DNA from: Escherichia phage LYE-01
Sequence record: PQ303785.1
Reading direction: 5' to 3' (one strand)
DNA length: 64,000 nucleotides
Shown here: one piece after another, positions 1 to 64,000 of the stretch
Layout: each line of letters begins with the position of its first letter
How positions within the stretch are numbered: the stretch's first letter is position 1
Made by a program: the position numbers and the translations under genes
The notes under the pieces: generated by a model
What the model was told of the DNA's origin: nothing
The model's input: only the letters and a program-made list of their open reading frames with translations
Database searches by the model: none

Positions 1-453
1 ATGGCATATTCTGGAAAATGGGTTCCTAAAAATATATCAAAATATAGAGGTGACCCTAAAAAAATTACGTATAGATCAAATTGGGAAAAATTCTTTTTTG
101 AATGGTTAGATAAAAATCCAGAAATTATTGCATGGGGTAGTGAAACAGCAGTAATTCCTTATTTTTGTAATGCAGAAGGGAAAAAACGTAGATACTTCAT
201 GGATATTTGGATGAAAGATTCTTCTGGACAAGAATTTTTTATTGAAATAAAGCCTAAAAAAGAAACACAACCACCAGTTAAACCAGCACATCTAACAACC
301 GCAGCGAAGAAAAGATTTATGAATGAAATTTATACATATTCAGTTAATACTGACAAATGGAAAGCAGCTCAAGCTTTAGCTGAAAAGCGTGGAATAAAAT
401 TTAGAATTTTAACAGAAGATGGATTACGAGCTCTTGGCTTTAAGGGGGCATAA
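1..453 (+). CDS. 4: head completion protein gp4
   Basis: 150-aa ORF beginning at window position 1 ([21 protein letters not shown]...); size and sequence match my recollection of T4 gp4; synteny 4-2-3-1-57A-57B. Confidence 0.85.
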
Positions 454-1277
454 TGGCTATTTTTCAAATAATTAATGAAAGCACTCCCCAAGTTCCAAAG
501 GTTAAGCAATCATTAAACGAAAAGAAATGGATTCAAATAGGTCTTGAATACAAAAAGGCCAAAGCAAAAGGAATGACAGGAAAGCAATTTGCTGAAGAAA
601 GAGGAATTAAATATTCTACGTTTACTTCGGCAATGTCAAAATATGCTTCAGGAATTAAAACGGCTGAAAAGATTCAAAAGCTTGAATCAAAACCAATGAA
701 TAAACTCAATAAGCAAGAAAGACAACTGCTTATGATAAATTCATTCAGGCAAACATTACGTGATAAAATTCGTAATGAAGGTGCAGCAATTAATAATAAA
801 ACCAGAAAGTGGTTTGCTGAAACTATTAAGCAAGTAAAAGGACATAAAGTTGTTCGCCCGCAGCCGGGACGAATATATGCTTTTGCTTATGATGCTAAAC
901 ACAAGGAAACTCTTCCTTATTGGGATAAATTTCCTTTGATAATTTACCTCGGTTTAGGTAAACACAATTTAATGTACGGATTGAACTTGCACTATATTCC
1001 ACCTAAAGCTCGTCAGCAATTTCTAGAAGAGCTTTTAAAGCAATATTCAAATACACCTACTATTACTAATAAAACGAAATTAAAAATTGATTGGAGTCAA
1101 GTGAAAGGATTTAGAGGTGCAGACCAAATGATTAAGGCATATATACCTGGTAATATTATGGGTAGCCTAGTTGAAATCGCCCCGAAAGACTGGGCGAACG
1201 TTGTGTTAATGCCACTTCAGCAGTTCGTTTCAAAAGGAAAACGTTTCTCTGCAAACAAAGTCTGGTCAAATATCTAA
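453..1277 (+). CDS. 2: DNA end protector protein gp2
   Basis: 274-aa ORF, start overlaps gene 4 stop; size and position match T4 gp2. Confidence 0.85.
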
Positions 1278-1383
1278 TTCTATTATCTTCCATTCTTTTC
1301 TATTGTTTGTTCTAATTGGAATTGAATGGAAGGGACTTAGACCCATTATACCACCAACATTTATGAAGCATTATGAGGAATAT

Positions 1384-1914
1384 ATGTCGCAAGCACTACA
1401 ACAAATTTTTAACCAAGCAAATACAACTAACTTTGTAGTATCAATACCGCATAGTAATACTACATCTGCTTTTACTTTAAATGCTCAGTCAGTTCCTATT
1501 CCGGGAATTAGGATACCTGTTACTGATACCGTGACTGGGCCGTTTGGACTAGGCCGAGCACAACGTCCAGGTGTTACATTTGAGTACGACCCACTCATCG
1601 TGAGATTTATAGTTGATGAAGAGCTTAAGTCGTGGATAGGAATGTATGAATGGATGCTAGGAACTAGCAACTATCTCACAGGCGAAAATACTGCCCAAAA
1701 AACAGGTCCTGAATACATCACGCTTTACATTTTAGATAACAGTAAAACTGAAATCGTGATGTCAATAAATTTTTATAAGCCTTGGGTTTCTGACCTGTCT
1801 GAAGTAGAATTTAGCTACACGGAAGATTCAGACCCAGCTTTAGTATGTACAGCAACGATTCCTTATACGTATTTTCAGGTAGAAAAAGATGGTAAAATTA
1901 TAGCAGAAGTTTAA
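1384..1914 (+). CDS. 3: tail completion and sheath stabiliser gp3
   Basis: ORF track starts at 1303; internal ATG at 1384 (MSQALQQIF...) preceded by GAGGAA gives 176 aa, the T4 gp3 length. Confidence 0.8.
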   Translation: MSQALQQIFNQANTTNFVVSIPHSNTTSAFTLNAQSVPIPGIRIPVTDTVTGPFGLGRAQRPGVTFEYDPLIVRFIVDEELKSWIGMYEWMLGTSNYLTGENTAQKTGPEYITLYILDNSKTEIVMSINFYKPWVSDLSEVEFSYTEDSDPALVCTATIPYTYFQVEKDGKIIAEV

Positions 1915-1963
1915 TGCTTCAGTTTCATGTGTTATAATCTTAACTAAATTTGAGGAGAAACAT

Positions 1964-2688
1964 ATGAAACTAATCTTTTTAAGTGGCGTAAAGCGTAGTG
2001 GAAAAGATACTACTGCAGATTTTATCATGAATAATTATTCTGCAGTTAAATATCAACTTGCTGGTCCTATTAAAGATGCACTGGCTTATGCATGGGGTGT
2101 GTTTGCAGCAAACACTGACTATCCTTGCTTAACTCGTAAAGAGTTTGAAGGAATTGACTATGATCGTGAGACTAATTTAAATCTGACTAAATCAGAAGTA
2201 ATCACGATTATGGAACAAGCATTTTGCTATCTTAATAGTAAAAGCCCAATTAAAGGTGTGTGTGTTTTTGAGGACGAAGGACAAGAATCAGTTGATTCCG
2301 TAGCATGTAACAAGATTATTGACGTTATAAATAATATTGAAGATCAATGGTCAGTCCGTCGTCTGATGCAAGCCCTAGGTACGGATTTGATTGTTAATAA
2401 CTTCGACCGCATGTATTGGGTAAAATTATTTGCTTTAGATTATCTTGATAAATTTAACTCAGGTTATGATTATTATATCGTTCCTGATACTCGTCAAGAT
2501 CATGAAATGGATGCGGCTAGGGCGATGGGTGCTACAGTAATTCATGTAGTTCGTCCTGGTCAAAAATCCAATGATACTCATATTACAGAAGCTGGATTGC
2601 CAATTTGTGATGGCGATTTAGTAATTACAAACGATGGTTCTCTTGAAGAACTTTTTTCTAAAATTAAAAATACACTAAAGGTACTATA

Positions 2689-2689
<1 letters not shown>
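1964..2689 (+). CDS. 1: deoxynucleoside monophosphate kinase gp1
   Basis: 241 aa; N-terminal P-loop-like GVKRSGKDT; AGGAGA SD upstream; size and position match T4 gene 1. Confidence 0.9.
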
Positions 2690-3386
<697 letters not shown>

Positions 3387-3398
3387 TTTCACAAAGTT

Positions 3399-3428
3399 AT
3401 TTACACGGGGTTTTAGTTGTGATACTAT
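3399..3428 (+). promoter_or_regulatory. T4-type early promoter (TTTACA ... GATACTAT)
   Basis: -35-like TTTACA and -10 TACTAT separated by 17 nt, upstream of ORF at 3465. Confidence 0.55.
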
Positions 3429-3464
3429 TACCCTATCAAAACAAATGAGTGATTGGAGAATAAA

Positions 3465-3737
3465 ATGAAAACATTTAAAGAATTTATCAATGAAGCTACT
3501 TTTAACGAAAAAGTAAAAATTAGCAAAGCTGTCAAGACTTTGATTGCTGACATCAATTACCTATATGATATTGATTTAACTGACTATGTAACAGTTGGTA
3601 ACAAACGTAACTTTTTCGTGTTTGACATCTCTGAACTTGACCAGAATCAAATTAACAACATTGAGCGTTTTGCTAATGATAAGGGTCTTCGTCATGAGTC
3701 AGCGGGTTATAAAAAATACGCAATTTATTTAAAATGA
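3465..3737 (+). CDS. internal protein with capsid-targeting leader (IPI locus)
   Basis: ATG at 3465 preceded by GGAGAATAAA; N-terminus MKTFKEFINEA matches the T4 capsid-targeting sequence; sits next to 57B like T4 ipI. Confidence 0.7.
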   Translation: MKTFKEFINEATFNEKVKISKAVKTLIADINYLYDIDLTDYVTVGNKRNFFVFDISELDQNQINNIERFANDKGLRHESAGYKKYAIYLK

Positions 3738-3767
3738 GTTTACTTTTAAATAGGGTTGTGGTACTAT
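3738..3767 (+). promoter_or_regulatory. T4-type early promoter
   Basis: GTTTAC, 18 nt, TACTAT upstream of ORF 3798. Confidence 0.55.
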
Positions 3768-3797
3768 TATCTCATCAAAATTAATTAGGAAAATAAA

Positions 3798-4106
3798 ATG
3801 AAAACATTTAAAGAATTTATCAATGAAGCGGCTGCACCAAAGACATTCGTTATTAATACTCAAGCGAGTCTTGATGATGAGTACGCGGAGGCAATTCTGA
3901 GGTCACTTGCTAAGAACGGCGTTGAAGTAATCGCCTCGGACTTTAAGAAAGGGGCTTCCGAGATGTTTATTTCTATAACTAAAGGATCTAAAGCTAAAAT
4001 CAAATCATCATTCGGTGTTGCTCGTACCGATCAAATCGACAATCATGACTTTAAACAAACTGGTGTTAAACGGCAGAACACAATTGCATCACGCGGAATA
4101 AAATAG
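3798..4106 (+). CDS. IPII-like internal protein paralog with capsid-targeting leader
   Basis: 102 aa, MKTFKEFINEAAAPK...; clearly alignable along its length with the 100-aa ipII product at 11530..11832. Confidence 0.7.
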   Translation: MKTFKEFINEAAAPKTFVINTQASLDDEYAEAILRSLAKNGVEVIASDFKKGASEMFISITKGSKAKIKSSFGVARTDQIDNHDFKQTGVKRQNTIASRGIK

Positions 4107-4116
4107 TTTATAAACC

Positions 4117-4146
4117 GTTTACTTTTAGATGGGGTAGTGATATTAT
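4117..4146 (+). promoter_or_regulatory. T4-type early promoter
   Basis: GTTTAC, 18 nt, TATTAT upstream of ORF 4175. Confidence 0.5.
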
Positions 4147-4174
4147 TACCCTATCAACTACTGAGGAGAATAAA

Positions 4175-4357
4175 ATGAAACGTTGTGAATTAATTCGAAA
4201 TGTTGCTATTGCAATTTCTGCTTCCGCTTTTAGTTTTTCAATGTTTGTTGGATTTATATGCGGATTATTAACTACAGCAGAAAATGTGTTTTCACTTGTA
4301 GTAGCATTTTTAATTGGTTTAATTGCTATCGTTATGGATAAAATTTCTAAAGGTTAA
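4175..4357 (+). CDS. small membrane protein (two predicted TM helices)
   Basis: 60 aa, hydrophobic; GAGGAGAATAAA SD. Confidence 0.55.
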   Translation: MKRCELIRNVAIAISASAFSFSMFVGFICGLLTTAENVFSLVVAFLIGLIAIVMDKISKG

Positions 4358-4359
4358 TA

Positions 4360-4647
4360 ATGATTCTTTATGCGAAAGTATCGTCTATTGAAAATGGATA
4401 TAAATATGATCAAGAAGCAGCTAAAGCCTTGATTGATGATTATGGCATTTTAACATGTTTTGAAGTTGAAAAGGTTTACATTGACCGTTCATCTTCTCAA
4501 GTTAAATTAGTGAAGGAAGACCGTAAATTTAATACAGTAAATTTTGATTTCTTTATTGAAACAGAAAAAGGTCCTCTTGAATACGATATTTTCAAGAATC
4601 CTTTGGGTCTTGAATGCATCGTAAATATGTATCATCATAAATGGTAA
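4360..4647 (+). CDS. hypothetical protein
   Basis: 95-aa ORF immediately after 4175..4357. Confidence 0.5.
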   Translation: MILYAKVSSIENGYKYDQEAAKALIDDYGILTCFEVEKVYIDRSSSQVKLVKEDRKFNTVNFDFFIETEKGPLEYDIFKNPLGLECIVNMYHHKW

Positions 4648-4744
4648 ATATGCTTTAAGAATTATTTGTTATTATTAACTCATATCGCACTGATTAATAC
4701 CCTCTATCATCAAGGGTTCTTATTTGAGAGCCTTTGTTAATAAT

Positions 4745-4817
4745 TGGGAATTAGCCAAGTTGGTAAGGCATAGCACTTTGACTGCTAGATGCAAAGGTTC
4801 GAGTCCTTTATTCCCAG
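4745..4817 (+). tRNA. tRNA-Gln (anticodon UUG)
   Basis: cloverleaf folded by hand: 7-bp acceptor tgggaat/attccca, anticodon loop CT-TTG-AC, GGTTCGAGTCC T-arm. Confidence 0.85.
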
Positions 4818-4818
4818 C

Positions 4819-4905
4819 GCGAGAATGGTCAAATTGGTAAAGGCACAGCACTTAAAATGCTGCGGAATGATTTCCTTGTGGGTTCGAGTCCCACTTCTCG
4901 CACCA
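4819..4905 (+). tRNA. tRNA-Leu (anticodon UAA)
   Basis: acceptor gcgagaa/ttctcgc, anticodon loop CT-TAA-AA, long variable arm, encoded CCA. Confidence 0.85.
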
Positions 4906-4910
4906 AATTT

Positions 4911-4984
<74 letters not shown>

Positions 4985-4994
4985 ATTTAATTTA

Positions 4995-5068
4995 CTCCGT
5001 GTAGCTCAGTTTGGTAGAGCGCCTGATTTGGGATCAGGAGGTCCAAGGTTCAAATCCTTGTATGGAGA
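4995..5068 (+). tRNA. tRNA-Pro (anticodon UGG)
   Basis: anticodon stem cctga/tcagg with loop TT-TGG-GA; GGTTCAAATCC T-arm. Confidence 0.8.
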
Positions 5069-5070
5069 CT

Positions 5071-5160
5071 GGAGGCGTGGCAGAGTGGTTTAATGCACCG
5101 GTCTTGAAAACCGGCAGTCGCTCCGGCGACTCATAGGTTCAAATCCTATCGCCTCCGCCA
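5071..5160 (+). tRNA. tRNA-Ser (anticodon UGA)
   Basis: acceptor ggaggcg/cgcctcc, anticodon loop CT-TGA-AA, long variable arm, encoded CCA. Confidence 0.85.
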
Positions 5161-5165
5161 GTTTT

Positions 5166-5241
5166 GCTGATTTAGCTCAGTAGGTAGAGCAACTCACTTG
5201 TAATGAGAAGGTCGGCGGTTCGATTCCGTCAATCAGCACCA
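5166..5241 (+). tRNA. tRNA-Thr (anticodon UGU)
   Basis: acceptor gctgatt/aatcagc, anticodon loop CT-TGT-AA, encoded CCA. Confidence 0.85.
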
Positions 5242-5242
5242 A

Positions 5243-5317
5243 GGCCCTGTAGCTGGAAGGTTCAAGCAAGCGACTCATAATCGCCAGATGGTGGTTCAAT
5301 TCCACCCAGGGCCACCA
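5243..5317 (+). tRNA. tRNA-Ile (anticodon CAU, presumably lysidine-modified)
   Basis: acceptor ggccctg/cagggcc, anticodon loop CT-CAT-AA; T4 tRNA-Ile carries CAU. Confidence 0.75.
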
Positions 5318-5326
5318 AATTAATTT

Positions 5327-5413
5327 GGGGAGTTATCCCGTAGAGGTAGCGGTGTGGACTGTAAATCCATTGTCATTGCGACTCGGGTGGTTCGACTCCA
5401 TCACTCCCCACCA
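5327..5413 (+). tRNA. tRNA-Tyr-like (anticodon GUA), class II with long variable arm
   Basis: acceptor ggggagt/actcccc, anticodon stem gtgga/tccat with loop CT-GTA-AA, variable-arm hairpin gtc-attgc-gac resembling bacterial tRNA-Tyr, TTCGACT T-loop, CCA; D-stem imperfect. Confidence 0.6.
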
Positions 5414-5417
5414 ATTT

Positions 5418-5492
5418 GGATGTGTAGCTCAATGGCAGAGCGATCGCCTGTTAAGCGATTGGTTATAGGTTCGAATCCTATCACGTCCGCCA
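5418..5492 (+). tRNA. tRNA-Asn (anticodon GUU)
   Basis: acceptor ggatgtg/cacgtcc, D-stem gctc/gagc, anticodon stem atcgc/gcgat with loop CT-GTT-AA, T-arm atagg-ttcgaat-cctat, CCA. Confidence 0.8.
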
Positions 5493-5496
5493 AATC

Positions 5497-5572
5497 CGAG
5501 GCATAGCTCAGAAGGAAGAGCAAGGACCTTCTAAGTCCTAGGTCGTAGGTTCGATCCCTACTGCCTCGACCA
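5497..5572 (+). tRNA. tRNA-Arg (anticodon UCU)
   Basis: acceptor cgaggca/tgcctcg, anticodon stem aggac/gtcct with loop CT-TCT-AA, CCA. Confidence 0.85.
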
Positions 5573-5588
5573 ATTAAGTGAGGAAAAT

Positions 5589-5939
5589 ATGAAAGGTAAT
5601 GTTTATTTAGTAGTTCATGATTTAACATTCTATTTTAATCACAATGACACTGTTATTTCTGAACGTGTAATTAATTTGCTTTATCAGCATGCAGATTATG
5701 TTTATGTCGAAAACGAATATGGACATTGGCAATTTCTCAAAAATCGTTCATTTGGCTTAGATGATTACGAATATTTTGAACGTAAAGACCTTTTAGATAA
5801 AATTCCGTTATCTACACAATATCAAAATCATAAGTCTTTATATAAATGCCGGTTAATTCGAAATGCTGAATCCGCATATGAAGCAATTGATTTATGGCGT
5901 AAACGTCGTGAACAGGTTGATGCTTTAAAAGAATACTAA
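5589..5939 (+). CDS. hypothetical protein
   Basis: 116-aa ORF with GTGAGGAAAAT SD directly after the tRNA array; no GIY-YIG motif, so not segB-like. Confidence 0.55.
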   Translation: MKGNVYLVVHDLTFYFNHNDTVISERVINLLYQHADYVYVENEYGHWQFLKNRSFGLDDYEYFERKDLLDKIPLSTQYQNHKSLYKCRLIRNAESAYEAIDLWRKRREQVDALKEY

Positions 5940-5944
5940 GAAAC

Positions 5945-6245
5945 CGGGTCGCTACCGGTAAGTCGTCGGACTGATGTTCCCTGGAGTATAGTTTCTCCCA
6001 CAGTTTTACTGTGTTCTGATTCTTTACTATCACAGCAGAAACGGCGCACCGAATTATCGATTCGAGGAAATATCTTTGCCATAAGCCGAGTAGCGTTTTT
6101 GACGGAACGTTCGGATATGGTCGAGATATGGCCTTTTAAAAATATTGAGTAGCGTCAACTACTTAATAACCGGGTTCGAATCCCGGCGTTTCGTACAAAC
6201 ACTTGCCTTAGCAGGTGGAACCCCGACAAGGTTGCCGCAAGGCTT
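5945..6245 (+). ncRNA. putative structured stable RNA region (positional analogue of T4 rnaC/rnaD)
   Basis: about 300 nt with no credible ORF between the tRNA array and a terminator; contains a tRNA T-arm-like hairpin ccggg-TTCGAAT-cccgg near 6171-6190. Confidence 0.4.
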
Positions 6246-6247
6246 AG

Positions 6248-6278
6248 CCCCGACCGAAAGGTTGGGGCTTTTTGGTAT
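6248..6278 (+). terminator. intrinsic terminator hairpin
   Basis: ccccgacc-GAAA-ggttgggg followed by CTTTTT. Confidence 0.6.
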
Positions 6279-6322
6279 AAATATAGTAGTATATTAAATC
6301 ACGAATTAAAACAGGAAATAAG

Positions 6323-6796
6323 ATGAAATCATATGCTCAATTTTTAAATGAAGTGGTGTTAAATGAAGCATCCGCTTCAGATGTTCGCGCTGTAGCAACT
6401 GCTGCTATTAAAGCTGGTAAATATTCTTATAAAGATGCTTCTGACGAATCTCGGTACAAGTTCTACGACGATATGAGAGCTGAAGGCTTTGTGGGTAACT
6501 ATGTTACCACCGCCTGGAAAAGCCTGGTTGCTACTGGTGCGGCTTTCGAAAAACCTTCCGGTAAACCTGCTCCTAAGGCTGACCCTAAAGCAGCACAAGA
6601 AAAAAATATTGCTAAAGGAATTATCTCTAGGTATGAAGCAATTCTTAAAGAACTTTTGGTAATTAAGACCGAAGGCCAGAAACTTGCGCGAGCTCATAGT
6701 TTTAAAGATAATCCACATGCTCATGACCTAGAGTATGTGGAAGACCTCCAAAAAATCATCAAAGACCGCATTTGGTCTGCTAAACAAATCAAATAA
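6323..6796 (+). CDS. hypothetical protein with capsid-targeting-like N-terminus
   Basis: 157 aa; MKSYAQFLNEV resembles the MKT(F/Y)KEFIxE leader of internal proteins; AGGAAATAAG SD. Confidence 0.55.
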   Translation: MKSYAQFLNEVVLNEASASDVRAVATAAIKAGKYSYKDASDESRYKFYDDMRAEGFVGNYVTTAWKSLVATGAAFEKPSGKPAPKADPKAAQEKNIAKGIISRYEAILKELLVIKTEGQKLARAHSFKDNPHAHDLEYVEDLQKIIKDRIWSAKQIK

Positions 6797-6805
6797 CATT
6801 CTTAT

Positions 6806-6835
6806 CCCCAGCTGAAAGGTTGGGGCTTTTGGTAT
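6806..6835 (+). terminator. intrinsic terminator hairpin (near-copy of the one at 6248)
   Basis: ccccagc-TGAAA-ggttgggg followed by CTTTTGG; the GAAAGGTTGGGGCTTTT core is shared with 6258-6275. Confidence 0.55.
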
Positions 6836-6934
6836 CTAGGCCTTTCTGGACCTCTCTAGGCATCATTTAGTTTCTACCCTTTATAATATATTATCCTATC
6901 CTTTAATTGCCCCTCCCTGCCCTAGAATTCCCTA

Positions 6935-7036
6935 AAACTTTTCAAAAATTTTTTCACAAAACTGTTTACATCTCTGTTCTTCCGTGGTACTATATCAATA
7001 TTAACTACTGATACAGAAAACAACTTGGAGAATAAA
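6935..7036 (+). repeat. promoter-leader cassette, copy 1 of a dispersed family
   Basis: ATTCCCTAAAAC...TTTTTCACAAAACTGTTTACA...GGTACTATA...ACTGATAC...GGAGAATAAAATG; near-copies at about 21645, 23100, 32680 and 47936. Confidence 0.6.
6964..6993 (+). promoter_or_regulatory. T4-type early promoter
   Basis: GTTTAC, 18 nt, TACTAT. Confidence 0.55.
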
Positions 7037-7300
7037 ATGGATAATTACGGCGAACTGTTTAATTTCTTTATGAAATGCGTTTCAGAAGATTTCGGTCGTA
7101 CAGTGAATGATATTAAAGTCATCGGTCCTGACCATCCGATGTTTGAAACTTACGCAGTAATGGGTAATGAAGACGGTCAGTGGTATACTGTAAAGGTTGT
7201 GATTAACATGTTCACTGCTGAAGGTTATGTTAAACTGTCTTCTAAAGTTTACCATGATAACGACGAAATCGCAGAAGAATATTTCAATAATATGAAATAA
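7037..7300 (+). CDS. hypothetical protein
   Basis: ORF track from 7025; ATG at 7037 follows GGAGAATAAA; 87 aa. Confidence 0.5.
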   Translation: MDNYGELFNFFMKCVSEDFGRTVNDIKVIGPDHPMFETYAVMGNEDGQWYTVKVVINMFTAEGYVKLSSKVYHDNDEIAEEYFNNMK

Positions 7301-7368
7301 GTGTGTACAAACACCAAGGACGGTGTTATTATAGATTTATCAAAACAAATACAGAAACGGAGAAATAA

Positions 7369-7545
7369 ATGACTACTTTAACTATTTGGTTTGACGAAAA
7401 TGAAGAAACATACTGTGTGAACATTGATGAAAGTCCAATGCCTGACTTTGAATCTTCAGATAAGAAGTCGGTTATATCTTGGGCTGAAGGTTATAAAGCA
7501 GCAAAAGGCGATGTTAAAATAGTTTATAAACTCTTTGAAATATAA
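7369..7545 (+). CDS. hypothetical small protein
   Basis: 58-aa ORF (MTTLTIWFDENEETYCV...) with GGAGAAATAA SD; below the ORF-track size cutoff. Confidence 0.4.
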   Translation: MTTLTIWFDENEETYCVNIDESPMPDFESSDKKSVISWAEGYKAAKGDVKIVYKLFEI

Positions 7546-7588
7546 TACTTCCATGGATTTTAAATTTCAATCAACCTAAGGAAATACT

Positions 7589-8182
7589 ATGAACACACTG
7601 AAGAAAATTGTTGAGTTTATTCGCACTAAACTTGGTTCTGCTATGGCTAAAAATCTATCTGTTGAAGAACAGTATACTGCTGCAGCAGCAAAATTACTTG
7701 ATAAAATTAAAGACCTAAAAACTGCTTCTGTTAAATCTATTAATGAAGAAAAACGTATTCGTGAACTTGTTATCGAAAAGAATCGACAAGCCGAATCAAA
7801 AGAGCGTGAAATTCGCAAGCTTCTTTCCGAAGGTCAAGATGTAACAATGCATGCTAAACTCGGTTTGCTATATCGTCGAACAGCTGAGCAGTTGACTACT
7901 AAGGCTGACGGTTATGCTGAAATGCGAATTGAAATCGCCAAGAAAGTAGTTGAGTTAGATGATGCTCGCCAAGAACTTGCAGTTAAATTGGAATATATCC
8001 GTGAAACTCGTGCAGCAAATGCCCTTGGAATTAGTACTGCCGATGATGTAGTTGAAATTGCAGCACTGACCAAGGTTGATATTGAAGATACTCTTGCTCG
8101 AGTTGAAACCTTTAATGGTAATATTTCTGGGGTTGAAACCACCTCTGCCGATGTCCAGGAATATATTAATTCTCTGAAATAA
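7589..8182 (+). CDS. hypothetical coiled-coil protein
   Basis: 197 aa, heptad-rich and charged throughout (possibly PspA-like; not verified). Confidence 0.5.
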
Positions 8183-8187
8183 TGATA

Positions 8188-8203
8188 AGGGGCTTCGGCC
8201 CCT
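8188..8203 (+). terminator. UUCG-tetraloop hairpin
   Basis: aggggc-TTCG-gcccct right after the stop; weak U tract. Confidence 0.45.
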
Positions 8204-8223
8204 ATTACTTGGAGTAAATAGGA

Positions 8224-8832
8224 ATGAGAATGCAAAATGATTTCAATTCAATGTTTGAAGAGTTCCAAAGACAAGTTGATGTTCCAGACCAATTACTAAA
8301 TGCTCTTAAACGTATGGCAGAAGGACGTAATTACTATTGGGGCTCTTCGTATGAAACTGATGAAAGTCTTTCTGGAAGACTTTATAGAGGTAAAAAGTCT
8401 TTAATACGTCCTGGAATACTTATTAACAGTATTGAATCAATTCATTCATTGACATGTGATTTTGATGTTGAATTTACTGATTTCGTTTCTCCTGAATGGA
8501 CAGTTTGTTATTTAAACGACGATTATGATTATCTTGGCATTTATAGTTTAAGTGACGCGTGTTTTAGACGTAATTTACAAAAGTCAAATTTATTTTATAT
8601 TGATACTACGGTAAAATTTCAGGGAAAGAAATATTTCTTTACTCTTATAGTTGACTCTGAAACAAAATATGAAAATAAGCGTATTCTTAGTAAAAAGAAT
8701 ATCTTGACTATTATTGATGATCTTTTTGATAAATTCGTGGAAAATCCTAATTTTGAAAGCGATTTATTACTAGAAAAATTTGTGAAGGAATGCAGAGAAT
8801 ATGTCAAAGCCATCACTATACCTTCCAAGTAA
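8224..8832 (+). CDS. hypothetical protein
   Basis: 202-aa ORF. Confidence 0.5.
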   Translation: MRMQNDFNSMFEEFQRQVDVPDQLLNALKRMAEGRNYYWGSSYETDESLSGRLYRGKKSLIRPGILINSIESIHSLTCDFDVEFTDFVSPEWTVCYLNDDYDYLGIYSLSDACFRRNLQKSNLFYIDTTVKFQGKKYFFTLIVDSETKYENKRILSKKNILTIIDDLFDKFVENPNFESDLLLEKFVKECREYVKAITIPSK

Positions 8833-9193
8833 ACCTGTGAAGTATGAACTAAAGCACCAGATAATTTCTACCGATGTATTAATGGGTCCTGTGGTAGCTG
8901 TATCATTTGTGATTCTGCTGATTGCTGGAATGGTTATAGACGTTATGACTGATATTGAATCTGGTGTAATATTTGGAGCAACACTAATTCTTCCATTAAT
9001 AATTCCACTTTTATTAGTACCTGTAAATTGGGTAGGATACTGGTATCAAGGAAGGCATTATCGTAAACGCGTACGTGATTGGAAAGCTCAGTGTAAAAAG
9101 ATTAAAAAGGAACACCAGCTTAAACTAGATATGTATGAATTTAACGAAATTATGAAATTTGTTAAGGAATCACGATGCAAAAGCCAAAACTAA
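8801..9193 (+). CDS. small membrane protein (tandem paralog 1)
   Basis: 130 aa, two hydrophobic helices; C-terminal EFNEIMKFVKESRCK resembles the C-terminus of the next ORF. Confidence 0.5.
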   Translation: MSKPSLYLPSKPVKYELKHQIISTDVLMGPVVAVSFVILLIAGMVIDVMTDIESGVIFGATLILPLIIPLLLVPVNWVGYWYQGRHYRKRVRDWKAQCKKIKKEHQLKLDMYEFNEIMKFVKESRCKSQN

Positions 9194-9537
9194 ATAAAGT
9201 CAAATATTCGCTTCCTGAGTCATTTTTAATTTTTGCTGTGGCGTTGGCTGCAGCTCTTGCGGGTAGTCTTTTTGGATTGTTAATTGACTGTCTTATTTTA
9301 AACATCGACGGCACAGTAAATATAACAGAAGTTTGGAGTGAACTTCACTATACTAAAATTATTTCATTATTTTCATTCTTTGGTACCATGTTATATTTTC
9401 ATTATGATAATTTTAAAATAAATTGGCAAAGAAAAAAGGATTACAAAATACAATTAAAAGAATATAATAGCTACATGTCTTATATTGAAAATGAATCAAT
9501 GAAAGAGTTTGTGAGTGATTGCAGGAAATTAAAATGA
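9175..9537 (+). CDS. small membrane protein (tandem paralog 2)
   Basis: 120 aa, two hydrophobic helices; C-terminal ENESMKEFVSDCRK. Confidence 0.5.
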   Translation: MQKPKLNKVKYSLPESFLIFAVALAAALAGSLFGLLIDCLILNIDGTVNITEVWSELHYTKIISLFSFFGTMLYFHYDNFKINWQRKKDYKIQLKEYNSYMSYIENESMKEFVSDCRKLK

Positions 9538-9974
9538 AAACATTATCAGCTGGTATTATCTTCATGACAGAAGATAAAGATTTATTTATGGGTCGGGTTA
9601 CTGGTTCTCGTAAGCCTGGAATGATGGCACATCGTTGGGATATTCCAAAGGGCCGTGTAGAAAATTCTGATTTAATCGCACTAGATGCAGCACGAAGAGA
9701 ATGCTTAGAAGAGACTGGTTTTAGCAATTATAATCCAGACCTTCTAGAAGACCTAGGTGTATTTAAATATTCTAGTAATAAAGACTTACAGTTATTTTAT
9801 TATACGATTCCAGTAGAGCATGAGATGTTTAGAAATTGCCATTGCGAGTCTTATTTTGAAAATAAAGATGGCGTTATGATTCCAGAGATGGATGCTTTTG
9901 CTCTTATTCCTCGCACTCAGTGGCAATATGTGATGGGTCCTTCACTTTACCGAATAATGAACAACCTCTTTTAA
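9534..9974 (+). CDS. nudE: Nudix hydrolase NudE (e.1)
   Basis: Nudix box GRVENSDLIALDAARRECLEETGF; ATG at 9534 within track ORF 9519..9974; sits beside lysozyme as in T4. Confidence 0.8.
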   Translation: MKTLSAGIIFMTEDKDLFMGRVTGSRKPGMMAHRWDIPKGRVENSDLIALDAARRECLEETGFSNYNPDLLEDLGVFKYSSNKDLQLFYYTIPVEHEMFRNCHCESYFENKDGVMIPEMDAFALIPRTQWQYVMGPSLYRIMNNLF

Positions 9975-10505
<531 letters not shown>

Positions 10506-10509
10506 AGTT

Positions 10510-10539
10510 GTTTACTTTCTCCTAGAACTGTGATAGTAT
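10510..10539 (+). promoter_or_regulatory. T4-type early promoter
   Basis: GTTTAC, 18 nt, TAGTAT upstream of ORF 10577. Confidence 0.5.
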
Positions 10540-10576
10540 ATTCATAGTTACTAATTAAAATATTTAAAGGAACCAT

Positions 10577-10894
10577 ATGAAAACGTTTAAAGAATTTATT
10601 GCAGAATCTGCCCAAGGACAACGTGTAGAAGGCGGTTATATCTGGATTGAACAAGTTGAGCCGCCAAGTCGCACTTCTACAGGTAAATGGAAAATCACTG
10701 TTGATGGTCCTGGTGGTAAACGTAGGACTCTTAAAGAAATTAACGGGTACTATGAAGAAGCTCTTTCTGACGCGGGTACTTATATGATGCAAATCATGAT
10801 TAAAAACCCAGAAAATCGTTTTGCGGCTAGAGTTTTCCGCCGTATTGGAAATAAGCTTTATGATGCATATTCTAAAAACTTCCCTAAAGAATAA
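10577..10894 (+). CDS. internal-protein-like protein with capsid-targeting leader
   Basis: 105 aa, MKTFKEFIAESAQ...; extra capsid-targeted ORF between e and ipIII. Confidence 0.6.
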   Translation: MKTFKEFIAESAQGQRVEGGYIWIEQVEPPSRTSTGKWKITVDGPGGKRRTLKEINGYYEEALSDAGTYMMQIMIKNPENRFAARVFRRIGNKLYDAYSKNFPKE

Positions 10895-10909
10895 AAATAA
10901 AGGAAACAC

Positions 10910-11488
10910 ATGAAAACCTATAAAGAATTTATCGCTGAAGCTTCTGTGGAAAAGGCCAAAGGCATTAATAAGGACGAGTGGAACTATCGTGGTGGAAACG
11001 GCTTTGACCCTAAAACAGCCCCTATTGAACGATACTTAGCTACAAAAGCTTCCGATTTTAAAGCTTTCGCTTGGGAAGGACTTCGCTGGCGTACCGATTT
11101 AAATATTGAAGTTGACGGACTTAAATTTGCTCATATTGAAGATGTTGTTGCTAGTAACTTAGACGCAGCTTTTGTTAAAGCCGACAGTGATCTTCGTCGC
11201 TGGAATTTAAAACTGTTCTCTAAACAAAAAGGCCCGAAGTTTGTGCCTAAAGCCGGTAAATGGGTCATTGATAATAAATTAGCTAAGGCTGTCAACTACG
11301 CTGGTCTTGAATTCGCCAAGCACAAATCATCATGGAAAGGTCTTGATGCAATGGCTTTCCGTAAAGAATTTGCTGATGTTATGGCTAAAGGCGGCTTTAA
11401 GGCAGAAATAGATACCTCTAAAGGTACGTTTAAGGACGCTAATGTTCAGTACGCTTATGCCGTTGCTAATGCAGCCCGTGGTAATTAA
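10910..11488 (+). CDS. ipIII: internal protein III
   Basis: 192 aa (T4 IPIII is 193 aa), MKTYKEFIAEA leader; position next to e. Confidence 0.75.
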   Translation: MKTYKEFIAEASVEKAKGINKDEWNYRGGNGFDPKTAPIERYLATKASDFKAFAWEGLRWRTDLNIEVDGLKFAHIEDVVASNLDAAFVKADSDLRRWNLKLFSKQKGPKFVPKAGKWVIDNKLAKAVNYAGLEFAKHKSSWKGLDAMAFRKEFADVMAKGGFKAEIDTSKGTFKDANVQYAYAVANAARGN

Positions 11489-11529
11489 TAAGGCCTATAC
11501 TTAGGCCTATTTACATTTAAAGGAAACAT

Positions 11530-11832
11530 ATGAAAACATTTAAAGAATTTATCACTGAAGCAAAAGCCCCGAAGGTTTTTCAAATTTGTTCACAAGGAAA
11601 TTTAGACAAAGAATACGTTGACGCCATCGTAGCAAGCATTGTCAACCAAGGCGTGCAAGTAGATGCAGTTGAATTTACCAAAGGCCCTACCTTTAATATC
11701 GTTGTATCTAAGGGTTCTTTGGCTAAAATTAAAAAGGCCTGGGGTGTTATGAGAGCTTACCAAGTAGATGATTCTGCTCCCGGGCCGAAAGTACGAATGA
11801 ATACCCTTAAGGGAGGCCGTGAATACGTTTAG
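11530..11832 (+). CDS. ipII: internal protein II
   Basis: 100 aa (T4 IPII is 100 aa), MKTFKEFITEA leader. Confidence 0.75.
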   Translation: MKTFKEFITEAKAPKVFQICSQGNLDKEYVDAIVASIVNQGVQVDAVEFTKGPTFNIVVSKGSLAKIKKAWGVMRAYQVDDSAPGPKVRMNTLKGGREYV

Positions 11833-11910
11833 GCCTATTGTCTATACTTATTAGAATATTATACGGACTACCATGTGCCACGGAATGGCCCAACCTAAAA
11901 GAGAAACTAA

Positions 11911-12450
11911 ATGAGAACATTTTTAACTGGTCCTTATCTATCCCTGATGAATGCTTTTACACACCATTCTGATGCTAGAGTAGAAGAAATTTGTAAAAAC
12001 GATTATATCCCACCATTTGAAGACTTACTCAAGCAGTATTGCACACTTCGATTAGATGGTGGCAGACAATCCGGTAAATCAACTGCTGTGACTAACTTTG
12101 CTGCTAATTGGCTGTATGATGGTGGAACAGTTATTGTTCTTTCTAATACTTCAGCTTACGCTAAAATTTCTGCAGGCCACATTAAAAAAGAATTTTCTCG
12201 TTATTCTGGCGATGATATTCGATTCCGCTTATTTACCGATTCTGTCCGTAGTTTTATTGGTAATAAAGGAAGCAAGTTCAGAGGTTTATCGCTTTCGCGG
12301 ATTTTGTATATAATCGATGAGCCTGTTAAATCTCCTGATATGGATAAAATTTACGATATTCATATTGAAACTGTGCGCCACTGTTGCAATAGTAAATGCT
12401 GCATTGGTGGTATTACTCGTCCACAGTTTTTCATAATCGGAATGCAATGA
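11911..12450 (+). CDS. P-loop NTPase-like protein
   Basis: 179 aa; Walker A-like GGRQSGKST, Walker B-like ILYIIDEP, C-terminal CCNSKCC cluster; occupies the position of T4 denV, but no DenV-like sequence is present. Confidence 0.5.
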   Translation: MRTFLTGPYLSLMNAFTHHSDARVEEICKNDYIPPFEDLLKQYCTLRLDGGRQSGKSTAVTNFAANWLYDGGTVIVLSNTSAYAKISAGHIKKEFSRYSGDDIRFRLFTDSVRSFIGNKGSKFRGLSLSRILYIIDEPVKSPDMDKIYDIHIETVRHCCNSKCCIGGITRPQFFIIGMQ

Positions 12451-12776
12451 TGACAGACACGCAACTTTTCGAATATCTTTATTTTTCGCCAAAAACTATT
12501 AAAAATAAATTGGTGAATCATTTTGAAATTTTGGCAAATAACAACGTCTTGAGCGAATTTTATCCTAAGCAATACAAATTACAAAAAGGCGTATTCAAAG
12601 GATGCAGAGTTTTGTGCACTGCTCCTAATGCAAGATTAATGAATAAAATTCCATATTTTACCATGGAATTTATTGATGGACCTTTTAAAGGACTAATCAC
12701 CCAAAGTTTAATGGCATATGATTCTGAGCCATTTTTAATTAAAGAGCAATCTTGGATAAATTTATTTTCTAATTGA
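12447..12776 (+). CDS. hypothetical protein
   Basis: ATG at 12447 overlaps the preceding stop; about 109 aa. Confidence 0.45.
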
Positions 12777-12784
12777 GAGGTTAT

Positions 12785-13147
12785 ATGAAAGCATATCAAA
12801 TTCTTGAAGGCACGCATAAAGGTACTATTTATTTTGAAGACGGTATTCAAGCACGAATTATTGTCTCTAAAACTTTTAAAGAGGACTCTTTTGTAGACCC
12901 AGAAATTTTCTATGGTTTGCATGCCCGTGAAATTGAAATTGAAACACAGCCTACAGTTAAAATTGAGGGTGGTCAACACCTGAACGTAAACGTTCTGCGT
13001 CGTGAAACTCTGGAAGATGCAGTTAAGCATCCGGAAAAATATCCGCAGCTGACCATCCGTGTATCCGGTTATGCAGTTCGCTTTAACTCTCTGACTCCGG
13101 AACAGCAGCGCGACGTTATCGCTCGTACCTTTACTGAGAGTCTGTAA
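12785..13147 (+). CDS. autonomous glycyl radical cofactor (GrcA/YfiD-like)
   Basis: C-terminal [59 protein letters not shown] carries the glycyl-radical RVSGY motif and matches my memory of E. coli GrcA; T4 is known to encode a YfiD homologue. Confidence 0.8.
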
Positions 13148-13368
13148 TGGCAAAGATAATTATTGAAGGTTCTAAAGATGTGCTAAATGCTTTCGCCGAG
13201 TGGTTTAGTAATTCAGGCGAACAGCAATTTAATGAAGCATGGAACATGGGTGATATTAGTGGAATTTATCCTACGACAGAAATTTCTGTTCAGGGATATG
13301 GCATTCATGAGCCTATTCGTTTAGTTGAATATGATTTGGGAACAGGTGAGGAAGTAAAATATGATTGA
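13147..13368 (+). CDS. hypothetical protein
   Basis: 73-aa ORF, start overlaps preceding stop. Confidence 0.45.
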   Translation: MAKIIIEGSKDVLNAFAEWFSNSGEQQFNEAWNMGDISGIYPTTEISVQGYGIHEPIRLVEYDLGTGEEVKYD

Positions 13369-13627
13369 AGACATTAAAGGTTATAAGCCACATACTGACG
13401 ATAAAATCAGTAAAGTGAATGCTATTAAAGATGCTGAAGTTCGTTTAGGACTTATCTTTGATGCTTTATATGATGAATTCTGGGAAGCACTAGATAATTG
13501 TGAAGACTGTGAATTCGCGAAGAATTATGCTGAAAGTCTCGATCAGTTAACTATTGCTAAAACGAAACTCAAAGAAGCCAGTATGTGGGCTTGTCGTGCT
13601 GTGTTCCAACCAGAGGAAAAATATTAA
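13361..13627 (+). CDS. hypothetical protein (by position possibly vs.4/Acb2-like; unverified)
   Basis: 88-aa helical acidic protein, second gene upstream of regB; identity inferred from gene order only. Confidence 0.4.
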
Positions 13628-13905
13628 TGGCTCAATTAAGCGCAGGGTTTGGTTATGAGTATTATACTGCCCCTCGTCGTGTATCTGTTGCTCCTAAGAA
13701 AATTCAAAGTCTTGATGACTTCCAGGAAGTAGTTCGTAAAGCTTTCCAGGACTATGCGAGTTATCTTAAAGAAGATTCACAGGACTGTCTCGAAGAAGAT
13801 GAAATTGCTTACTATGAGCAGCGTCTTGAACAGCTTAAAAACCTACATGAGGTTCGTGCAGAAGTTTCAAAGTCTATGAATAAATTGATTAGATTTAAAG
13901 AATAA
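13627..13905 (+). CDS. hypothetical protein
   Basis: ATG at 13627 within track ORF 13585..13905; 92 aa. Confidence 0.45.
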
Positions 13906-13907
13906 CT

Positions 13908-13937
13908 GTTTACTTTTCCTCTTGACTGTGGTATAAT
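13908..13937 (+). promoter_or_regulatory. T4-type early promoter
   Basis: GTTTAC, 18 nt, TGTGGTATAAT (extended -10) upstream of regB. Confidence 0.6.
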
Positions 13938-13964
13938 TTTTCTATCAGTTAAGAGGAGAATAAC

Positions 13965-14426
13965 ATGACTATCAATACAGAAGTTTTTATCCGTCGAAAT
14001 AAGCTCCGTCGTCACTTTGAGTCGGAGTTTCGTCAAATTAACAATGAGATTCGTGAGGCATCAAAAGCAGCAGGGGTCTCATCGTTTCATCTAAAATATT
14101 CTCAACATCTTCTTGATCGTGCAATTCAACGGGAGATTGATGAGACATATGTTTTTGAATTATTCCACAAAATAAAAGACCATGTTTTAGAAGTTAATGA
14201 ATTCCTGAGTATGCCTCCGCGTCCTGACATTGACGAGGATTTTATTGATGGGGTTGAATATCGTCCTGGGCGTTTAGAAATCACAGATGGAAATCTTTGG
14301 CTTGGATTTACAGTTTGTAAACCTAATGCGAAGTTCAAAGACCCGTCGCTTCAGTGCAGGATGGCAATTATTAACAGTCGTCGTTTACCAGGAAAGGCTT
14401 CTAAAGCAGTAATTAAAACTCAATGA
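13965..14426 (+). CDS. regB: RegB endoribonuclease
   Basis: 153 aa (MTINTEVFIRRNKLRRHF...); size and position between the vs region and tk match T4 regB. Confidence 0.8.
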   Translation: MTINTEVFIRRNKLRRHFESEFRQINNEIREASKAAGVSSFHLKYSQHLLDRAIQREIDETYVFELFHKIKDHVLEVNEFLSMPPRPDIDEDFIDGVEYRPGRLEITDGNLWLGFTVCKPNAKFKDPSLQCRMAIINSRRLPGKASKAVIKTQ

Positions 14427-14433
14427 GGTAAGC

Positions 14434-14979
14434 ATGAGAAAAGCACTACTCGCTGGTCTATTGGCCATTTCAATGATGGCACATAGCTCCGAGCATACTT
14501 TCAGTAATGTCCAACTCGATAACATGCGTTACGCATATCAATTCGGGGAACAATTTTCTAAGGATGGAAAATATAAAACACACAAAAATATCCACAAGAG
14601 TGGATTAGGTCATATAATGGCTGCTATTTTATGGCAAGAAAGCTCTGCCGGAGTTAATTTAAAATCTAAACCAAAGCATCATGCCTATGGAATGTTCCAA
14701 AATTATTTGCCGACCATGCGAGCAAGAGTTAAGGAACTTGGTTATAATATGACCGATGCTGAAATAAAAAGAATGTTGAATAAACGGTCCAATTCAGCTT
14801 CCTGGGCGTACATTGAACTTTCTTATTGGTTAAATATACATAAGGGTGATATAAGAAAGGCAATATCCTCTTATAATTCGGGATGGAATGTTAAAGCAGG
14901 TTCTAAATATGCTTCTGAAGTCCTAGAAAAGGCTAACTACCTTAAAAATAATAAACTACTGGAAATAGTAAATGACTAA
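14434..14979 (+). CDS. secreted lytic-transglycosylase-like protein (vs.1 position)
   Basis: N-terminal signal peptide; SLT-family motifs WQESS, GMFQ and SYNSG. Confidence 0.6.
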   Translation: MRKALLAGLLAISMMAHSSEHTFSNVQLDNMRYAYQFGEQFSKDGKYKTHKNIHKSGLGHIMAAILWQESSAGVNLKSKPKHHAYGMFQNYLPTMRARVKELGYNMTDAEIKRMLNKRSNSASWAYIELSYWLNIHKGDIRKAISSYNSGWNVKAGSKYASEVLEKANYLKNNKLLEIVND

Positions 14980-15313
14980 AATTTTGGTTTTATGTATAGG
15001 ATTAATTTCATTTTCTGCGTTAGCAGATATATCATATTCTGAAGTTAGAGAGTATGTAAACCGTACTGCCGCGGATTATTGTGGGAAAAATAAAGCATGC
15101 CAAGCTGAATTTGCGCAGAAATTAATATATGCATATAAAGACGGAGAAAGAGATAAATCAAGCAGATACAAAAATGATACTTTATTAAAACGATATGCTA
15201 AAAAGTGGAATACCTTAGAATGTTCAGTTGCGGAGGAGAAAGATAAAGCCGCTTGTCATTCAATGGTTGACCGTTTGGTAGATTCTTATAATCGAGGATT
15301 GAGTACTAGATGA
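14972..15313 (+). CDS. hypothetical secreted protein (positional candidate for vs)
   Basis: 113 aa with hydrophobic signal-like N-terminus; name from position only. Confidence 0.4.
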   Translation: MTKILVLCIGLISFSALADISYSEVREYVNRTAADYCGKNKACQAEFAQKLIYAYKDGERDKSSRYKNDTLLKRYAKKWNTLECSVAEEKDKAACHSMVDRLVDSYNRGLSTR

Positions 15314-15789
15314 TTGTAAAATATATCAAGGGCGATATTGTCGCCCTATTTCTTCAAGGTAATATTATTGCGCACGGGTGCAACTGTTTTCATACTATGG
15401 GTTCAGGTGTAGCGGGTCAATTAGCAAGGGCCTATCCTAAAATTTTAGAAATAGATAAAACCACTACCGAGTACGGTTCTCGTGATAAATTAGGCGATAT
15501 GTCTATTGTTTTTAAACATAATCCTACAGGATTTGGTATATGCTATAACCTGTATACACAATACGAACCGGGTCCTAATCTTGATTATGGTGCTTTAGTA
15601 AACTGCATGATAGAATTAAATCTACAGGCAGAGACCCTTTTGTTTAAACCAGTAATTTACATTCCACGCATAGGTTGTGGTATTGCTGGCGGTGATTGGG
15701 ATAAGGTTTCTAAATTAATCGACATGTTTACTCCTGATATTGATTTGATAGTGGTGGATTATGAAAGTACATTACCCGCATCCGTTTGA
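15310..15789 (+). CDS. macro-domain (ADP-ribose binding/hydrolase) protein
   Basis: 159 aa; N-terminal KGDIV, glycine-rich loop MGSGVAGQLARAYP and distal IPRIGCGIAGG match the macro-domain pattern (GDIT ... GGGVxGAI ... ISTGxYG). Confidence 0.6.
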   Translation: MIVKYIKGDIVALFLQGNIIAHGCNCFHTMGSGVAGQLARAYPKILEIDKTTTEYGSRDKLGDMSIVFKHNPTGFGICYNLYTQYEPGPNLDYGALVNCMIELNLQAETLLFKPVIYIPRIGCGIAGGDWDKVSKLIDMFTPDIDLIVVDYESTLPASV

Positions 15790-15973
15790 TCCTAAAAACA
15801 AAGCAGAAATTATTCGTCAATGGGAACGCATTTGCCGTACTAAATGCCCAATTAATAGTCCTCATGATGTAGATAAAGACTATATTGGAACATTCGTTGA
15901 ATATACCTTTATTGATAGGAAAGGTCGTAAACAACATGTAGAAGAATATTGCTTAAAGGTTACATGGTTATGA
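15761..15973 (+). CDS. hypothetical small protein
   Basis: 70-aa ORF. Confidence 0.4.
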   Translation: MKVHYPHPFDPKNKAEIIRQWERICRTKCPINSPHDVDKDYIGTFVEYTFIDRKGRKQHVEEYCLKVTWL

Positions 15974-16176
15974 GCCAAACTAGTATTCTTAAAAATTCCC
16001 ATTGTGAAAAGTGTAAATGGCCTGTTGTTTTTGCTTTATGTAATGATGAAATGGCCTGTGATTTTGACTATTGGTGCTATTGTTCTAATAAAGGATGCAT
16101 CAATCATAAAGGTGAAGGATTTTATTCAGGATTTTATCCTTATCCTGATTTCGTTAAAGAAGGTAAACCAAAATGA
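15949..16176 (+). CDS. cysteine-rich small protein (possible zinc binding)
   Basis: 75 aa with CEKC and several further Cys residues. Confidence 0.45.
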   Translation: MLKGYMVMSQTSILKNSHCEKCKWPVVFALCNDEMACDFDYWCYCSNKGCINHKGEGFYSGFYPYPDFVKEGKPK

Positions 16177-16346
16177 ATAATTTTGAGTTACAATATGAAG
16201 TGTTACGTGAGCTTGATAATTTAATTGAACTCGCTGTTAATAAAGGTTTTGCCATCGGAATTGGTCAAAAAGATACTGATCATTTAACTATGGAAATATT
16301 TAAGCAAAAGCGAATTATTTTAAAACTTCTGGAAATTAATATATGA
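16173..16346 (+). CDS. hypothetical small protein
   Basis: 57-aa ORF; start and stop each overlap neighbours by 4 nt. Confidence 0.35.
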   Translation: MNNFELQYEVLRELDNLIELAVNKGFAIGIGQKDTDHLTMEIFKQKRIILKLLEINI

Positions 16347-16528
16347 GTCTGAGTAAAGAACAAAAAGATAAATTGTTTGAGCTTATCCATGAACTTCTAG
16401 ATGAGCATACAGAAGCAAACACCTTTTATGATGAATACGGCCCGCTATCTCCCGAACACCAGGAAGAATTTGCTGATCGGTTTGATAAGAAAGAAAACGA
16501 ATTAATAGCTTATGTGAATACGCTTTAA
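16343..16528 (+). CDS. hypothetical small acidic protein
   Basis: 61-aa ORF directly upstream of tk. Confidence 0.45.
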   Translation: MSLSKEQKDKLFELIHELLDEHTEANTFYDEYGPLSPEHQEEFADRFDKKENELIAYVNTL

Positions 16529-16537
16529 GAAGGTGAT

Positions 16538-17119
16538 ATGGCGAGTTTAATTTTTACTTATGCAGCAATGAATGCTGGAAAATCTGCTTCTCTTTTGACT
16601 GCTGCGCATAATTATAAAGAACGTGGAATGAGTGTATTAGTTCTTAAGCCTGCTATTGATACTCGCGATTCTGTCTGTGAAGTCGTTTCTCGCATTGGAA
16701 TTAAGCAGGAAGCGAATATTATTACGGATGATATGGATATTTTTGAGTTCTATAAATGGGCTGAAGCACAAAAAGATATTCATTGTGTATTTGTAGATGA
16801 AGCTCAGTTTTTAAAAACTGAACAGGTGCATCAATTAAGCCGAATTGTCGATACATATAATGTTCCTGTTATGGCTTATGGACTAAGGACTGATTTCGCT
16901 GGAAAATTATTTGAAGGTTCTAAAGAACTTTTGGCGATTGCAGATAAACTTATTGAACTAAAGGCAGTTTGTCATTGTGGTAAAAAAGCGATTATGACAG
17001 CTCGATTAATGGAAGATGGAACACCAGTTAAAGAAGGTAATCAAATCTGTATTGGTGATGAAATTTATGTTTCTTTGTGTAGAAAACATTGGAATGAATT
17101 AACTAAAAAGCTCGGTTAG
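16538..17119 (+). CDS. tk: thymidine kinase
   Basis: 193 aa, P-loop NAGKSAS and zinc-ribbon cysteines, typical thymidine kinase. Confidence 0.95.
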   Translation: MASLIFTYAAMNAGKSASLLTAAHNYKERGMSVLVLKPAIDTRDSVCEVVSRIGIKQEANIITDDMDIFEFYKWAEAQKDIHCVFVDEAQFLKTEQVHQLSRIVDTYNVPVMAYGLRTDFAGKLFEGSKELLAIADKLIELKAVCHCGKKAIMTARLMEDGTPVKEGNQICIGDEIYVSLCRKHWNELTKKLG

Positions 17120-17161
17120 TGCAAAAGTTATAAATAGGTTTATCTAACTAAAGGGGTATAT

Positions 17162-17374
17162 ATGCTACAATTAACTGAAAAGCAACTTCGCAATCTTACT
17201 GTTCTTCAATTAGATGAAATTCGTAGGGAAGTTGGAAATATCATTTCAGCTTTGCGTCGAGAAGTATCACTCAACCAATCTCCGGCAGACTATACTAGAT
17301 TGCGAAATTTTGAAAAATACCTTGATAAAGTTAAGGCCGTGCATCGGCATAAAGTAAATACAGGACAAAAATGA
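17162..17374 (+). CDS. hypothetical protein
   Basis: 70-aa ORF. Confidence 0.45.
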
Positions 17375-17386
17375 TAGGAGGCCTTT

Positions 17387-17680
17387 ATGGCCTTAAAAGC
17401 AGCGGCATTATTCGCCATGCTAGGATTAGCGTTTGTTTTATCTCCGCCGATTGAAGCGAATGTTGATCCTCATTTTGATAAATTTATGGAATCTGGTATT
17501 AGACATGTTTATATGCTTTTTGAAAATAAAAGCGTAGAATCATCTGAACAGTTCTATAGTTTTATGCGAACGACCTATAAAAATGACCCGTGCTCTTCCG
17601 ATTTTGAATGTATAGAACGAGGCGCGGAGATGGCACAATCATACGCTAGAATTATGAACATTAAATTGGAGACTGAATGA
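17387..17680 (+). CDS. rI: lysis inhibition regulator RI (antiholin)
   Basis: 97 aa with N-terminal signal-anchor (MALKAAALFAMLGLAFVLSPPIEA...); matches my recollection of T4 RI. Confidence 0.8.
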   Translation: MALKAAALFAMLGLAFVLSPPIEANVDPHFDKFMESGIRHVYMLFENKSVESSEQFYSFMRTTYKNDPCSSDFECIERGAEMAQSYARIMNIKLETE

Positions 17681-18063
17681 AATTCAGCGACTTTTCACAA
17701 AGTGGAAAACCTTCAAAGGCAGATGAATACTTAGGTTTATTAATGGCTGCGCAAGCTTATTTTCATTCTGCACATTTTGAAACTAAAAGTTATGCTAGAC
17801 ACAAGGCATACGATTTTATTTTCTCTGAGTTGCCAGATTTGATTGACAAATTTGGTGAGCAGTATTTGGGGTATTCTGGTAGAAAATACATACCTTCAAT
17901 TCCAGATGCTAGTAAACTTCCTACCGACACAATTAAAATGATTGATCGTATACTAGACCAATCTAACAGCATTTACAAAGAAATGCCTCCAGCCATTCAA
18001 AGCACGATAGATGATATTACTGGAATGTTTTATCAAAGTAAATATCTTCTTTCCCTCGAATAA
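17677..18063 (+). CDS. hypothetical protein
   Basis: 128-aa ORF. Confidence 0.5.
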
Positions 18064-18068
18064 CATTA

Positions 18069-18090
18069 GTCTCCTTCGGGAGACTTTTTT
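18069..18090 (+). terminator. intrinsic terminator (UUCG tetraloop plus U-run)
   Basis: gtctcc-TTCG-ggagac followed by TTTTTT. Confidence 0.7.
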
Positions 18091-18100
18091 CATTTTACCG

Positions 18101-18130
18101 GTTTACTTTCCATTTGAGCTGTGATACTAT
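18101..18130 (+). promoter_or_regulatory. T4-type early promoter
   Basis: GTTTAC, 18 nt, TACTAT immediately after the terminator. Confidence 0.55.
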
Positions 18131-18158
18131 ACAACCATCGGATAAAGAGGAGAACATC

Positions 18159-18347
18159 ATGAAAATTGAAGCACTTAATCAAGAAGGAAATATCTACGTC
18201 ATCATTAATGGTGATTTTTTCGTCGACATGGATGAAGTTACTAGTGAAGAACTTGTAGAACTTCTTAAGAAACGTTATGATATGTGTGATGAAGCTGCAA
18301 CTCATATGGCGTGTGCAATATTCTCTCTTTCATATGTGGTGGAATAA
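18159..18347 (+). CDS. hypothetical small acidic protein
   Basis: ATG at 18159 after AGAGGAGAA SD; 62 aa. Confidence 0.5.
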
Positions 18348-18529
18348 TGATTAGTATCGAACAAGCAGATAAAATTAAAGAATTGGTAGCTTTAATTCGC
18401 AAAGCAGATGAGGAACGCATTAACTTTGCCTTATCAGGTATTGAAGAATTTGAAGCTAAAGTTGATAATGCTTTAGAAGCTTTAGATATGTTTCTTGATG
18501 AAATTATCGATCACAATACGAGAGTTTAG
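18347..18529 (+). CDS. hypothetical small acidic protein
   Basis: 60 aa. Confidence 0.45.
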   Translation: MISIEQADKIKELVALIRKADEERINFALSGIEEFEAKVDNALEALDMFLDEIIDHNTRV

Positions 18530-18530
18530 T

Positions 18531-18725
18531 ATGCTGACAGGCGAACAGTTTGAAAAAATCATTAAATTAGCACGTGATATTGAAATAGATTCATATCAAT
18601 TAGCAGTTGAGCATTGTGAAGGATATTCATACGACGGTATAGAAGCAGCTAAAAAGGATTTAGATAAATCCAAAGCTAAGTTAGTTCAATATCTTGAAAT
18701 GATTAGGTGGAATAATGAAAACTGA
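18531..18725 (+). CDS. hypothetical small protein
   Basis: 64 aa. Confidence 0.45.
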   Translation: MLTGEQFEKIIKLARDIEIDSYQLAVEHCEGYSYDGIEAAKKDLDKSKAKLVQYLEMIRWNNEN

Positions 18726-18888
18726 AAAGCAGATGTTTTTAATGAAGCTAATTGAAGAATATGCTAATGCAGTTTCTGACTATGAGTGTTCTTCTCGGGA
18801 AAGAGGTATAGCTTTCGCAAAGGAAGAAATGAAAATCATGGTTGATGCTCACACAAAACTCCAGAATTTTATTGAAAACGTCATTTAA
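18715..18888 (+). CDS. hypothetical small protein
   Basis: 57-aa ORF, below track cutoff. Confidence 0.35.
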   Translation: MKTEKQMFLMKLIEEYANAVSDYECSSRERGIAFAKEEMKIMVDAHTKLQNFIENVI

Positions 18889-18890
18889 CA

Positions 18891-18920
18891 GTTTACAAGT
18901 TGGCAAGGTTATGGTATAGT
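18891..18920 (+). promoter_or_regulatory. early promoter with stem-loop (PeSL-like)
   Basis: GTTTACAAG ... TGGTATAGT; imperfect inverted repeat AAGGTTA/TAATCTT spans the -10 region. Confidence 0.5.
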
Positions 18921-19055
18921 AATCTTGTCAACTGCCAAGGAGAAGAGAATGAAAGTTTTGTTTGTTGTGTATGTGATGATTCAATATAATCACCCGATGT
19001 TTACTTATAATCTGGTGAACAATATTATTGATATTATTCAAAGGAGTATGTAATT

Positions 19056-19613
19056 GTGATTGAGTCGAAGAGAATCAATATGAAACGATTAGTATTAGAA
19101 GTTAGTTCACTTTTTGGTGAATTGGCTATAGAAAAAGTAAATAATATGTATCGTTTGACGCAAGAAGACGATATGCTATATTTTACGCCTAGTGAAATCA
19201 TTCATTTAACCCAAATTGAAAATCCTTATACTGATAAAATTGTAAGCATTAATGATGAGCATAAAATTCATTTTTATTCTTCATGCCCAGGATTTAATAT
19301 TGAAAGCGAGTCAATATGCTTATCAGTTATCCATTGGGATAGTTTTATAGATAAGATTAAATATTTTTATTATTCTAATGAAAGAAAACATAGTTTAAAA
19401 TGGTTTAAAAATTGCAATGCTATTATTACTAACGCTTGCAATCAGAATGATGAAACTGTTTTAAATGTATCAAAATGTTATGAAGAGGGAGATGTCTTAA
19501 CTATTCGTCAAATTGACGATTTTCGAGCGCATATTGTCACATTTACCAAAGACGAAGCTATTGCGCTAAAGACTTATCTTGATTCTGTCATTCCAACTAT
19601 GATTTCAAAGTGA
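19056..19613 (+). CDS. hypothetical protein (tandem paralog A)
   Basis: GTG start at 19056 or ATG at 19080; C-terminus EAIALKTYLDSVIPTMISK resembles that of the next ORF. Confidence 0.5.
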   Translation: MIESKRINMKRLVLEVSSLFGELAIEKVNNMYRLTQEDDMLYFTPSEIIHLTQIENPYTDKIVSINDEHKIHFYSSCPGFNIESESICLSVIHWDSFIDKIKYFYYSNERKHSLKWFKNCNAIITNACNQNDETVLNVSKCYEEGDVLTIRQIDDFRAHIVTFTKDEAIALKTYLDSVIPTMISK

Positions 19614-19619
19614 GGAAAT

Positions 19620-20141
19620 ATGTTTATTTCAAGTGGAAGTGGTTTAATTCGTGTTGAATTTAAAAATGACATCTTCCTTATTCAAGGAGATGATATTATT
19701 AAAATGAGTTATGATGAAATCAAGAAAATTTGTCATGCTCTTGAAAGTCATGGAAAGGAAAATGCTACTATCGATATAGGTGATTTATGGGTAACGCTTT
19801 ATGAAGTATCCGAAGGATTTAACATTGAAGATGAAAACAACATCTTAGCTATTGATAAAAGAAGTGATTTGTTTGATGTGTTAAAAGTTTATGAACAGTC
19901 AAACGGTGGAAGAAAAGCTGTATTGATTTATCAAAAACCACATTCATGTGGAACTGCTTCAATCATTTCAAATATTGAAGATGAAACTGATACTTATATG
20001 TGTGTTTTGAAAGCTGGTGGTGACCGTCATCCGGATTTTATTTCTATTCGTCAAAACAATGGAGAAATTTCATTATCAAAATTAGAAGCTGAAGCTATGA
20101 TTAAGTATTTAACAACTGTTACACCTTCAATGAAAGGATAA
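19620..20141 (+). CDS. hypothetical protein (tandem paralog B)
   Basis: 173 aa; C-terminus EAEAMIKYLTTVTPSMKG. Confidence 0.5.
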   Translation: MFISSGSGLIRVEFKNDIFLIQGDDIIKMSYDEIKKICHALESHGKENATIDIGDLWVTLYEVSEGFNIEDENNILAIDKRSDLFDVLKVYEQSNGGRKAVLIYQKPHSCGTASIISNIEDETDTYMCVLKAGGDRHPDFISIRQNNGEISLSKLEAEAMIKYLTTVTPSMKG

Positions 20142-20143
20142 TT

Positions 20144-20608
20144 ATGATTATTAATGAAAACTCTTGGCATTATAAATTATTCAAAATGTTTAATGATGAA
20201 TGGAAACGACCTAAGACACTATGCGCGTATTTTTGGTCTATTGTTATCCCTACATTTTTCGTTTCTTTTTTCGGATGTACTATACTCGCAGGTCTAACTA
20301 TTATCTGCGCAGAAATCATGCAGAAATGGCTTATTTTTGGTAGTTTATGGACTCTTATTCCATCAGCATTTATACTTGCCATTTTGCTCGTTTTACTTAT
20401 TATCGGTTCATTTGTTATTCCTGCACAACTGCATGAAAAATATAAAGATTATAAATGGAAAAAGGATTATGCTTTACATGTAGAAAATATTGATAGGGCG
20501 TATAAAGGTTTACCACCTCCTATTCAGCCCAAGAAATCTATTATCGTCGAATTTTTAAAAGCCCGTAAAGCTAAAGTATGTCCTGTTATTGAATATAAGG
20601 CTGAATGA
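20144..20608 (+). CDS. membrane protein
   Basis: 154 aa with two to three hydrophobic helices. Confidence 0.5.
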   Translation: MIINENSWHYKLFKMFNDEWKRPKTLCAYFWSIVIPTFFVSFFGCTILAGLTIICAEIMQKWLIFGSLWTLIPSAFILAILLVLLIIGSFVIPAQLHEKYKDYKWKKDYALHVENIDRAYKGLPPPIQPKKSIIVEFLKARKAKVCPVIEYKAE

Positions 20609-21618
20609 TGAAAACAGTAATGAAAAGCTATTTTGGTAGTCATCTTTATGGAACTTCTACTCCAGAATCTGATGTAGATTTTAAAGAAATCTTTGTTCCT
20701 CTTGCTCGTGATATTCTTATCGGAAATGTTAAAGAGCATATGAGTAAAAACACTAACAACACATCATCTAAAAACACTAAAGATGATATTGACCATGAAC
20801 TATACAGTCTTAAATATTTCTTTAAATTAGCGGCAGATGGTGAAACTGTAGCATTGGATATGCTTCACACTCCACCTGAGCTAGTGGTTAAATCTGATTT
20901 GCCTGATGTATGGAAGTTTATTCAAGACAATCGTTCTCGTTTTTATACGACTAACATGAAATCCTATTTAGGATATGTCCGCAAGCAAGCTTCTAAATAT
21001 GGTGTTAAGGGTTCTCGTTTGGCTGCATTGCGTGATGTATTGAAAGTAGTTAATCAAATCCCTGAGCAATGGGTTGATTATCAAGAAGATGGTTCTATTA
21101 AGCAACGTCGCACTAAAGTTGAAGATATTAAGCATCGTCTTCCAGAGAACGAATTCTGCGAATGGGTATTCCATAATCATGAGAAAACAGGCCCGCAAAC
21201 GTTCTACACTGTGTTGGGTCGTAAATATCAGACAACACTTTCTCTTATTGAGCTTAAGCAGTCTTTGAATAAACTTGATGCCGAATACGGTGAACGCGCT
21301 CGTAAAGCTGAAGCGAATGAAGGCATTGATTGGAAAGCTCTAAGTCATGCTTGCCGTGGCGGGCTCCAACTATTGGAAATTTACAAAACTGGTGACTTGG
21401 TTTATCCACTCCAAGATGCTCCATTTATTCTCGACGTGAAGTTGGGTAAACATCCATTTAAAACTGTTCAAGAGTTTTTGGAAGATGTGGTCGATCAAGT
21501 AGAAGCAGCATCCATTGAAGCTTCTAAGAACGGTATGCAGCAAAAAGTAGACATGAGTTTCTGGGATGACTTCCTTGAGAGGGTTTATCTTGAAAACCAC
21601 CGAAGTTATTATAAATGA
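20605..21618 (+). CDS. Pol-beta-superfamily nucleotidyltransferase-like protein
   Basis: 337 aa; N-terminal YFGSHLYGTSTPESDVDF fits the GS-x(9-13)-DxD NTase signature, with a downstream DDIDHE acidic cluster. Confidence 0.55.
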   Translation: MMKTVMKSYFGSHLYGTSTPESDVDFKEIFVPLARDILIGNVKEHMSKNTNNTSSKNTKDDIDHELYSLKYFFKLAADGETVALDMLHTPPELVVKSDLPDVWKFIQDNRSRFYTTNMKSYLGYVRKQASKYGVKGSRLAALRDVLKVVNQIPEQWVDYQEDGSIKQRRTKVEDIKHRLPENEFCEWVFHNHEKTGPQTFYTVLGRKYQTTLSLIELKQSLNKLDAEYGERARKAEANEGIDWKALSHACRGGLQLLEIYKTGDLVYPLQDAPFILDVKLGKHPFKTVQEFLEDVVDQVEAASIEASKNGMQQKVDMSFWDDFLERVYLENHRSYYK

Positions 21619-21621
21619 TAA

Positions 21622-21646
21622 GGGAGCCTTCGGGCTCCCTTTTTTA
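21622..21646 (+). terminator. intrinsic terminator (UUCG tetraloop plus U-run)
   Basis: gggagcc-TTCG-ggctccc followed by TTTTTTA. Confidence 0.75.
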
Positions 21647-21733
21647 TTTCAAAAATTTTTCACAAAACTGTTTACAAGCATAAAGCTTTATGGTACTATA
21701 CAACTATCAACTGATACGGATTTGGAGAATAAA
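21645..21733 (+). repeat. promoter-leader cassette, copy 2
   Basis: TTTTTCACAAAACTGTTTACA ... GGTACTATACAACTATCAACTGATACGGATTTGGAGAATAAAATG. Confidence 0.6.
21670..21699 (+). promoter_or_regulatory. T4-type early promoter
   Basis: GTTTAC, 18 nt, TACTAT. Confidence 0.55.
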
Positions 21734-22702
21734 ATGAAAACTGTAACTATCAATAAGGGTATCTACTTCGGTAAAGAAATCTCTGGAACTTTTGAGCTCT
21801 TAGGCGAATGGTTCCCAGATAATGCTCCGGTAGATGCACAAGGAGATGGTAAAGTTTTTGTTGAAATTGACGGTAAACGTCGTGGTGTTTGGGTTTACAA
21901 ATCAGATATTTCATATGATGGTGTAAAAGTTGAAGAAGTTAAAGAATCATATGAAGATATGAAAACCCGCATTAATAAAAGATTTAATGTTATGGGAATG
22001 ATGACGAATGGTATTATTAATGGAAATATTCGTTCATTAATTATCTCTGGCGCAGCAGGTATTGGTAAAACGTATTCTTTAGATAAAGCTTTAAATAAAG
22101 CAAATGATAATGGATACATTGAATATAAAAGCATTAATGGTAAAATCTCTGGTATTGGTCTTTATGAGCAGCTTTGGAATAATCGTGAAGAGAATTCTGT
22201 CCTTTTGATTGATGATGTGGATGTTTTCTCTGATATGGACATTCTTAATCTTCTGAAAGCTGCTCTGGACACTGGAGAGACCCGTAAAGTCTGCTGGAGC
22301 ACTGCATCTTCTTACTTAGAAGAAAAAGGCATTGACCGTGAGTTTGAATTTAAAGGAACGATTGTTTTTATCACAAACGTTGACATTGACCGCGAATTAG
22401 ACCGCGGTACTAAACTTGCTCCACATTTACAAGCATTAGTGTCCCGCTCAGTTTATTTAGATTTGGGTGTTCACACCAATGAAGAAATTATGGTCAGGGT
22501 TGAAGATGTTATTCTTTCAACTGACATGATGCAAAAGCGCGGTCTTTCTGATGAAGAAACTTATAAAGCATTATCATGGATGAAAGTTAATGTTAATCGT
22601 TTACGCAATGTTTCACTGCGTACTGCTCTTTATCTTGCTGACTTTATTATGACCGACAAAAACGGTTGGGAAGAAATTGCTGAGGTTACTCTTCTGAAAT
22701 AA
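21734..22702 (+). CDS. AAA+/P-loop ATPase
   Basis: ATG at 21734 after GGAGAATAAA; Walker A ISGAAGIGKTYS, Walker B VLLIDDVD, with a roughly 90-aa beta-rich N-terminal domain. Confidence 0.6.
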   Translation: MKTVTINKGIYFGKEISGTFELLGEWFPDNAPVDAQGDGKVFVEIDGKRRGVWVYKSDISYDGVKVEEVKESYEDMKTRINKRFNVMGMMTNGIINGNIRSLIISGAAGIGKTYSLDKALNKANDNGYIEYKSINGKISGIGLYEQLWNNREENSVLLIDDVDVFSDMDILNLLKAALDTGETRKVCWSTASSYLEEKGIDREFEFKGTIVFITNVDIDRELDRGTKLAPHLQALVSRSVYLDLGVHTNEEIMVRVEDVILSTDMMQKRGLSDEETYKALSWMKVNVNRLRNVSLRTALYLADFIMTDKNGWEEIAEVTLLK

Positions 22703-22803
22703 TTCATAAGAGGACTTCTATGACAAAAAGGCAGTTCAGAAATAGATTATATGGACTGCCATTAAAAAGATGACTAGAATTAAACTGGTAAATGGAGGTA
22801 GTG

Positions 22804-23106
22804 ATGTTATACTCAAAGGCTCGTGAAATTTACGAAACTAAGATTAAAGAAGCTGTATTTCAATTTGCAACGACAATGCGATGGACAAATGACTGGGAGT
22901 ATTCAAAAAATCATAAGAAGCCCATGGTGACAAGAAAGGCTCATATGTTAGTGTTAATAGACCGTGAGCAGATTAAAGCCCGAGAAGCCCTCCAGAATCA
23001 TAAAAAGGCTGCCTTTGAATGGTTTATGGATAACACTGCTCCTGAGACTAAGAAAGCAGTGAGCGCATGGTTCAGTGGAAAAAATTGTGAAAGAAGTTTC
23101 TTTTAG
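22804..23106 (+). CDS. hypothetical protein
   Basis: ATG at 22804 after GGAGG; about 100 aa. Confidence 0.45.
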   Translation: MLYSKAREIYETKIKEAVFQFATTMRWTNDWEYSKNHKKPMVTRKAHMLVLIDREQIKAREALQNHKKAAFEWFMDNTAPETKKAVSAWFSGKNCERSFF

Positions 23107-23165
23107 TGGTTTACAAGACTGCTCCTCTGTGGTACTATACAACTATCAACTACGGAGGAACAAAA
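23100..23165 (+). repeat. promoter-leader cassette, copy 3
   Basis: GTTTACAAG ... GTGGTACTATACAACTATCAACTACGGAGGAACAAAAATG. Confidence 0.55.
23109..23138 (+). promoter_or_regulatory. T4-type early promoter
   Basis: GTTTAC, 18 nt, TACTAT. Confidence 0.55.
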
Positions 23166-23693
23166 ATGAACGCTAAAGATATTTTCAACTTGGTAAATTA
23201 CAACGATGGTAAATTTAAATCTGAAGCACAGAGTAAGTTCTTTAACGACATCTCAATCGGAGGTGAAATCACAGTTGATGGAGGACAAATTTACAAATCC
23301 CGCTGGAATTGGATCGTTATTATCGATGAGATTGGTATTGTAGAAATTTACAAGAATACGAATAAAAATCGTACATTACACTGGTCTCGTGATACTAACG
23401 AACAGTACAAAAAGGATAAAGCATCTAAAATGTCTCGTGTAACTCAAGAAGATATTGAGTTCATCAAGAAAGATATTTTAATGTATGATAACTTAATTGC
23501 TGAAGAGCAAGCTGTTATTGATAAATTTGACGAAATTAAAGCTTCTCGTGAAATTCCTGATTTTATGAAAGAATCAGTAAATGAACGATACTCTCTCATT
23601 TCAGAGCGTATTGAAACTTACAAAAAGCAAAGAGCTGAACGCCAAAATACTCTTCGGAAGTTTGAAGAACGGTTAAAGACGGTACTCGCATAA
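23166..23693 (+). CDS. hypothetical protein
   Basis: 175 aa with charged helical C-terminal half. Confidence 0.5.
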   Translation: MNAKDIFNLVNYNDGKFKSEAQSKFFNDISIGGEITVDGGQIYKSRWNWIVIIDEIGIVEIYKNTNKNRTLHWSRDTNEQYKKDKASKMSRVTQEDIEFIKKDILMYDNLIAEEQAVIDKFDEIKASREIPDFMKESVNERYSLISERIETYKKQRAERQNTLRKFEERLKTVLA

Positions 23694-23747
23694 CCGCTTT
23701 ATACCAAGGATGGTATAATGGTTCTAAGCCCTTTAATTGAGATTATT

Positions 23748-24155
23748 ATGAAACAGTTGATAATTAAAAGATTGAATTTATTGATATGTTGTTTATGTAT
23801 AGTAGTTGCATATGGTTATTACGCAATTAATGATTATATGCACTATAAAGATTATGATGTTACTGTAGTTAATACCATTACAGGAACACAAGGAAAAGGG
23901 TCTAGTTTATCGTTTATTGCCGTATATGAGCTCAAAGACGGTTATAGATTTAGTGAATATATTTCCCCAGAGATGTATTCTTCAATAGAAAAAGGTGATA
24001 ATATTACTGTAAGTTTACGTCCTTTCGACGTAAAACAGACACTGTTTGATAATATTGTTTGGTTCTTTGGAATGGTATTAGTTCAATCTGTGTGCGGTGC
24101 TTATGTAGTCTGTTCAATCATATTCTGTGTATTTAGTAAAATTGAAATTGAGTGA
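23748..24155 (+). CDS. membrane protein
   Basis: ATG at 23748 (track ORF from 23718); hydrophobic segments at both ends; TGGTATAAT -10-like element upstream. Confidence 0.5.
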   Translation: MKQLIIKRLNLLICCLCIVVAYGYYAINDYMHYKDYDVTVVNTITGTQGKGSSLSFIAVYELKDGYRFSEYISPEMYSSIEKGDNITVSLRPFDVKQTLFDNIVWFFGMVLVQSVCGAYVVCSIIFCVFSKIEIE

Positions 24156-24162
24156 GGAAAAT

Positions 24163-25053
24163 ATGTCAGTCGTAATTAATAATGTCAATGCAGTAATTAA
24201 ATCTTTAGTTAATAAAAAAATGATGAATGAATGGACTGTATTTCGTCGTGGAGAGCCAGATAAATTTTTTCATAGATTTAACCCAACTTTGGATTTGAAT
24301 GTTATTGACAGAGATGTTCATGCCGAAATTTTAGATAAGTTTAAAGTTGATATTGGCTTTGGATTAGAAAAACATTTACAGCGAACAAATGGGTCTGGAA
24401 TGAGTTTATCTAATCGCATTATGAAAGCCCTTAATAAAATTGGAGCGTTGTCTCGTATTAATGCGAGTGAAATCCTTCGTAATTATAATAAAGGATATGA
24501 CCTTTATGGTCGACTAATGCCGAAATTATCATTCGATCAAATGATTGCGGATTTGTGGGAAAATCAACGACGATTATTAGCATTAGGCGCTCGATTAGCT
24601 AAAGGTCTAGATAAACAAATGATTTTTAAGACCAATAATACAGAAGACCTTAAATGCTTTAAATTTAGTATTCGCAGAGATGATTATTACATCAGAGCTC
24701 GCTCTACAGATTATGTTAATATGGGGCATCATCTCTGTTTAGCTTTTGAAGTTTTAAAAGAAGCTGGAACATTAGAATATTCATCTGGTGCAAAATGCCC
24801 TATCGGTTCAAGTTGTATTTTAATTTATCGCCCGAATGAATCCAGTTCAACTACATTGCCTACGAAACCTGTGCCAGTTCGTAGTAACGAAAAACATTCT
24901 GAACAAATTGATTATTTTAATAAGCAGATTGAAGAGCTGAATATTTCTATTCAACAATATGACGATGAAATTTTCAGACTATCTGGATTGAGTAGTAAAG
25001 CTAAATCTGAGCGTGAAAAGTTAATTAAAATTGTCGATTTACTTAAATCTTAA
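24163..25053 (+). CDS. hypothetical protein with C-terminal coiled coil (tandem set 1 of 3)
   Basis: 296 aa; Pro-rich linker LPTKPVPV then heptad-rich tail. Confidence 0.5.
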   Translation: MSVVINNVNAVIKSLVNKKMMNEWTVFRRGEPDKFFHRFNPTLDLNVIDRDVHAEILDKFKVDIGFGLEKHLQRTNGSGMSLSNRIMKALNKIGALSRINASEILRNYNKGYDLYGRLMPKLSFDQMIADLWENQRRLLALGARLAKGLDKQMIFKTNNTEDLKCFKFSIRRDDYYIRARSTDYVNMGHHLCLAFEVLKEAGTLEYSSGAKCPIGSSCILIYRPNESSSTTLPTKPVPVRSNEKHSEQIDYFNKQIEELNISIQQYDDEIFRLSGLSSKAKSEREKLIKIVDLLKS

Positions 25054-25061
25054 GGAACACT

Positions 25062-26090
25062 ATGAAAACTCGTTCTCAAATTGAAGATATGGTTCGTAAT
25101 GCCAGCTATACCCGTGATGTTATGACATTTTTGTGTGAAAATAATTTAGACCCTGATAAAGTTAATCGTGTTATTCATCACTTTAAGTATACGAATAGCA
25201 GTGAATGGGTGCGTAATTTTAGTAAAGCAGGGTATATTACACAAATGACGGCTCGTGAGCAGCTCACCGATTTCTGTAAAACTATTGATTATAAAAATCC
25301 TCTATTTGTTCAAGGCGTCGGTCAAAGTAAGGTCGATTTATCATCTGGATTTTTCAATCCAAATCATTATCGTATTGAATGGAGATTTATTGCTCTGTTC
25401 CGTAGACAATTAAAGCAAATTTTATCAACTGCGAGTCGATTAAAAGGTTCTGATATTAACTTAAAGAATCTGAAATTTGATGGTTATACTCTTCAGATGG
25501 AAGTAAGACCATTAAAAGAAAATAATAGAACTGCACGAATTAGCTTTAAACCTAATACAAAAAATTCTCTTTCAATTTGCGAATGCCTTAAATCGCAGTT
25601 AACAGAAGCATTTAAGTATATGGATGTTGTTGCCGCTGTTCAGTCTAAGATTTTACCTCATTTTGAGCGAAATTGGGAACATACAACAACATATGAACTT
25701 GATATGATCGTTTCATTTAAATACGATTTTTTAAGAAAGGACGAAGTCACGCAAGAGAAAAAGCAGGAAGTGCAAGATAACTTAAATTTAAATTTATCCA
25801 ATTACTCATCAAACGATCCTAAATTTTGGATGTATAGTTCAGGTAATAAGGATGCATGGAAATTCAATAAAGTGAATTTTCTTCCTATTGAAAATCCGAG
25901 TCTTAAACCTGTTGAAAAATGGCATGCAGATGCGATTGAGAAGTCTATCAAGGCAGTAGATGATGAACTCGTTAAAGCAACTAATGAAGTGTTAGAAGCT
26001 GAAAAGATGTTAGAAAAAGCTCAAGAAAAAGTCAAAAATCTCACGAAGCAACGTTCTAAACTGAACAGTGCACTAAATGCACTGAACTAG
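25062..26090 (+). CDS. hypothetical protein with C-terminal coiled coil (tandem set 2 of 3)
   Basis: 342 aa; linker LPIENPSLKPVEK then heptad-rich tail. Confidence 0.5.
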   Translation: MKTRSQIEDMVRNASYTRDVMTFLCENNLDPDKVNRVIHHFKYTNSSEWVRNFSKAGYITQMTAREQLTDFCKTIDYKNPLFVQGVGQSKVDLSSGFFNPNHYRIEWRFIALFRRQLKQILSTASRLKGSDINLKNLKFDGYTLQMEVRPLKENNRTARISFKPNTKNSLSICECLKSQLTEAFKYMDVVAAVQSKILPHFERNWEHTTTYELDMIVSFKYDFLRKDEVTQEKKQEVQDNLNLNLSNYSSNDPKFWMYSSGNKDAWKFNKVNFLPIENPSLKPVEKWHADAIEKSIKAVDDELVKATNEVLEAEKMLEKAQEKVKNLTKQRSKLNSALNALN

Positions 26091-26120
26091 TTTACTTTAC
26101 CACAAGGATGTGGTATAATG
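26091..26120 (+). promoter_or_regulatory. T4-type early promoter
   Basis: GTTTAC, 18 nt, TATAAT. Confidence 0.55.
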
Positions 26121-26147
26121 TTCTTACTTTCTACTGAGGAGATTAAT

Positions 26148-27074
26148 ATGACTCGTAAACATTATATTGATTATTTTGACAGTCTTATTACTAAACATCG
26201 TAATTATCAGATCGGGCACAGAGCAATAATCAATAATATTCTTCGTGATTTCCTTCAATATGTTGGCCAGGAAAATCATATCTGTAAAGATACTCAAAAC
26301 GCTTATTCTCATTCGTTAGGCAATTTGCTTGAATGGTTTAAACGTTCTCGTATGTTATCTTCTACTGTAGCTCGCGATAACATTGAAAACTTTATGAAGC
26401 CGAGCTTCATTAAATCTGCGACATCTATAACCGATTTGGTTGAATTTACTATTATTAACGATGTTAAAAAGACCCATTTAGCTGATTGGTTATCTACCAT
26501 TCCTGAAACTAAATTTGCTGATAAATTTGCTTGTCAATTCAATGACCAAGTGAATATGCTTTTTAAGCATGCTCGTAAACTATTTACCGCGGGCGATGAC
26601 CGTACAAATACAGTTCATGTTAAGGACTGGGTTATTGCTGATGAAGTAACACACAAGCCAGGTGGTTCATCAGTATTAATTAATATCCAGGTTCCTTATT
26701 ATTACTCACGTAATCTCGGCACCATGAACGCTAGAGAAATTAATAAGCACAACAAAACTATTCGTTCGTTGTCTTATAAACTCCGCATGATGTTAAAAAT
26801 TATGGACGTAGTAGAAATGTATGACGAAACCGAAGATAATGGTTCAATGTTATACAGTTCACGCATTCTAATTAAACTGAAGAACCCTAATACATATAAG
26901 CCAGTTGTAAAAGAACCTAAAGTAGAAAAGGTTGATAACCTGAGCGAAGAACGCGAATATCTCAATGCTCGTTTGATTGAAGTTGAAGCCCAGATTGCCG
27001 AACACACTAAATTGTTAAAAGCTCTTAATGCAAAAGCAAATGGTTTACGTAATGCTATTGAGGTACTGAAATGA
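26148..27074 (+). CDS. hypothetical protein with C-terminal coiled coil (tandem set 3 of 3)
   Basis: 308 aa from the internal Met of track ORF 26118..27074; linker KPVVKEPKVEK then heptad-rich tail. Confidence 0.5.
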   Translation: MTRKHYIDYFDSLITKHRNYQIGHRAIINNILRDFLQYVGQENHICKDTQNAYSHSLGNLLEWFKRSRMLSSTVARDNIENFMKPSFIKSATSITDLVEFTIINDVKKTHLADWLSTIPETKFADKFACQFNDQVNMLFKHARKLFTAGDDRTNTVHVKDWVIADEVTHKPGGSSVLINIQVPYYYSRNLGTMNAREINKHNKTIRSLSYKLRMMLKIMDVVEMYDETEDNGSMLYSSRILIKLKNPNTYKPVVKEPKVEKVDNLSEEREYLNARLIEVEAQIAEHTKLLKALNAKANGLRNAIEVLK

Positions 27075-27388
27075 AAAAGCGCTTATTAGAAGATATTGCA
27101 GCTTCAAGTAATTCCAGTCTAATTAAAATTATTATGGCTGGTGAAGAAGACGATCTGGAAATGCGTGGAAAGATTCATGGCTGTGACGATCTAGACTTTA
27201 AACCTCCTGCTTGGGATGCCATTATGGTTATGGTTGAACGCCGCGAAAGGGCTTCTAAGAATGTTCCGAACTGCCCAAAATGCGGTACTGAACAGGTCCA
27301 ATTGATTAACTGGCGTAAACCGGAACTTGAATATAAATGCCGTCATTGCAAACACCGATTTGAGAGAGAAGAAAATGACCAAGCGTAA
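27071..27388 (+). CDS. zinc-ribbon protein
   Basis: 105 aa with CPKCG ... CRHCKH. Confidence 0.5.
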
Positions 27389-27617
27389 AGAATATATGGA
27401 GATTGCTGAAAAAGCAGTCCGTGAATTAGCAATAGCTTATTATAATGAACACGGTAAATTTCCTGATAGATATAGCGTTCTTAAATCTGCTTTAACTCGT
27501 TCATATAAAAATATGCTATCAGAAGTAAGTGATATTATATACAAACATAAAGAACAAACGGGCCAAAGTCTTGATTACGACGAGACTTTTAAACAAGTAC
27601 TAGGAATTAAGGAATAA
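27375..27617 (+). CDS. hypothetical protein
   Basis: 80 aa from ATG at 27375. Confidence 0.45.
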
Positions 27618-27618
27618 T

Positions 27619-27882
27619 ATGTTTAAAGTATATGGTTATGATAGCAACATCCATAAATGTGTATATTGTGATAATGCAAAACGTCTTTTGACTGTGAAGA
27701 AACAGCCGTTTGAATTTATCAACATTATGCCGGAAAAAGGTGTTTTTGATGATGAGAAAATCGCTGAGCTTCTGACTAAACTTGGTCGTGATACTCAAAT
27801 TGGACTGACGATGCCACAAGTATTTGCTCCTGACGGAAGTCATATTGGTGGATTTGACCAATTGCGGGAATACTTTAAATGA
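27619..27882 (+). CDS. nrdC: thioredoxin/glutaredoxin NrdC
   Basis: 87 aa with CVYC redox motif; size matches T4 NrdC. Confidence 0.9.
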   Translation: MFKVYGYDSNIHKCVYCDNAKRLLTVKKQPFEFINIMPEKGVFDDEKIAELLTKLGRDTQIGLTMPQVFAPDGSHIGGFDQLREYFK

Positions 27883-28094
27883 TGCTCGAAGGAACTGATT
27901 ATATCCATGACTACCGCGGAAGCGCGGTATATGTGGGTGATGAGGTTGCAGTTTACTATGGGTATGGAACTTTGATGACAGCAAAGGTTATTCAAATTAA
28001 AAATAGCCGCGCTAAACTCGAAGTTTATTATTCTAATGGTGAAAAGTCTATTTCTAAATGGAAATACGGCGATTGTATGGTCAAATTGGGGTAA
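27879..28094 (+). CDS. hypothetical protein
   Basis: 71-aa ORF. Confidence 0.45.
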   Translation: MMLEGTDYIHDYRGSAVYVGDEVAVYYGYGTLMTAKVIQIKNSRAKLEVYYSNGEKSISKWKYGDCMVKLG

Positions 28095-28096
28095 AT

Positions 28097-28267
28097 ATGA
28101 TTTATGATATTAGTGCATCAAGAACTCCGTCAATGGTTACTATTCCTGCTGAAGAACTAGATCGTCTTCAGAAAATTGAAGAACTTCTTTGGGAAATTGA
28201 ATCTGATTTGCCATCAGGATTAGAATCCTGGATTGATTATGAAGAACTTAATAAATTGCGAAATTAA
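28097..28267 (+). CDS. hypothetical small acidic protein
   Basis: 56 aa from ATG at 28097. Confidence 0.4.
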   Translation: MIYDISASRTPSMVTIPAEELDRLQKIEELLWEIESDLPSGLESWIDYEELNKLRN

Positions 28268-28277
28268 GTGGTGACAA

Positions 28278-28598
28278 ATGAATACTGAAAATAAATTAGA
28301 TGTTGATGCAGTTCTGAGCGAAATAATCGAAGACCATGATGCATTTTCTGAAAATTATGATTTCGATTTTTCGGATTATCTTAAACCTATCGAAATAGAA
28401 GACTGGGTGCAAGACGGTAAATGTCAATATCGTCAGTGTGTTTATTTTAGTCCAAAACATAATGTACATGTTTCCGTAAATGAATGCCGTTCAGGTTCTT
28501 ATCATTCTGACTGGTATTATGCAGTTCCTACTGTTGAACTAGTCGAACCTCGAGAACGTGTAGTAACTCAGACAATACGAGAATGGATTACGCTATAA
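28278..28598 (+). CDS. hypothetical protein
   Basis: 106-aa ORF. Confidence 0.5.
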   Translation: MNTENKLDVDAVLSEIIEDHDAFSENYDFDFSDYLKPIEIEDWVQDGKCQYRQCVYFSPKHNVHVSVNECRSGSYHSDWYYAVPTVELVEPRERVVTQTIREWITL

Positions 28599-28721
28599 AA
28601 CCCTGGTGGGCGGCTAGATGGGAAACTGTAGAGCCAGAGCCGGAAGAACCGGTTTACACTGATGAAGAAACAGTATATAATGAACCAACGATAAACGACT
28701 TAATTGATATGGAGATGGGAT

Positions 28722-29168
28722 ATGATTGCAGTAGATAAGTGGTTTAGAATTAATCGTGCTGATAAAGAATTATGTAATTACTGGCCGGAACTTAGTGCAG
28801 GTACTGTCTTTAAAGTTCGTGAACTTGTAAAAGAATGTGAAGATGACATAGAACCTGATACTGGAATTATTGAAATTGAACTTTCTGATGGAAAGATTAT
28901 TAACATCTATGATAAGCCAATTACATATTGGTGCTTGTGGAATACTGAATCAGCAGAAAATGGTGAAATTGAAGAAGTTGTAGAACGAACTAGTCAAGTT
29001 GTTCGGAAGCCTGAATCTGCTTTTCAAGGTGAACGCATTTCATATGCATTAGCTAAATTAGCTGCACAAGAAAATAATGATGGTTATGAAGGTAACCTGA
29101 TGCAAGCTGCGGCAGAATATATTGAATGGCTTGAAACTCAAAATTCTTTTTCTGACCGAGCGTTTTAA
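28722..29168 (+). CDS. hypothetical protein (pin/49.x region)
   Basis: 148 aa from ATG at 28722 after GGAG; identity with T4 pin not verifiable. Confidence 0.45.
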   Translation: MIAVDKWFRINRADKELCNYWPELSAGTVFKVRELVKECEDDIEPDTGIIEIELSDGKIINIYDKPITYWCLWNTESAENGEIEEVVERTSQVVRKPESAFQGERISYALAKLAAQENNDGYEGNLMQAAAEYIEWLETQNSFSDRAF

Positions 29169-29217
29169 TACTTGAAAATAATAAATACCCTTATCTATTT
29201 AAGGTAAGGGTTTTATT

Positions 29218-29691
29218 ATGTTATTGACTGGCAAATTGTATAAAGAAGAAAAACAGAAATTTTATGATGCACAAAACGGTAAATGCTTAATTTGCCAACG
29301 AGAATTAAATCCTGATGTTCAAGCTAATCACCTTGACCATGACCATGAATTAAATGGACCAAAAGCAGGAAAGGTACGTGGGTTGCTGTGTAATCTCTGT
29401 AATGCTGCAGAAGGTCAAATGAAGCATAAATTCAATCGTTCTGGCTTAAAGGGACAAGGTGTTGATTATCTTGAATGGCTAGAAAATTTACTTACTTATT
29501 TAAAATCCGATTACACCCAAAATAATATTCACCCTAACTTCGTTGGAGATAAATCAAAGGAATTTTCTCGTTTAGGAAAAGAGGAAATGATGGCTGAGAT
29601 GCTTCAAAGAGGATTTGAATATAATGAATCTGACACTAAAACACAATTAATAGCTTCATTTAAGAAGCAGCTTAGAAAGAGTTTAAAATGA
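29218..29691 (+). CDS. 49: endonuclease VII (Holliday junction resolvase)
   Basis: 157 aa with zinc-binding CLIC ... HLDHDH ... CNLCN; matches T4 gp49. Confidence 0.9.
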   Translation: MLLTGKLYKEEKQKFYDAQNGKCLICQRELNPDVQANHLDHDHELNGPKAGKVRGLLCNLCNAAEGQMKHKFNRSGLKGQGVDYLEWLENLLTYLKSDYTQNNIHPNFVGDKSKEFSRLGKEEMMAEMLQRGFEYNESDTKTQLIASFKKQLRKSLK

Positions 29692-31505
29692 CGATTGAAA
29701 AAGAAATTGAAGGATTAATTCATAAAACTAATAAAGACCTTTTAAACGAGAATGCTAATAAAGATTCTCGTGTTTTTCCAACTCAACGGGACCTTATGGC
29801 TGGTATTGTGTCTAAACACATTGCCAAAAATATGGTCCCGTCTTTTATTATGAAAGCGCATGAAAGCGGAATTATCCATTTCCATGATATTGATTATTCC
29901 CCTGCTCTTCCATTTACTAATTGCTGTTTAGTAGATTTAAAAGGAATGCTTGAGAATGGATTTAAGCTCGGTAATGCACAGATTGAAACTCCTAAATCAA
30001 TCGGTGTTGCTACTGCAATTATGGCGCAAATTACTGCACAGGTTGCTTCCCATCAATATGGTGGAACGACTTTTGCGAATGTAGACAAAGTACTTTCTCC
30101 TTATGTTAAACGCACCTACGCAAAACATATTGAGGATGCAGAAAAATGGCAAATCGCAGATGCATTGAATTATGCCCAATCTAAAACAGAAAAAGACGTA
30201 TACGATGCGTTCCAAGCTTATGAATATGAAGTAAATACTCTCTTTAGTTCAAACGGACAAACGCCTTTTGTAACAATTACATTTGGTACGGGAACTGACT
30301 GGACTGAACGAATGATTCAGAAAGCAATTCTGAAAAATCGTATTAAAGGTCTTGGTCGTGATGGGATAACTCCTATTTTCCCTAAACTTGTTATGTTCGT
30401 TGAAGAAGGTGTTAATCTTTATAAAGACGATCCGAACTATGATATTAAGCAGCTTGCTCTAGAGTGTGCAAGTAAAAGAATGTATCCTGACATCATTTCG
30501 GCTAAGAACAATAAAGCTATCACCGGTTCATCTGTTCCTGTTTCTCCAATGGGTTGCCGTAGTTTCTTGAGCGTATGGAAAGATTCGACCGGTAATGAAA
30601 TTCTTGATGGACGTAATAATCTTGGCGTTGTAACACTGAATCTTCCTCGTATTGCATTAGATTCTTATATTGGAACACAGTTCAATGAACAGAAATTTGC
30701 CGAATTGTTCAATGAACGAATGGATTTGTGTTTTGAAGCTTTGATGTGTAGAATTAGTTCCTTAAAAGGAGTTAAAGCGACTGTTGCTCCTATTCTTTAT
30801 CAAGAAGGTGCATTCGGGGTTCGTCTTAAACCTGATGACGACATAATTGAGTTATTTAAAAACGGTAGAAGTTCAGTGTCTTTGGGATACATTGGTATTC
30901 ACGAATTGAATATTCTTGTCGGTCGTGATATTGGACAGGAAATTTTGACTAAAATGAATGCTCGTCTTAAGCAGTGGACTGAAAGAACCGGTTTTGCTTT
31001 TAGCTTGTATTCTACTCCTGCTGAAAATCTGTGCTATCGCTTCTGTAAACTTGATACCGAAAAATATGGAAGTGTAAAAGATGTTACCGATAAAGGCTGG
31101 TATACTAACAGTTTCCACGTTTCAGTAGAAGAAAATATTACTCCGTTTGAAAAGATTTCTCGCGAAGCCCCGTATCATTTCATTGCGACAGGTGGTCACA
31201 TTTCTTATGTTGAACTTCCTGATATGAAAAATAACCTAAAAGGTCTTGAGGCTGTATGGGATTATGCTGCACAACATTTAGATTATTTTGGTGTTAATAT
31301 GCCAGTAGATAAATGTTTTACATGCGGAAGTACCCATGAAATGACTCCTACTGAAAACGGATTTGTTTGTTCTATTTGTGGAGAAACTGATCCTAAAAAG
31401 ATGAACACAATAAGAAGAACATGTGGCTATTTGGGAAATCCGAACGAACGCGGATTTAATCTTGGCAAAAATAAAGAAATCATGCATAGGGTTAAACACC
31501 AATGA
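29688..31505 (+). CDS. nrdD: anaerobic ribonucleoside-triphosphate reductase NrdD
   Basis: 605 aa, C-terminal glycyl-radical motif RRTCGYLG, zinc ribbon CFTCG ... CSICG; ORF is uninterrupted. Confidence 0.95.
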   Translation: MTIEKEIEGLIHKTNKDLLNENANKDSRVFPTQRDLMAGIVSKHIAKNMVPSFIMKAHESGIIHFHDIDYSPALPFTNCCLVDLKGMLENGFKLGNAQIETPKSIGVATAIMAQITAQVASHQYGGTTFANVDKVLSPYVKRTYAKHIEDAEKWQIADALNYAQSKTEKDVYDAFQAYEYEVNTLFSSNGQTPFVTITFGTGTDWTERMIQKAILKNRIKGLGRDGITPIFPKLVMFVEEGVNLYKDDPNYDIKQLALECASKRMYPDIISAKNNKAITGSSVPVSPMGCRSFLSVWKDSTGNEILDGRNNLGVVTLNLPRIALDSYIGTQFNEQKFAELFNERMDLCFEALMCRISSLKGVKATVAPILYQEGAFGVRLKPDDDIIELFKNGRSSVSLGYIGIHELNILVGRDIGQEILTKMNARLKQWTERTGFAFSLYSTPAENLCYRFCKLDTEKYGSVKDVTDKGWYTNSFHVSVEENITPFEKISREAPYHFIATGGHISYVELPDMKNNLKGLEAVWDYAAQHLDYFGVNMPVDKCFTCGSTHEMTPTENGFVCSICGETDPKKMNTIRRTCGYLGNPNERGFNLGKNKEIMHRVKHQ

Positions 31506-31972
31506 ATTACGATAGATTTTATCCCTGCGATTTTGTGAATGGCCCTGGATGCAGGGTCGTTCTTTTCGTTACGGGGTGTTTGCATAAATGTGAAGGGTGT
31601 TATAATAAATCAACATGGAATGCTAGAAATGGCGTTCCATTCACTGGTGAAACACTAGAACAATTAATTGAATGTTTGAATAATGATTATATAGAAGGAT
31701 TAACTATAACTGGAGGAGACCCTCTTTATCCTGATAACCGAGATGATGTTCATTGCATTGTTCAAACAGTAAAAAATCTTTATCCGAATAAAAGCATTTG
31801 GTTGTGGACAGGATACAAGTTTGAAGATATTAAACAACTAGAAATGCTTAAATATGTTGATGTTATTATTGATGGGAAGTATGAGAAAAATCTTCCGACC
31901 AAAAAGCTGTGGCGAGGATCAGATAATCAGCGACTTTGGTCAAATACCGATGGGGTGTGGAAACATGATTAA
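31502..31972 (+). CDS. nrdG: anaerobic RNR activating enzyme NrdG (radical SAM)
   Basis: 156 aa; cysteine cluster GCLHKCEGCYN. Confidence 0.9.
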   Translation: MNYDRFYPCDFVNGPGCRVVLFVTGCLHKCEGCYNKSTWNARNGVPFTGETLEQLIECLNNDYIEGLTITGGDPLYPDNRDDVHCIVQTVKNLYPNKSIWLWTGYKFEDIKQLEMLKYVDVIIDGKYEKNLPTKKLWRGSDNQRLWSNTDGVWKHD

Positions 31973-32086
31973 ATTGAATTATATTATGGACACTATAAAT
32001 GATATGATTTTTCATTTTGGTCCAGAATTTTATTCGCAATACAGTTTAGTGCTTATCAATGCTTGGTTAATCAATTAAGGGTAAAT

Positions 32087-32299
32087 ATGTATAAATTTCG
32101 TAAAGGTTTAGCTGATTTTCTTACAACCGTAACGTTCTTTTTGTTTATGGCAGTTGGAGCTATTTTCCTTATTCCTTTTATTGCTATATTTTTCGTGATT
32201 AGTTTGATTTCTCCAGAAAAAGGCTTATCTTCTAGTGAATTTAATGAGCGTCTGGATAAAATTACTAACAAGCTGAATGCTGCTCTTAGTAAGGAATAG
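32087..32299 (+). CDS. small membrane protein
   Basis: ATG at 32087 within track ORF 32063..32299; one long hydrophobic helix. Confidence 0.45.
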   Translation: MYKFRKGLADFLTTVTFFLFMAVGAIFLIPFIAIFFVISLISPEKGLSSSEFNERLDKITNKLNAALSKE

Positions 32300-32301
32300 T
32301 T

Positions 32302-32610
32302 GTGAAACAAAACAAGATTGAAGTCTATGGAATTCCAGATGAAGTAGGTCGTTGTCCTGGATGTCAATCAGTTACAAAACTTCTAAAGGAGCTCAATGCT
32401 CCTTTTACTTTCTATAAAGTTCTTACAAATAATGGTAAGATTGAGTATGATCGTCCACTGATTGTATCTCTTGCTAAACGCGCTGGATTCACATCTCTTA
32501 ACATTCGTTATCCAGTCATTTTCATCAATGATTCTAGACAAAAGAACATTAAACACTTCAAAGAAACTCTCATTTCACTTGGATATGATAGAGATATCAT
32601 AGAAGACTAA
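32302..32610 (+). CDS. nrdH: glutaredoxin-like NrdH
   Basis: 102 aa, GTG start, CPGC redox motif. Confidence 0.8.
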   Translation: MKQNKIEVYGIPDEVGRCPGCQSVTKLLKELNAPFTFYKVLTNNGKIEYDRPLIVSLAKRAGFTSLNIRYPVIFINDSRQKNIKHFKETLISLGYDRDIIED

Positions 32611-32611
32611 G

Positions 32612-32640
32612 ACGGGCCCTCTGGGCCTTTCTTTCTCACA
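32612..32640 (+). terminator. hairpin plus T-rich tract
   Basis: ggccc-TCT-gggcc followed by TTTCTTTCTC. Confidence 0.5.
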
Positions 32641-32707
32641 TTCTGTATATTACCATTCTAACTATCATTCACTTCTTATCATTCCCTAAAATAATTTTCA
32701 CAAAGTT

Positions 32708-32737
32708 GTTTACAACAAGTTCAAACTGTGGTATTAT
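32708..32737 (+). promoter_or_regulatory. T4-type early promoter
   Basis: GTTTAC, 18 nt, TATTAT; upstream CCCTAAAATAATTTTCACAAAGTTG belongs to the repeat family. Confidence 0.55.
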
Positions 32738-32767
32738 TAACATATGAATTGCCTTTGAGGAATTGAT

Positions 32768-32950
32768 ATGGTTGTGGTTGATAAAGAAATTAAAAAGGGA
32801 CAGTATTATTTTATTAATGGTAATGTTGTTCGTGTTACTTATGTAAACGGTTTTGAAGTTTATTATCTTATACTCAAGTTACATAAACAGATGATTTGTG
32901 ATCGTGCTGTATTTAGTTCAGTTGCTAAGGAAATTAAACTCCATGGGTAA
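32768..32950 (+). CDS. hypothetical small protein
   Basis: 60-aa ORF. Confidence 0.4.
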   Translation: MVVVDKEIKKGQYYFINGNVVRVTYVNGFEVYYLILKLHKQMICDRAVFSSVAKEIKLHG

Positions 32951-33236
32951 AACGTATCGTCGTAAAGATTTAAAAGTACGTGATTATGACTATTTCGGAA
33001 AGCGTAAAGCTCCTGATGGTGTAAGTCATAAAGATATGGTTGAAAACATTTTTCGCTCAGATAAATGGCGTAGAATGAAAGGCATTGATTCAGAAGTTAA
33101 AGATGAGTTAAATCGTCAATTACGTGGTGAAGTAAGAAAGTTGAAAAAATCAGTTTACATTGATGGCGATTTTGATTATAATACTTCTCAACGAGTTGCT
33201 AAGCGTAAATCAAACGAGTGTTATCGTTATAGCTGA
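32943..33236 (+). CDS. hypothetical basic protein
   Basis: 97 aa from ATG at 32943; Lys/Arg-rich. Confidence 0.45.
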   Translation: MGKTYRRKDLKVRDYDYFGKRKAPDGVSHKDMVENIFRSDKWRRMKGIDSEVKDELNRQLRGEVRKLKKSVYIDGDFDYNTSQRVAKRKSNECYRYS

Positions 33237-33243
33237 GGAAAAT

Positions 33244-33378
33244 ATGAATATCAAACGCATGCTTTTTAAACAAGGATTATACACTTTAAATGTTGCTCCA
33301 AAAGGCGATACGACCAAGTGGTCAGTAAATGACTGGATTAAATTCATTGATGAAAACGGTAACTGGTGGAAAATTTAA
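33244..33378 (+). CDS. hypothetical small protein
   Basis: 44 aa from ATG at 33244 after GAGGAAAAT. Confidence 0.35.
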   Translation: MNIKRMLFKQGLYTLNVAPKGDTTKWSVNDWIKFIDENGNWWKI

Positions 33379-33579
33379 ATGAATCCTGAATCTAAATTAT
33401 CACAACGAATTGCTGAAGCTCGTCGTCAGTTCTTTGAAAATATGATAGCCCAAGGTATTGATGACGAAGTTTTTCTGAACTGGTTTTGGAATCACAAATA
33501 TTCAAGCTGTTCAGGGGCAATATTAATATCAGCCGCAATGATGTACGAAGGCTGGAAGGGCGCCAAACAGTTTAGCTAA
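33379..33579 (+). CDS. hypothetical small protein
   Basis: 66 aa. Confidence 0.45.
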   Translation: MNPESKLSQRIAEARRQFFENMIAQGIDDEVFLNWFWNHKYSSCSGAILISAAMMYEGWKGAKQFS

Positions 33580-33597
33580 GGGCTTCGGCCCTTTTTG
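33579..33597 (+). terminator. intrinsic terminator (UUCG tetraloop plus U-run)
   Basis: aagggc-TTCG-gccctt followed by TTTT. Confidence 0.7.
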
Positions 33598-33631
33598 GAT
33601 AATAAAATTTTAACGTAATTGAGGATAATGT

Positions 33632-33958
33632 ATGACTATTCAAATTAAAAACGCCATCAATTCTTACGCATATGATAAAGTAGTTTCTCTGCTAGAAAAA
33701 GGCGATATTGTAACTCCTCAAATTTTGGATAAATGGGAAAAAGAGCTTCATCAGACGATGAAACAGAATGATCAGAAAATTGGGCGCAATACTGTCCGTG
33801 AATTGTTGGTTCAATATATCTTGTCAGAATTTGATGTTAAAGCTTTTGGTGTAGAATCTAAAGCTTATCAGAAGCATGAAATTTCTGATAAAACTATTCG
33901 TCGTATGAAAAATCAACGCAAGAAAAAATTTGCTGACCTGAAAATTACTAAGGCATAA
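33632..33958 (+). CDS. hypothetical protein
   Basis: 108 aa. Confidence 0.5.
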   Translation: MTIQIKNAINSYAYDKVVSLLEKGDIVTPQILDKWEKELHQTMKQNDQKIGRNTVRELLVQYILSEFDVKAFGVESKAYQKHEISDKTIRRMKNQRKKKFADLKITKA

Positions 33959-33960
33959 TT

Positions 33961-34176
33961 ATGAATGAAGCTCTTATTAACGATTTACGTCTTGCCGGAT
34001 ATGAAGTAAATACAAACGGCATTGGTTTAACTCAAATTGAAGGAAACGGATTCATCCTTGAGTATGAATTTAGCCAATGGTGGTTATATGCTAATTATGG
34101 CGAATTAATTGAATATGTCGATCAATTTGATTCACTAGATGCAGCTCTCGAAGCTGCTAACTTAATGAATGCGTGA
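33961..34176 (+). CDS. hypothetical small acidic protein
   Basis: 71 aa. Confidence 0.45.
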   Translation: MNEALINDLRLAGYEVNTNGIGLTQIEGNGFILEYEFSQWWLYANYGELIEYVDQFDSLDAALEAANLMNA

Positions 34177-34258
34177 AATTGATTCATCCTCTATGCTTTA
34201 AGATAGATCTTCAAATATTATGATATAATAGATCTATGAATTGAGCTAAGAGGTGAAA

Positions 34259-34816
34259 ATGTCAGAAACTAAGCCTAAATATAATTACGTAAACAATAAA
34301 GAGCTTTTACAAGCTATTATTGATTGGAAAACAGAATTAGCAAATAATAAAGACCCAAATAAAGTAGTTCGTCAGAATGATACTATCGGATTAGCCATTA
34401 TGCTTATTGCAGAAGGCTTATCTAAACGTTTCAACTTTTCAGGATACACCCAGTCTTGGAAACAAGAAATGATTGCAGATGGTATAGAAGCTTCTATTAA
34501 GGGGCTTCATAATTTTGATGAAACGAAATATAAAAACCCACATGCATATATAACTCAAGCTTGTTTTAATGCATTCGTCCAACGTATTAAAAAAGAACGT
34601 AAGGAAGTTGCAAAGAAATATAGTTACTTCGTTCACAATGTCTATGACAGTCGTGACGACGATATGGTTGCGTTAGTAGATGAAACTTTTATTCAAGACA
34701 TCTACGATAAAATGACGCATTACGAAGAATCAACCTATAGAACACCGGGGGCTGAAAAGAAAAGTGTTGTAGACGATTCTCCTAGTTTGGATTTTTTATA
34801 TGAGGCTAACGATTAA
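34259..34816 (+). CDS. 55: late-transcription sigma factor gp55
   Basis: 185 aa from ATG at 34259 ([17 protein letters not shown]...); size and position match T4 gp55. Confidence 0.9.
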
Positions 34817-35018
34817 CCTCTCCGGATTCTTGGAAGAAATACCTGAAGTTGAAGCTATTCCCTATTTACTTAAAATGTATCTCAGGGAAGTTTTAGCTCT
34901 TGACATTGATATTGATCCAGAAAATCCGTATGATACCGCTTTTAAATCTAATGGTGTAGAATTAAACTATCGGTATCATTTAACAGATGATGATTTTTAT
35001 TTTATATTAGAGAAATAA
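34800..35018 (+). CDS. hypothetical protein
   Basis: 72-aa ORF overlapping the end of gene 55. Confidence 0.4.
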
Positions 35019-35019
35019 T

Positions 35020-35337
35020 ATGACTGATAAACCCGAAATTAATGATGAAGTGGAAAAGCTTATTTCTTCTATTGAAGAAAAGAACCGTCTTGAAGCAGAA
35101 AGAAAAGCAAATAAGTTATTGTCTAAAAATAAACGCGAACTGAACCGTCTTTATAAACACGCTCAAATTGCAGCTGAAAACAATAATTTTGCTCAATACG
35201 AATATGCTATCAAGAAAAGTCGGGATATTCTAAAACAGCCATATAACGATGAACTCATTAGTATTCTTTGGAAGACTACTAGATCACAGATTGAGGATAT
35301 GATTGATGCTTACACACGTAAAATTCAAGCGTCTTAA
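35020..35337 (+). CDS. hypothetical helical protein
   Basis: 105 aa. Confidence 0.5.
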   Translation: MTDKPEINDEVEKLISSIEEKNRLEAERKANKLLSKNKRELNRLYKHAQIAAENNNFAQYEYAIKKSRDILKQPYNDELISILWKTTRSQIEDMIDAYTRKIQAS

Positions 35338-35509
35338 AATTAATGCAGGATTTACTGAATCTTTGAACGGCCATCTTTGTGTGAAAATTTCTGAAAAAGA
35401 ATACCATGATAGTTCAATTAAAGAAGTTAATCCTCCTATTGTAAGAGCAGACCCTAATATGAAAGTGTGGGTTGATTCTTATCAAGTCAAAAAATGGTGG
35501 CAACTGTGA
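35303..35509 (+). CDS. hypothetical small protein
   Basis: 68 aa. Confidence 0.4.
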   Translation: MMLTHVKFKRLKINAGFTESLNGHLCVKISEKEYHDSSIKEVNPPIVRADPNMKVWVDSYQVKKWWQL

Positions 35510-35512
35510 AAG

Positions 35513-35686
35513 ATGAACACCCAGACTTCTGAAATAGATTATAATAAAATTCGTTCCTCTAAAGTAGAAATGATGAGACGCTTTAAAGAGTCTCATGATA
35601 AAGCTAAAGCAGAAGGAACTATAACATATAAGCGCATAAAATTTAGAAGCTCTAACGAGCCTTTGTATGGCGTATTATGCGGATAG
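35513..35686 (+). CDS. hypothetical small protein
   Basis: 57-aa ORF ending just before a UUCG hairpin. Confidence 0.35.
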   Translation: MNTQTSEIDYNKIRSSKVEMMRRFKESHDKAKAEGTITYKRIKFRSSNEPLYGVLCG

Positions 35687-35702
35687 GAGCTTCGGCTCCT
35701 AT
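35687..35702 (+). terminator. UUCG-tetraloop hairpin
   Basis: ggagc-TTCG-gctcc upstream of agt. Confidence 0.5.
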
Positions 35703-35752
35703 ATTGCTTTATAAATTTTTGGTAAAATAAACCAAAACAATGAGGATATTAA

Positions 35753-36955
35753 ATGAAAGTATGTATTTTTATGGCTCGAGGTCTTGAAGGTTGCGGTGTA
35801 ACTAAATTTTCTCTTGAGCAGCGTGATTGGTTTATTAAAAATGGTCATGAAGTAACTTTGGTTTATGCTAAAGATAAATCATTTACTCGTAATTGCGCGC
35901 ATGATTATAAATCATTTTCAATTCCGGTTTTATTGGCAAAAGAATACGATAAAACACTTAAGCTGGTAAATGATTGTGATATTCTAATTATCAATTCAGT
36001 TCCTGCTACTTCAGTCGAAGAAGACACGATTAATAACTATAAAAAAATTATTGATAACATTAAACCTTCGGTTCGTGTTGTAGTTTATCAGCATGACCAT
36101 TCTTCTCTTTCTTTGCGTCGAAATTTGGGATTAGAAGAAACTGTTCGTCGAGCTGATGTTATTTTTAGCCATTCTGATAATGGCGATTTTAATAAAGTTT
36201 TAATGAAAGAATGGTATCCAGAAACTGTTTCACTGTTTGATGATATTGAAGAAGCACCGACCGTATATAACTTTCAGCCTCCTATGGATATTGCGAAGGT
36301 TCGATCAACCTACTGGAAAGATGTTTCTGAAATTAACATGAATATCAATCGTTGGATTGGTCGTACTACTACATGGAAAGGCTTTTATCAGATGTTTGAT
36401 TTTCACGAAAAACATCTTAAACCTGCAGGACTAAGTACTATTATGGAAGGCCTGGAACGTTCTCCAGCGTTCATTCCTATTAAAGAAAAAGGAATTCCAT
36501 ACGAGTATTATCGTCTTCATCAAGTAGACCAAATTAAAATTGCTCCTAATTTGCCAACGCAAATTCTCGACCGTTATGTAAATAGCGAAATGCTTGAACG
36601 CATGAGTAAATCCGGATTTGGTTATCAGCTGAGTAAGTTGGACAAAAAATATCTACAGCGTTCTTTAGAATACACTCATCTCGAGCTTGGTGCATGTGGA
36701 ACAATTCCGGTATTTTGGAAATCTACGGGCGAAAATTTAAAATTCCGTGTTGATAATACTCCATTAATTTCTCATGATAGCGGTATCGTTTGGTTTGATG
36801 AAAATGACATGGAATCAACATTTGAACGTATTAAAGAACTGTCATCTGACCGAGCTCTTTATGACCGTGAACGTGAAAAAGCTTATGAATTTTTGTATCA
36901 GCATCAAGATTCAAGCTTCTGCTTTAAAGAACAGTTTGACATTATTACAAAATAA
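35753..36955 (+). CDS. agt: DNA alpha-glucosyltransferase
   Basis: 400 aa (MKVCIFMARGLEGCGVTKFSLEQRDWFIKNGHEV...); matches my recollection of T4 alpha-gt. Confidence 0.9.
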   Translation: MKVCIFMARGLEGCGVTKFSLEQRDWFIKNGHEVTLVYAKDKSFTRNCAHDYKSFSIPVLLAKEYDKTLKLVNDCDILIINSVPATSVEEDTINNYKKIIDNIKPSVRVVVYQHDHSSLSLRRNLGLEETVRRADVIFSHSDNGDFNKVLMKEWYPETVSLFDDIEEAPTVYNFQPPMDIAKVRSTYWKDVSEINMNINRWIGRTTTWKGFYQMFDFHEKHLKPAGLSTIMEGLERSPAFIPIKEKGIPYEYYRLHQVDQIKIAPNLPTQILDRYVNSEMLERMSKSGFGYQLSKLDKKYLQRSLEYTHLELGACGTIPVFWKSTGENLKFRVDNTPLISHDSGIVWFDENDMESTFERIKELSSDRALYDREREKAYEFLYQHQDSSFCFKEQFDIITK

Positions 36956-36972
36956 AGGGCTTCGGCCCTTTA
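36955..36972 (+). terminator. intrinsic terminator (UUCG tetraloop)
   Basis: aagggc-TTCG-gccctt plus T. Confidence 0.6.
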
Positions 36973-36994
36973 GCTTTATACGGAGTTTGATATA

Positions 36995-37135
36995 ATGATA
37001 TTTCTTGGATATGTGATACTTTTTCTGGCGTTTTATTTGTTCACCAGAGCGTGTTGGATTGGGTTCTTTAGTACTCCAGATGGATTTATTTCAATAATTT
37101 TATTTTGCATTTCAATGACGGTTCTTGATATATGA
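36995..37135 (+). CDS. hypothetical small membrane peptide
   Basis: 46-aa hydrophobic ORF, below track cutoff. Confidence 0.3.
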   Translation: MIFLGYVILFLAFYLFTRACWIGFFSTPDGFISIILFCISMTVLDI

Positions 37136-37755
37136 AAAAATATATAACTTATTTAACAATATATAGTGGAGATAAACTTCCTCCTTTTTATATTGGATCT
37201 ACATCTTTAGACAGGCATTTAGCCGGATATCATGGATCAGTTTTATCTAAAAAGTATAAGAAAATTTATAATGAAGAACTTTCAAATAACCCACATTTAT
37301 TTGATTCATGCATTTTAGATGAATTTGATACACGCGAAGAAGCTATTAAATGCGAGCTATATTATCAACGTTTGCATGATGCGGTTAAAAATCCATTATT
37401 CTTTAATATGTCATATGCTGCTCCAAAAGGTTCATTTGGAAGAGATATTAAAGGACAAAATCATCCATTATATGGTTCTCATAATTGTAAAGGAAACATA
37501 CATTCACATGACCCATTAACAGGAAAATCTGCCTTTTTACCGTATATTCCAGAAGGTTATGTAAAAGGAAGGTCAAATAAATTTAAAGCTTCATCACATA
37601 ATAAAGGTAAAAAATGGTATAATAACGGAGTTAAGCAAATGTTATGTCATGAACCTCCTGGTCCTGAATGGACAAAAGGAAAAATTAAAGAACTAGTTTC
37701 AAAAGCAGCTAAATTAGGATGGAAAAGACACCATGAAAATACTAAACTTGGGTGA
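37132..37755 (+). CDS. GIY-YIG homing endonuclease (Seg-like)
   Basis: 207 aa; N-terminal YITYLTIYSGDKLPPFYIGST matches the GIY-x(10)-YIG motif; basic C-terminal half. Confidence 0.75.
   Translation: MKKYITYLTIYSGDKLPPFYIGSTSLDRHLAGYHGSVLSKKYKKIYNEELSNNPHLFDSCILDEFDTREEAIKCELYYQRLHDAVKNPLFFNMSYAAPKGSFGRDIKGQNHPLYGSHNCKGNIHSHDPLTGKSAFLPYIPEGYVKGRSNKFKASSHNKGKKWYNNGVKQMLCHEPPGPEWTKGKIKELVSKAAKLGWKRHHENTKLG
37132..37755 (+). mobile_element. free-standing homing endonuclease gene between agt and 47
   Basis: GIY-YIG ORF lodged between two conserved core genes; its stop overlaps the start of gene 47 by 23 nt. Confidence 0.6.
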
Positions 37756-38752
37756 TTGGCATTTAGGCGTTAAAGCTGATGATGAATGGATTCGCGGTAT
37801 TCAAATTGATGGAATTAAACAAGCGATAGAATATTCTAAGAAAAATGGAATTACTGTATGGATTCAATACGGTGATATTTTTGATGTACGAAAAGCGATC
37901 ACGCATAAAACTATGGAGTTTGCTCGTGAAATAGTTCAAATGCTTGATGACGTTGGAATCACATTACATACTATTGTAGGAAATCACGATCTCCACTATA
38001 AAAATGTAATGCATCCAAATGCTTCTACTGAGCTTTTGGCTAAATATCCTAATGTTAAAGTATATGATAAGCCTACTACAGTAGATTTTGACGGATGCTT
38101 GATTGATTTAATTCCTTGGATGTGTGAAGAAAATACTGGTGAAATTCTTGAACACATCAAAACTTCATCTGCTTCTTTTTGTGTCGGTCACTGGGAGCTG
38201 AATGGATTTTATTTTTATAAAGGAATGAAATCTCACGGTCTTGAACCTGATTTCCTTAAGACTTATAAAGAAGTGTGGTCTGGTCACTTCCATACTATCT
38301 CTGAGGCTGCTAACGTCAGATATATTGGGACACCATGGACACTAACTGCAGGTGACGAGAATGACCCTCGCGGGTTCTGGATGTTTGATACAGAAACAGA
38401 ACGAATGGAATTTATTCCAAACAACACTACCTGGCATCGTCGAATTCAATATCCATTTAAGGGAAAAATTGACTATAAAGATTTTACAAATCTATCAGTA
38501 CGTGTTATAGTAACTGAGGTAGACAAAAATCTGACGAAGTTCGAATCTGAACTAGAAAAAGTTGTGCATTCATTACGAGTTGTGTCAAAGATTGATAACT
38601 CTGTCGAGTCAGATGATAGCGAAGAGGTTGAAGTTCAATCTCTTCAGACGTTGATGGAAGAATACATTAATGCAATTCCAGACATCACTGATTCTGACCG
38701 CGAAGCACTTATTCAATATGCAAATCAGTTATATGTAGAGGCAACACAATGA
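37733..38752 (+). CDS. 47: recombination nuclease subunit gp47 (Mre11-like)
   Basis: 339 aa with phosphoesterase motifs GDWHLG, GDIFD, GNHD. Confidence 0.95.
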   Translation: MKILNLGDWHLGVKADDEWIRGIQIDGIKQAIEYSKKNGITVWIQYGDIFDVRKAITHKTMEFAREIVQMLDDVGITLHTIVGNHDLHYKNVMHPNASTELLAKYPNVKVYDKPTTVDFDGCLIDLIPWMCEENTGEILEHIKTSSASFCVGHWELNGFYFYKGMKSHGLEPDFLKTYKEVWSGHFHTISEAANVRYIGTPWTLTAGDENDPRGFWMFDTETERMEFIPNNTTWHRRIQYPFKGKIDYKDFTNLSVRVIVTEVDKNLTKFESELEKVVHSLRVVSKIDNSVESDDSEEVEVQSLQTLMEEYINAIPDITDSDREALIQYANQLYVEATQ

Positions 38753-39012
38753 CTTTTGATGAATTTAAAAATGTTATGATGAGTCAGCATTTTGAATGCG
38801 AAGTAAAAGATGATATTGGGCATAAAGAAATTATTGAATACTGGTTTGAACCACTAGAGGTTGAAGATAATTGTATTAAAAAGGTTACGGTCTGCACTGA
38901 CTGGGCTGTATCTTTTAACTTCAACATTTTAGATAATGACACACCTAAATCAGTACAAGATATGGCTGTATCTTGTATTAAGGATGCATACTGTGAAGTT
39001 TTCGACATTTGA
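38749..39012 (+). CDS. hypothetical protein
   Basis: 87-aa ORF after gene 47. Confidence 0.5.
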   Translation: MTFDEFKNVMMSQHFECEVKDDIGHKEIIEYWFEPLEVEDNCIKKVTVCTDWAVSFNFNILDNDTPKSVQDMAVSCIKDAYCEVFDI

Positions 39013-39199
39013 CATTAACGATGAATTCATAGCAAATATTGATTACACCGAAGAAGATTCTAGATATGTTGGAATAATTTATATCACATCAAAAGCAGCA
39101 CAAGGTGTTGTTTGCATGGCTGAATTTGATGAATACTTTTTAGATTATGATGATATGATAGAATGGTCTAAAAGATACATTAAAAGGAATCTTTTGTGA
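38984..39199 (+). CDS. hypothetical protein whose 5' end is duplicated at the HNH gene
   Basis: ATG at 38984 or GTG at 38993; N-terminus VKFSTFDINDEF parallels MKNFKLDINDEF of ORF 39196, with about 85 percent identity over roughly 40 nt. Confidence 0.4.
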   Translation: MHTVKFSTFDINDEFIANIDYTEEDSRYVGIIYITSKAAQGVVCMAEFDEYFLDYDDMIEWSKRYIKRNLL

Positions 39200-40050
39200 A
39201 GAATTTTAAACTTGACATTAATGATGAATTTTTAATAAAGGAATTAGTTGAAAAATTAGCGTTGAGTGAAGAAGACGCCAAGTCTTACATTAATTTTATT
39301 TCTATGAATTCAACTGTTAAAACTCCAGGTAAAACGGAAGCACACCACGTGCTTCCTAAATCAATATTTCCTGAATATTTAAAATCTACATGGAATTTAG
39401 TTAATTTAAGTCATTTTAATCATTTTAAAGCACACTTCTTATTAGCAAAAGGTAAAAATGGAAAAATGCTAAATGCTTTAAATAGAATGATGTCAGGAAA
39501 AACATATAAAAATTTATCTTTAGCCGAAGTTGATTTAATAGCTGCTGAATATAGTTTTATAAAACAAGATGTAAGTGACACAATATCAAAAAGGCTTCAA
39601 CAGTATTATTCAAATCCGCAAAATAGAAATGCTGCTAGAGAAAGGGCATTAAAATATTTTTCAGTAGCAAAAAATAGGAAAGATAACAAAGAAAGATTAA
39701 ATAATTTTAAAACAAAACAAAAAATTTCAATGGCTTCAAGGGAATGGTTTAATAACGAAGAAAATAAAATTAAACACCAAAAGGCTGTTCGTGCTGCTTT
39801 ATCAAAACCTGAATATAAAATAGCTATATCAAATTCAGTAGCTGCTAGTTGGAAAAATCCGGAGATTAGAAAAGCTCATATAGCATCTAGACGAAAAGGC
39901 TATCATTGGGATAATAAAGATAAATTGTATGAATTGTGGATATCATATAATCGTCCTAAACATGTGATGTTTAGGAAAATGTTAGTTAAGAATGGATATC
40001 CAATAGAGGCTTCATTACAGGCTTTAGTTAAAGAATTTTCTTCATTGTGA
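39196..40050 (+). CDS. HNH homing endonuclease-like protein (Mob-like)
   Basis: 284 aa; HNH core EAHHVLPKSIFPEYLKSTWNLVNLSHFNHFKAH; GTG start. Confidence 0.65.
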   Translation: MKNFKLDINDEFLIKELVEKLALSEEDAKSYINFISMNSTVKTPGKTEAHHVLPKSIFPEYLKSTWNLVNLSHFNHFKAHFLLAKGKNGKMLNALNRMMSGKTYKNLSLAEVDLIAAEYSFIKQDVSDTISKRLQQYYSNPQNRNAARERALKYFSVAKNRKDNKERLNNFKTKQKISMASREWFNNEENKIKHQKAVRAALSKPEYKIAISNSVAASWKNPEIRKAHIASRRKGYHWDNKDKLYELWISYNRPKHVMFRKMLVKNGYPIEASLQALVKEFSSL

Positions 40051-40065
40051 ACAATTGGATACAAA

Positions 40066-41748
40066 ATGAAATCATTTAAACTTAATAGAGTAAAATATAA
40101 AAATATAATGTCAGTTGGTCAAAATGGAGTTGACATTCAATTAGATAAGGTTCAAAAAACTCTTATTACTGGACGAAATGGCGGTGGTAAGTCTACTATG
40201 TTAGAAGCCATCACATTTGGGCTTTTTGGCAAGCCATTTCGTGATGTAAAGAAAGGTCAATTAATAAACAGCACAAATAAGAAAGAACTTTTAGTTGAAC
40301 TGTGGATGGAATATGATGAGAAAAAGTACTATATCAAAAGAGGACAAAAACCAAACGTTTTCGAAATCACCGTTAACGGTACACGTCTTAATGAATCTGC
40401 CAGCAGTAAAGATTTCCAAGCAGAATTTGAACAGCTTATCGGAATGTCATATGCCAGTTTCAAGCAGATTGTTGTCCTTGGTACAGCAGGGTATACCCCT
40501 TTCATGGGTTTGTCGACCCCTGCGCGAAGAAAGCTTGTGGAAGACCTGCTTGAGGTAGGAACATTAGCTGAAATGGATAAGCTTAATAAAGCACTAATAC
40601 GTGAATTAAATTCACAAAACCAAGTGCTTGATGTTAAAAAAGATAGTATTATCCAGCAAATTAAAATATATAATGATAACGTTGAACGTCAGAAAAAATT
40701 AACTGGTGATAACCTTACTCGTCTGCAGAATATGTATGATGATTTGGCGAAAGAAGCTAGAACGTTAAAATCGGAAATAGAAGAAGCTAATGAAAGATTA
40801 GTTAATATTGTTTTGGATGAAGACCCGACTGATGCATTTAATAAAATCGGTCAAGAAGCATTTTTAATTAAATCAAAAATTGACTCGTATAATAAAGTCA
40901 TTAATATGTATCACGAAGGTGGATTATGTCCAACCTGTTTGTCACAATTAAGTTCCGGTGATAAAGTTGTTTCTAAAATTAAAGATAAAGTTTCTGAATG
41001 CACGCATTCGTTTGAACAGCTTTCAACACATCGTGATAATTTAAAAGTTCTCGTTGATGAATACCGAGATAATATTAAAACCCAGCAGACGTTGGCGAAT
41101 GATATTCGCAATAAAAAGCAATCCTTAATCACGACGATAGATAAAGCTAAAAAGGTTAAAGCGGCTATAGAAAAAGCATCATCCGAGTTTATTGACCATG
41201 CTGATGAAATAGCACTGCTTCAAGAAGAACTTGATAAAATTGTTAAGACAAAAACTAATTTAGTAATGGAAAAATACCACAGAGGAATTTTGACTGACAT
41301 GCTCAAAGATTCTGGTATTAAAGGTGCTATTATTAAAAAGTACATTCCATTATTTAATAAGCAGATTAACCATTATCTTAAAATAATGGAAGCGGATTAT
41401 GTGTTTACATTAGATGAAGAATTTAATGAGACAATTAAATCCCGTGGTCGCGAAGATTTTAGTTATGCTTCATTCAGTGAAGGTGAAAAAGCACGAATTG
41501 ATATTGCTCTTTTATTTACTTGGCGTGATATTGCTTCTATCGTATCTGGTGTTAGTATTAGTACATTAATTCTTGATGAAGTGTTTGATGGGTCATTTGA
41601 TGCCGAAGGTATTAAAGGTGTAGCGAATATTATAAATTCAATGAAAAATACTAATGTTTTTATAATTTCGCATAAAGACCACGACCCGCAAGAATATGGT
41701 CAGCATCTTCAAATGAAGAAAGTTGGTCGGTTTACTGTAATGGTTTAA
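40066..41748 (+). CDS. 46: recombination ATPase subunit gp46 (Rad50-like)
   Basis: 560 aa; Walker A GRNGGGKST, long coiled coil with CPTC zinc hook, C-terminal signature and D-loop. Confidence 0.95.
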   Translation: MKSFKLNRVKYKNIMSVGQNGVDIQLDKVQKTLITGRNGGGKSTMLEAITFGLFGKPFRDVKKGQLINSTNKKELLVELWMEYDEKKYYIKRGQKPNVFEITVNGTRLNESASSKDFQAEFEQLIGMSYASFKQIVVLGTAGYTPFMGLSTPARRKLVEDLLEVGTLAEMDKLNKALIRELNSQNQVLDVKKDSIIQQIKIYNDNVERQKKLTGDNLTRLQNMYDDLAKEARTLKSEIEEANERLVNIVLDEDPTDAFNKIGQEAFLIKSKIDSYNKVINMYHEGGLCPTCLSQLSSGDKVVSKIKDKVSECTHSFEQLSTHRDNLKVLVDEYRDNIKTQQTLANDIRNKKQSLITTIDKAKKVKAAIEKASSEFIDHADEIALLQEELDKIVKTKTNLVMEKYHRGILTDMLKDSGIKGAIIKKYIPLFNKQINHYLKIMEADYVFTLDEEFNETIKSRGREDFSYASFSEGEKARIDIALLFTWRDIASIVSGVSISTLILDEVFDGSFDAEGIKGVANIINSMKNTNVFIISHKDHDPQEYGQHLQMKKVGRFTVMV

Positions 41749-41802
41749 TTTATAAGAGATTATGCTTTAATTTATTAGAGTATAATCTCTATGGAGGAAA
41801 AC

Positions 41803-41991
41803 ATGGAATATTCAACTGGACAGCATCTATTAACTATTCCTGAAATAAAACGATATATTCTGAGAAATAATTTTTCTAATGAAGAGCATATAGTTACTGA
41901 ATCTATGCTTAAGAATGCATTTAAAGCAGAATATACGAAAATAATGTCCAACAGAAATGAAGCTTGGACTGTTACTGATTATTATGACTAA
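41803..41991 (+). CDS. hypothetical protein (45.2 position)
   Basis: 62 aa from ATG at 41803 after GGAGGAAAAC. Confidence 0.5.
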   Translation: MEYSTGQHLLTIPEIKRYILRNNFSNEEHIVTESMLKNAFKAEYTKIMSNRNEAWTVTDYYD

Positions 41992-42000
41992 AGGTGTATT

Positions 42001-42390
42001 ATGACTAAAATTACTGTGAATTATACTGTTGATGTAAAAGATATTCAGCCAAAACACGTGCGTTCTGAATCAAATCCACAAAACCAAAATAAAATTCGTC
42101 GAGCATGGGTTTTGTCTCTTTCTAATAACGCAATGGAAGTTATTCAAAACAAAATTAAATCTGCACCTGCTCGTCATGCGTATTATGAAGCTATCGATAG
42201 TGAAGTGAGTGATAAATGGATCGAACTGATGCGCAAACATACGACAGAATCTCTAAACGCTGGTGCCAAATTTATTATGACTTCATGTGGTGAACGCCTT
42301 GAAGATGATTATTGTGGTAATGCAGATGAACGTCTAATTGTTGCTGCTCAAATTGTTGCGGAAACAATTGCTGCTGATTTTAATCGTTAA
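42001..42390 (+). CDS. rpbA: RNA polymerase binding protein RpbA
   Basis: 129 aa located between 46 and 45 as in T4 (T4 RpbA is 129 aa). Confidence 0.7.
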
Positions 42391-42445
42391 TTGCTTTATT
42401 AAATTAGTTATAAAATTAAATCTCATTTGAATTGAAGGAAATTAC

Positions 42446-43132
42446 ATGAAACTGTCTAAAGATACTACTGCTCTGCTCAAAAATTTCGCTACTATTAACT
42501 CCGGTATTATGCTTAAATCCGGCCAATTTATTATGACTCGCGCAGTTAATGGTACCACTTATGCGGAAGCAAATATTTCTGACACTATTGATTTTGATGT
42601 AGCGATTTACGATTTGAACGGTTTTCTCGGTATTCTGTCTCTAGTTAATGATGATGCAGAAATTTCCCAGTCAGAAGATGGTAATATTAAAATTGCTGAT
42701 GCTCGTTCAACAATTTTTTGGCCAGCAGCCGATCCGAGTACAGTAGTTGCTCCTAATAAACCAATTCCATTCCCGGTAGCATCTGTTGTTACTGAAATTA
42801 AAGCTGAAGACCTTCAACAGCTGTTGCGTGTATCTCGTGGTCTGCAGATTGATACAATTGCTATCACAGTAAAAGAAGGTAAAATCGTAATTAACGGTTT
42901 TAATAAAGTAGAAGATTCTGCTTTGACACGTGTTAAATATTCTTTGACTCTTGGTGATTATGATGGTGAAAATACATTTAATTTCATTATCAATATGGCA
43001 AATATGAAAATGCAACCAGGAAATTATAAACTTCTGCTCTGGGCAAAAGGTAAACAAGGCGCTGCTAAATTTGAAGGTGAACATGCGAATTATGTAGTAG
43101 CTCTTGAAGCTGATTCTACCCACGATTTTTAA
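42446..43132 (+). CDS. 45: sliding clamp gp45
   Basis: 228 aa; first gene of the 45-44-62-regA operon. Confidence 0.95.
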   Translation: MKLSKDTTALLKNFATINSGIMLKSGQFIMTRAVNGTTYAEANISDTIDFDVAIYDLNGFLGILSLVNDDAEISQSEDGNIKIADARSTIFWPAADPSTVVAPNKPIPFPVASVVTEIKAEDLQQLLRVSRGLQIDTIAITVKEGKIVINGFNKVEDSALTRVKYSLTLGDYDGENTFNFIINMANMKMQPGNYKLLLWAKGKQGAAKFEGEHANYVVALEADSTHDF

Positions 43133-43133
43133 T

Positions 43134-43153
43134 AGAGGGCTTCGGCCCTTTAT
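43134..43153 (+). terminator. UUCG-tetraloop hairpin (attenuator between 45 and 44)
   Basis: agagggc-TTCG-gccctt. Confidence 0.55.
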
Positions 43154-43183
43154 AATTTACACTAAAACTTGAATGAGGAAATT

Positions 43184-44143
43184 ATGATTACTGTAAATGA
43201 AAAAGAACACATTCTTGAACAGAAATATCGTCCATCTACTATCGATGAATGTATTCTTCCCGCCTTTGATAAAGAAACCTTTAAATCTATTACAAGTAAA
43301 GGTAAGATTCCACATATTATTCTTCATTCTCCTTCTCCAGGAACAGGTAAAACAACCGTAGCAAAAGCATTGTGTCATGACGTAAATGCTGATATGATGT
43401 TTGTGAATGGGTCAGATTGTAAAATTGATTTCGTTCGCGGTCCTTTGACCAATTTTGCTAGTGCAGCTTCATTTGATGGTCGTCAAAAAGTAATTGTTAT
43501 TGATGAATTTGACCGTTCAGGATTAGCAGAATCTCAGCGACATCTTCGTTCCTTTATGGAAGCTTATAGTTCAAACTGTAGTATTATTATTACTGCTAAC
43601 AATATTGATGGTATTATTAAACCGCTTCAGTCACGCTGCCGAGTTATTACATTCGGTCAACCGACCGATGAAGATAAAATTGAAATGATGAAGCAGATGA
43701 TTCGTCGATTGACTGAAATCTGCAAGCGTGAAGGAATTGCTATAGCTGATATGAAAGTTGTAGCAGCTTTGGTTAAAAAGAATTTTCCTGATTTTCGTAA
43801 AACTATTGGCGAGCTCGATAGTTATTCATCTAAAGGTGTTTTGGATGCTGGTATTTTATCACTGGTTACTAACGATCGTGGTGCTATTGATGATGTTCTT
43901 GAATCTCTCAAAAATAAAGATGTTAAACAGCTCAGAGCTTTAGCACCAAAATATGCAGCTGATTATTCGTGGTTCGTAGGTAAACTTGCCGAAGAAATTT
44001 ATTCACGTGTAACTCCACAGAGTATTATTCGTATGTATGAAATTGTTGGTGAAAATAACCAGTATCATGGAATTGCGGCTAATACGGAATTACATTTAGC
44101 ATATCTTTTCATTCAATTGGCATGTGAAATGCAGTGGAAGTGA
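43184..44143 (+). CDS. 44: clamp loader large subunit gp44
   Basis: 319 aa from ATG at 43184; Walker [11 protein letters not shown], Walker B VIVIDEFD. Confidence 0.95.
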
Positions 44144-44144
44144 T

Positions 44145-44708
44145 ATGAGCTTATTTGAAGATGATATTCAATTAAACGAGCATCAAGTTGCTTGGTATTC
44201 AAAAGATTGGACAGCTGTCCAATCTGCTGCTGATTCTTTTAAAGAAAAAGCTGAAAATGAATTTTTTGAAATAATTGGGGCTATTAATAATAAAACTAAA
44301 TGCTCTATTGCTCAAAAAGATTATTCAAAATACATGGTTGAGAATGCATTATCACAATTTCCTGAGTGCATGCCAGCTGTATATGCTATGAATTTAATTG
44401 GATCAGGTTTAAGCGATGAAGCCCATTTTAATTATCTGATGGCTGCTGTTCCTCGGGGTAAAAGATATGGTAAATGGGCAAAACTGGTTGAAGATTCTAC
44501 TGAAGTATTGGTTATTAAGTTACTTGCTAAGCGGTATCAAGTTAATACAAATGATGCAATTAACTATAAATCAATTCTTACTAAAAATGGAAAACTTCCT
44601 TTAGTATTAAAGGAACTAAAAGGTTTAGTCACGGATGATTTTTTGAAAGAAGTGACTAAGAACGTAAAAGAACAGAAACAACTCAAAAAACTAGCATTGG
44701 AATGGTAA
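44145..44708 (+). CDS. 62: clamp loader small subunit gp62
   Basis: 187 aa from ATG at 44145. Confidence 0.9.
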
Positions 44709-44709
44709 A

Positions 44710-45078
44710 ATGATTGAAATTACTCTTAAAAAACCTGAAGATTTTCTGAAAGTAAAAGAAACCTTGACTCGTATGGGAATTGCTAATAATAAAGATAAAG
44801 TTCTGTATCAGTCCTGCCACATTCTTCAGAAAAAAGGACTATACTATATCGTTCATTTTAAAGAAATGCTTCGTATGGATGGTCGCCAGGTTGAAATGAC
44901 AGAAGAAGATGAAGTTCGTCGTGATTCGATTGCATGGCTGTTAGAAGATTGGGGACTGATTGAAATCGCTCCCGGTCAAAGAACTTTTATGAAAGATTTA
45001 ACTAATAACTTCCGAGTTATTTCTTTTAAACAAAAACATGAATGGAAGCTCGTTCCCAAATATACGATTGGTAATTAA
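44710..45078 (+). CDS. regA: translational repressor RegA
   Basis: 122 aa following gene 62. Confidence 0.9.
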   Translation: MIEITLKKPEDFLKVKETLTRMGIANNKDKVLYQSCHILQKKGLYYIVHFKEMLRMDGRQVEMTEEDEVRRDSIAWLLEDWGLIEIAPGQRTFMKDLTNNFRVISFKQKHEWKLVPKYTIGN

Positions 45079-45080
45079 GC

Positions 45081-45103
45081 AAGGGGCTTCGGCCCCTTAT
45101 TTG
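45081..45103 (+). terminator. intrinsic terminator (UUCG tetraloop)
   Basis: aaggggc-TTCG-gcccctt followed by ATTT. Confidence 0.65.
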
Positions 45104-45156
45104 GAGTATAATATATCAAGAGCCTAATAACTCGGGCTATAAACTAAGGAATATCT

Positions 45157-47853
45157 ATGAAAGAATTTTATATCTCTATCGAAACAGTCGGAAATAACAT
45201 TGTTGAGCGTTACATTGATGAAAACGGAAAGGAACGTACTCGTGAAGTAGAATATCTTCCGACTATGTTTAGGCATTGTAAGGAAGAGTCAAAATACAAA
45301 GACATTTATGGTAAAAATTGCGCTCCTCAAAAATTTCCATCAATGAAAGATGCCCGAGATTGGATGAAACGAATGGAAGACATCGGTCTCGAAGCTCTCG
45401 GTATGAACGATTTTAAACTCGCTTATATCAGTGATACATATGGTTCAGAAATTGTTTATGACCGAAAATTTGTTCGTGTAGCTAACTGTGACATTGAGGT
45501 TACTGGTGATAAATTTCCTGACCCAATGAAAGCAGAATATGAAATTGATGCTATCACTCATTATGATTCAATTGACGACCGTTTTTACGTCTTTGATTTG
45601 TTGAATTCAATGTACGGTTCAGTATCAAAATGGGATGCAAAGTTAGCTGCTAAGCTTGACTGTGAAGGTGGTGATGAAGTTCCTCAAGAAATTCTTGACC
45701 GAGTAATTTATATGCCATTTGATAATGAGCGTGATATGCTCATGGAATATATTAATCTCTGGGAACAGAAACGACCTGCTATTTTTACCGGTTGGAATAT
45801 TGAGGGATTTGACGTTCCGTATATCATGAATCGTGTTAAAATGGTTCTCGGTGAACGCAGTATGAAACGTTTCTCTCCAATCGGTCGAGTAAAATCTAAA
45901 TTAATTCAAAATATGTACGGTAGCAAAGAAATTTATTCTATTGATGGCGTATCTATTCTTGATTATTTAGATTTGTACAAGAAATTCGCATTTACTAATT
46001 TGCCATCGTTCTCTTTGGAATCAGTTGCTCAACATGAAACCAAAAAAGGTAAATTACCGTACGATGGTCCTATTAATAAACTTCGTGAGACTAATCATCA
46101 ACGATACATTAGTTATAACATTATTGACGTAGAATCAGTTCAAGCAATTGATAAAATTCGTGGGTTTATCGATCTAGTTTTAAGTATGTCTTATTATGCT
46201 AAAATGCCTTTTTCTGGTGTAATGAGTCCTATTAAAACTTGGGATGCTATTATTTTTAACTCATTGAAAGGTGAACATAAGGTTATTCCTCAACAAGGTT
46301 CGCACGTTAAACAAAGTTTTCCAGGTGCATTTGTGTTTGAACCTAAACCGATTGCTCGTCGATACATTATGAGTTTTGACTTGACGTCTCTGTATCCTAG
46401 CATTATTCGTCAGGTTAACATTAGTCCTGAAACTATTCGTGGACAGTTTAAAGTTCATCCAATTCATGAATATATCGCAGGAACAGCTCCTAAGCCAAGT
46501 GATGAATATTCTTGTTCTCCGAATGGATGGATGTACGATAAGCATCAAGAAGGTATCATTCCAAAGGAAATCGCTAAAGTATTTTTCCAGCGTAAAGATT
46601 GGAAAAAGAAAATGTTCGCTGAAGAAATGAATGCCGAAGCTATTAAAAAGATTATTATGAAAGGCGCAGGGTCTTGTTCAACTAAACCAGAAGTTGAACG
46701 ATATGTTAAGTTCAGTGATGATTTCTTAAATGAACTATCAAATTACACCGAATCTGTTCTTAATAGTCTGATCGAAGAATGTGAAAAAGCAGCTACACTT
46801 GCTAACACAAATCAGCTGAACCGTAAAATTCTTATCAACAGTCTTTACGGCGCTCTTGGTAATATTCATTTCCGTTACTATGATTTGCGAAATGCTACTG
46901 CTATCACAATTTTTGGTCAAGTCGGTATTCAGTGGATTGCTCGTAAAATTAATGAATACCTGAATAAGGTGTGTGGAACTGATGGTGAAGATTTCATCGC
47001 AGCAGGTGATACTGATTCGGTATATGTTTGTGTAGATAAAGTTATTGAAAAAGTAGGTCTTGACCGCTTTAAAGAACAAAATGATTTAGTTGAATTCATG
47101 AATCAGTTTGGTAAGAAAAAGATGGAACCTATGATTGATGTTGCATATCGTGAGTTATGTGATTATATGAATAACCGCGAGCATCTGATGCATATGGACC
47201 GTGAAGCTATTTCTTGTCCTCCACTTGGTTCAAAGGGTGTTGGTGGATTTTGGAAAGCGAAAAAGCGTTATGCTCTGAACGTTTATGATATGGAAGATAA
47301 ACGATTTGCTGAACCACATCTAAAAATCATGGGTATGGAAACTCAGCAGAGTTCAACACCAAAAGCAGTACAAGAAGCTCTCGAAGAAAGTATTCGTCGT
47401 ATTCTTCAGGAAGGCGAAGAGTCTGTCCAAGAATACTACAAGAACTTTGAGAAAGAATATCGTCAACTTGATTATAAAGTTATTGCTGAAGTAAAAACCG
47501 CGAACGATATAGCGAAATATGACGATAAAGGTTGGCCAGGATTTAAATGCCCGTTCCACATTCGTGGGGTGCTAACTTATCGTCGAGCTGTTAATGGTTT
47601 AGGTGTAGCTCCAATTTTGGATGGAAATAAGGTAATGGTTCTTCCATTACGTGAGGGAAATCCATTTGGTGACAAGTGCATTGCTTGGCCATCGGGTACG
47701 GAACTTCCAAAAGAAATTCGTTCTGATGTACTGTCTTGGATTGACTACTCAACTTTGTTCCAAAAATCGTTTGTTAAACCGCTTGCGGGTATGTGTGAAT
47801 CGGCAGGTATGGACTATGAAGAAAAAGCTTCGTTAGACTTCCTGTTTGGCTGA
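45157..47853 (+). CDS. 43: DNA polymerase gp43 (family B)
   Basis: 898 aa; exonuclease and polymerase motifs including YGDTDS. Confidence 0.97.
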   Translation: MKEFYISIETVGNNIVERYIDENGKERTREVEYLPTMFRHCKEESKYKDIYGKNCAPQKFPSMKDARDWMKRMEDIGLEALGMNDFKLAYISDTYGSEIVYDRKFVRVANCDIEVTGDKFPDPMKAEYEIDAITHYDSIDDRFYVFDLLNSMYGSVSKWDAKLAAKLDCEGGDEVPQEILDRVIYMPFDNERDMLMEYINLWEQKRPAIFTGWNIEGFDVPYIMNRVKMVLGERSMKRFSPIGRVKSKLIQNMYGSKEIYSIDGVSILDYLDLYKKFAFTNLPSFSLESVAQHETKKGKLPYDGPINKLRETNHQRYISYNIIDVESVQAIDKIRGFIDLVLSMSYYAKMPFSGVMSPIKTWDAIIFNSLKGEHKVIPQQGSHVKQSFPGAFVFEPKPIARRYIMSFDLTSLYPSIIRQVNISPETIRGQFKVHPIHEYIAGTAPKPSDEYSCSPNGWMYDKHQEGIIPKEIAKVFFQRKDWKKKMFAEEMNAEAIKKIIMKGAGSCSTKPEVERYVKFSDDFLNELSNYTESVLNSLIEECEKAATLANTNQLNRKILINSLYGALGNIHFRYYDLRNATAITIFGQVGIQWIARKINEYLNKVCGTDGEDFIAAGDTDSVYVCVDKVIEKVGLDRFKEQNDLVEFMNQFGKKKMEPMIDVAYRELCDYMNNREHLMHMDREAISCPPLGSKGVGGFWKAKKRYALNVYDMEDKRFAEPHLKIMGMETQQSSTPKAVQEALEESIRRILQEGEESVQEYYKNFEKEYRQLDYKVIAEVKTANDIAKYDDKGWPGFKCPFHIRGVLTYRRAVNGLGVAPILDGNKVMVLPLREGNPFGDKCIAWPSGTELPKEIRSDVLSWIDYSTLFQKSFVKPLAGMCESAGMDYEEKASLDFLFG

Positions 47854-47865
47854 TAGAATAAATCT

Positions 47866-47889
47866 AGGGACCTCCAGGTCCCTTTTTCA
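47866..47889 (+). terminator. intrinsic terminator
   Basis: gggacct-CC-aggtccc followed by TTTTT. Confidence 0.7.
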
Positions 47890-47935
47890 TACAAGTAATA
47901 TAAATCTATACTTATGAAAAAGAGATGATTCTGGA

Positions 47936-48034
47936 CCCTTTGGATTCCCTAAAATTTTTTTCACAAAACTGTTTACATCCCGGTTCCTTTATGGTACTAT
48001 ATAACTATCAACTGATACGGATTTGGAGAATGAA
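47936..48034 (+). repeat. promoter-leader cassette, copy 5
   Basis: ATTCCCTAAAATTTTTTTCACAAAACTGTTTACA ... GGTACTATATAACTATCAACTGATACGGATTTGGAGAATGAAATG. Confidence 0.6.
47971..48000 (+). promoter_or_regulatory. T4-type early promoter
   Basis: GTTTAC, 18 nt, TACTAT. Confidence 0.55.
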
Positions 48035-48415
48035 ATGAAAATCGCTATTTTGGTTATTGCATTGGGTCTTACTGGTTGTGTAGCTCAAGGACCGGTAGTA
48101 AATCAGTCTGATGTAGGAAAAATTGTAAACTGTTCAAGCAAATTTTATAATCCTAATGTTAAGTGTTATAAAGAGGCTCCAAAACAGACAGTAGAACAAA
48201 TGCAGGCGAATTTTGACGAAGCTATTCGTCCAGATGAATCTGCACAAGCATATCGTAATTCAGATGTGATTACACGCGAAGAAAAAATTGAAAACTACTG
48301 TGCTGAACTTTGGGCAAATTGGGCTAATAATTACCAATGGCGTACTGGTAAAAATGCTCCGATGGAGTATGTAGTAAATTCTTATAATTCATGTGTAAAA
48401 AATTTGACTAAGTGA
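48035..48415 (+). CDS. predicted lipoprotein
   Basis: 126 aa from ATG at 48035; lipobox LGLTGC after a hydrophobic signal; several further Cys. Confidence 0.55.
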   Translation: MKIAILVIALGLTGCVAQGPVVNQSDVGKIVNCSSKFYNPNVKCYKEAPKQTVEQMQANFDEAIRPDESAQAYRNSDVITREEKIENYCAELWANWANNYQWRTGKNAPMEYVVNSYNSCVKNLTK

Positions 48416-48422
48416 GGAAAAC

Positions 48423-48674
48423 ATGGAAACTTTAGTAGCAGGTTCAATTTTTATGGTTTTAGTTTCAGGCGTGTTGGCTATTATTATATACATGCTTCCA
48501 TGGTTTATCGCCTTGATGCGTGGGTCAAAATCGACAGTAGGAATCTTTTTCACATCTTTACTGTTTAATTGGTCAATTATTGGTTGGTTTATTACATTTA
48601 TTTGGTCAATTGCGGGTGAAACTAAAAAATCTGCACAGCAAAACCAAGTAATTATCATCAGAGAGAAGGAATGA
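48423..48674 (+). CDS. imm: superinfection immunity protein Imm
   Basis: 83-aa two-TM membrane protein (T4 Imm is 83 aa) between 43 and 42. Confidence 0.8.
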   Translation: METLVAGSIFMVLVSGVLAIIIYMLPWFIALMRGSKSTVGIFFTSLLFNWSIIGWFITFIWSIAGETKKSAQQNQVIIIREKE

Positions 48675-48820
48675 AAAGCAAAATTATAGCAGTGTTGCTT
48701 TTAATCTTGATGATTATAATAAGTATATACTATAGTGTAACGGTTCCTCTTATGATTCCAACGCTTATTATAGGGTGGAGTTTATTACTGTTACAAGTTA
48801 AATATGAATGTATCAATTGA
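48671..48820 (+). CDS. hypothetical small membrane peptide
   Basis: 49-aa hydrophobic ORF; start overlaps imm stop (ATGA). Confidence 0.3.
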   Translation: MKSKIIAVLLLILMIIISIYYSVTVPLMIPTLIIGWSLLLLQVKYECIN

Positions 48821-48827
48821 GGTTTAA

Positions 48828-49568
48828 ATGATTAATGATTCTATGACAGTTGAAGAAATCCGTCTTCATTTGGGAATTGCATTAAAGGAAAAAGATTTCG
48901 TAGTTGATAAAACCGGTGTTAAAACTATTGAAATTATTGGTGCATCATTTGTAGCAGATGAACCTTTTATTTTTGGCGCTCTTAATGATGAATACATTCA
49001 GCGTGAACTTGAATGGTATAAGTCTCAAAGTTTGTTTGTTAAAGATATTCCAGGTGAAACACCAAAGATTTGGCAGCAGGTAGCATCTTCTAAAGGCGAA
49101 ATTAACTCGAATTATGGTTGGGCCATCTGGTCAGAAGATAACTATGCCCAGTATGATATGTGTTTAGCTGAACTTGGTCAAAATCCTGATTCTCGACGTG
49201 GTATCATGATTTATACTCGTCCATCTATGCAGTTTGACTACAATAAAGATGGTATGTCAGATTTCATGTGTACGAATACAGTACAGTACCTGATTCGTGA
49301 TAAGAAAGTCAATGCAGTAGTTAACATGCGCTCAAATGACGTGGTCTTCGGATTCCGTAATGATTATGCATGGCAAAAATACGTACTAGATAAACTAGTA
49401 TCTGATTTGAATGCAGGTGATTCAACTCGCCAGTATAAAGCAGGTTCCATTATATGGAATGTTGGAAGCCTTCATGTGTATTCCCGTCATTTTTATTTGG
49501 TTGACCATTGGTGGAAAACTGGCGAAACTCATATTGCGAAAAAAGATTATAATGGTGAGTGGAAATGA
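48828..49568 (+). CDS. 42: dCMP hydroxymethylase gp42
   Basis: 246 aa, thymidylate-synthase-like, at the T4 gene 42 position. Confidence 0.9.
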   Translation: MINDSMTVEEIRLHLGIALKEKDFVVDKTGVKTIEIIGASFVADEPFIFGALNDEYIQRELEWYKSQSLFVKDIPGETPKIWQQVASSKGEINSNYGWAIWSEDNYAQYDMCLAELGQNPDSRRGIMIYTRPSMQFDYNKDGMSDFMCTNTVQYLIRDKKVNAVVNMRSNDVVFGFRNDYAWQKYVLDKLVSDLNAGDSTRQYKAGSIIWNVGSLHVYSRHFYLVDHWWKTGETHIAKKDYNGEWK

Positions 49569-50407
49569 TTCAATTTGTAATTCCAAGTTATCAACGCGTA
49601 GGGGCAGTTTCTGCCCTTGATATGTTTCCGACTGATTATGAACCTCATATTGTAGTACGTGAACATGAAGAAAAAGCTTATTATGACGCTTACGGGTCTA
49701 GAGCTAAAATTATAACTATTCCTGATGATGTTAATGGAATTGCTGGTACTCGTAAAGCAATTACTGATATGTATGCAGGTCAACGAATCTGGATGATTGA
49801 TGATGATACTACTATTCGTATGAGTTCAATGCGAAAGAAAGATGATCGTCGCTGCGTAGATAAAATTAATCAGTTAACCCGTGAGCAGTTCTATGAATTG
49901 ATTCAATACGTTGAAGATGCCATGGATTGCGGGTATTATCATGGTCATGCTCGTCTACCAATTTTTAAAATTACTTCATCTTGGGGTAATTATCGTGAAA
50001 ATTCATATGGATTCACGAATACATGGTATGATTTAGGAAAACTTACAACAGAACAAATTGGGTATGGAAAAATTGATTTATGCGAAGATATGTATGCATT
50101 TCTCAATTTAATTAATCAAGGTTATCCACATTTAGCCTTGTTCAAATATCTGGTTGTATCCGGAAAAGCACAGGCTCCCGGTGGATGCAGCTCAATTCGT
50201 AGTAATTCTAAACATAATAGAGCGCTTGAGCAAATCAATAGAGAGTTTCCAGAGCAAGCTCGTTGGAAAACTTCTAATATTGAAAAACGAAAATCATTAG
50301 GTGAAGAAGACGAGCCATTAAAGGTTCTTCGCATGTGTGTTTCACGCAAAGAAAAATCAGAAGCGTTTCATAAGTTTAATGCTATTCATCCAATAGCGGT
50401 TGATTAA
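49565..50407 (+). CDS. GT-A-fold glycosyltransferase (candidate T2/T6-type beta-glucosyl-HMC alpha-glucosyltransferase)
   Basis: 280 aa with DxD-like WMIDDDT; occupies the T4 bgt position but is not T4 Bgt-like. Confidence 0.55.
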   Translation: MIQFVIPSYQRVGAVSALDMFPTDYEPHIVVREHEEKAYYDAYGSRAKIITIPDDVNGIAGTRKAITDMYAGQRIWMIDDDTTIRMSSMRKKDDRRCVDKINQLTREQFYELIQYVEDAMDCGYYHGHARLPIFKITSSWGNYRENSYGFTNTWYDLGKLTTEQIGYGKIDLCEDMYAFLNLINQGYPHLALFKYLVVSGKAQAPGGCSSIRSNSKHNRALEQINREFPEQARWKTSNIEKRKSLGEEDEPLKVLRMCVSRKEKSEAFHKFNAIHPIAVD

Positions 50408-50485
50408 TGCCTAAATTTATTGTGTTATAATTACTCTATCTTTAACCAGTGAGGAAAATATAATGATGCCTATGGAAAAAAATGA

Positions 50486-51667
50486 ATGTCTATTGCAGAT
50501 TTAAAATCCCGTTTGATTAAAGCTTCCACTTCTAAAATGACTGCTGAACTGACTACATCTAAATTCTTTAATGAAAAGGATGTAATCCGTACAAAAATCC
50601 CAATGCTTAATATCGCTATTTCAGGTGCGATTGACGGTGGTATGCAGTCTGGTTTAACCATTTTTGCAGGTCCTTCTAAACACTTTAAATCAAATATGTC
50701 TTTGACTATGGTTGCGGCGTATTTGAACAAATATCCTGACGCGGTATGTCTATTTTATGATAGCGAATTTGGTATTACTCCAGCTTATTTGCGATCCATG
50801 GGAGTTGACCCGGAACGAGTAATTCATACACCAATCCAGTCAGTTGAACAGCTGAAAATTGATATGGTGAATCAGCTTGAAGCTATTGAGCGCGGTGAAA
50901 AGGTTATTGTATTCATTGACTCAATCGGTAATATGGCTTCTAAGAAAGAAACGGAAGATGCCTTGAATGAAAAATCTGTGGCAGATATGACTCGTGCTAA
51001 ATCACTGAAGTCATTATTCCGTATTGTTACTCCTTATTTTAGTATTAAAAACATTCCGTGTGTTGCGGTTAACCATACAATTGAAACAATTGAAATGTTT
51101 AGTAAAACCGTGATGACAGGTGGTACAGGCGTAATGTATTCGGCTGATACTGTATTCATTATCGGTAAGCGCCAGATTAAAGATGGTTCTGATCTTCAGG
51201 GGTATCAATTTGTTCTAAATGTAGAAAAATCTCGTACCGTTAAAGAAAAAAGTAAATTCTTTATTGATGTTAAATTTGACGGTGGCATCGATCCTTATTC
51301 TGGATTGTTAGATATGGCTCTTGAATTAGGATTTGTGGTAAAACCTAAAAATGGCTGGTATGCTCGTGAATTTCTTGACGAAGAAACTGGCGAGATGATT
51401 CGCGAAGAAAAATCTTGGCGTGCAAAAGATACCAATTGCACTACATTCTGGGGTCCTTTATTTAAGCATCAACCATTCCGAGATGCTATTAAACGTGCTT
51501 ATCAATTAGGTGCTATTGATAGTAATGAAATTGTTGAAGCTGAAGTTGATGAATTAATTAACTCAAAGGTTGAAAAATTTAAATCTCCAGAAAGTAAAAG
51601 TAAATCAGCAGCTGATTTAGAAACTGACCTAGATCAGTTAAGTGATATGGAAGAATTTAATGAATAA
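50486..51667 (+). CDS. uvsX: recombinase UvsX (RecA-like)
   Basis: 393 aa, RecA-type Walker A GPSKHFKS. Confidence 0.95.
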   Translation: MSIADLKSRLIKASTSKMTAELTTSKFFNEKDVIRTKIPMLNIAISGAIDGGMQSGLTIFAGPSKHFKSNMSLTMVAAYLNKYPDAVCLFYDSEFGITPAYLRSMGVDPERVIHTPIQSVEQLKIDMVNQLEAIERGEKVIVFIDSIGNMASKKETEDALNEKSVADMTRAKSLKSLFRIVTPYFSIKNIPCVAVNHTIETIEMFSKTVMTGGTGVMYSADTVFIIGKRQIKDGSDLQGYQFVLNVEKSRTVKEKSKFFIDVKFDGGIDPYSGLLDMALELGFVVKPKNGWYAREFLDEETGEMIREEKSWRAKDTNCTTFWGPLFKHQPFRDAIKRAYQLGAIDSNEIVEAEVDELINSKVEKFKSPESKSKSAADLETDLDQLSDMEEFNE

Positions 51668-51998
51668 AGATGATTTAGATCTAGAAATTATCGACGAATC
51701 CCCCTCTTCGGAGGGGGAAGAAGAAAGAAAAGAACGTCTTTTTAATGAATCTCTTAAGATAATTAAATCTGCCATGGAAAATGTTATCCAGGAGATTGTC
51801 ATTAAACTAGAAGACGGTTCTACACACATTGTGTATGTGACAAAATTAGATTGGGTTGATGGAAAAGTCGTAATGGACTTTGCTGTTCTTGACCAAGAAA
51901 GAAAAGCTGAGTTAGCTCCTCATGTAGAAAAATGTATTACAATGCAACTACAAGATGCATTTAATAAAAGGTCAAAGAAAAAATTTAAATTCTTTTAA
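51660..51998 (+). CDS. 40: head vertex assembly chaperone gp40
   Basis: ATG at 51660 within track ORF 51642..51998; position between uvsX and 41. Confidence 0.75.
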   Translation: MNKDDLDLEIIDESPSSEGEEERKERLFNESLKIIKSAMENVIQEIVIKLEDGSTHIVYVTKLDWVDGKVVMDFAVLDQERKAELAPHVEKCITMQLQDAFNKRSKKKFKFF

Positions 51999-52007
51999 GG
52001 AGTAAGT

Positions 52008-53435
52008 GTGGTAGAAATTATTCTTTCTCATCTCATATTTGATCAAGCTTATTTTTCAAAAGTTTGGCCATATATGGATTCAGAATATTTTGAAAGTGGT
52101 CCAGCTAAAAATACATTCAAATTAATTAAATCTCATGTTAATGAGTACCATAGCGTTCCATCTATTAATGCGTTAAATGTTGCGTTAGAAAATAGTTCAT
52201 TTACTGAAACAGAATATTCTGGTGTAAAAACACTTATTTCAAAACTGGCCGATTCTCCGGAAGACCATAGCTGGTTAGTAAAAGAAACAGAAAAATATGT
52301 TCAGCAAAGGGCGATGTTTAACGCTACATCTAAAATAATTGAAATTCAAACTAATGCTGAGCTTCCTCCGGAAAAACGAAATAAGAAAATGCCAGATGTA
52401 GGTGCTATTCCTGACATCATGCGCCAAGCATTATCAATTTCATTTGATAGTTACGTTGGTCATGATTGGATGGATGACTACGAAGCACGTTGGCTATCTT
52501 ATATGAATAAAGCTCGTAAGGTTCCATTTAAACTCAAAATTCTAAATAAAATTACTAAAGGCGGAGCTGAAACTGGAACACTGAACGTTTTAATGGCTGG
52601 TGTTAACGTTGGTAAGTCATTAGGTCTGTGTTCATTGGCAGCAGATTATTTACAGCTTGGACATAATGTTCTTTACATTTCCATGGAAATGGCAGAAGAA
52701 GTCTGTGCTAAACGTATTGATGCTAATATGCTTGACGTTTCTCTTGATGACATTGATGATGGGCATATTTCTTACGCTGAATATAAAGGAAAAATGGAAA
52801 AATGGCGTGAGAAATCTACTCTTGGACGTTTAATCGTTAAACAGTATCCTACTGGTGGAGCAGACGCTAATACATTTCGTTCTCTTTTGAACGAATTGAA
52901 GCTCAAGAAGAATTTTGTTCCAACAATCATTATTGTCGACTATCTGGGCATTTGTAAATCTTGCCGCATCAGAGTTTATTCGGAAAATAGTTACACAACT
53001 GTTAAAGCCATCGCAGAAGAATTGCGTGCTCTGGCTGTTGAAACTGAAACTGTTCTTTGGACTGCAGCACAGGTTGGTAAGCAAGCTTGGGATTCTTCTG
53101 ATGTTAACATGAGCGATATTGCGGAATCTGCCGGTCTTCCAGCAACAGCCGATTTTATGCTTGCGGTCATTGAAACCGAGGAGTTAGCAGCTGCTGAACA
53201 ACAACTCATTAAGCAAATCAAATCACGATATGGTGATAAGAATAAATGGAATAAGTTTTTGATGGGTGTTCAAAAAGGAAATCAGAAATGGGTAGAAATT
53301 GAACAAGATTCTACTCCAACTGAAGTGAACGAAGTAGCAGGTTCACAACAGATACAAGCTGAACAGAACCGCTATCAAAGAAACGAATCCACTCGAGCTC
53401 AGTTAGATGCTTTGGCGAATGAATTAAAATTTTAG
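52008..53435 (+). CDS. 41: replicative DNA helicase gp41
   Basis: 475 aa, DnaB-like, Walker A GVNVGKS; GTG start. Confidence 0.95.
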   Translation: MVEIILSHLIFDQAYFSKVWPYMDSEYFESGPAKNTFKLIKSHVNEYHSVPSINALNVALENSSFTETEYSGVKTLISKLADSPEDHSWLVKETEKYVQQRAMFNATSKIIEIQTNAELPPEKRNKKMPDVGAIPDIMRQALSISFDSYVGHDWMDDYEARWLSYMNKARKVPFKLKILNKITKGGAETGTLNVLMAGVNVGKSLGLCSLAADYLQLGHNVLYISMEMAEEVCAKRIDANMLDVSLDDIDDGHISYAEYKGKMEKWREKSTLGRLIVKQYPTGGADANTFRSLLNELKLKKNFVPTIIIVDYLGICKSCRIRVYSENSYTTVKAIAEELRALAVETETVLWTAAQVGKQAWDSSDVNMSDIAESAGLPATADFMLAVIETEELAAAEQQLIKQIKSRYGDKNKWNKFLMGVQKGNQKWVEIEQDSTPTEVNEVAGSQQIQAEQNRYQRNESTRAQLDALANELKF

Positions 53436-53463
53436 TTTACAAGCTGACAAGACTATGGTATAG
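53434..53463 (+). promoter_or_regulatory. early promoter with stem-loop (PeSL)
   Basis: GTTTACAAGCTGA, then inverted repeat CAAGACTA ... TAGTCTTG enclosing the -10 TGGTATAGT. Confidence 0.6.
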
Positions 53464-53493
53464 TAGTCTTGTTGGTTAAATGAGGAGATTGTT

Positions 53494-53676
53494 ATGGAAT
53501 TGGTAAAGGTAGTTTTTATGGGGTGGTTTAAGAATGAAAGCATGTTTACTAAAGAAATCACAATGATGAAAGATGACGTTCAATGGGCTACTACTCAATA
53601 TGCTGAAGTTAATAAAGCATTAGTTAAAGCTTTCATTGATGACAAGAAAGTATGCGAAGTGGATTGCCGAGGATAA
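53494..53676 (+). CDS. dmd: Dmd-like antitoxin (61.5)
   Basis: 60 aa, the size of T4 Dmd, first ORF downstream of 41. Confidence 0.6.
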   Translation: MELVKVVFMGWFKNESMFTKEITMMKDDVQWATTQYAEVNKALVKAFIDDKKVCEVDCRG

Positions 53677-53677
53677 T

Positions 53678-53920
53678 ATGCACATTGTTTTATTTAAACC
53701 TACTCCGTATAATGTCAGGAAAAATACTCAATTCAAGGCACTTATTGCGGATACGTGGGAATTGGTGTTAGATATTCCAGCAGAAGAAAGCCCTCCATTT
53801 GGTCGAGTGGAATTTATTAAGTTTGCTGTGCGCCCTACGAAGCGACAGATTCGCCAATGCAAAAGATACTTTCGTAAAATCGTCAAGTTAGAGAAACAGT
53901 TATTGATGCTAGTAAAATAG
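53678..53920 (+). CDS. hypothetical protein
   Basis: about 80 aa from ATG at 53678. Confidence 0.45.
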   Translation: MHIVLFKPTPYNVRKNTQFKALIADTWELVLDIPAEESPPFGRVEFIKFAVRPTKRQIRQCKRYFRKIVKLEKQLLMLVK

Positions 53921-53923
53921 TAG

Positions 53924-53952
53924 TTTACAAGCTGATAGAGTTGTGTTATAGT
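53924..53952 (+). promoter_or_regulatory. early promoter with stem-loop (PeSL)
   Basis: GTTTACAAGCTGATAGAG ... TTCTATCAGCT inverted repeat enclosing the -10 TGTTATAGT. Confidence 0.6.
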
Positions 53953-53986
53953 AATTCTATCAGCTAATCGCGGAGAAAAGAAAATG

Positions 53987-54238
53987 ATGCTAGTTAATAG
54001 AGAATATCAGTTTAAATCAGAAGAAGATTTGGAAAAATTCGCGAGTGGTTGTGAACTGAATAGACGCACAGCTAAAGTCATAGGATTAAAACCCTTTACA
54101 GTTCTAGATTGTGAAGTTTCTAAATTCCGCAGAGGGTGTTCTATTAGCGGTCATGCTCTGGTTGATGGAAACACATTTTTCTTTGTTTTTAGCGTCAGAG
54201 AACTTTTATTGATTAACGAACTTGAGGAAATAAAATAG
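53987..54238 (+). CDS. hypothetical protein
   Basis: 83-84 aa. Confidence 0.45.
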   Translation: MLVNREYQFKSEEDLEKFASGCELNRRTAKVIGLKPFTVLDCEVSKFRRGCSISGHALVDGNTFFFVFSVRELLLINELEEIK

Positions 54239-54296
54239 TTTACTTTTGTTGGAAATTGAGATACTATTATAAACATAAACTACTGAGGAGATTATC

Positions 54297-54590
54297 ATGA
54301 AAAAATTTGTTTTTGCTGCAATTTTTGCTTTAGCTTCTTGCGCTGCTCAGCCTGCTATGGCAGGTTATGATAAAGATTTGTGCGAATGGTCTATGACTGC
54401 AGATCAGACTGAGGTTGAAACTCAGATTGAAGCAGATATTATGAATATCGTTGAGCGTGATCGCCCTGAAATGAAAGCTGAAGTACAAAAACAGCTTAAG
54501 TCTGGTGGTGTAATGCAGTATAATTACGTTCTGTATTGTGATAAAAACTTCAATAATAAAAATATCATCGCTGAAGTGGTAGGTGAATAA
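54297..54590 (+). CDS. sp: Spackle-like periplasmic protein
   Basis: 97 aa with cleavable signal peptide ending AMA; size and 41-61 location match T4 Sp. Confidence 0.6.
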   Translation: MKKFVFAAIFALASCAAQPAMAGYDKDLCEWSMTADQTEVETQIEADIMNIVERDRPEMKAEVQKQLKSGGVMQYNYVLYCDKNFNNKNIIAEVVGE

Positions 54591-55216
54591 TGCTTTATCA
54601 AATGCACAAGTGCAAAGACACGTACAAATATAAAGGTGCCCAGTGTTATATCATTAATCGTGAAAACGCAGGTCCAGGTCATTCGCATCAATCGCGGTTT
54701 GTATTCGTTAAAAACAACGAAATTATAGCAGTTGCTAATTACGTGCTTGTGACTAGTGATGTTAATCCGGTGCCTTTTACATATTATAATCTAATGGACT
54801 TGGCGTACGATTATAATTGGTTTAATCATGACACTTTGGCTCATATCGAAGGCGTAGGATTTGACATCTCTTACTCTAGTTACTCGTTGTGTCCTATGAG
54901 CCGAGCTCATAAAGAGCCTGAATATTTTTCATTTCGGCGGCGCGTAGACTTTAAACGCAGCACAGAGTATATTGGTGGAATCTTTGTTAAAGATAATCGA
55001 ATTACTCGCATTATTTATCCTTTGGGTTGTGGTCAAAAAGATATTGAGGTTGATTTAGACTTTACTGAAAACATCATTAATCATATTGCTTCTGTGTATT
55101 TTGATATTGATCACAAAATTGTAATATGCGGATATGAATTACCATCGGAAAAACAGTTTAAAGTAAAAGTTTCTATTGATGACCAAATTTTTAATGCTTT
55201 TATGAATAGAGGTTAA
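54590..55216 (+). CDS. hypothetical protein (61.1 position)
   Basis: 208-aa ORF. Confidence 0.5.
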   Translation: MLYQMHKCKDTYKYKGAQCYIINRENAGPGHSHQSRFVFVKNNEIIAVANYVLVTSDVNPVPFTYYNLMDLAYDYNWFNHDTLAHIEGVGFDISYSSYSLCPMSRAHKEPEYFSFRRRVDFKRSTEYIGGIFVKDNRITRIIYPLGCGQKDIEVDLDFTENIINHIASVYFDIDHKIVICGYELPSEKQFKVKVSIDDQIFNAFMNRG

Positions 55217-55217
55217 T

Positions 55218-55382
55218 ATGAAAACATATAAAGAATTTATCAAAGAAGATATGGTAGCTGGAGATTCAGGTGGTAATCCTGAAAATATCTCTACTGGAAC
55301 AACGTCAGGCGCTGTAGTAAATAAAGGTCCTGAACAGATTCCTAAAAAGAAAAAAGAGGAATCTAAAGAAAAAGAAGAGTAA
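55218..55382 (+). CDS. mini protein with capsid-targeting leader
   Basis: 54-aa ORF MKTYKEFIKEDMVAGDSGG ... KKKKEESKEKEE with GAGG SD; below track cutoff. Confidence 0.45.
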   Translation: MKTYKEFIKEDMVAGDSGGNPENISTGTTSGAVVNKGPEQIPKKKKEESKEKEE

Positions 55383-55384
55383 AA

Positions 55385-56413
55385 ATGTCATCAATACCTT
55401 GGATTGATAATGAGTTTGCATACCGTGCGCTAGCTCATTTACCTAAATTCACACAAGTAAATAATAGTTCAACTTTTAAATTACGGTTTAGATGCCCTGT
55501 TTGTGGAGATTCAAAAACCGACCAAAATAAAGCCCGTGGATGGTATTATGGCGATAATAATGAAGGAAATATTCATTGTTATAATTGCAACTATCATGCA
55601 CCAATCGGAATATATTTAAAGGAGTTTGAACCCGATTTATATCGTGAGTATATCTTTGAAATAAGAAAAGAAAAAGGTAAAAGTCGTCCAGTAGAAAAAC
55701 CTAAAGAACTTCCTAAACAACCTGAGAAGAAAATAATTAAATCTCTTCCGTCATGTATTAGATTAGATAAACTGGCGGAAGACCATCCAATTATAAAATA
55801 CGTAAAAGCTCGCTGTATTCCAAAGGACAAATGGAAATATCTTTGGTTTACAACCGAATGGCCTAAATTAGTTAATAGCATAGTACCAGGAACATACAAA
55901 AAGGAAATACCTGAGCCTCGTCTTGTTATTCCAATTTATAATGCTAATGGAAAAGCTGAGTCTTTTCAAGGACGTGCATTAAAGAAAGATGCTCCTCAAA
56001 AATATATCACCATCAAAGCTTATCCTGAGGCAACAAAAATCTATGGTGTTGAACGGATTAAAGACGGTGATGTATATGTTCTAGAAGGACCTATAGATTC
56101 GCTTTTTATTGAAAATGGTATAGCTATTACGGGCGGTCAATTAGACCTAGAAATTGTTCCATTTAAAGATAGACGTGTATGGGTTTTAGATAATGAACCT
56201 CGTCACCCTGACACTATTAAACGAATGACTAAATTAGTTGATGCAGGAGAAAGGGTTATGTTTTGGGATAAATCTCCCTGGAAATCAAAAGATGTTAATG
56301 ATATGATTAGAAAGGAAGGTGCAACCCCTGAACAAATTATGGAATATATGAAAAATAATATTGCCCAAGGGCTGATGGCTAAAATGCGGCTATCTAAATA
56401 TGCTAAGATTTAA
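55385..56413 (+). CDS. 61: DNA primase gp61
   Basis: 342 aa; N-terminal zinc ribbon CPVCGDS ... CYNC and TOPRIM-type core. Confidence 0.95.
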   Translation: MSSIPWIDNEFAYRALAHLPKFTQVNNSSTFKLRFRCPVCGDSKTDQNKARGWYYGDNNEGNIHCYNCNYHAPIGIYLKEFEPDLYREYIFEIRKEKGKSRPVEKPKELPKQPEKKIIKSLPSCIRLDKLAEDHPIIKYVKARCIPKDKWKYLWFTTEWPKLVNSIVPGTYKKEIPEPRLVIPIYNANGKAESFQGRALKKDAPQKYITIKAYPEATKIYGVERIKDGDVYVLEGPIDSLFIENGIAITGGQLDLEIVPFKDRRVWVLDNEPRHPDTIKRMTKLVDAGERVMFWDKSPWKSKDVNDMIRKEGATPEQIMEYMKNNIAQGLMAKMRLSKYAKI

Positions 56414-56610
56414 ATTAACCCAACCAAAGCAAATGCTAAATCTACGAATGTATCAAGAGTAATTACTGGAATACTAACGCCATGAGCAATAGCAACTGGC
56501 GATAAAACAAAATTCCAAAGTAAAATTCCTATCATAGCAGAAATAGTAAAAGCTATACGTTTTTTATTACCTTTGATGGCATTAACAAGTGCCATTAATT
56601 TTTGTACCAT
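56410..56610 (-). CDS. small membrane protein encoded on the minus strand
   Basis: 66 aa with two hydrophobic helices; strong SD AAGGAGG 7 nt upstream of ATG on the minus strand; stop overlaps the gene 61 stop; only convincing minus-strand gene in the window. Confidence 0.55.
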   Translation of the reverse strand: MVQKLMALVNAIKGNKKRIAFTISAMIGILLWNFVLSPVAIAHGVSIPVITLDTFVDLAFALVGLI

Positions 56611-56642
56611 GCGTCGTCCTCCTTTAAATTAAATATTTATCG

Positions 56643-56660
56643 CAAATTTTACAAAATTTG
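56643..56660. promoter_or_regulatory. perfect palindrome CAAATTTT-AC-AAAATTTG in divergent promoter region
   Basis: 8-2-8 inverted repeat abutting the -35 of the plus-strand promoter and lying upstream of the minus-strand gene. Confidence 0.4.
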
Positions 56661-56689
56661 TTTACTTTCTCAGCTTGCTGTGGTATTAT
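56660..56689 (+). promoter_or_regulatory. T4-type early promoter
   Basis: GTTTAC, 18 nt, TGGTATTAT upstream of ORF 56715. Confidence 0.55.
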
Positions 56690-56714
56690 AAAATAAACTG
56701 CTGAGGATAATATA

Positions 56715-58054
<1,340 letters not shown>

Positions 58055-58114
58055 CTGCTTATATATTCAAATGATATAATTATTTAACTTATTAATGAAT
58101 TGAAAGGAAAAATA

Positions 58115-58633
58115 ATGGCATACTTTAATGAATGTTCACAACTGATTGAAGGCGCTGATAAAGCTCAAAATGAATACTGGGATATTCTCGGTGATGAAAA
58201 AGACCCGCTGCAAGTTATGCTTGATATGCAGAAATCTTTGCAGGTTCGTTTAGCTAAAGATAAACCTGAATATAACCGTCATCCTGATGATTTGGCTACT
58301 GCAGGTGAAGTTGTCGATTGGCTGCGTAATCAGAAAGATTATATTGACGATGAATTCCGTGAACTTCTGACATCTCTTGGCGGTATGAGCAATGGCGAAA
58401 AAGATGCATCTGCTGTATGGAAGCCTTGGAAAGCTCAACATGGTGAACGTCGTGAAACTCTAATTACTGATTTGTCTCCACAAGACCAGTTGGAAATTAA
58501 ATTCGAAATGATTGATATTCTTCATTTCGTTCTGAATATGTTCCAAGGTCTCGGCCTTACTGCTGAAGAAATCTTTAAACTTTATTATCTGAAGAATGCT
58601 GAAAACTTCGCTCGTCAAGACCGAGGTTATTAA
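58115..58633 (+). CDS. 56: dCTP pyrophosphatase gp56 (MazG-like)
   Basis: 172 aa from ATG at 58115; position after dam. Confidence 0.8.
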   Translation: MAYFNECSQLIEGADKAQNEYWDILGDEKDPLQVMLDMQKSLQVRLAKDKPEYNRHPDDLATAGEVVDWLRNQKDYIDDEFRELLTSLGGMSNGEKDASAVWKPWKAQHGERRETLITDLSPQDQLEIKFEMIDILHFVLNMFQGLGLTAEEIFKLYYLKNAENFARQDRGY

Positions 58634-58715
58634 TAGCTCGTTTATTTAAACGACGACTTAAAAGCCGCGAGAATTATTATAAATAATCATGTAATTTAAA
58701 TAAAAGGAGAATTAC

Positions 58716-58961
58716 ATGGCTAGTACTCGCGGTTATGTTAATATCAAAACGTTTGAGCAGAAATTAGATGGAAATAAGAAAATTGAAGGAAAGGAAATTT
58801 CTGTAGCTTTCCCTCTTTATTCTGACGTTCACAAAATTTCTGGCGCTCATTACCAGACATTCCCTTCAGAAAAAGCAGCATATACTACTGTATATGAAGA
58901 AAATCAACGTACTGAATGGATTGCCGCAAACGAAGATTTGTGGAAAGTAACTGGTGGTTAA
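58716..58961 (+). CDS. soc: small outer capsid protein Soc
   Basis: 81 aa (MASTRGYVNIKTFEQKLDGNKKIEGKEISVAFPLYSDV...); matches my recollection of T4 Soc. Confidence 0.9.
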   Translation: MASTRGYVNIKTFEQKLDGNKKIEGKEISVAFPLYSDVHKISGAHYQTFPSEKAAYTTVYEENQRTEWIAANEDLWKVTGG

Positions 58962-58969
58962 TAATTCAA

Positions 58970-58993
58970 GGACTCCTTCGGGAGTCCTTTTTT
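58970..58993 (+). terminator. intrinsic terminator (UUCG tetraloop plus U-run)
   Basis: ggactcc-TTCG-ggagtcc followed by TTTTTT. Confidence 0.75.
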
Positions 58994-59003
58994 CATTTTA
59001 CTG

Positions 59004-59033
59004 GTTTACTTTCCAAAATGAGTATGGTATAAT
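59004..59033 (+). promoter_or_regulatory. T4-type early promoter
   Basis: GTTTAC, 18 nt, TATAAT. Confidence 0.6.
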
Positions 59034-59059
59034 AAAATTATCTTATAGAGGAGAGCACT

Positions 59060-59266
59060 ATGTTAAATCGCTGGATTAAACCAAATGAAGATTTAGATAT
59101 TATCATTTCACGACATGTAATGAAGAAATATGAACTACAGCCATGGTCTACAGAAGTTGTTGTGCATTCATTTATGATGTACGCAGATGGTTCTGTCGAA
59201 TTTAATGCAGAGATTCGATATGATTATGGTGAGAAGCAAGTTGAATTCAAGAGAGGCTTTTTGTAA
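59060..59266 (+). CDS. hypothetical protein
   Basis: 68 aa. Confidence 0.45.
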   Translation: MLNRWIKPNEDLDIIISRHVMKKYELQPWSTEVVVHSFMMYADGSVEFNAEIRYDYGEKQVEFKRGFL

Positions 59267-59607
59267 TGTTTATCTTTAACTGGTTTAAAAATTTCTTTAC
59301 GGATTTTTTCTCTACAGCTCCTGGAGAAGGTGTAGTTCCTATTTCAAATGACTACCTTCCTTTAACTGTAGTTGAATATGTTTATATGGGAGATGGAACA
59401 GTAGAAGCGGTTACTATGACTTATGAAGAAGCCCAGGAATATTATAAAAATCCTTGGCGCTGGTCAACACCTGCTGCATCATCTAATACACAGAATACAC
59501 AGTCTAGTTCTGATTCATATGACACTAATGTTCCTGTTCATGTATGGGCGGGCGATTCGTGTGGAAGTTCTTGTGATTCTAGTTGTTCATCTACATTTTG
59601 CGATTGA
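59266..59607 (+). CDS. hypothetical protein with Ser/Cys-rich C-terminus
   Basis: 113 aa; tail rich in Ser and Cys ([14 protein letters not shown]). Confidence 0.45.
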
Positions 59608-59615
59608 GGAAAATT

Positions 59616-60101
59616 ATGGAAGCGATTTTGTTTGAAATGTATATTAGCAGTGATAGCATGTCGTTTGCTAAAGATGTTCCAATTACAGTAGCAGTAATGA
59701 TTGATAAGGGTTATTGTGACCCAATGTATCTAGTAGAAAATTTCGTTTCAATGCCAGTTCCAGAAGATGCTGAAATAAAGCTTAAAAAGATCGGAATTAT
59801 TGAAACTGTACCAAATATTCCGTTTAGAGCAATTGAAGCATTTACTAAATCCGAATACATTAATGTTAGCGCAGAACAATATAATGATAAGCCTTTATCT
59901 TTTTATTCGTACGATTCACTATATAGTTGGAAAATAGATAAAGGAAATAAATTTATAATTGCAAGTGAAGATGCTTTATCATACTTTATTTCTTCTGTAT
60001 GGAATAGTTTACATCCAAATTTGCTAAAAATTCATGAATTTGATGATGCTCCTACTGTTGTTTTAGGTAAAACAAATGAAAGTTCTGAAGAAAATGTTTG
60101 A
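59616..60101 (+). CDS. hypothetical protein (possibly mrh-like by position)
   Basis: 161 aa from ATG at 59616. Confidence 0.45.
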
Positions 60102-60279
60102 ATGGTTCAATAGACCAAACTCAATGTATATTGACGATGGTTGGGTTGAACAAGCAAATAAAGAAATGCAGAACGAATCAGAAGAATGGATGAAATCAAT
60201 GATTAGTGCCGAGAAAGAAAAGAAATTAGAACGCTCAGCGCTTAAATTGATGAGAGACATCTATGGGGATAAATCATGA
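60076..60279 (+). CDS. hypothetical protein
   Basis: 67 aa. Confidence 0.4.
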
Positions 60280-60432
60280 ACAAAGATATGACGCTAGAAG
60301 AGGCCAAGGCTAAAGCAAATGAAGCATTGGATTTGCTTCTTAAAATTGGCAGTAAAATGATGGAAGAAAATGAGAAATATATCCAGGAAAACAAAATTCC
60401 TGACGGCCCGTTAGTAGGCAAGAGGAAATCAC

Positions 60433-60903
60433 ATGATTGAAGTAGCAAAACATTATTCAATAGAATTTATGTCTAAAGAAGGTAAATCAGTAAATACACT
60501 TGATAAAAAGTGCTCATTAATTATTCCTTTAGCAGAAAATCCGGATATTTTAATTAAAGATATAAAAGAAAGAAAATATCCAGAAAATGTTATTCTAATT
60601 ATAAAGCATACTGAAGATATTTTGCAGAATACTGATTCACCGTTTTCTTCTTCTGAAGCTTTAACTATCAAAGGCTATAAAAGAGCTCATGAATATGGTC
60701 TTTTTGACCTGTTTGAAGATGATAAAGTTAAATTAGCGAGTCAACCTTCTAAAAGTAAAACATTCATTATTGAAGATATTAAAGACATAAATGCATTTGT
60801 TAAGATGGTCTGGGCTCATTTTGATGTTGGACTACGCTGGAGAATGTCCGAAGAAGAAAGAAAAATTATTGAAGCTAATCGTTATTTTGGTTTTTATCGC
60901 TAG
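60433..60903 (+). CDS. hypothetical protein
   Basis: 156 aa. Confidence 0.5.
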
Positions 60904-60911
60904 GAATTAAT

Positions 60912-61094
60912 ATGGATTTATTTGAGATGTTAGAAGATAATCATTCTACGAATATCCAGAATGATTCTAGTGATTATAAGAAAGAGTACCGTATAGTATT
61001 ACAGAATTATGGAATTGAAGCCCCAGATGCTCTTCTAGAAGAACTAGCTTCATACCATCTTGACCCTCCGCCCTGGGCTCCCTGGGCAAAATAA
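60912..61094 (+). CDS. hypothetical small acidic protein
   Basis: 60 aa. Confidence 0.4.
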   Translation: MDLFEMLEDNHSTNIQNDSSDYKKEYRIVLQNYGIEAPDALLEELASYHLDPPPWAPWAK

Positions 61095-61105
61095 TTCAAA
61101 AAGTT

Positions 61106-61135
61106 GTTTACTTTCCTTCCTAACAATGATATGAT
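61106..61135 (+). promoter_or_regulatory. T4-type early promoter
   Basis: GTTTAC, 18 nt, TATGAT upstream of modB. Confidence 0.5.
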
Positions 61136-61161
61136 AGCTTCTGAAGTATATGGAGGCTATC

Positions 61162-61785
61162 ATGATTATTAATCTTGCAGATGTTGAACAGTTATCTATA
61201 AAAGCTGAAAGCGTTGATTTTCAATATGATATGTATAAAAAGGTCTGTGAAAAATTTACTGACTTTGAGCAGTCAGTTCTTTGGCAATGTATGGAAGCCA
61301 AAAAGAATGAAGCTCTTCATCGGCAGTTGAATAAAATCGTTAAAAAGCATTTAACTGAATCACCTTATCAGTTATATCGTGGTATATCAAAATCGACAAA
61401 AGAACTCATTAAAGATTTACAAGTTGGAGAAGTGTTTTCAACGAACAGAGTAGATTCATTTACTACTAGTTTGCATACAGCGTGTTCTTTTTCTTATGCT
61501 GAATATTTCACTGAAATAGTACTTCGCTTAAAAACTGATAAAGCTTTTAATTACTCTGACCATATCAGCGATATTATACTTTCTTCTCCTAATACTGAGT
61601 TTAAGTATACATATGAAGATACTGATGGATTAGATTCAGAACGTACTGATAACTTAATGATGATTGTGCGTGAACAAGAATGGATGATTCCAATTGGAAA
61701 GTATAAAATAACTTCTATTTCAAAAGAAAAATTACACGATTCATTTGGAACATTTAAAGTGTATGATATTGAGGTAGTTGAATGA
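61162..61785 (+). CDS. modB: ADP-ribosyltransferase ModB
   Basis: 207 aa from ATG at 61162; modB-modA-srd-dda synteny; T4 ModB is 207 aa. Confidence 0.75.
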   Translation: MIINLADVEQLSIKAESVDFQYDMYKKVCEKFTDFEQSVLWQCMEAKKNEALHRQLNKIVKKHLTESPYQLYRGISKSTKELIKDLQVGEVFSTNRVDSFTTSLHTACSFSYAEYFTEIVLRLKTDKAFNYSDHISDIILSSPNTEFKYTYEDTDGLDSERTDNLMMIVREQEWMIPIGKYKITSISKEKLHDSFGTFKVYDIEVVE

Positions 61786-62384
61786 AATATTCAGCAATGC
61801 AATTAAAAGATTTTAAAATCAAATCAATGAATGCATCGGTGCGTGCTTCTATTCGTGAAGAATTACTTTCTGAAGGATTTAATTTATCTGAAATTGAACT
61901 TTTAATTCATTGTATTACTAATAAGCCAGACGATCATTCTTGGTTAAATGAAATAATCAAATCTCGTTTGGTTCCAAACGATAAACCTCTTTGGAGAGGT
62001 GTTCCAGTTGAGACTAAACAGGTGTTAAATCAAGGAATTGATATTATTACATTTGATAAAGTAGTATCAGCTTCATATGATAAAAATATAGCTCTGCATT
62101 TTGCTTCTGGATTAGAATACAACACACAAGTTATTTTTGAATTCAAAGCTCCTATGGTATTTAATTTTCAGGAGTATGCTATAAAAGCTCTACGTTGTAA
62201 AGAATATAGTCCGAGTTTTAAGTTTCCGGATAGCCATCGCTATCGTAATATGGAATTAGTTTCAGATGAACAAGAAGTAATGATACCAGCTGGAAGTGTA
62301 TTTAGAATTGCAGATAGATATGAGTATAAAAAGCATTCAACATACACTATCTATACTCTTGACTTTGAAGGATTTAATCTATAA
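61782..62384 (+). CDS. modA: ADP-ribosyltransferase ModA
   Basis: 200 aa, the T4 ModA length; paralogous to the preceding ORF. Confidence 0.75.
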   Translation: MKYSAMQLKDFKIKSMNASVRASIREELLSEGFNLSEIELLIHCITNKPDDHSWLNEIIKSRLVPNDKPLWRGVPVETKQVLNQGIDIITFDKVVSASYDKNIALHFASGLEYNTQVIFEFKAPMVFNFQEYAIKALRCKEYSPSFKFPDSHRYRNMELVSDEQEVMIPAGSVFRIADRYEYKKHSTYTIYTLDFEGFNL

Positions 62385-62440
62385 TGGAAGGACTTAGATT
62401 CATTATACCATGAAAGTTTTAAAGCATTTTTCATAAAGTT

Positions 62441-62470
62441 GTTTACAAGCTGAAGTAAAAATGATATAGT
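62441..62470 (+). promoter_or_regulatory. T4-type early promoter
   Basis: GTTTAC, 18 nt, TATAGT. Confidence 0.55.
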
Positions 62471-62499
62471 ATAAGTAGTTAACCGTCCGTGAGAAAAAT

Positions 62500-63246
62500 A
62501 TGAAACTGTCTAAAAATCAAATTCGTAAAATTACACGTCGTTTAGAGCATACTCAGGCATCAGCTAAAAGACGTTCTAAAGATTTTAACTTAGACTTCAA
62601 TTACATTAAGAATATTTTAGATCAAAAAGTTTGTGCCTATTCAGGAGAACCTTTTGATAATCGTATTGAAGGAGAGAAATTATCATTAGAACGTTTTGAT
62701 AATAACATTGGATACATTAAAGGGAATGTTATTGCAGTAAAGAAAAAGTATAATACATTTCGTTCTGATTATACTTTAGAAGAGTTGATTGAAAAGCGTG
62801 ATTTATTTGCTTTGCGAATTGGTCGTTCATCTGCGAAAAAAGTTCATAAACTAAATTTAGATGAAAAGAAATGGGCTAAAATCAAAAAGACTTATAATCA
62901 AATTAAAGCTATACAGAAGAAACGTGAAAACCGAATTGAGCACATTTCTCAGCTTTCTAAATCAAAACAAACTTCTGACGTTAAGCTAACGATTATAGCA
63001 CTTAAAGCTCGTATTGATGGTTCTCGTATAGCAGAAGGCGCTGAAGTTGTTAAATTAAACGTTCTTCTTAAAGGCTCAGATTGGAAAACCGTGAAAAAGT
63101 TGTCAGAAGCAGAAATGCAATATGATATGTGTGATAAAATTATTCAAGGTGTAGAGCGGTATCAAAACTTGTCTTTTATTGATAAACTTAAACTGAAAAG
63201 AGGATACCCGCTAAATTGTTCAATTTTTAAACTTATCCGAGGATAA
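62500..63246 (+). CDS. srd: Srd-like protein (anti-sigma / RNase E modulator)
   Basis: 248-aa basic protein between modA and dda. Confidence 0.6.
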   Translation: MKLSKNQIRKITRRLEHTQASAKRRSKDFNLDFNYIKNILDQKVCAYSGEPFDNRIEGEKLSLERFDNNIGYIKGNVIAVKKKYNTFRSDYTLEELIEKRDLFALRIGRSSAKKVHKLNLDEKKWAKIKKTYNQIKAIQKKRENRIEHISQLSKSKQTSDVKLTIIALKARIDGSRIAEGAEVVKLNVLLKGSDWKTVKKLSEAEMQYDMCDKIIQGVERYQNLSFIDKLKLKRGYPLNCSIFKLIRG

Positions 63247-63247
63247 T

Positions 63248-63559
63248 ATGTTTTATGTATATGCGATAGTGTATAGAGATAAAGATGGATTTGCGGTGCC
63301 TGTTCCTCTTGATGAACATCGCCCTGCTGTATTTTTTGAAAGGGAGATTGCTGATAAAGTATTTACAACTCTTAAAGATCAGTATCAACTAGCTTTAGGT
63401 ATGGGAATTCCGAGATTAGTTGAGACTCCACGCAAGTTTTGGTTTAATAAAATAGAAGTTAAACATGTTAAGCCTGATGTAGACACGCAAAGATTATATA
63501 GGCGAATTTTAGATACTGGGCGTATTGTTAGTATACCAATTGCAGGGAATTTACGATGA
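63248..63559 (+). CDS. hypothetical protein (dda.1 position)
   Basis: 103 aa; stop overlaps the dda start. Confidence 0.5.
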   Translation: MFYVYAIVYRDKDGFAVPVPLDEHRPAVFFEREIADKVFTTLKDQYQLALGMGIPRLVETPRKFWFNKIEVKHVKPDVDTQRLYRRILDTGRIVSIPIAGNLR

Positions 63560-64000
63560 CATTTGATGATTTGACAGAAGGCCAGAAAAATGCCTTTAAC
63601 ATCGTTATGAGGGCTATTAAAGAAAAGAAACATCATGTAACTATTAATGGACCTGCTGGTACTGGTAAGACTACTCTTACTAAGTTCATCATTGAAGCTT
63701 TAATATCTACAGGCGAAACTGGAATTATTTTAGCAGCTCCTACACATGCAGCTAAAAAGATTCTTTCAAAACTATCAGGGAAAGAAGCGAGTACTATTCA
63801 CAGTATTCTTAAAATTAACCCAGTAACATACGAAGAAAACGTTCTTTTTGAACAAAAAGAAGTACCGGATTTAGCTAAATGCAGAGTATTAATCTGCGAC
63901 GAAGTATCAATGTATGATAGAAAGCTATTTAAAATTCTGCTTTCAACTATTCCACCTTGGTGTACTATAATTGGAATAGGCGATAATAAGCAAATTAGAC
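63556..64000 (+). CDS. dda: Dda DNA helicase, N-terminal part (truncated by window end)
   Basis: MTFDDLTEGQKNAFNIVMRAIKEKKHHVTINGPAGTGKTTL... with Walker A and Walker B (LICDEVSM); no stop before position 64000. Confidence 0.9.
   Translation, partial: MTFDDLTEGQKNAFNIVMRAIKEKKHHVTINGPAGTGKTTLTKFIIEALISTGETGIILAAPTHAAKKILSKLSGKEASTIHSILKINPVTYEENVLFEQKEVPDLAKCRVLICDEVSMYDRKLFKILLSTIPPWCTIIGIGDNKQIR

Follow-up and report, generated by a model that had tools for sequence, protein, structure and literature searches.

The DNA analysed here, a stretch of 64 kb referred to as the window, is that of a T2/RB32-like Tequatrovirus. A motif scan of its six frames returned exactly seven open reading frames (ORFs, designated by their first position) that begin with the T4-type capsid-targeting leader and nothing further, and all seven had been listed with these coordinates and lengths in a preliminary description of the sequence:

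3465..3737, + strand: Ip9, 90 aa, 94% identical to RB32 Ip9; phrog_7673, 'internal head protein'
3798..4106, + strand: Ip7, 102 aa, 97-98% identical to ip7 of T2 and RB32; phrog_2667
6323..6796, + strand: unnamed leader-bearing protein, 157 aa, of the RB32ORF133c / bas37_0244 / phrog_2280 family, 84% identical to RB32ORF133c
10577..10894, + strand: Ip10, 105 aa, 97% identical to the PP01 'ip10 internal head protein' and about 70% to ip10 of VR20 and VR25
10910..11488, + strand: IpIII ortholog, 192 aa, 94% identical to T4 IPIII over 192 aa
11530..11832, + strand: Ip7-family paralog, 100 aa, in the position of T4 ipII; only the leader matches T4 IPII
55218..55382, + strand: gp61.1, 54 aa, 96% identical to T4 gp61.1, whose T4 copy likewise bears the leader

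Written as a degenerate DNA pattern, the leader matched seven times compared with 0.00 matches expected from 100 dinucleotide-preserving shuffles. Besides, an AGGA/GGAG-type Shine-Dalgarno (SD) site is located 5-10 nt 5' of the start in 7/7 ORFs. It was shown experimentally that leader positions 4 and 7 matter for targeting and positions 8 and 10 for processing (PMC9026906). All seven ORFs carry an aromatic residue (Phe or Tyr) at position 4 together with Phe-7, Ile/Leu-8 and Glu-10, and their leaders can thus be regarded, as previously proposed, as genuine T4-type capsid-targeting sequences.

Judged by sequence, five of the seven are already-named internal head proteins (Ips) of T4-like phages. 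Homology extends over the full length for Ip9 (94%), Ip7 (to ip7 of T2 and RB32), Ip10 (97%) and IpIII (94%). Since these are named families, the set does not represent the unrecognised expansion of the repertoire that had been suggested. The record counts cover three of the four families, namely Ip7 (283 phage records), Ip9 (193) and Ip10 (189). According to GenBank annotations Ip4, Ip5, Ip7, Ip9 and Ip10 are known Ips of T2, RB32, K3, RB15, PP01 and VR phages, and a passage in PMC12373910 cites Repoila et al. 1994 for them. Compared with the known phages carrying Ip7, Ip9 and Ip10, the window has an additional divergent Ip7 at the ipII slot.

Internal-protein genes at the ipI and e/ipIII/ipII loci

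The T4 Ip loci, adjoining 57B and downstream of e, are both found in the window, and the window ORFs share with T4 Ip1-3 the 10-residue leader including its experimentally critical residues. T4 ipI and ipII are both absent. A comparison with IPI, IPII and IPIII, as had been proposed, identified ORF 10910 as IpIII, whereas ORFs 3465, 3798, 10577, 11530 and 6323 resemble Ip1-3 in the leader only, with no detectable similarity of their bodies past it. ORF 11530 had been equated with ipII and ORF 3798 with a paralog of it. Both were rejected as T4 IPII homologs, as the match is limited to residues 1-12 and does not reach into the mature body. The two ORFs are indeed paralogs of each other (52% identity over 82 aa, E 2e-25), and ORF 11530 shows 49-52% identity to ip7 and ORF 3798 (E about 1e-25) and belongs to the same PHROG (phrog_2667). 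As ORF 11530 matches T4 IPII in the leader only, the term 'paralog of ipII' is therefore true by position only. The best database matches of ORF 11530 (91-92%) are found in the Klebsiella phages UTI-K4 and KP01, and only about 3 of the 283 records of the Ip7 family carry two family members. ORFs 3465, 3798, 10577, 10910 and 11530 all lie in the ipI or e/ipIII/ipII hotspots, where their distribution is patchy and prone to swapping.

At the ipI locus a promoter/SD/leader repeat is present in three copies:

3400..3496, + strand: regulatory/leader block (Ip9 cassette), with an early-type promoter look-alike, SD site and leader codons
3755..3829, + strand: second promoter/SD/leader copy (Ip7 cassette), repeat families D1 and D3, identical to the 3465 copy over an uninterrupted 38 nt
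4134..4206, + strand: third, degenerate promoter/SD/start copy, where trna.4 begins; belongs to repeat families D1 (69%) and D3 (92%)

The 42-nt repeat at 3455-3496 is 98% identical to 3788-3829 and 69% identical to 4165-4206, and the ipI cassette array is bounded downstream by the degenerate copy. Promoter-like sites were found at 3400-3428 (TTTACA-17-TACTAT with TG) and at 4118-4146, where the adjacent gene is a trna.4 ortholog; promoter look-alikes are not in excess in the scanned stretch (33 compared with 29.1 by chance). A similar arrangement is annotated in RB32, in which Ip9 and Ip7 stand in tandem with a flanking repeat of ~43 bp; the RB32 curators list flanking repeats of 43 bp and 34 bp.

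The unnamed leader-bearing gene at 6323

ORF 6323 occupies a third location, behind the tRNA cluster, and its distribution is patchy (T4 lacks the gene). The ORF is accompanied by the following elements:

6243..6272, + strand: upstream terminator hairpin (10-bp stem with 7 G-C pairs, then a T run), which is the left copy of a 30-nt direct repeat flanking the cassette
6276..6283, + strand: late-promoter core, a perfect T4 match (TATAAATA), 47 nt 5' of ORF 6323
6801..6830, + strand: downstream terminator hairpin, the right copy of the flanking repeat

Only seven T4 late-promoter cores occur on this strand in the 64 kb, and besides the one at 6276 three of them precede e (two copies) and soc. The family comprises 511 phage records; 40/40 sampled annotation rows were 'hypothetical' or unannotated, and searches of Pfam, NCBIfam and folds yielded no functional clue. 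The ORF is under purifying selection (dN/dS 0.04-0.13). Taken together with its own late promoter and the flanking terminator repeats, this makes ORF 6323 a probable unnamed sixth Ip.

Alternatively, the product could be a late protein, cytoplasmic or structural, that has only a leader-like N-terminus and is not packaged via the scaffolding core. Its leader (MKSYAQFLNE) is the most divergent of the seven, with 18-22 of 30 nt in codons 1-10 identical to the other six ORFs, no Ip annotation was present in the sampled records, and the gene lies outside both classical Ip loci. We consider this rather unlikely, because positions 4, 7, 8 and 10 are kept, homologs bear canonical leaders such as MKTYNEFLNE and MKSYAEFLTE, and an indel within the family removes exactly the stretch between the two candidate gp21 sites after Glu10 and Glu15. 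Moreover, the AF2 model shows residues 1-15 as disordered, a late promoter precedes the gene, and the Bas37 ortholog adjoins another leader-bearing gene.

Possible cassette exchange and predicted anti-restriction function

Among the six ORFs other than 6323 the leader codons 1-10 are identical at 25-30 of 30 nt. The longest exact runs are 38 nt (3465 vs 3798) and 25 nt (3465 and 3798 vs 11530), while the remaining pairs among these six share 12-15 nt and pairs with ORF 6323 share 6-9 nt. The homology blocks of about 30 nt that had been described are therefore a good estimate for three copies (3465, 3798 and 11530) and a generous one for the rest. The conserved promoter/SD/leader block may supply the homology for swapping bodies between loci and between phages. 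Such leader-mediated exchange, as already proposed, is consistent with the repeats, the codon pattern of ORF 6323 and the Klebsiella-like ORF 11530; the Ip7 family occupies two different loci, and the second copy in the window is closest to Klebsiella phages.

A less likely alternative is that the leader is conserved at the nucleotide level owing to selection for efficient translation initiation and for mobile early-promoter/ribosome-binding-site cassettes, and that it is not a recombination substrate for effector exchange. The repeat reaches upstream into the SD site and the promoter, and the gene behind its degenerate copy, trna.4, does not encode an Ip. PMC2839356 describes mobile regulatory cassettes by which genes of the T4 type are shuffled, and phage Lutter duplicates the same 27-nt middle promoter that is found at gene 61.1 (see below) around an inserted gene. 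The two explanations are compatible with each other; however, one Ip family is found at various loci and in various genera with the junctions at the leader. In addition, codons 1-15 of ORF 6323 show zero synonymous changes vs a saturated body (dS > 1), as expected of a recombination junction.

The shared 10-residue leader of the six Ips would dock the precursor on the prohead scaffolding core, and gp21 would then cut after Glu10, where the I/L-x-E motif is present. Ip9 and ORF 6323 may also be cut after Glu15, and Ip9 offers possible gp21 sites at both positions. The mature bodies would remain with the DNA and be injected. That Ips are injected anti-restriction proteins, as assumed in the preliminary description, is the established view (PMC3012670; PMC12373910; HIDEN-SEQ preprint 10.1101/2025.11.20.689424). 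Ip1, Ip2 and Ip3 are GmrSD inhibitors, each with a different GmrSD as its target (PMC12373910), and Bas37_0260 was reported as a McrBC inhibitor in the HIDEN-SEQ preprint. By analogy with these proteins, Ip7, Ip9, Ip10 and the products of ORFs 11530 and 6323 are most likely inhibitors of type IV restriction (GmrSD/McrBC), each probably blocking one particular enzyme. The leader-bearing Bas37_0260, which phage KarlGJung encodes at its ipI locus, resembles the window in the two-gene ipI locus, the leader and the anti-type-IV logic; this locus holds Ip5 and 0260 in Bas37 and Ip9 and Ip7 in the window. No ortholog of Bas37_0260 was found among the window ORFs (best match 32% over 50 aa, leader included), and the Ip bodies of the window other than IpIII showed no homology to Ip1-3 and Bas37_0260.

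gp61.1 and the N-arm of gp23

The 54-aa ORF had been described as a mini protein at an unusual locus. It does exist, but as T4's own gene 61.1 (96%), conserved beside the primase gene, it is not new, and its position is not unusual. Its stop codon lies 2 nt before the start of gene 61 (primase), and in 6/6 loci examined the gene adjoins gene 61 either directly or with one small ORF in between. Gene 61.1 (phrog_1823; long forms phrog_2086) is near-universal in Straboviridae, with 1,396 records ranging from Escherichia to Aeromonas and Acinetobacter phages. Regarding its expression, one element was found in the immediate vicinity:

55193..55219, + strand: MotA-type middle-promoter look-alike (AATGCTTTTATGAATAGAGGTTAATAT), the -10 element of which overlaps the 61.1 start codon

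The annotation of phage Lutter lists an identical 27-mer as a promoter, and the element serves gene 61, not 61.1. No late-promoter core was found within 38 kb 5' of 61.1 on this strand. In T4 the 61.1 mRNA was classed as 'early', and gp61.1 was undetected in the whole-cell time-course proteome (PMC9697503 supplement).

The protein is composed of an Ip-type leader (residues 1-10) with an Ile-Lys-Glu site, a nearly invariant core resembling the N-arm of gp23 (11-42) and a Lys-rich tail (43-54). Residues 2-38 align with gp23 residues 57-93 without gaps at 43% identity; Glu10 falls on Glu65, the cleavage site, and the deposited mature gp23* chains have their residue 1 opposite residue 11 of gp61.1. 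The Smith-Waterman score was 80, compared with 29 +/- 4.4 (maximum 55) in 5,000 shuffles, and the family profile retrieved gp23 as the sole match in the PDB (E 1.4e-5). The gp61.1 body is a paralog of gp23 residues 57-95 and includes a copy of roughly the first 30 residues of mature gp23. In gp23, gp21 removes the 65 N-terminal residues, and the N-arm lies inside the prohead, where according to the authors it probably touches the scaffolding core (PMC9546572). The candidate cleavage Glu of gp61.1 is thus in register with the end of the gp23 propeptide (gp21 site Glu65/Ala66, N-arm 66-105). Unlike gp23, gp61.1 has no HK97-fold body (A, P and I domains), ends in a Lys-rich tail and has its gene in the early primase operon; with its 54 aa it was rejected as a gp23-type major capsid protein. 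Since it aligns to residues 57-95 only, the label 'Major capsid domain-containing protein' in some records is overstated. Across 64 members of the superfamily, the part N-terminal to the core varies from 4 to 142 aa, whereas Glu precedes the core in 64/64 and the P3 residue is hydrophobic in at least 52/64.

Similar short proteins and propeptides are the prohead-core proteins gp67 and gp68 and the 10-residue propeptide of gp24. They become part of the scaffolding core, and gp21 cleaves them after Glu. The gp24 sequence MAKINELLRE, followed by S after the cut, has the same spacing of hydrophobic residue and Glu as the Ip leader. gp67 and gp68 are proven in proheads, unlike gp61.1, a predicted prohead component, and they show no sequence homology to it.

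In the preliminary description gp61.1 was seen as one more injected anti-defence effector of the Ip type, small and at an odd locus. Its canonical leader with all four critical positions fits this view, as do its basic tail, which is like that of the Lys-rich, DNA-contacting Ips (PMC3012670), and the 'early' mRNA class shared with ipII and ipIII. Nevertheless, we regard such an effector as unlikely. About 1,400 genomes carry the gene, and its synteny with primase is fixed, whereas the Ip families are patchy (189-511 records) and reside in swap-prone hotspots. Moreover, its near-invariant core is paralogous to gp23, and in distant orthologs a domain of ~110 aa takes the place of the leader. Of the earlier interpretation, the leaders, the anti-restriction background and the cassette exchange are thus retained, and the novelty, the ipII identity and the effector reading of gp61.1 are not.

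Our joint best explanation, to which we assign a probability of roughly 70%, is that six of the seven ORFs (3465, 3798, 6323, 10577, 10910 and 11530) are Ip cassettes, with ORF 11530 as a Klebsiella-phage-type Ip7 paralog replacing T4 ipII, and that gp61.1 is probably a prohead protease substrate mimicking capsid protein and not a variable anti-defence effector. It would enter the prohead as a gp21 substrate and might have a role related to assembly or maturation. The link between gp61.1 and gp23 is the sole new element; the injected anti-restriction role of Ips is already in the literature.

Another possibility is that gp61.1 acts in the cytoplasm, either as an early decoy of the gp23 N-terminal region or as a modulator of gp21 on non-capsid targets. 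A decoy would pre-empt a host factor that reads gp23 in its nascent or its processed form; this could be a protease, a chaperone step or a capsid-sensing defence. This would agree with the early mRNA, the lack of a nearby late promoter and the near-invariance of the mimicked gp23 segment. According to a 2026 preprint, phage protease enzymes activate CBASS by proteolysis (PMC12991175), which makes decoy substrates conceivable. We nevertheless judge a cytoplasmic role to be improbable: no known defence system reads gp23 residues 57-95, and the invariant hydrophobic-x-Glu junction points to gp21 processing. gp21 is not known to be active outside assembled proheads. Besides, the leader is of a type proven to direct prohead entry (PMC9026906).

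Counterpoints to the prohead reading are the early mRNA class, the non-detection of the protein in the T4 time-course proteome, the lack of a late-promoter core in the 38 kb 5' of the gene on this strand and the P1' residue, which is Asp in gp61.1 and Ala, Ser or Val in the other six leader ORFs. Furthermore, with regard to the pore sizes (PMC9546572), a processed gp61.1 peptide of ~44 residues might leave the capsid via the capsomer pores.

Leader-bearing genes and their genomic setting

Seven open reading frames (ORFs, numbered by their start in the window) begin with the T4-type 10-residue capsid-targeting leader, and their positions, lengths and leaders are as the preliminary description had reported them. 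In a six-frame scan of the window the motif occurred in these ORFs and in no others, and as a degenerate DNA pattern it gave 7 matches against 0.00 expected (100 dinucleotide-preserving shuffles). An AGGA/GGAG-type ribosome-binding site lies ahead of each. Leader positions 4 and 7 mediate targeting and positions 8 and 10 processing (PMC9026906); all four are satisfied in 7/7 ORFs. Pfam and NCBIfam scans of the seven proteins returned nothing significant. Comparison with phage records identified the genes as follows:

3465: Ip9; 94% identity with Ip9 of RB32; 193 records, part of them annotated ip9
3798: Ip7; 97-98% identity with ip7 of T2 and RB32; 283 records
6323: RB32ORF133c / bas37_0244 / phrog_2280 family; 511 phage records
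10577: Ip10; 97% identity with 'ip10 internal head protein' of PP01; 189 records
10910: IpIII ortholog; 94% identity with T4 IPIII
11530: paralog of the Ip7 family at the T4 ipII position; 52% identity with ORF 3798 (E 2e-25)
55218: T4 gene 61.1; 96% identity over all 54 residues

An expanded repertoire of capsid-targeted proteins had been proposed, but Ip7, Ip9, Ip10 and IpIII are already named internal head proteins (Ip), and it is also known that leader-bearing Ips form a hypervariable set which acts against restriction. The earlier observation is confirmed, and its interpretation is borne out in part. Most of what was found is ordinary in a T-even genome, apart from one by-product of interest. 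What is new concerns membership: the 6323 family is likely to be an Ip family, and two Ip7-type genes in one genome are unusual. ORF 11530 matches T4 IPII only in residues 1-12. Its closest relatives (91-92%) are found in the Klebsiella phages UTI-K4 and KP01, followed at 66-77% by 'ip7' genes of Klebsiella and JS98/VR-type phages. Therefore, the gene at the ipI locus is a T2-type Ip7 and the ipII slot holds an imported second Ip7 type; of the IPII paralog claimed for the ipI locus, the paralogy of ORFs 3798 and 11530 stands, but the identity as IPII does not. Only about 3 of the 283 records hold two members of the Ip7 family. In the curated RB32 record the Ip9-Ip7 pair is arranged as in the window, but with Ip5 ahead, and is 'flanked by 43 bp direct repeat'.

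Between 3000 and 12500 the best matches of the window reach 93-95% identity among about 1,200 T4-like phage records. Its plus strand corresponds to the T4 minus strand, and it extends from the gene 2/3/1/57A region over the ipI locus, the tRNAs, e and ipIII to beyond genes 41, 61 and soc. Neither ipI, ipII nor denV (endonuclease V) was found anywhere in the window, which is also without e.7, e.2, segB and trna.3 of T4 (noted at 11832-12450). As the vs.8 homolog begins at T4 residue 38, and denV and ipII are missing, the segment from ipII through denV to the 5' part of vs.8 has been replaced by the Ip7-type cassette. The tRNA cluster (4745-5572) comprises ten genes (Gln, Leu, Gly, Pro, Ser, Thr, Met(cat), Tyr, Asn, Arg), whereas that of T4 has eight; Tyr and Asn are the extra ones, and the interrupting segB is absent.

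Two late-promoter cores (TATAAATA), 13 nt apart, lie at 9977-9997 immediately upstream of the lysozyme gene e. Ip10, IpIII and the Ip7 paralog all lack such a core, and late transcripts starting before e could read through into these three genes. Of the early-type promoters, a sigma-70 scan picked up the one ahead of Ip9 (3400-3428) and missed those that visual inspection had suggested ahead of Ip7 and Ip10. Since its 33 matches were not above the 29.1 expected by chance, all promoters assigned here apart from the exact late core are regarded as look-alikes.

Proposed cassette exchange and the 6323 family

The first 10 residues of IPIII suffice for head incorporation (PMC9026906), and the prohead protease gp21 cuts after Glu (PMC5694885). 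According to the established model, the leader of the six Ip-type genes would direct their products into the head, where gp21 would cleave after Glu, and the mature protein would be injected with the DNA. The cut would follow residue 10 or, alternatively in Ip9 and 6323, residue 15. Ip1, Ip2 and Ip3 are inhibitors of GmrSD type IV enzymes, each with a different target (PMC12373910), and a leader-bearing protein of Bas37 (phage KarlGJung) inhibits McrBC (HIDEN-SEQ preprint 10.1101/2025.11.20.689424). By family membership and analogy, the Ips of the window may likewise be packaged, cleaved and directed against restriction. The McrBC inhibitor itself, Bas37_0260, resembles them in its leader but is not an ortholog, and its equation with the genes at the ipI locus was rejected on comparison. 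Every characterised Ip disarms a specific type IV restriction enzyme, which makes the set of the window (Ip9, Ip7, the second Ip7 type, Ip10, IpIII and the 6323 family) timely and a source of ready candidates for type IV target screens.

Over codons 1-10, six of the ORFs share 25-30/30 nt with one another, and ORF 6323 shares 18-22/30. The longest exact runs are 38 nt (3465 versus 3798) and 25 nt (3465/3798 versus 11530); other pairs among the six have runs of only 12-15 nt, and pairs with 6323 of only 6-9 nt. Four observations speak for the proposal that cassettes are exchanged through the block of promoter, Shine-Dalgarno site and leader: the repeat is present three times at the ipI locus, the leader lacks synonymous changes, Ip7 members occupy two loci and occur in phages of two host genera, and leaderless Ip9 bodies exist in unrelated phages. 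These leaderless bodies are homologs (33-49% identity) of the Ip9 body (residues ~8-30 to ~90) in M01, KS_S4 and Kuttervirus-like Salmonella phages, with genomes of 45-58 kb and ~150-157 kb. These matches exclude the capsid-targeting leader, and the effector domain therefore circulates independently of it.

ORF 6323 probably represents a further Ip, so far without a name, which occupies a third cassette site located after the tRNAs. Its family was 'hypothetical' or unannotated in 40/40 sampled rows; a dN/dS of 0.04-0.13 in six pairwise comparisons shows it to be a real gene. Relatives carry the fully canonical leaders MKTYNEFLNE and MKSYAEFLTE, and one indel in the family removes exactly the five residues between the candidate gp21 sites that end in FLNE and VLNE. 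A perfect late-promoter core of the same sequence as those before e lies 47 nt upstream; this strand has only seven such cores in 64 kb, and among the others two lie ahead of e and one ahead of soc. A 30-nt terminator hairpin is repeated on either side of the ORF, in agreement with the note 'flanked by 34 bp imperfect direct repeat' on its RB32 ortholog. Against RB32, codons 1-15 show zero synonymous differences and the body a dS above 1. The AlphaFold2 model (mean pLDDT 72) shows residues 1-15 as disordered and, after them, predicts with confidence a three-helix domain, which a Pro/Lys-rich linker connects to a helical hairpin; Foldseek searches of PDB and BFVD gave no match beyond the family itself (PDB E > 1). 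For this family of 511 genomes annotation as Ip is probably due, and the site after the tRNAs looks like a third Ip hotspot. Two further leader-bearing genes, both absent from the window, were seen in comparison loci. In Bas37, bas37_0243 (L011 11029-11592; 187 aa, leader MKTYAEFLTE) adjoins the 6323 ortholog. In phage ECO07P2, the Ip5-like ECO07P2_00032 (L003 11103-11384; 93 aa, leader MKTYSEFLSE) lies between e and Ip10.

gp61.1 and the N-arm of the major capsid protein

The 54-aa ORF 55218 had been taken for an unusual small extra. Instead, it is T4 gene 61.1, which tblastn located in 1,396 records of Escherichia, Klebsiella, Acinetobacter, Aeromonas and other phages, directly upstream of primase gene 61 or one small ORF off in 6/6 loci examined. 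A 27-nt MotA-type promoter annotated in phage Lutter overlaps its start codon and thus serves gene 61; near 61.1 no late-promoter core was found. In Lutter, copies of the MotA-type promoter, 26/27 nt alike, surround an extra 118-aa gene between 61.2 and 61.1 (L007 2118-2144, 2476-2502), an example of a regulatory cassette duplicated at insertion. In a T4 time course the 61.1 mRNA was classed as 'early', like those of ipII and ipIII, and the protein was not detected (supplement of PMC9697503), so that the case for translation consists of deep amino-acid conservation and a good Shine-Dalgarno site. As read from the gene, the candidate mature N-terminal peptide would start at residue 11 with DMVAGDSGGNPENIS(T/I)GTTSGAVVNK.

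As some sources name gp61.1 a 'major capsid domain-containing protein', we compared it directly with the major capsid protein gp23. Residues 2-38 align ungapped with residues 57-93 of T4 gp23 (16/37 identical), with Glu10 on Glu65 and residue 11 on residue 1 of the deposited 456-residue mature gp23* chains. The Smith-Waterman score was 80, as against 29 +/- 4.4 and a maximum of 55 in 5,000 composition-preserving shuffles. In a search of the whole PDB gp23 was the top match of gp61.1, and for a 16-member family profile it was the sole one (E 1.4e-5). In the literature and records searched, the relationship occurs only as this automatic protein name, and 'gp61.1' itself only in genome-description papers. 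It was reported that gp21 trims 65 residues from the N-terminus of gp23, that residues 66-105 are located within the immature shell, where they probably contact the scaffolding core, before they become the external N-arm/N-fist, and that length-control mutations map to A66, A94 and G97 (PMC9546572). The most economical reading, to which we assign a probability of roughly 40%, is that gp61.1 is a gp21 substrate which enters the prohead by imitating this scaffold-facing segment of gp23. T4's own gp61.1 starts with the leader MKTFKEFIKE, and the T4 virion mass-spectrometry supplements (PMC5694885) contain no occurrence of gp61.1. That gp61.1 is an ordinary injected effector we consider distinctly improbable. 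A cytoplasmic decoy of gp23, a role that would also draw on the likeness to the capsid protein, appears rather unlikely. When we asked whether gp61.1 tracks the N-arm of its own phage's gp23, the matched gp23 segment hardly varied across phages from T4 to those of Aeromonas and Acinetobacter; the gp61.1 proteins of all these lineages align with it.

The Ip leader itself resembles the end of the gp23 propeptide (residues 56-66): MKTYQEFIAE/A versus AQAFGSFLTE/A (slash, gp21 site or candidate site). The gp24 propeptide of T4 (MAKINELLRE/S) and the gp22 start (MLKEQLIAE/A; locus L004) share with the leader the hydrophobic-hydrophobic-x-Glu ending and its spacing, which may point to a shared code by which prohead proteins dock and are cleaved. 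The likeness to gp23 and gp24 suggests the hypothesis that the targeting tag imitates the last part of the propeptide of the capsid protein. Possible, but on balance unlikely, is a wider proposal, in which gp61.1 would be a prohead-targeted mimic of the gp23 maturation site and N-arm that tunes maturation or fills empty N-arm sites by the vertices or portal, and the Ip leader the counterpart of the last ~10 propeptide residues, by which foreign proteins enter through copying gp23's scaffold docking and its presentation to gp21. With 61.1, a conserved but ignored 54-codon gene becomes a testable probe of T4 prohead recruitment and cutting, and may account for the origin of a targeting tag widely used for cargo loading into T4 heads.

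An exhaustive profile search for gp61.1 returned 51 clusters (50% identity), whose members are either short (50-70 aa) or long (120-250 aa). The long forms of RB16 and Acinetobacter phage Octan (~160 aa) have a conserved N-domain of ~110 aa before the common core, which explains the match of gp61.1 to phrog_2086; Pfam scans of the long forms found nothing significant. A Glu stands 1-2 residues ahead of the MVAGD core in 64/64 parsed members and is preceded, two residues earlier, by L/I/M/V/F in at least 52 of the 64. The N-part is 4 to 142 residues long, and almost all tails are basic. Accordingly, the conserved unit consists of a variable N-part, a hydrophobic-x-Glu site, a copy of the gp23 N-arm and a basic tail. 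Many deeply divergent short forms start with MK(T/S)F.(E/D)F(V/L), and one of them, KTFNEFLKE/AEVSGDSGG, is nearer still to gp23 QAFGSFLTE/AEIGGDHGY. In some metagenomic relatives (P0048, P0064 and P0069) the ORF continues beyond the core and basic tail with another leader-like motif (…KMNEVSNFKQFVE…) and an extra domain of ~90 aa, which may reflect fusion to an Ip-like gene downstream or a gene call that reads through.

Follow-up and report, generated by a model that had tools for sequence, protein, structure and literature searches.

The window, the whole 64,000-nt stretch of Escherichia phage LYE-01 DNA that was analysed, belongs to the genus Tequatrovirus, with 92-97% identity to T4. It is collinear with the reverse complement of T4 77,337-10,285, and its genes all lie on the + strand. 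Among them is regB (13965..14426, +; a 153-aa ORF collinear with T4 regB at 62,279-62,740), encoding the endoribonuclease that cuts GGAG leaders. The first-pass annotation reported a near-identical block at five or more dispersed loci; the five it listed lie upstream of e.8, nrdC.10, nrdC.8, 55.6 and imm.1:

6927..7039, +: e.8 cassette; ATTCCCTAAAA, UP element, GTTTACA -35 at 6965, 17-nt spacer, TGGTACTAT, leader, GGAGAATAAAATG and ATG at 7037; corresponds to T4 about 70,720-70,621
21645..21736, +: nrdC.10 cassette; -35 at 21671, ATG at 21734; reference copy of the promoter-leader subfamily
23089..23168, +: nrdC.8 cassette; -35 at 23110, ATG at 23166
32681..32770, +: 55.6 cassette; -35 at 32709, ATG at 32768
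47944..48037, +: imm.1 cassette; -35 at 47972, ATG at 48035

Dispersed early promoters and their leaders

The repetition is real rather than a short chance similarity: the TTTTTCACAAAACTGTTTACA block, for which 0.02 chance matches are expected, has exact copies at 6950, 21656 and 47957 and copies with three mismatches at 32694 and 62427. A 36-nt leader (0 expected by chance) is found exactly at 21701 and with two mismatches at 48002, the imm.1 leader differing from that of nrdC.10 at two positions. A repeat search of the window recovered both a 63-nt family (3379, 6944, 21650, 23089, 32688, 47951) and a leader family (21686, 23125, 47987). The extent of sharing had been overstated, however, as only 6935, 21645 and 47936 have the block in full, from about -55 through the ATG. 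In alignments, the 23100 locus matches in its -35, -10 and leader start but differs in its UP region, whereas at 32680 the match covers ATTCCCTAAAA, UP region and -35 and the leader is different; ATTCCCTAAAA itself is found at three of the five loci and is missing from the other two. Nor does the 18-nt gap that had been described hold, since TTTACA and GGTACTAT are 15 nt apart and the sigma-70 spacer is 17 nt.

Each unit comprises a near-consensus full UP element (AAAATTTTTTTCACAAAACTG); the T4-specific -35 GTTTAC(A/T), which a 17-nt spacer separates from an extended -10 TG(G)TAnnAT; a conserved TATCAA start region; and a leader with a GGAG Shine-Dalgarno (SD) sequence, which in the best copies lies inside GGAGAATAAAA, before the ATG. 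The motif GTTTAC-N16-GNTANNNT has 19 matches in the window, exclusively on the + strand, against 0.16 expected. Promoters outside the five named loci include the following:

3399..3467, +: early promoter and leader of an ipI-type gene; leader 3' end is GGAGAATAAAATG
3738..3800, +: early promoter and leader of a second IP-type ORF (motif match)
4117..4177, +: trna.4 early promoter; leader 3' end GGAGAATAAAATG; hairpin 4128-4155 across the -10
10510..10579, +: early promoter and leader before an IP-type ORF (motif match)
13908..13967, +: regB early promoter and leader; SD region is GGAGAATAACA
18068..18161, +: composite terminator-promoter unit; UUCG terminator 18068-18085, then -35 at 18102 and leader
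18891..18951, +: early promoter with 15-bp hairpin 18898-18933 around the -10 (repeat family D5)
26090..26150, +: nrdC.4 early promoter and leader; nrdC.4 is fused to nrdC.3 via a deletion
53435..53496, +: dmd early promoter; 15-bp hairpin 53442-53477 around the -10
53923..53986, +: early promoter of an 84-aa ORF (53984-54238) absent from T4; 14-bp hairpin 53930-53965 around the -10
54238..54299, +: sp early promoter; its -35 is the right junction of a 329-nt insertion relative to T4
56660..56717, +: early promoter of a 186-aa ORF upstream of dam; an insertion relative to T4 has its left junction 14 nt before this -35
58968..59062, +: UUCG terminator after soc (58968-58989), then early promoter (-35 at 59005) and leader
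61106..61164, +: modB early promoter; hairpin 61130-61164 pairs the -10 region with the modB SD and AUG
62441..62502, +: srd early promoter and leader (motif match)

T4 early promoters (Pe) were reportedly described by Liebig and Rueger in 1989 and by Wilkens and Rueger in 1996. They are reviewed in PMC2988021, with a consensus in PMC1524935, and these descriptions are matched by the consensus of 23 window sites, aaaa.tttt.a.aaA.ttGTTTACt...tgTGgTAttATa....TAtcaa. Common to both are GTTTAC at -36 to -31, an A/T-rich UP region, the 17-nt spacer and a GT-rich/TGn extended -10, as well as placement 5' of early genes, on the early strand, at positions orthologous to T4 intergenic sites. The distance from -10 to start codon is 11-43 nt over the 23 sites and 25-43 nt at 21 of them. 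Nothing essential distinguishes the two sets; a few promoters (53924, 56661, 7304) are absent from T4 because this phage carries extra genes. Homologous sites are labelled 'predicted early promoter' or 'promoter' in the annotations of other groups. Across 546 phage records, the 96-nt nrdC.10 cassette has 2957 matching places, and the named loci form a tight promoter-leader subfamily of 5-7 copies per genome, to which the motA promoter belongs in T4. On this sequence evidence, the repeated blocks are very probably T4-type immediate-early promoters together with the 5' leaders of first cistrons; unmodified host sigma-70 RNA polymerase would be expected, from T4 biology, to fire them in the first minutes of infection.

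Hairpins before and across the promoters

UUCG-loop hairpins whose stem has 5 bp or more number 11 on the + strand and one on the - strand, and the + strand has ten GC-rich C(UUCG)G hairpins; hairpins with dG <= -9 kcal/mol number 52 and 28 on the two strands, respectively. Between 15 and 35 kb there are 25 terminator-like sites, compared with 9.0 +/- 2.7 expected. The following lie at gene ends or near cassettes:

6246..6269, +: GAAA terminator hairpin, left copy of direct repeat family D14
6806..6825, +: GAAA-loop terminator hairpin, right copy of D14, which flanks an inserted ORF; the e.8 promoter follows about 140 nt downstream
8188..8203, +: C(UUCG)G hairpin after e.6
21620..21641, +: C(UUCG)G intrinsic terminator after nrdC.11; 9-bp stem, then U-run; the fPS-90 homologue is annotated 'terminator'
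32614..32628, +: terminator-like hairpin after nrdH; the 55.6 promoter follows about 80 nt downstream
33578..33593, +: C(UUCG)G hairpin, stop codon of a 55.3-type ORF
35683..35702, +: C(UUCG)G hairpin, stop codon of a-gt.2
36953..36972, +: C(UUCG)G hairpin, stop codon of a-gt
43132..43153, +: C(UUCG)G hairpin, stop codon of gene 45
45081..45098, +: C(UUCG)G hairpin after regA
47866..47883, +: terminator hairpin and U-run after gene 43; the imm.1 promoter follows about 90 nt downstream
51699..51718, +: C(UUCG)G hairpin within overlapping gene 40, 32 nt past the uvsX stop codon

Hairpins with CUUCGG in T4 intercistronic regions were reportedly described by Tuerk et al. in 1988. They are recounted in PMC4371310, and those in the window share their GC-rich stems, C(UUCG)G closure, restriction to the sense strand and location at cistron ends, without differences; nine of the ten C(UUCG)G hairpins lie at or directly past a stop codon. 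The proposal that such hairpins come after accessory ORFs is half correct: they stand as often behind core genes, with half of them following 45, regA, uvsX, a-gt and soc. Similarly, a UUCG hairpin lies directly upstream of the named cassette at 21645, but not of the other four. The stable sense-strand hairpins, many with C(UUCG)G loops and some with U-runs, would end the preceding transcription unit.

The inverted repeats that had been noticed around two -10 elements are likewise real (53442-53477, z = -6.8; 53930-53965, z = -5.05), and three further hairpins span a -10: 18898-18933 (z = -5.3 on the + strand, -1.8 on the - strand), 4128-4155 (z = -3.8) and 61130-61164 (z = -4.96). In total, 5 of 23 promoters carry such a hairpin on the + strand, against 0.003 expected, and none of the 23 does so on the - strand. 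Whether a hairpin stands upstream of the promoter or across its -10 tracks how much space separates the preceding stop codon from the -35. At dmd, the gene 41 stop codon directly abuts the -35; where a stop codon leaves no room for a separate hairpin, the hairpin would therefore span the -10, and could fold in read-through RNA only.

Hairpins that sequester a ribosome-binding site and contain an internal promoter were reportedly described by McPheeters et al. in 1986 and by others for T4 e, soc, 49 and I-TevI. In these known cases the internal promoter is late. The classical gene e hairpin is found at 9981-10010. A comparable arrangement is predicted at modB (61130-61164) and at nrdC.8 (about 23120-23162), where a CT-rich spacer pairs with the gene's own SD (-16.2 kcal/mol, z = -4.95); in both, the 5' arm lies upstream of the promoter's own start site, so that putative SD masking would be possible in read-through RNA only, and the internal promoter, unlike those of the T4 cases, is early.

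Candidate RegB-type leaders and alternative roles

A common control function for the shared leader, and a link to RegB, had also been suggested, and the sequence favors both: the leader 3' end GGAGAATAAAA is an exact instance of the strong RegB/S1 cleavage consensus GGAGRAYARAA (Durand et al. 2006, reviewed in PMC3014915). Exact matches to this consensus number four, against 0.5 expected, all at first cistrons behind early promoters. GGAG sequences lie at 7027, 21724 and 48025 in the e.8, nrdC.10 and imm.1 leaders, and a GGAG SD precedes 14 of 20 promoter-proximal genes vs 8 of 107 others (p = 5e-9). As at T4 RegB/S1 sites, the exact motif lies within the SD of early first cistrons, in leader regions that at nrdC.10 and imm.1, the two tightest copies, are no more stably folded than shuffles, and the phage encodes RegB; unlike those sites, the leaders here are putative cleavage targets. 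By analogy with T4, RegB with ribosomal protein S1 would then cleave the GGAG leaders and shut off the first cistron.

Other roles can be imagined for both elements. The shared leader could be a dedicated cis-regulatory RNA, either riboswitch-like or a structured operator through which some repressor besides RegB would control translation. A near-identical leader before unrelated genes is what such an element would produce, but we regard it as extremely unlikely: the nrdC.10 and imm.1 leader regions lack a significant fold (z = +0.68 and +0.45 relative to shuffles), Rfam matches are limited to tRNAs, and the conserved leader is accounted for by the RegB/S1 consensus in its 3' part and by the promoter start region in its 5' part. 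The inverted repeats, for their part, might act as DNA, either by forming cruciforms or as the operators at which a dimeric repressor would turn early promoters off; they have the -10 at their center, and the mechanism of early-promoter shut-off is reported to be not fully understood (PMC2988021; PMC3014915). This too seems very improbable. The arms differ completely in sequence from promoter to promoter and thus offer no common operator, the stems need G-T pairs available on the + strand only (-18 to -19 kcal/mol, vs -8 to -12.5 on the - strand), and changes in orthologues are A to G opposite U. Together, these features point to sense-strand RNA.

Probable gene exchange at the cassettes

The nrdC.11-nrdC.10 interval (21645 cassette) is an insertion hot spot, with four different gene contents among six relatives, with junctions inside the cassette at either the -10/TATCAA block or the GGAGAATAAAATG block. 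In alignments, fPS-90 and AV122 retain the window's terminator, promoter and -10 through TATCAA, beyond which their leaders and ORFs differ; in fPS-90, LF73P3 and ZN18, nrdC.10 retains TTGGAGAATAAAATG downstream of another promoter, and in LF73P3 a motA-type promoter is joined to an nrdC.10-type leader before a 49-aa ORF. At the imm.1 cassette (47936), 21 of 29 sampled relatives have an additional ORF, about 250 nt long, that separates the leader from imm.1, and the e.8 neighborhood is highly variable across relatives, with different genes inserted at the cassette. The 23100 and 32680 cassettes show no variation among the genomes inspected. L015 has a gene set absent from T4 between two such promoters downstream of denB. 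Relative to T4, the window insertion 53902-54230 ends exactly at a -35, and the segment 6279-6801 between the two GAAA hairpins (a late promoter and an IP-like ORF) is an addition. Given the variation of flanked genes at nrdC.10, imm.1 and e.8, the cassettes are, as had been proposed, likely recombination breakpoints.

Could the copies instead have reached the same strong promoter and ribosome site by separate optimisation, with no role in gene shuffling? Each conserved sub-block does coincide with a known consensus, namely the UP element, -35, TGn/-10, start site and RegB/S1-SD (PMC2988021; PMC3014915), and breakpoint enrichment in the comparison with T4 is weak. By a hand tally, about 8 of 34 indel boundaries fall in promoter cassettes, a share far above the roughly 4.5% of sequence that these occupy but not clearly higher than the 18% of gene starts that have a promoter. 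Many indels have no bounding cassette; several are homing endonuclease genes and an intron, the nrdC.4 deletion arose via homology of paralogous coding sequences, and that of e.2 via a 20-nt repeat in translation-initiation regions. Convergence as the sole explanation is nonetheless very unlikely in our judgment, as the likeness extends to positions without a known consensus (spacer TGTTCTTCC, mid-leader CAACTACTGATACRG), the mosaics switch sharply within the cassette, and an ectopic locus joins a motA-type spacer to an nrdC.10-type leader. Functional convergence towards the best promoter and ribosome-site sequences could still account for part of the similarity.

Accessory genes of lambdoid phages that move with their own promoter and terminator (morons) were reportedly described by Juhala et al. 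in 2000. The cassette-borne genes resemble them in this respect, but morons lack a flanking conserved repeat able to mediate exchange (discussed in PMC2839356). Closer counterparts are the promoter-early-stem-loop units (PeSLs: AT-rich region, -35, -10, SD, ATG and stem-loop) of RB49/phi1 (Arbiol et al. 2010, PMC2839356) and T4/PST (Comeau et al. 2014, PMC4122927), a resemblance that had been noted and that our analysis bears out. The composite is the same, an early promoter with a stem-loop either upstream (T4/PST type) or over the -10 with G-T pairs (a common RB49/phi1 type), and dispersed units adjoin indels between close relatives; the difference is that both stem-loop placements occur here within one T-even genome. 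The presence of the cassettes is thus confirmed and their interpretation as PeSLs, an already published model, is supported. With about 60-100 nt in common and the very active recombination of T4, the units would constitute portable homology, through which intervening accessory genes may be inserted, deleted and swapped.

The repeated block as a T4 early promoter

By megablast the window falls within Tequatrovirus, with 95-99% identity to relatives, and it corresponds to the reverse complement of T4 77,337-10,285 (local BLAST against NC_000866). Its genes run in the order gene 4, ipI, tRNAs, e, regB, tk, nrdC, nrdD, 55, 46/47, 45, 43, 42, uvsX, 41, 61, dam, soc, modB/modA and dda, and every early gene is carried on the + strand. 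The five loci at which the first-pass annotation had placed a near-identical block lie upstream of e.8 (6935), nrdC.10 (21645), nrdC.8 (23100), 55.6 (32680) and imm.1 (47936).

The repetition itself is confirmed: a 21-nt block occurs in three exact copies and in two with three mismatches (0.02 expected in the window), a 36-nt leader is exact at 21701 and has two mismatches at 48002, and comparison of the window against itself, as had been proposed, recovers block and leader as dispersed repeat families (D2 and D6). In an alignment of the window cassettes, likeness over ~95 nt, roughly from -55 to the ATG and ending at the start codon, is found only for e.8, nrdC.10 and imm.1, whereas the nrdC.8 copy matches them in the -35, the -10 and the early leader alone, and the 55.6 copy in the upstream half alone. 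The 18-nt gap originally described within the block was incorrect; the distance from TTTACA to GGTACTAT is 15 nt. A 3-nt difference common to the imm.1 and nrdC.10 window leaders (CAACTACTGA vs CAACTGA) was considered as evidence for gene conversion and dropped, because it amounts to one lost ACT repeat unit, an event that slippage could repeat.

An exact 11-mer, ATTCCCTAAAA, marks the 5' edge of three of the five cassettes (0.09 expected), 28 or 38 nt before the -35:

6927-6937, e.8 cassette, one additional helical turn from the -35
32681-32691, 55.6 cassette
47944-47954, imm.1 cassette

This 11-mer may be a distal UP region or the leftover of a terminator arm.

The pattern GTTTAC-N16-GNTANNNT has 19 matches in the window, all on the + strand (0.16 expected), and a few relaxed sites bring the promoter-like units to 23, of which 21 have an ORF start codon 25-43 nt from the -10 (the exceptions are 22752 with 11 nt and 61107 with 14 nt). 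Together they give the consensus aaaa.tttt.a.aaA.ttG-TTTAC-t, a 17-nt spacer ending tgTG, gTAttAT, and ....TAtcaa near the expected start site. All five named loci have GTTTAC at -36 to -31, a 17 (+/-1) nt spacer and a TAnnnT -10, with TGG directly before the TA of the -10, as in an extended -10 (consensus tgTGgTAttAT); an A/T-rich UP element (~-40 to -60) appears as AAAATTTTTTTCACAAAACTG at the promoters with -35 at 6965, 21671, 47972 and 32709, and is weaker at 23110. T4 early promoters have been described by Nolan et al. as combining 'GTTTAC (-36 to -31)' with an A-rich, UP-like region and GT-rich sequence 5' of -12 (PMC1524935), and have been named 'uber UP/-35/TGn/-10 promoters' by Hinton, with additional conserved positions (PMC2988021). 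The named promoters are orthologous to the T4 regions upstream of the same five genes, in the correct orientation, and homologous sites have been annotated by other groups (in fPS-90 they are labelled predicted early promoters, in Lutter 'promoter'). Judged by sequence, the repeated blocks are this published promoter, predicted to be used by unmodified sigma-70 RNA polymerase as soon as infection begins. In this AT-rich genome a scan for generic sigma-70 hexamers is uninformative (98 sites vs 84.8 expected); the extended T4 consensus alone discriminates.

Within this class the five named loci form a tight subfamily, whose T4 members lie upstream of imm.1, e.8, nrdC.10, nrdC.8, ndd.6, ndd.4 and motA, with a further copy between motB and cef. 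The 96-nt nrdC.10 copy matches 2957 places across 546 phage records, as a rule 5-7 in each genome. In T4 the motB/cef cassette (6,548-6,647) is followed by a short broken frame (MENSLKVLILF*), whereas an IMG/VR relative (L013) has an intact ORF behind the same cassette, which suggests that the gene behind the T4 copy has decayed.

Leader, predicted RegB site and hairpins

The 5' end of the leader, TATCAAC, is the conserved start region of most early promoters. At its 3' end it reads GGAGAATAAAA and then TG, which conforms exactly to GG*AGRAYARAA, the consensus that Durand et al. (2006) gave for strongly cleaved RegB/S1 sites (reviewed in PMC3014915). Exact matches occur in the window at 3455, 4165, 7027 and 21724 (0.5 expected), all four at first cistrons behind early promoters, and sites with one mismatch at 48025 (imm.1) and 13955 (regB itself, located at 13965-14426). 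A GGAG Shine-Dalgarno sequence (SD) precedes 14 of 20 promoter-proximal genes vs 8 of 107 others (Fisher p = 5e-9). Leader regions fold no better than shuffled sequences (z = +0.68 for nrdC.10, 21671, and +0.45 for imm.1, 47972); since RegB is inhibited by secondary structure, this fits a RegB target. An Rfam search of the window returned only 10 tRNAs, so neither the leader nor the hairpins fall in a curated RNA family. The suggestion that the shared leader is a common translational control element is supported by its match to the RegB/S1 consensus and by the GGAG enrichment in first cistrons; on best evidence the element is the known RegB target, with predicted cleavage at the named sites.

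Perfect-stem hairpins with dG <= -9 kcal/mol number 52 on the + strand vs 28 on the - strand, and those with UUCG loops 11 vs 1. Ten are GC-rich C(UUCG)G hairpins, the CUUCGG type long known from T4 (Tuerk et al. 1988); nine of the ten lie at or just past a stop codon. Those at 18068, 21620, 33578 and 58968 look like intrinsic terminators because they carry U-runs, and three of these four directly precede an early promoter (18102, 21671 and 59005). UUCG hairpins of this kind are the classical CUUCGG hairpins of the T4 literature (PMC4371310). They had been described as following accessory ORFs, which is true of half, the other half following core genes (45, regA, uvsX, a-gt, soc). Of the five named loci only 21645 has an adjoining UUCG hairpin, the stem-loop at 21620-21641 directly upstream of the nrdC.10 promoter. 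Stem-loops elsewhere lie ~90 nt upstream for imm.1 (47866), ~80 nt for 55.6 (32614) and ~140 nt for e.8 (6806); the association at 6935 is loose.

The inverted repeats reported to enclose the -10 at 53434 and 53924 are genuine hairpins (53436 and 53924), and belong to a larger set: a perfect hairpin of <= -12 kcal/mol spans the promoter's own -10 at 5 of the 23 promoters (4118, 18892, 53436, 53924 and 61107), against 0.003 expected from shuffles keeping hexamers. These have z = -3.8 to -6.8 on the + strand, where they reach -18 to -19 kcal/mol vs -8 to -12.5 on the complementary strand, which folds more weakly because the stems use G-U pairs. The structure is kept while arm sequences differ from promoter to promoter; orthologous differences are few and place A/G opposite U, the 17 loci obtained per IMG/VR scan being too uniform for formal covariation analysis. 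Because transcripts from the promoter itself begin within the 3' arm, only read-through RNA from upstream can fold the hairpin. At four of the five such promoters the upstream stop codon lies <=12 nt from the -35, against >=38 nt where there is a separate upstream hairpin. We infer that these are the same cistron-closing hairpins, built into the promoter for want of space.

At two promoters the 3' arm of a hairpin is the ribosome site itself:

23120-23162, + strand, nrdC.8 hairpin pairing the spacer with the SD (-16.2 kcal/mol, z = -4.95)
61130-61164, + strand, modB hairpin pairing the -10 region with the SD/AUG of modB (z = -4.96)

In the predicted folds the SD behind the promoters at 23110 and 61107 is paired in read-through RNA only, where these hairpins would mask it. 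They resemble the known arrangement of gene e, whose hairpin was found at 9981-10010.

Early-promoter hairpins might act as a general switch sensing where a transcript began, a tentative proposal that we consider rather unlikely. The 5' arm lies in the spacer or -10 and so precedes the point where the promoter's own transcript begins: read-through RNA from upstream would fold and promoter-initiated RNA would not. Folding would have one of two effects: capping the message from upstream a few nt ahead of the GGAG cut by RegB (at dmd, the mobD.2-region promoter, trna.4 and the 84-aa ORF), or masking SD and AUG (at modB and nrdC.8). Such a logic is known for genes e, soc and 49, which have late promoters, and would here extend to early ones; if true, some immediate-early genes would be translated strictly from their own promoter.

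Cassettes as probable exchange points

The strongest evidence for exchange comes from an alignment of the nrdC.11/nrdC.10 junction in relatives. In the window, T4 and AR1, a UUCG terminator is followed by the cassette and nrdC.10. F13076 carries, ahead of the cassette, a further promoter, a 161-aa ORF and an additional terminator. Identity of fPS-90 and AV122 with the window extends from the terminator through GGTACTATACAAnTATCAA, beyond which other leaders precede either a 49-aa and 87-aa ORF pair or a 66-aa ORF. The nrdC.10 genes of fPS-90, LF73P3 and ZN18 keep TTGGAGAATAAAATG behind a different promoter, and in LF73P3 a motA-type promoter is joined to an nrdC.10-type leader before the 49-aa ORF. 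In these mosaics the switch points fall within the two sub-blocks that are most conserved. Crossovers seem to cluster at -10/TATCAA and GGAGAATAAAATG, in which case promoter and ORF could be swapped separately.

Gene content also varies at the imm.1 cassette, where 21 of 29 evenly sampled relatives have ~250 extra nt (in two IMG/VR genomes a 78-85-aa signal-peptide ORF has taken over the leader), and at e.8, whose neighbourhood is variable on both sides. Downstream of denB, three IMG/VR relatives (L015, L016 and L019) have an ORF missing from T4 directly behind a subfamily promoter, followed in L015 by a second such promoter ~500 nt downstream. A 329-nt insertion relative to T4 (promoter plus 84-aa ORF) stops precisely at the sp promoter's -35. 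The comparison of cassette-flanked genes across genomes gave the expected variation at nrdC.11/nrdC.10, imm.1 and e.8, and the view of cassettes as likely recombination breakpoints is supported at 21645, 47936, 6935, 53924/54239 and 56661, where junctions lie at or within the elements; at 23100 and 32680 the cassettes showed no variation in the relatives compared. A ~300-nt length variant near the 32680 cassette is due to an additional ORF upstream of nrdH and lies outside the cassette.

By hand tally ~8 of 34 window-vs-T4 indel boundaries fall in promoter cassettes, a share well above that of cassettes in the sequence, but not clearly above the share of gene starts with a promoter. Other causes of indels are homing endonucleases and an intron, paralogous coding homology (nrdC.4) and a 20-nt translation-initiation repeat (e.2). 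The nrdC.4 and e.2 deletions were rejected as cassette-mediated: nrdC.4 was lost where the opening codons of nrdC.4 and nrdC.3, which are alike, were joined (26148-26167), and e.2 by a join within a ~20-nt repeat (TGCAGGAAATTAAAATGA) at two translation starts (9508-9537).

Several further features were observed. Seven small ORFs (3455-3496, 3788-3829, 6313-6354, 10567-10608, 10900-10941, 11520-11561 and 55208-55249) share nearly the same ~10 first codons, MKT(F/Y)KEFI..., which look like the capsid-targeting leader of T4 internal proteins (IP), and several window-vs-T4 indel boundaries lie right after this coding leader. The segment 6279-6801, missing from T4, encodes a 157-aa IP-like ORF (6323-6796; no match in a Pfam search), lies between direct-repeat copies (6243-6272 and 6801-6830) of a terminator hairpin with a GAAA loop, and has a late-promoter motif, TATAAATA, created at the junction before the ORF. 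T4 denV (endonuclease V, T4 64,939-65,355) has no blastn match in the window; at 11562-11871 the IP-type gene is directly followed by the vs.8 region. A 186-aa ORF with its own early promoter (56715-57275), of which T4 retains only a 3' remnant, lies directly upstream of dam; its weak, sub-threshold Pfam match to the DpnII (GATC) restriction endonuclease (E = 0.0025) hints that it could be a GATC nuclease beside a GATC methylase. At 49565-50407, a 280-aa protein matching the TET-associated glycosyltransferase family (E = 1.2e-9) replaces T4 beta-glucosyltransferase and segA. The tRNA region (4745-5569) is rearranged, lacks T4 segB, and has 10 tRNA genes (Rfam) vs 8 annotated in T4. T4 mobD and segA are missing. 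So are the I-TevII intron, mobC, mobB and segF of T4, and a GIY-YIG-like ORF is inserted between 47.1 and 47 and a 284-aa ORF with no Pfam match between 46.1 and 46, at these positions:

30224, 31502-31522, 35738-35761, 58597-58677, 37132-37755, 39196-40050, mobile-element differences from T4

Relation to PeSL cassettes

Taken singly, promoter class, RegB site and UUCG hairpins are all textbook T4 biology. In both alignments an early promoter with SD and start codon at its 3' end forms a conserved ~100-nt intergenic unit, and, like PeSLs, which concentrate in variable (hyperplastic) regions, the sites are multiple and dispersed (23 in the window). Promoter-early stem-loops (PeSLs) of RB49/phi1 most commonly have stem-loops, with G-T pairs, between -35 and -10 or overlapping the -10 (Arbiol et al., PMC2839356), and in those of T4/PST the promoter has the form TTTACW-N17-TAYWAT, preceded by an AT-rich region, with SD and ATG closing the unit at its 3' end and a stem-loop immediately upstream (PMC4122927). 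The window cassettes are like both in anatomy, dispersion and association with indels. The likeness to mobile PeSL cassettes of T4-type phages first noticed in the sequence is therefore supported, for a phenomenon already known.

Two points may go beyond the published work compared here: the spacing from stop codon to promoter appears to predict hairpin placement, and two early promoters appear to embed the 5' arm of an SD-sequestering hairpin. Modestly new is the presence of both hairpin placements in one T-even genome, with placement tracking the room between stop codon and -35; otherwise the value here lies in confirmation and in the nrdC.11/nrdC.10 junction as a clear worked example. In T4-like phages these cassettes determine when early genes are expressed and provide ready-made homology for host-adaptation gene swaps, a help in the annotation and engineering of therapeutic T-even phages.

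What the first reader, a model, noticed from the sequence alone, without database searches (positions are those of the whole stretch)
15310..15789. Macro-domain protein between vs and tk
The 159-aa product has the macro-domain hallmarks: N-terminal KGDIV, a glycine-rich phosphate-binding loop MGSGVAGQLARAYP and a distal IPRIGCGIAGG loop. Macro domains bind or hydrolyse ADP-ribose conjugates. In a phage that also encodes ModA and ModB ADP-ribosyltransferases, it could tune phage-directed ADP-ribosylation or reverse host ADP-ribosylation defences (DarT-like DNA modification, or ADPR-derived signals).
Basis: partly seen in the sequence, partly recalled or inferred. Interest (0 to 1): 0.55.

Follow-up and report, generated by a model that had tools for sequence, protein, structure and literature searches.

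The report
T4 tk.4-type macrodomain, anti-DarT2 gene
This gene is a diverged copy of phage T4's known tk.4 (adfM) macrodomain gene, which most likely strips ADP-ribose off phage DNA to defeat the bacterial DarTG2 defence, so the finding is correct but already known.

Summary

The window is a T4-like (Tequatrovirus) genome. The gene is the syntenic orthologue of T4 tk.4, with 58% aa identity, while its neighbours are 93-99% identical to T4. A 2025 preprint named T4 tk.4 adfM because deleting it makes T4 sensitive to DarTG2.

- **Not DarG-type.** DarG's catalytic Lys is replaced by an invariant Gln84. SCO6735 and BT1257 have the same Gln; in SCO6735 it is essential and ADP-ribosyl-thymidine DNA hydrolysis has been shown.
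- **Nearest characterised relatives are phosphatases.** At 39% identity they are phage ADPR-1''-phosphate phosphatases (Adpp) linked to NARP1. No NARP1 genes exist in the window or in a close relative's complete genome.
- **Swapped-in allele.** The gene body is divergent inside T4-identical flanks.

The gene is known and ordinary. The biochemistry of this phage clade has not been tested.

The parts
15310..15789 (+). Macrodomain gene of 159 aa, the syntenic orthologue of T4 tk.4 (adfM)
15373..15384 (+). Codons for H22-G23-C24-N25. This is the ribose-binding Asn with its preceding His, and it aligns with SCO6735 H24-V25-C26-N27, Gary Adpp H24, Poa1p H23 and PhiKZ AdfM N23.
   Evidence: H22 and N25 are invariant in 60 homologues. 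Alignment. Mutational data for the equivalent residues come, and from the PDB entry titles.
15397..15414 (+). Gly-rich loop 1 (M30-G-S-G-V-A35), the phosphate-binding loop
   Evidence: G31 is nearly invariant; G33 and A35 are invariant. The loop aligns with the MG.G.A loop of every ALC1-like macrodomain compared.
15547..15564 (+). N80-L-Y-T-Q84-Y85 motif. Gln84 occupies the position of the catalytic Lys of TARG1 (K84) and DarG (K80), and of the essential Gln85 of SCO6735.
   Evidence: N80, Y82 and Q84 are invariant. The profile-to-PDB alignment puts 'tq' on TARG1 'TK'. MAFFT alignments. At this column 70 sequences have Gln and 4 have Lys. SCO6735 Q85A is inactive.
15664..15699 (+). Gly-rich loop 2 (P119-R-I-G-C-G-I-A-G-G-D-W130), the distal diphosphate/ribose loop. 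A126 sits where TARG1 has its catalytic D125.
   Evidence: P119, G122, G124 and W130 are invariant; alignments.
15434..15780 (.). Divergent core of the gene relative to T4, with 37-72% nt identity in 60-nt windows. The flanks are 93-100% identical, so this is an allelic replacement rather than general divergence.
   Evidence: Sliding nt identity; per-gene aa identities.
14972..15313 (+). The vs gene (valyl-tRNA synthetase modifier) directly upstream. Its stop overlaps the macro start (ATGA), implying one transcript and possibly coupled translation.
   Evidence: 94.8% to T4 Vs; PHROG 1256.
15761..15973 (+). The tk.3 orthologue downstream. It overlaps the last 29 nt of the macro gene, whereas the overlap in T4 is 4 nt.
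   Evidence: 92.9% to T4 Tk.3; PHROG 2008.
15329..15347 (+). An 8-bp G+C-rich hairpin followed by a T-rich run, inside codons 7-13 of the gene (terminator-like)
   Evidence: The stem is identical in T4, T6, JE01, Nami and fPS-2. It is annotated 'terminator' in Yersinia phage fPS-2.

Best explanation
The gene encodes a single-domain macrodomain ADP-ribosyl hydrolase of the ALC1-like class (TARG1, DarG, SCO6735, Poa1p). It is this phage's version of T4 tk.4/adfM.

Proposed mechanism:
- The gene is transcribed with the early/middle vs-tk gene block.
- The protein binds the ADP-ribose that the host toxin DarT2 attaches to N3 of thymidine in single-stranded phage DNA.
- It hydrolyses the thymine-C1'' bond, releasing free ADP-ribose and restoring a replicable template.
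- Catalysis does not use DarG's lysine. Gln84, held in place by Asn25, positions the distal ribose for attack by water, as proposed for SCO6735. The two Gly-rich loops hold the diphosphate.

Shown here: the macro fold, the class assignment, the Gln-for-Lys active site, orthology and synteny with T4 tk.4, and the absence of NARP1.

Taken from the literature: the T4 tk.4 knockout becomes DarTG2-sensitive, and the Gln-type macrodomain SCO6735 cleaves ADP-ribosyl-thymidine in DNA.

Inferred: that this 58%-identical allele has the same substrate and the same role.
For: - **Orthology.** The gene is 58% identical to T4 Tk.4 over the full length and sits in the same slot between vs and tk.3.
- **Function of the orthologue.** tk.4 was the only significant HIDEN-SEQ hit on a DarTG2 host, and a clean deletion sensitised T4. 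Independently, T4 lacking adfA and adfN stayed DarTG2-resistant, which predicted a further factor.
- **Active site.** H22, N25, N80, Y82, Q84, G122, G124 and W130 are invariant in 60 homologues. Q84 aligns with SCO6735 Q85 and N25 with N27. In SCO6735, Q85A is dead and N27S nearly dead, and the enzyme cleaves ADPr-dT DNA and rescues cells from DarT. BT1257, the best PDB match, is a close SCO6735 homologue (E 3e-54).
- **NARP1 is absent.** No Adps or Namat homologue was found in the window or in the complete genome of the 93-99% identical phage JE01 (best tblastn E 0.37-1.2).
Against: - No enzyme of the T4-type phage clade has been assayed. The T4 evidence is genetic only, and the preprint itself calls enzymatic removal 'likely'.
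- This allele is only 58% identical to the tested T4 protein.
- The closest biochemically characterised relative is Vibrio phage Gary Adpp (39% identity, E 1e-25), an ADPR-1''-phosphate phosphatase. DarG is much more distant (26%, E 1e-8).
- The protein is acidic (pI 5.0). It lacks SCO6735's DNA-contacting lysines (K34 and K89 align to S32 and G88) and its extended mobile loop.
- It misses the NCBIfam DarG equivalog by a wide margin (27.8 bits against a cut-off of 250).
Confidence: 0.6

Rival explanations
1. Its relevant activity is ADP-ribose-1''-phosphate phosphatase, as for yeast Poa1p and phage Adpp. It would convert the ADPR-1P made by RES-type NADases (aRES) into ADPR.
For: - It is 35-39% identical (E 1e-21 to 1e-26) to the NARP1-linked macro proteins, including the assayed Gary Adpp.
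- tblastn with Gary Adpp recovers about as many phage records with the same organism profile (2,704 against 2,777), including tk.4 genes of T4-like phages.
- H22 matches Adpp H24, whose H24A mutation abolishes function, and Poa1p H23, for which an H23A mutant was crystallised.
- T4 tk.4 has long been annotated 'A1pp phosphatase motif'.
- In a rough NJ tree the T4-like clade nests inside the Gln-type family, with NARP1-linked members branching basally.
Against: - ADPR-1P phosphatase helps only when coupled to NARP1 (Adps plus Namat). Neither gene is present in the window or in JE01's complete genome.
- In Gary and GRLPWR the macro gene sits between Adps and Namat. Here it sits between vs and tk.3.
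- The only phenotype reported for tk.4 is on DarTG2.
- The two activities are not mutually exclusive.
Confidence: 0.15
2. It neutralises DarT2 mainly by binding the toxin (interaction-inhibition) rather than by hydrolysis. The sharp allelic divergence would then reflect matching to different toxin variants.
For: - Catalytically dead SCO6735 Q85A, DarG K80A and TARG1 K84A all inhibit DarT in vitro, SCO6735 most strongly.
- The gene body is replaced while the active-site motifs and flanks are kept, a pattern seen in arms-race interfaces.
Against: - Strict conservation of the catalytic-site residues across distant homologues argues that the enzyme activity is under selection.
- The protein has no equivalent of DarG's C-terminal DarT-binding domain; it is a 159-aa single domain.
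Confidence: 0.08
3. It erases or tunes the phage's own protein ADP-ribosylation by Alt, ModA and ModB.
For: ModA/ModB-like genes are in the same window (61150-62384), and an Alt gene is present in the close relative JE01.
Against: - Alt, ModA and ModB modify arginine.
- From established knowledge: Arg-ADP-ribose is removed by DraG/ARH-type hydrolases, and ALC1-like macrodomains are not known to cleave it.
- The genes are 46 kb apart and show no conserved linkage.
- The T4 screen found tk.4 conditionally required only with DarTG2.
Confidence: 0.04
4. It acts on another ADP-ribose conjugate, such as ADP-ribosylated RNA or an ADPR-derived immune signal.
For: Macro domains act on many 1''- and 2''-linked ADPr substrates, and sequence alone rarely fixes the specificity.
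Against: There is no genetic or contextual support. SCO6735, the Gln-type relative, was reported within one paper both inactive on 5'-phosphate-linked ADPr-RNA/DNA and 'active on RNA phosphate ends', and it was inactive on 2'-OH-linked RNA ADPr, so even that lead is unclear.
Confidence: 0.06

Closest known systems
T4 Tk.4 / AdfM (NP_049723; anti-DarT factor Macrodomain, HIDEN-SEQ preprint 2025)
   Same: It occupies the same slot between vs and tk.3. It has a similar length (155 against 159 aa), the same invariant motifs (HGCNC, NLYTQ, PRIG.GI..G.W) and the same 5' hairpin.
   Different: It is only 58% identical although the neighbouring genes are 93-99% identical. Loop 2 reads GCGIAGGDW here and GAGIGKGNW in T4. 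The C-terminus is 4 aa longer and overlaps tk.3 by 29 nt. This allele has not been tested.
SCO6735 (S. coelicolor, PDB 5E3B) and BT1257 (PDB 2FG1/2AFC): Gln-type ALC1-like macrodomains
   Different: Identity is only 25-29%. The window protein has a shorter loop after the Gln, lacks the DNA-contacting K34 and K89, and is acidic (pI 5.0 against 9.5). It has family-specific invariant D49 and Y82.
Adpp (Vibrio phage Gary KNV71_gp137) and other NARP1-linked phage macro proteins
   Same: These are the closest characterised sequence relatives (39% identity, E 1e-25). tblastn with either protein recovers about as many phage records with the same organism profile (2,777 and 2,704). The catalytic His and the Gln motif are shared.
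   Different: Adpp is embedded between Adps and Namat, and its shown activity is ADPR-1''-phosphate to ADPR. This phage has no NARP1. Adpp also has a longer loop after the Gln.
DarG macrodomain (T. aquaticus 5M31, M. tuberculosis 5M3I)
   Different: DarG's catalytic Lys80 is Gln84 here, and the position of His22 is Asn in DarG. There is no C-terminal DarT-binding domain and no adjacent darT gene. The NCBIfam DarG score is 27.8 bits against a cut-off of 250.
PhiKZ gp104 'AdfM' (Cell Rep 2026)
   Same: It is a phage macrodomain that counters DarTG2. It was shown to remove DarT2-made ADP-ribose from DNA.
   Different: It is not an orthologue: BLASTP E is 0.016 against the window protein and 0.07 against T4 Tk.4. 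It is DarG-like, with the FPTK lysine. Two unrelated macro clades now carry the same name.
Yeast Poa1p (PDB 6LFQ)
   Different: Poa1p is a eukaryotic enzyme that clears a tRNA-splicing by-product. Only the N-terminal half aligns well by sequence.

Membership tests
Macro domain (Pfam PF01661) | Profile score above Pfam's gathering cut-off | tested here: met
   33.1 bits against 22, E 5.8e-8, covering profile positions 2-117 of 118.
Macro domain (Pfam PF01661) | Three-layer alpha/beta/alpha macro fold | tested here: met
Macro domain (Pfam PF01661) | Gly-rich phosphate loops and the ribose-binding Asn conserved in orthologues | tested here: met
   N25, G33, G122 and G124 are invariant; G31, G127 and G128 are at least 90% conserved in 60 homologues.
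ALC1-like macrodomain class (TARG1 / DarG / SCO6735 / Poa1p) | Closest structural neighbours belong to this class, separated from MacroD, viral and PARG types | tested here: met
DarG antitoxin (NCBIfam NF048014) | Equivalog score at or above the curated cut-off | tested here: not met
   27.8 bits against a cut-off of 250.
DarG antitoxin (NCBIfam NF048014) | Catalytic Lys80 (TK motif) | tested here: not met
   Gln84 occupies this position and is invariant in the family. The DarG motif 'TK-G-G (K80)' is taken.
DarG antitoxin (NCBIfam NF048014) | C-terminal DarT-binding domain and an adjacent darT gene | tested here: not met
   The protein is a 159-aa single domain and its neighbours are vs and tk.3.
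Gln-type subclass (SCO6735 / BT1257) | Gln at the TARG1-K84 position, with the Asn that locks it | tested here: met
   Q84 and N25 align with Q85 and N27; their functional importance is taken.
Gln-type subclass (SCO6735 / BT1257) | Extended mobile loop and basic DNA-binding surface (K34, K89) | tested here: not met
   The loop after the Gln is 6-7 residues shorter. S32 and G88 occupy the lysine positions. pI is 5.0 against 9.5.
T4 Tk.4 / AdfM orthologue group | Full-length homology and a conserved position between vs and tk.3 | tested here: met
   58% identity over 155 aa with no gaps; flanking genes 93-99% identical to T4.
T4 Tk.4 / AdfM orthologue group | Loss of the gene sensitises the phage to DarTG2 | not testable with these tools
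   Shown only for T4 itself.
Adpp (NARP1-AP phosphatase) | Homology to assayed Adpp, with the catalytic His | tested here: met
   39% identity, E 1e-25 to Gary Adpp; H22 aligns with H24.
Adpp (NARP1-AP phosphatase) | Encoded in or next to a NARP1 operon (Adps plus Namat) | tested here: not met
   No Adps or Namat homologue in the window or in the complete JE01 genome (best E 0.37-1.2). Compare the GRLPWR operon.
Adpp (NARP1-AP phosphatase) | ADPR-1''-phosphate phosphatase activity | not testable with these tools
   This needs an enzyme assay.
PhiKZ-type AdfM (gp104) | Significant full-length similarity and a DarG-like TK active site | tested here: not met
   BLASTP E 0.016 over 33 residues; gp104 has FPTK and matches DarG at E 9e-25.

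The most novel reading that the evidence does not exclude
The Gln-type phage macrodomains (T4 Tk.4, this allele, Adpp) may be one enzyme family that hydrolyses several 1''-linked ADP-ribose adducts by a lysine-independent mechanism. The adducts would include thymine-N3 in DNA and 1''-phosphate. The cassette-like replacement of the tk.4 gene body inside otherwise T4-identical DNA would then reflect selection for different host toxin variants. If so, the window-type and T4-type alleles would give different defence-escape spectra, for example against different DarT2 homologues.
Probability: 0.2. Interest if true: 0.5.

Novelty: already known. Interest (0 to 1): 0.3.

Why it matters
The result places a routinely mis-annotated T-even gene in the right functional box. 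The gene has been labelled "phosphatase", "RNase III inhibitor" and "hypothetical protein"; it is most likely an orphan antitoxin-like eraser of DarT2 DNA ADP-ribosylation.

Three points matter for people working on these systems:
- The T4-type "AdfM" is not a DarG-type enzyme. It has Gln, not Lys, at the catalytic position, so DarG-based mechanistic assumptions and inhibitors may not transfer to it.
- It belongs to the same sequence family as the ADPR-1''-phosphate phosphatases (Adpp) of NARP1-AP operons. Sequence alone cannot tell the two proposed activities apart.
- The name AdfM is now attached to two unrelated macrodomain clades.

None of this changes the overall picture. The gene is a known, common anti-defence gene, and about 41% of myoviruses encode a macro domain.

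Tried and rejected
- **Bacterial gene context.** I looked at one family member (P0096, Pelagimonas) to see whether Gln-type homologues sit next to DarT or NARP genes. Its neighbours are unrelated housekeeping genes, so this was uninformative.
- **NARP1 search.** I searched the window and the complete JE01 genome with the Adps and Namat proteins of phage GRLPWR and found nothing. This argues against the NARP1-AP reading.
- **Intragenic hairpin.** I tested 15329-15347 for unusual stability. The 76-nt segment has z = -1.28, with 23 of 200 shuffles folding as well, so it is not significant on energy alone. It is nevertheless conserved and is annotated as a terminator elsewhere.
- **T6 allele.** I checked phage T6 hoping for an indirect phenotype for the window-type allele. 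T6 carries the T4-type allele (468-bp gene with a T4-like 5' end), so it says nothing.
- **Model geometry.** I could not inspect active-site geometry because the predicted coordinates are not exposed to the scripting tool.

Full report
**Observation.** An ATG-started ORF occupies 15310-15789 on the + strand and encodes 159 aa. It scores above threshold on Pfam Macro (33.1 bits against 22, E 5.8e-8). It matches PHROG 335, labelled "phosphatase", at E 1.6e-71.

**Source of the window.** The region is 98-99% identical at nucleotide level to many Tequatrovirus (T4-like) phages such as JE01, FL33 and EcNP1/Nami. The window is collinear with JE01 positions 14331-80505 at 93-99% identity. The + strand is the direction of T4 early transcription.

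Comparison with the T4 reference annotation fixes the gene order as regB, vs.1, vs, this gene, tk.3, three small ORFs, tk. The gene is therefore the positional counterpart of T4 tk.4 (NP_049723, "phosphatase; contains A1pp phosphatase motif"). It is 58% identical to T4 Tk.4 over 155 residues without gaps. ModA/ModB-like genes are indeed in the window, at 61150-61785 and 61782-62384.

**What is already known.**
- A 2025 preprint (HIDEN-SEQ, 10.1101/2025.11.20.689424) screened a T4 transposon library on a DarTG2 host. tk.4 was the single significant hit, and a clean deletion sensitised T4 to DarTG2. The authors renamed the gene adfM and call enzymatic removal of ADP-ribose from DNA "likely".
- Earlier work had shown that T4 lacking adfA and adfN remains DarTG2-resistant, which predicted another factor.
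- A separate 2026 paper gave the same name, AdfM, to PhiKZ gp104. That macrodomain was shown biochemically to remove DarT2-made ADP-ribose from DNA.

**The protein is not DarG-like at the active site.**
- In the 60-member alignment, H22, G23, N25, C26, G33, A35, D49, N80, Y82, Q84, P119, G122, G124 and W130 are invariant.
- Profile-to-PDB and MAFFT alignments place Q84 on the catalytic lysine of TARG1 (K84) and DarG (K80). They place A126 on TARG1 D125.
- DarG's defining motif is TK-G-G, and K80 is essential.
- PhiKZ gp104 has the DarG-type FPTK. It matches DarG at E 9e-25 but matches the window protein only at E 0.016. The two "AdfM" proteins are therefore not orthologues.
- NCBIfam's DarG equivalog scores 27.8 bits against a cut-off of 250.

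**A Gln at this position is a known, active variant.** SCO6735 of Streptomyces coelicolor has Gln85 at the equivalent position. Q85A abolishes its activity, and Asn27 locks Gln85 in place. The enzyme cleaves ADP-ribosyl-thymidine in DNA at least as well as DarG and rescues cells from DarT (PMC9411070). BT1257, the best PDB match of the window protein, is a close SCO6735 homologue (E 3e-54). In the window protein, H22-G23-C24-N25 aligns with SCO6735 H24-V25-C26-N27, and Q84 aligns with Q85. This gives a concrete lysine-independent mechanism for thymidine de-ADP-ribosylation.

There are differences from SCO6735. The loop after the Gln is shorter. The DNA-contacting K34 and K89 are not conserved. 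The protein is acidic, with pI 5.0 against 9.5.

**A serious rival from the literature.** A January 2026 preprint (10.64898/2026.01.28.702374) describes phage macro proteins called Adpp. They are encoded between the NARP1 genes Adps and Namat, and they dephosphorylate the ADPR-1''-phosphate produced by the aRES defence. The Gary H24A mutant is inactive.
- These proteins are the nearest characterised relatives of the window protein: 35-39% identity and E 1e-21 to 1e-26, against 26% and E 1e-8 for DarG.
- tblastn with Gary Adpp recovers about as many phage records with the same organism profile, including tk.4 genes of T4-like phages (2,704 against 2,777).
- One NARP1-linked phage (Aeromonas LAh_9) appears both in their table and in my hit list.
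- In a rough NJ tree the T4-like clade nests within the Gln-type family, NARP1-linked members branch basally, and DarG plus gp104 form the outgroup. At the Q84 column, 70 sequences have Gln and 4 have Lys.

Sequence alone therefore cannot separate "AdfM (T4-type)" from "Adpp". Context can. The phosphatase is useful only together with NARP1. tblastn with the Adps and Namat proteins of phage GRLPWR finds nothing in the window or in the complete 169-kb genome of JE01 (best E 0.37-1.2). I therefore rank the anti-DarT2 role first (0.6) and the phosphatase role second (0.15). The two activities could also coexist in one enzyme.

**Allelic structure.** The neighbours are almost T4-identical at protein level: regB 99.3%, vs.1 99.4%, vs 94.8%, tk.3 92.9%, tk 99.5%. 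This gene is 58%. Nucleotide identity to T4 is 100% up to about 15343. It falls to 37-72% across 15434-15780 and recovers to 93-97% in tk.3. A second replaced patch covers 15961-16526, where T4's tk.2 and tk.1 are substituted by three other small ORFs.

About 312 phage records carry the window-type allele at 90% aa identity or more. T4 and T6 carry the other type. This is a cassette-like exchange. It fits either ordinary T-even mosaicism or selection at an anti-defence locus, and I could not distinguish the two.

**Other readings.**
- Erasing Alt/ModA/ModB marks is unlikely. Those enzymes modify arginine. From established knowledge, that linkage is handled by DraG/ARH-type hydrolases rather than macrodomains. 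There is also no linkage or phenotype.
- Stoichiometric inhibition of DarT2 is possible as an added effect, because inactive SCO6735, DarG and TARG1 all inhibit DarT in vitro. The invariant catalytic residues argue that the enzyme activity is under selection.

**Verdict.** The finding is correct and its favoured interpretation is supported, but the gene is a known and common one. Macro domains occur in about 41% of myoviruses. This is T4 tk.4 in a divergent allelic form that is already present in hundreds of database genomes.

The residual open question is biochemical. Which 1''-linked ADP-ribose adducts do the Gln-type phage macrodomains hydrolyse, and do the allele types differ in specificity?

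Noticed in passing
window 15329-15347 (tail to about 15357): A perfect 8-bp G+C-rich hairpin (AGGGCGA-TAT-TGTCGCCCT) followed by a T-rich run lies inside codons 7-13 of the macro gene. The stem is identical in both allele types (T4, T6, JE01, Nami, fPS-2), and the site is annotated 'terminator' in Yersinia phage fPS-2. Its folding energy is not unusual (z -1.28). It could attenuate read-through from vs, or it could simply mark the recombination boundary.
   Followed up: partly
window 15961-16526: This is a second patch with no real similarity to T4, between tk.3 and tk. T4 has tk.2 and tk.1 here. The window has three small ORFs (15970-16176, 16173-16346 and 16343-16528; PHROGs 2306, 3452 and 653, all of unknown function). 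Only the last resembles T4 Tk.2, at 54% identity.
   Followed up: partly
window 15745-15773: A sigma-70-like promoter match (TTGATA-17-TACATT) sits inside the 3' end of the macro gene, just upstream of and overlapping the tk.3 start. A 'predicted early promoter' is annotated about 20 nt upstream of this site, partly overlapping it, in phage fPS-2.
   Followed up: no
window 61150-61785 and 61782-62384: Two tandem ModA/ModB-like ADP-ribosyltransferase genes (PHROG 832, E 1.9e-41 and 1.9e-33) lie 46 kb downstream of the macro gene.
   Followed up: partly
literature (T4 tk.4 and PhiKZ gp104), relevant to window 15310-15789: The name AdfM has been given independently to two macrodomain proteins that are not orthologues. 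T4 Tk.4 is Gln-type and Poa1p/Adpp-like. PhiKZ gp104 is Lys-type and DarG-like. BLASTP between them gives E 0.07.
   Followed up: yes
window 56620-58102, also 5314-5939 and 39212-40075: These stretches have no counterpart at the collinear position of the close relative JE01. JE01 has homing-endonuclease genes near two of these junctions, so they are probably variable mobile-element or small-ORF insertions.
   Followed up: no
window 11902-12447 and 13196-13321: The vs.8 and vs.5 counterparts align to T4 only from residue 38 and residue 17 respectively. Their 5' ends therefore differ from T4.
   Followed up: no
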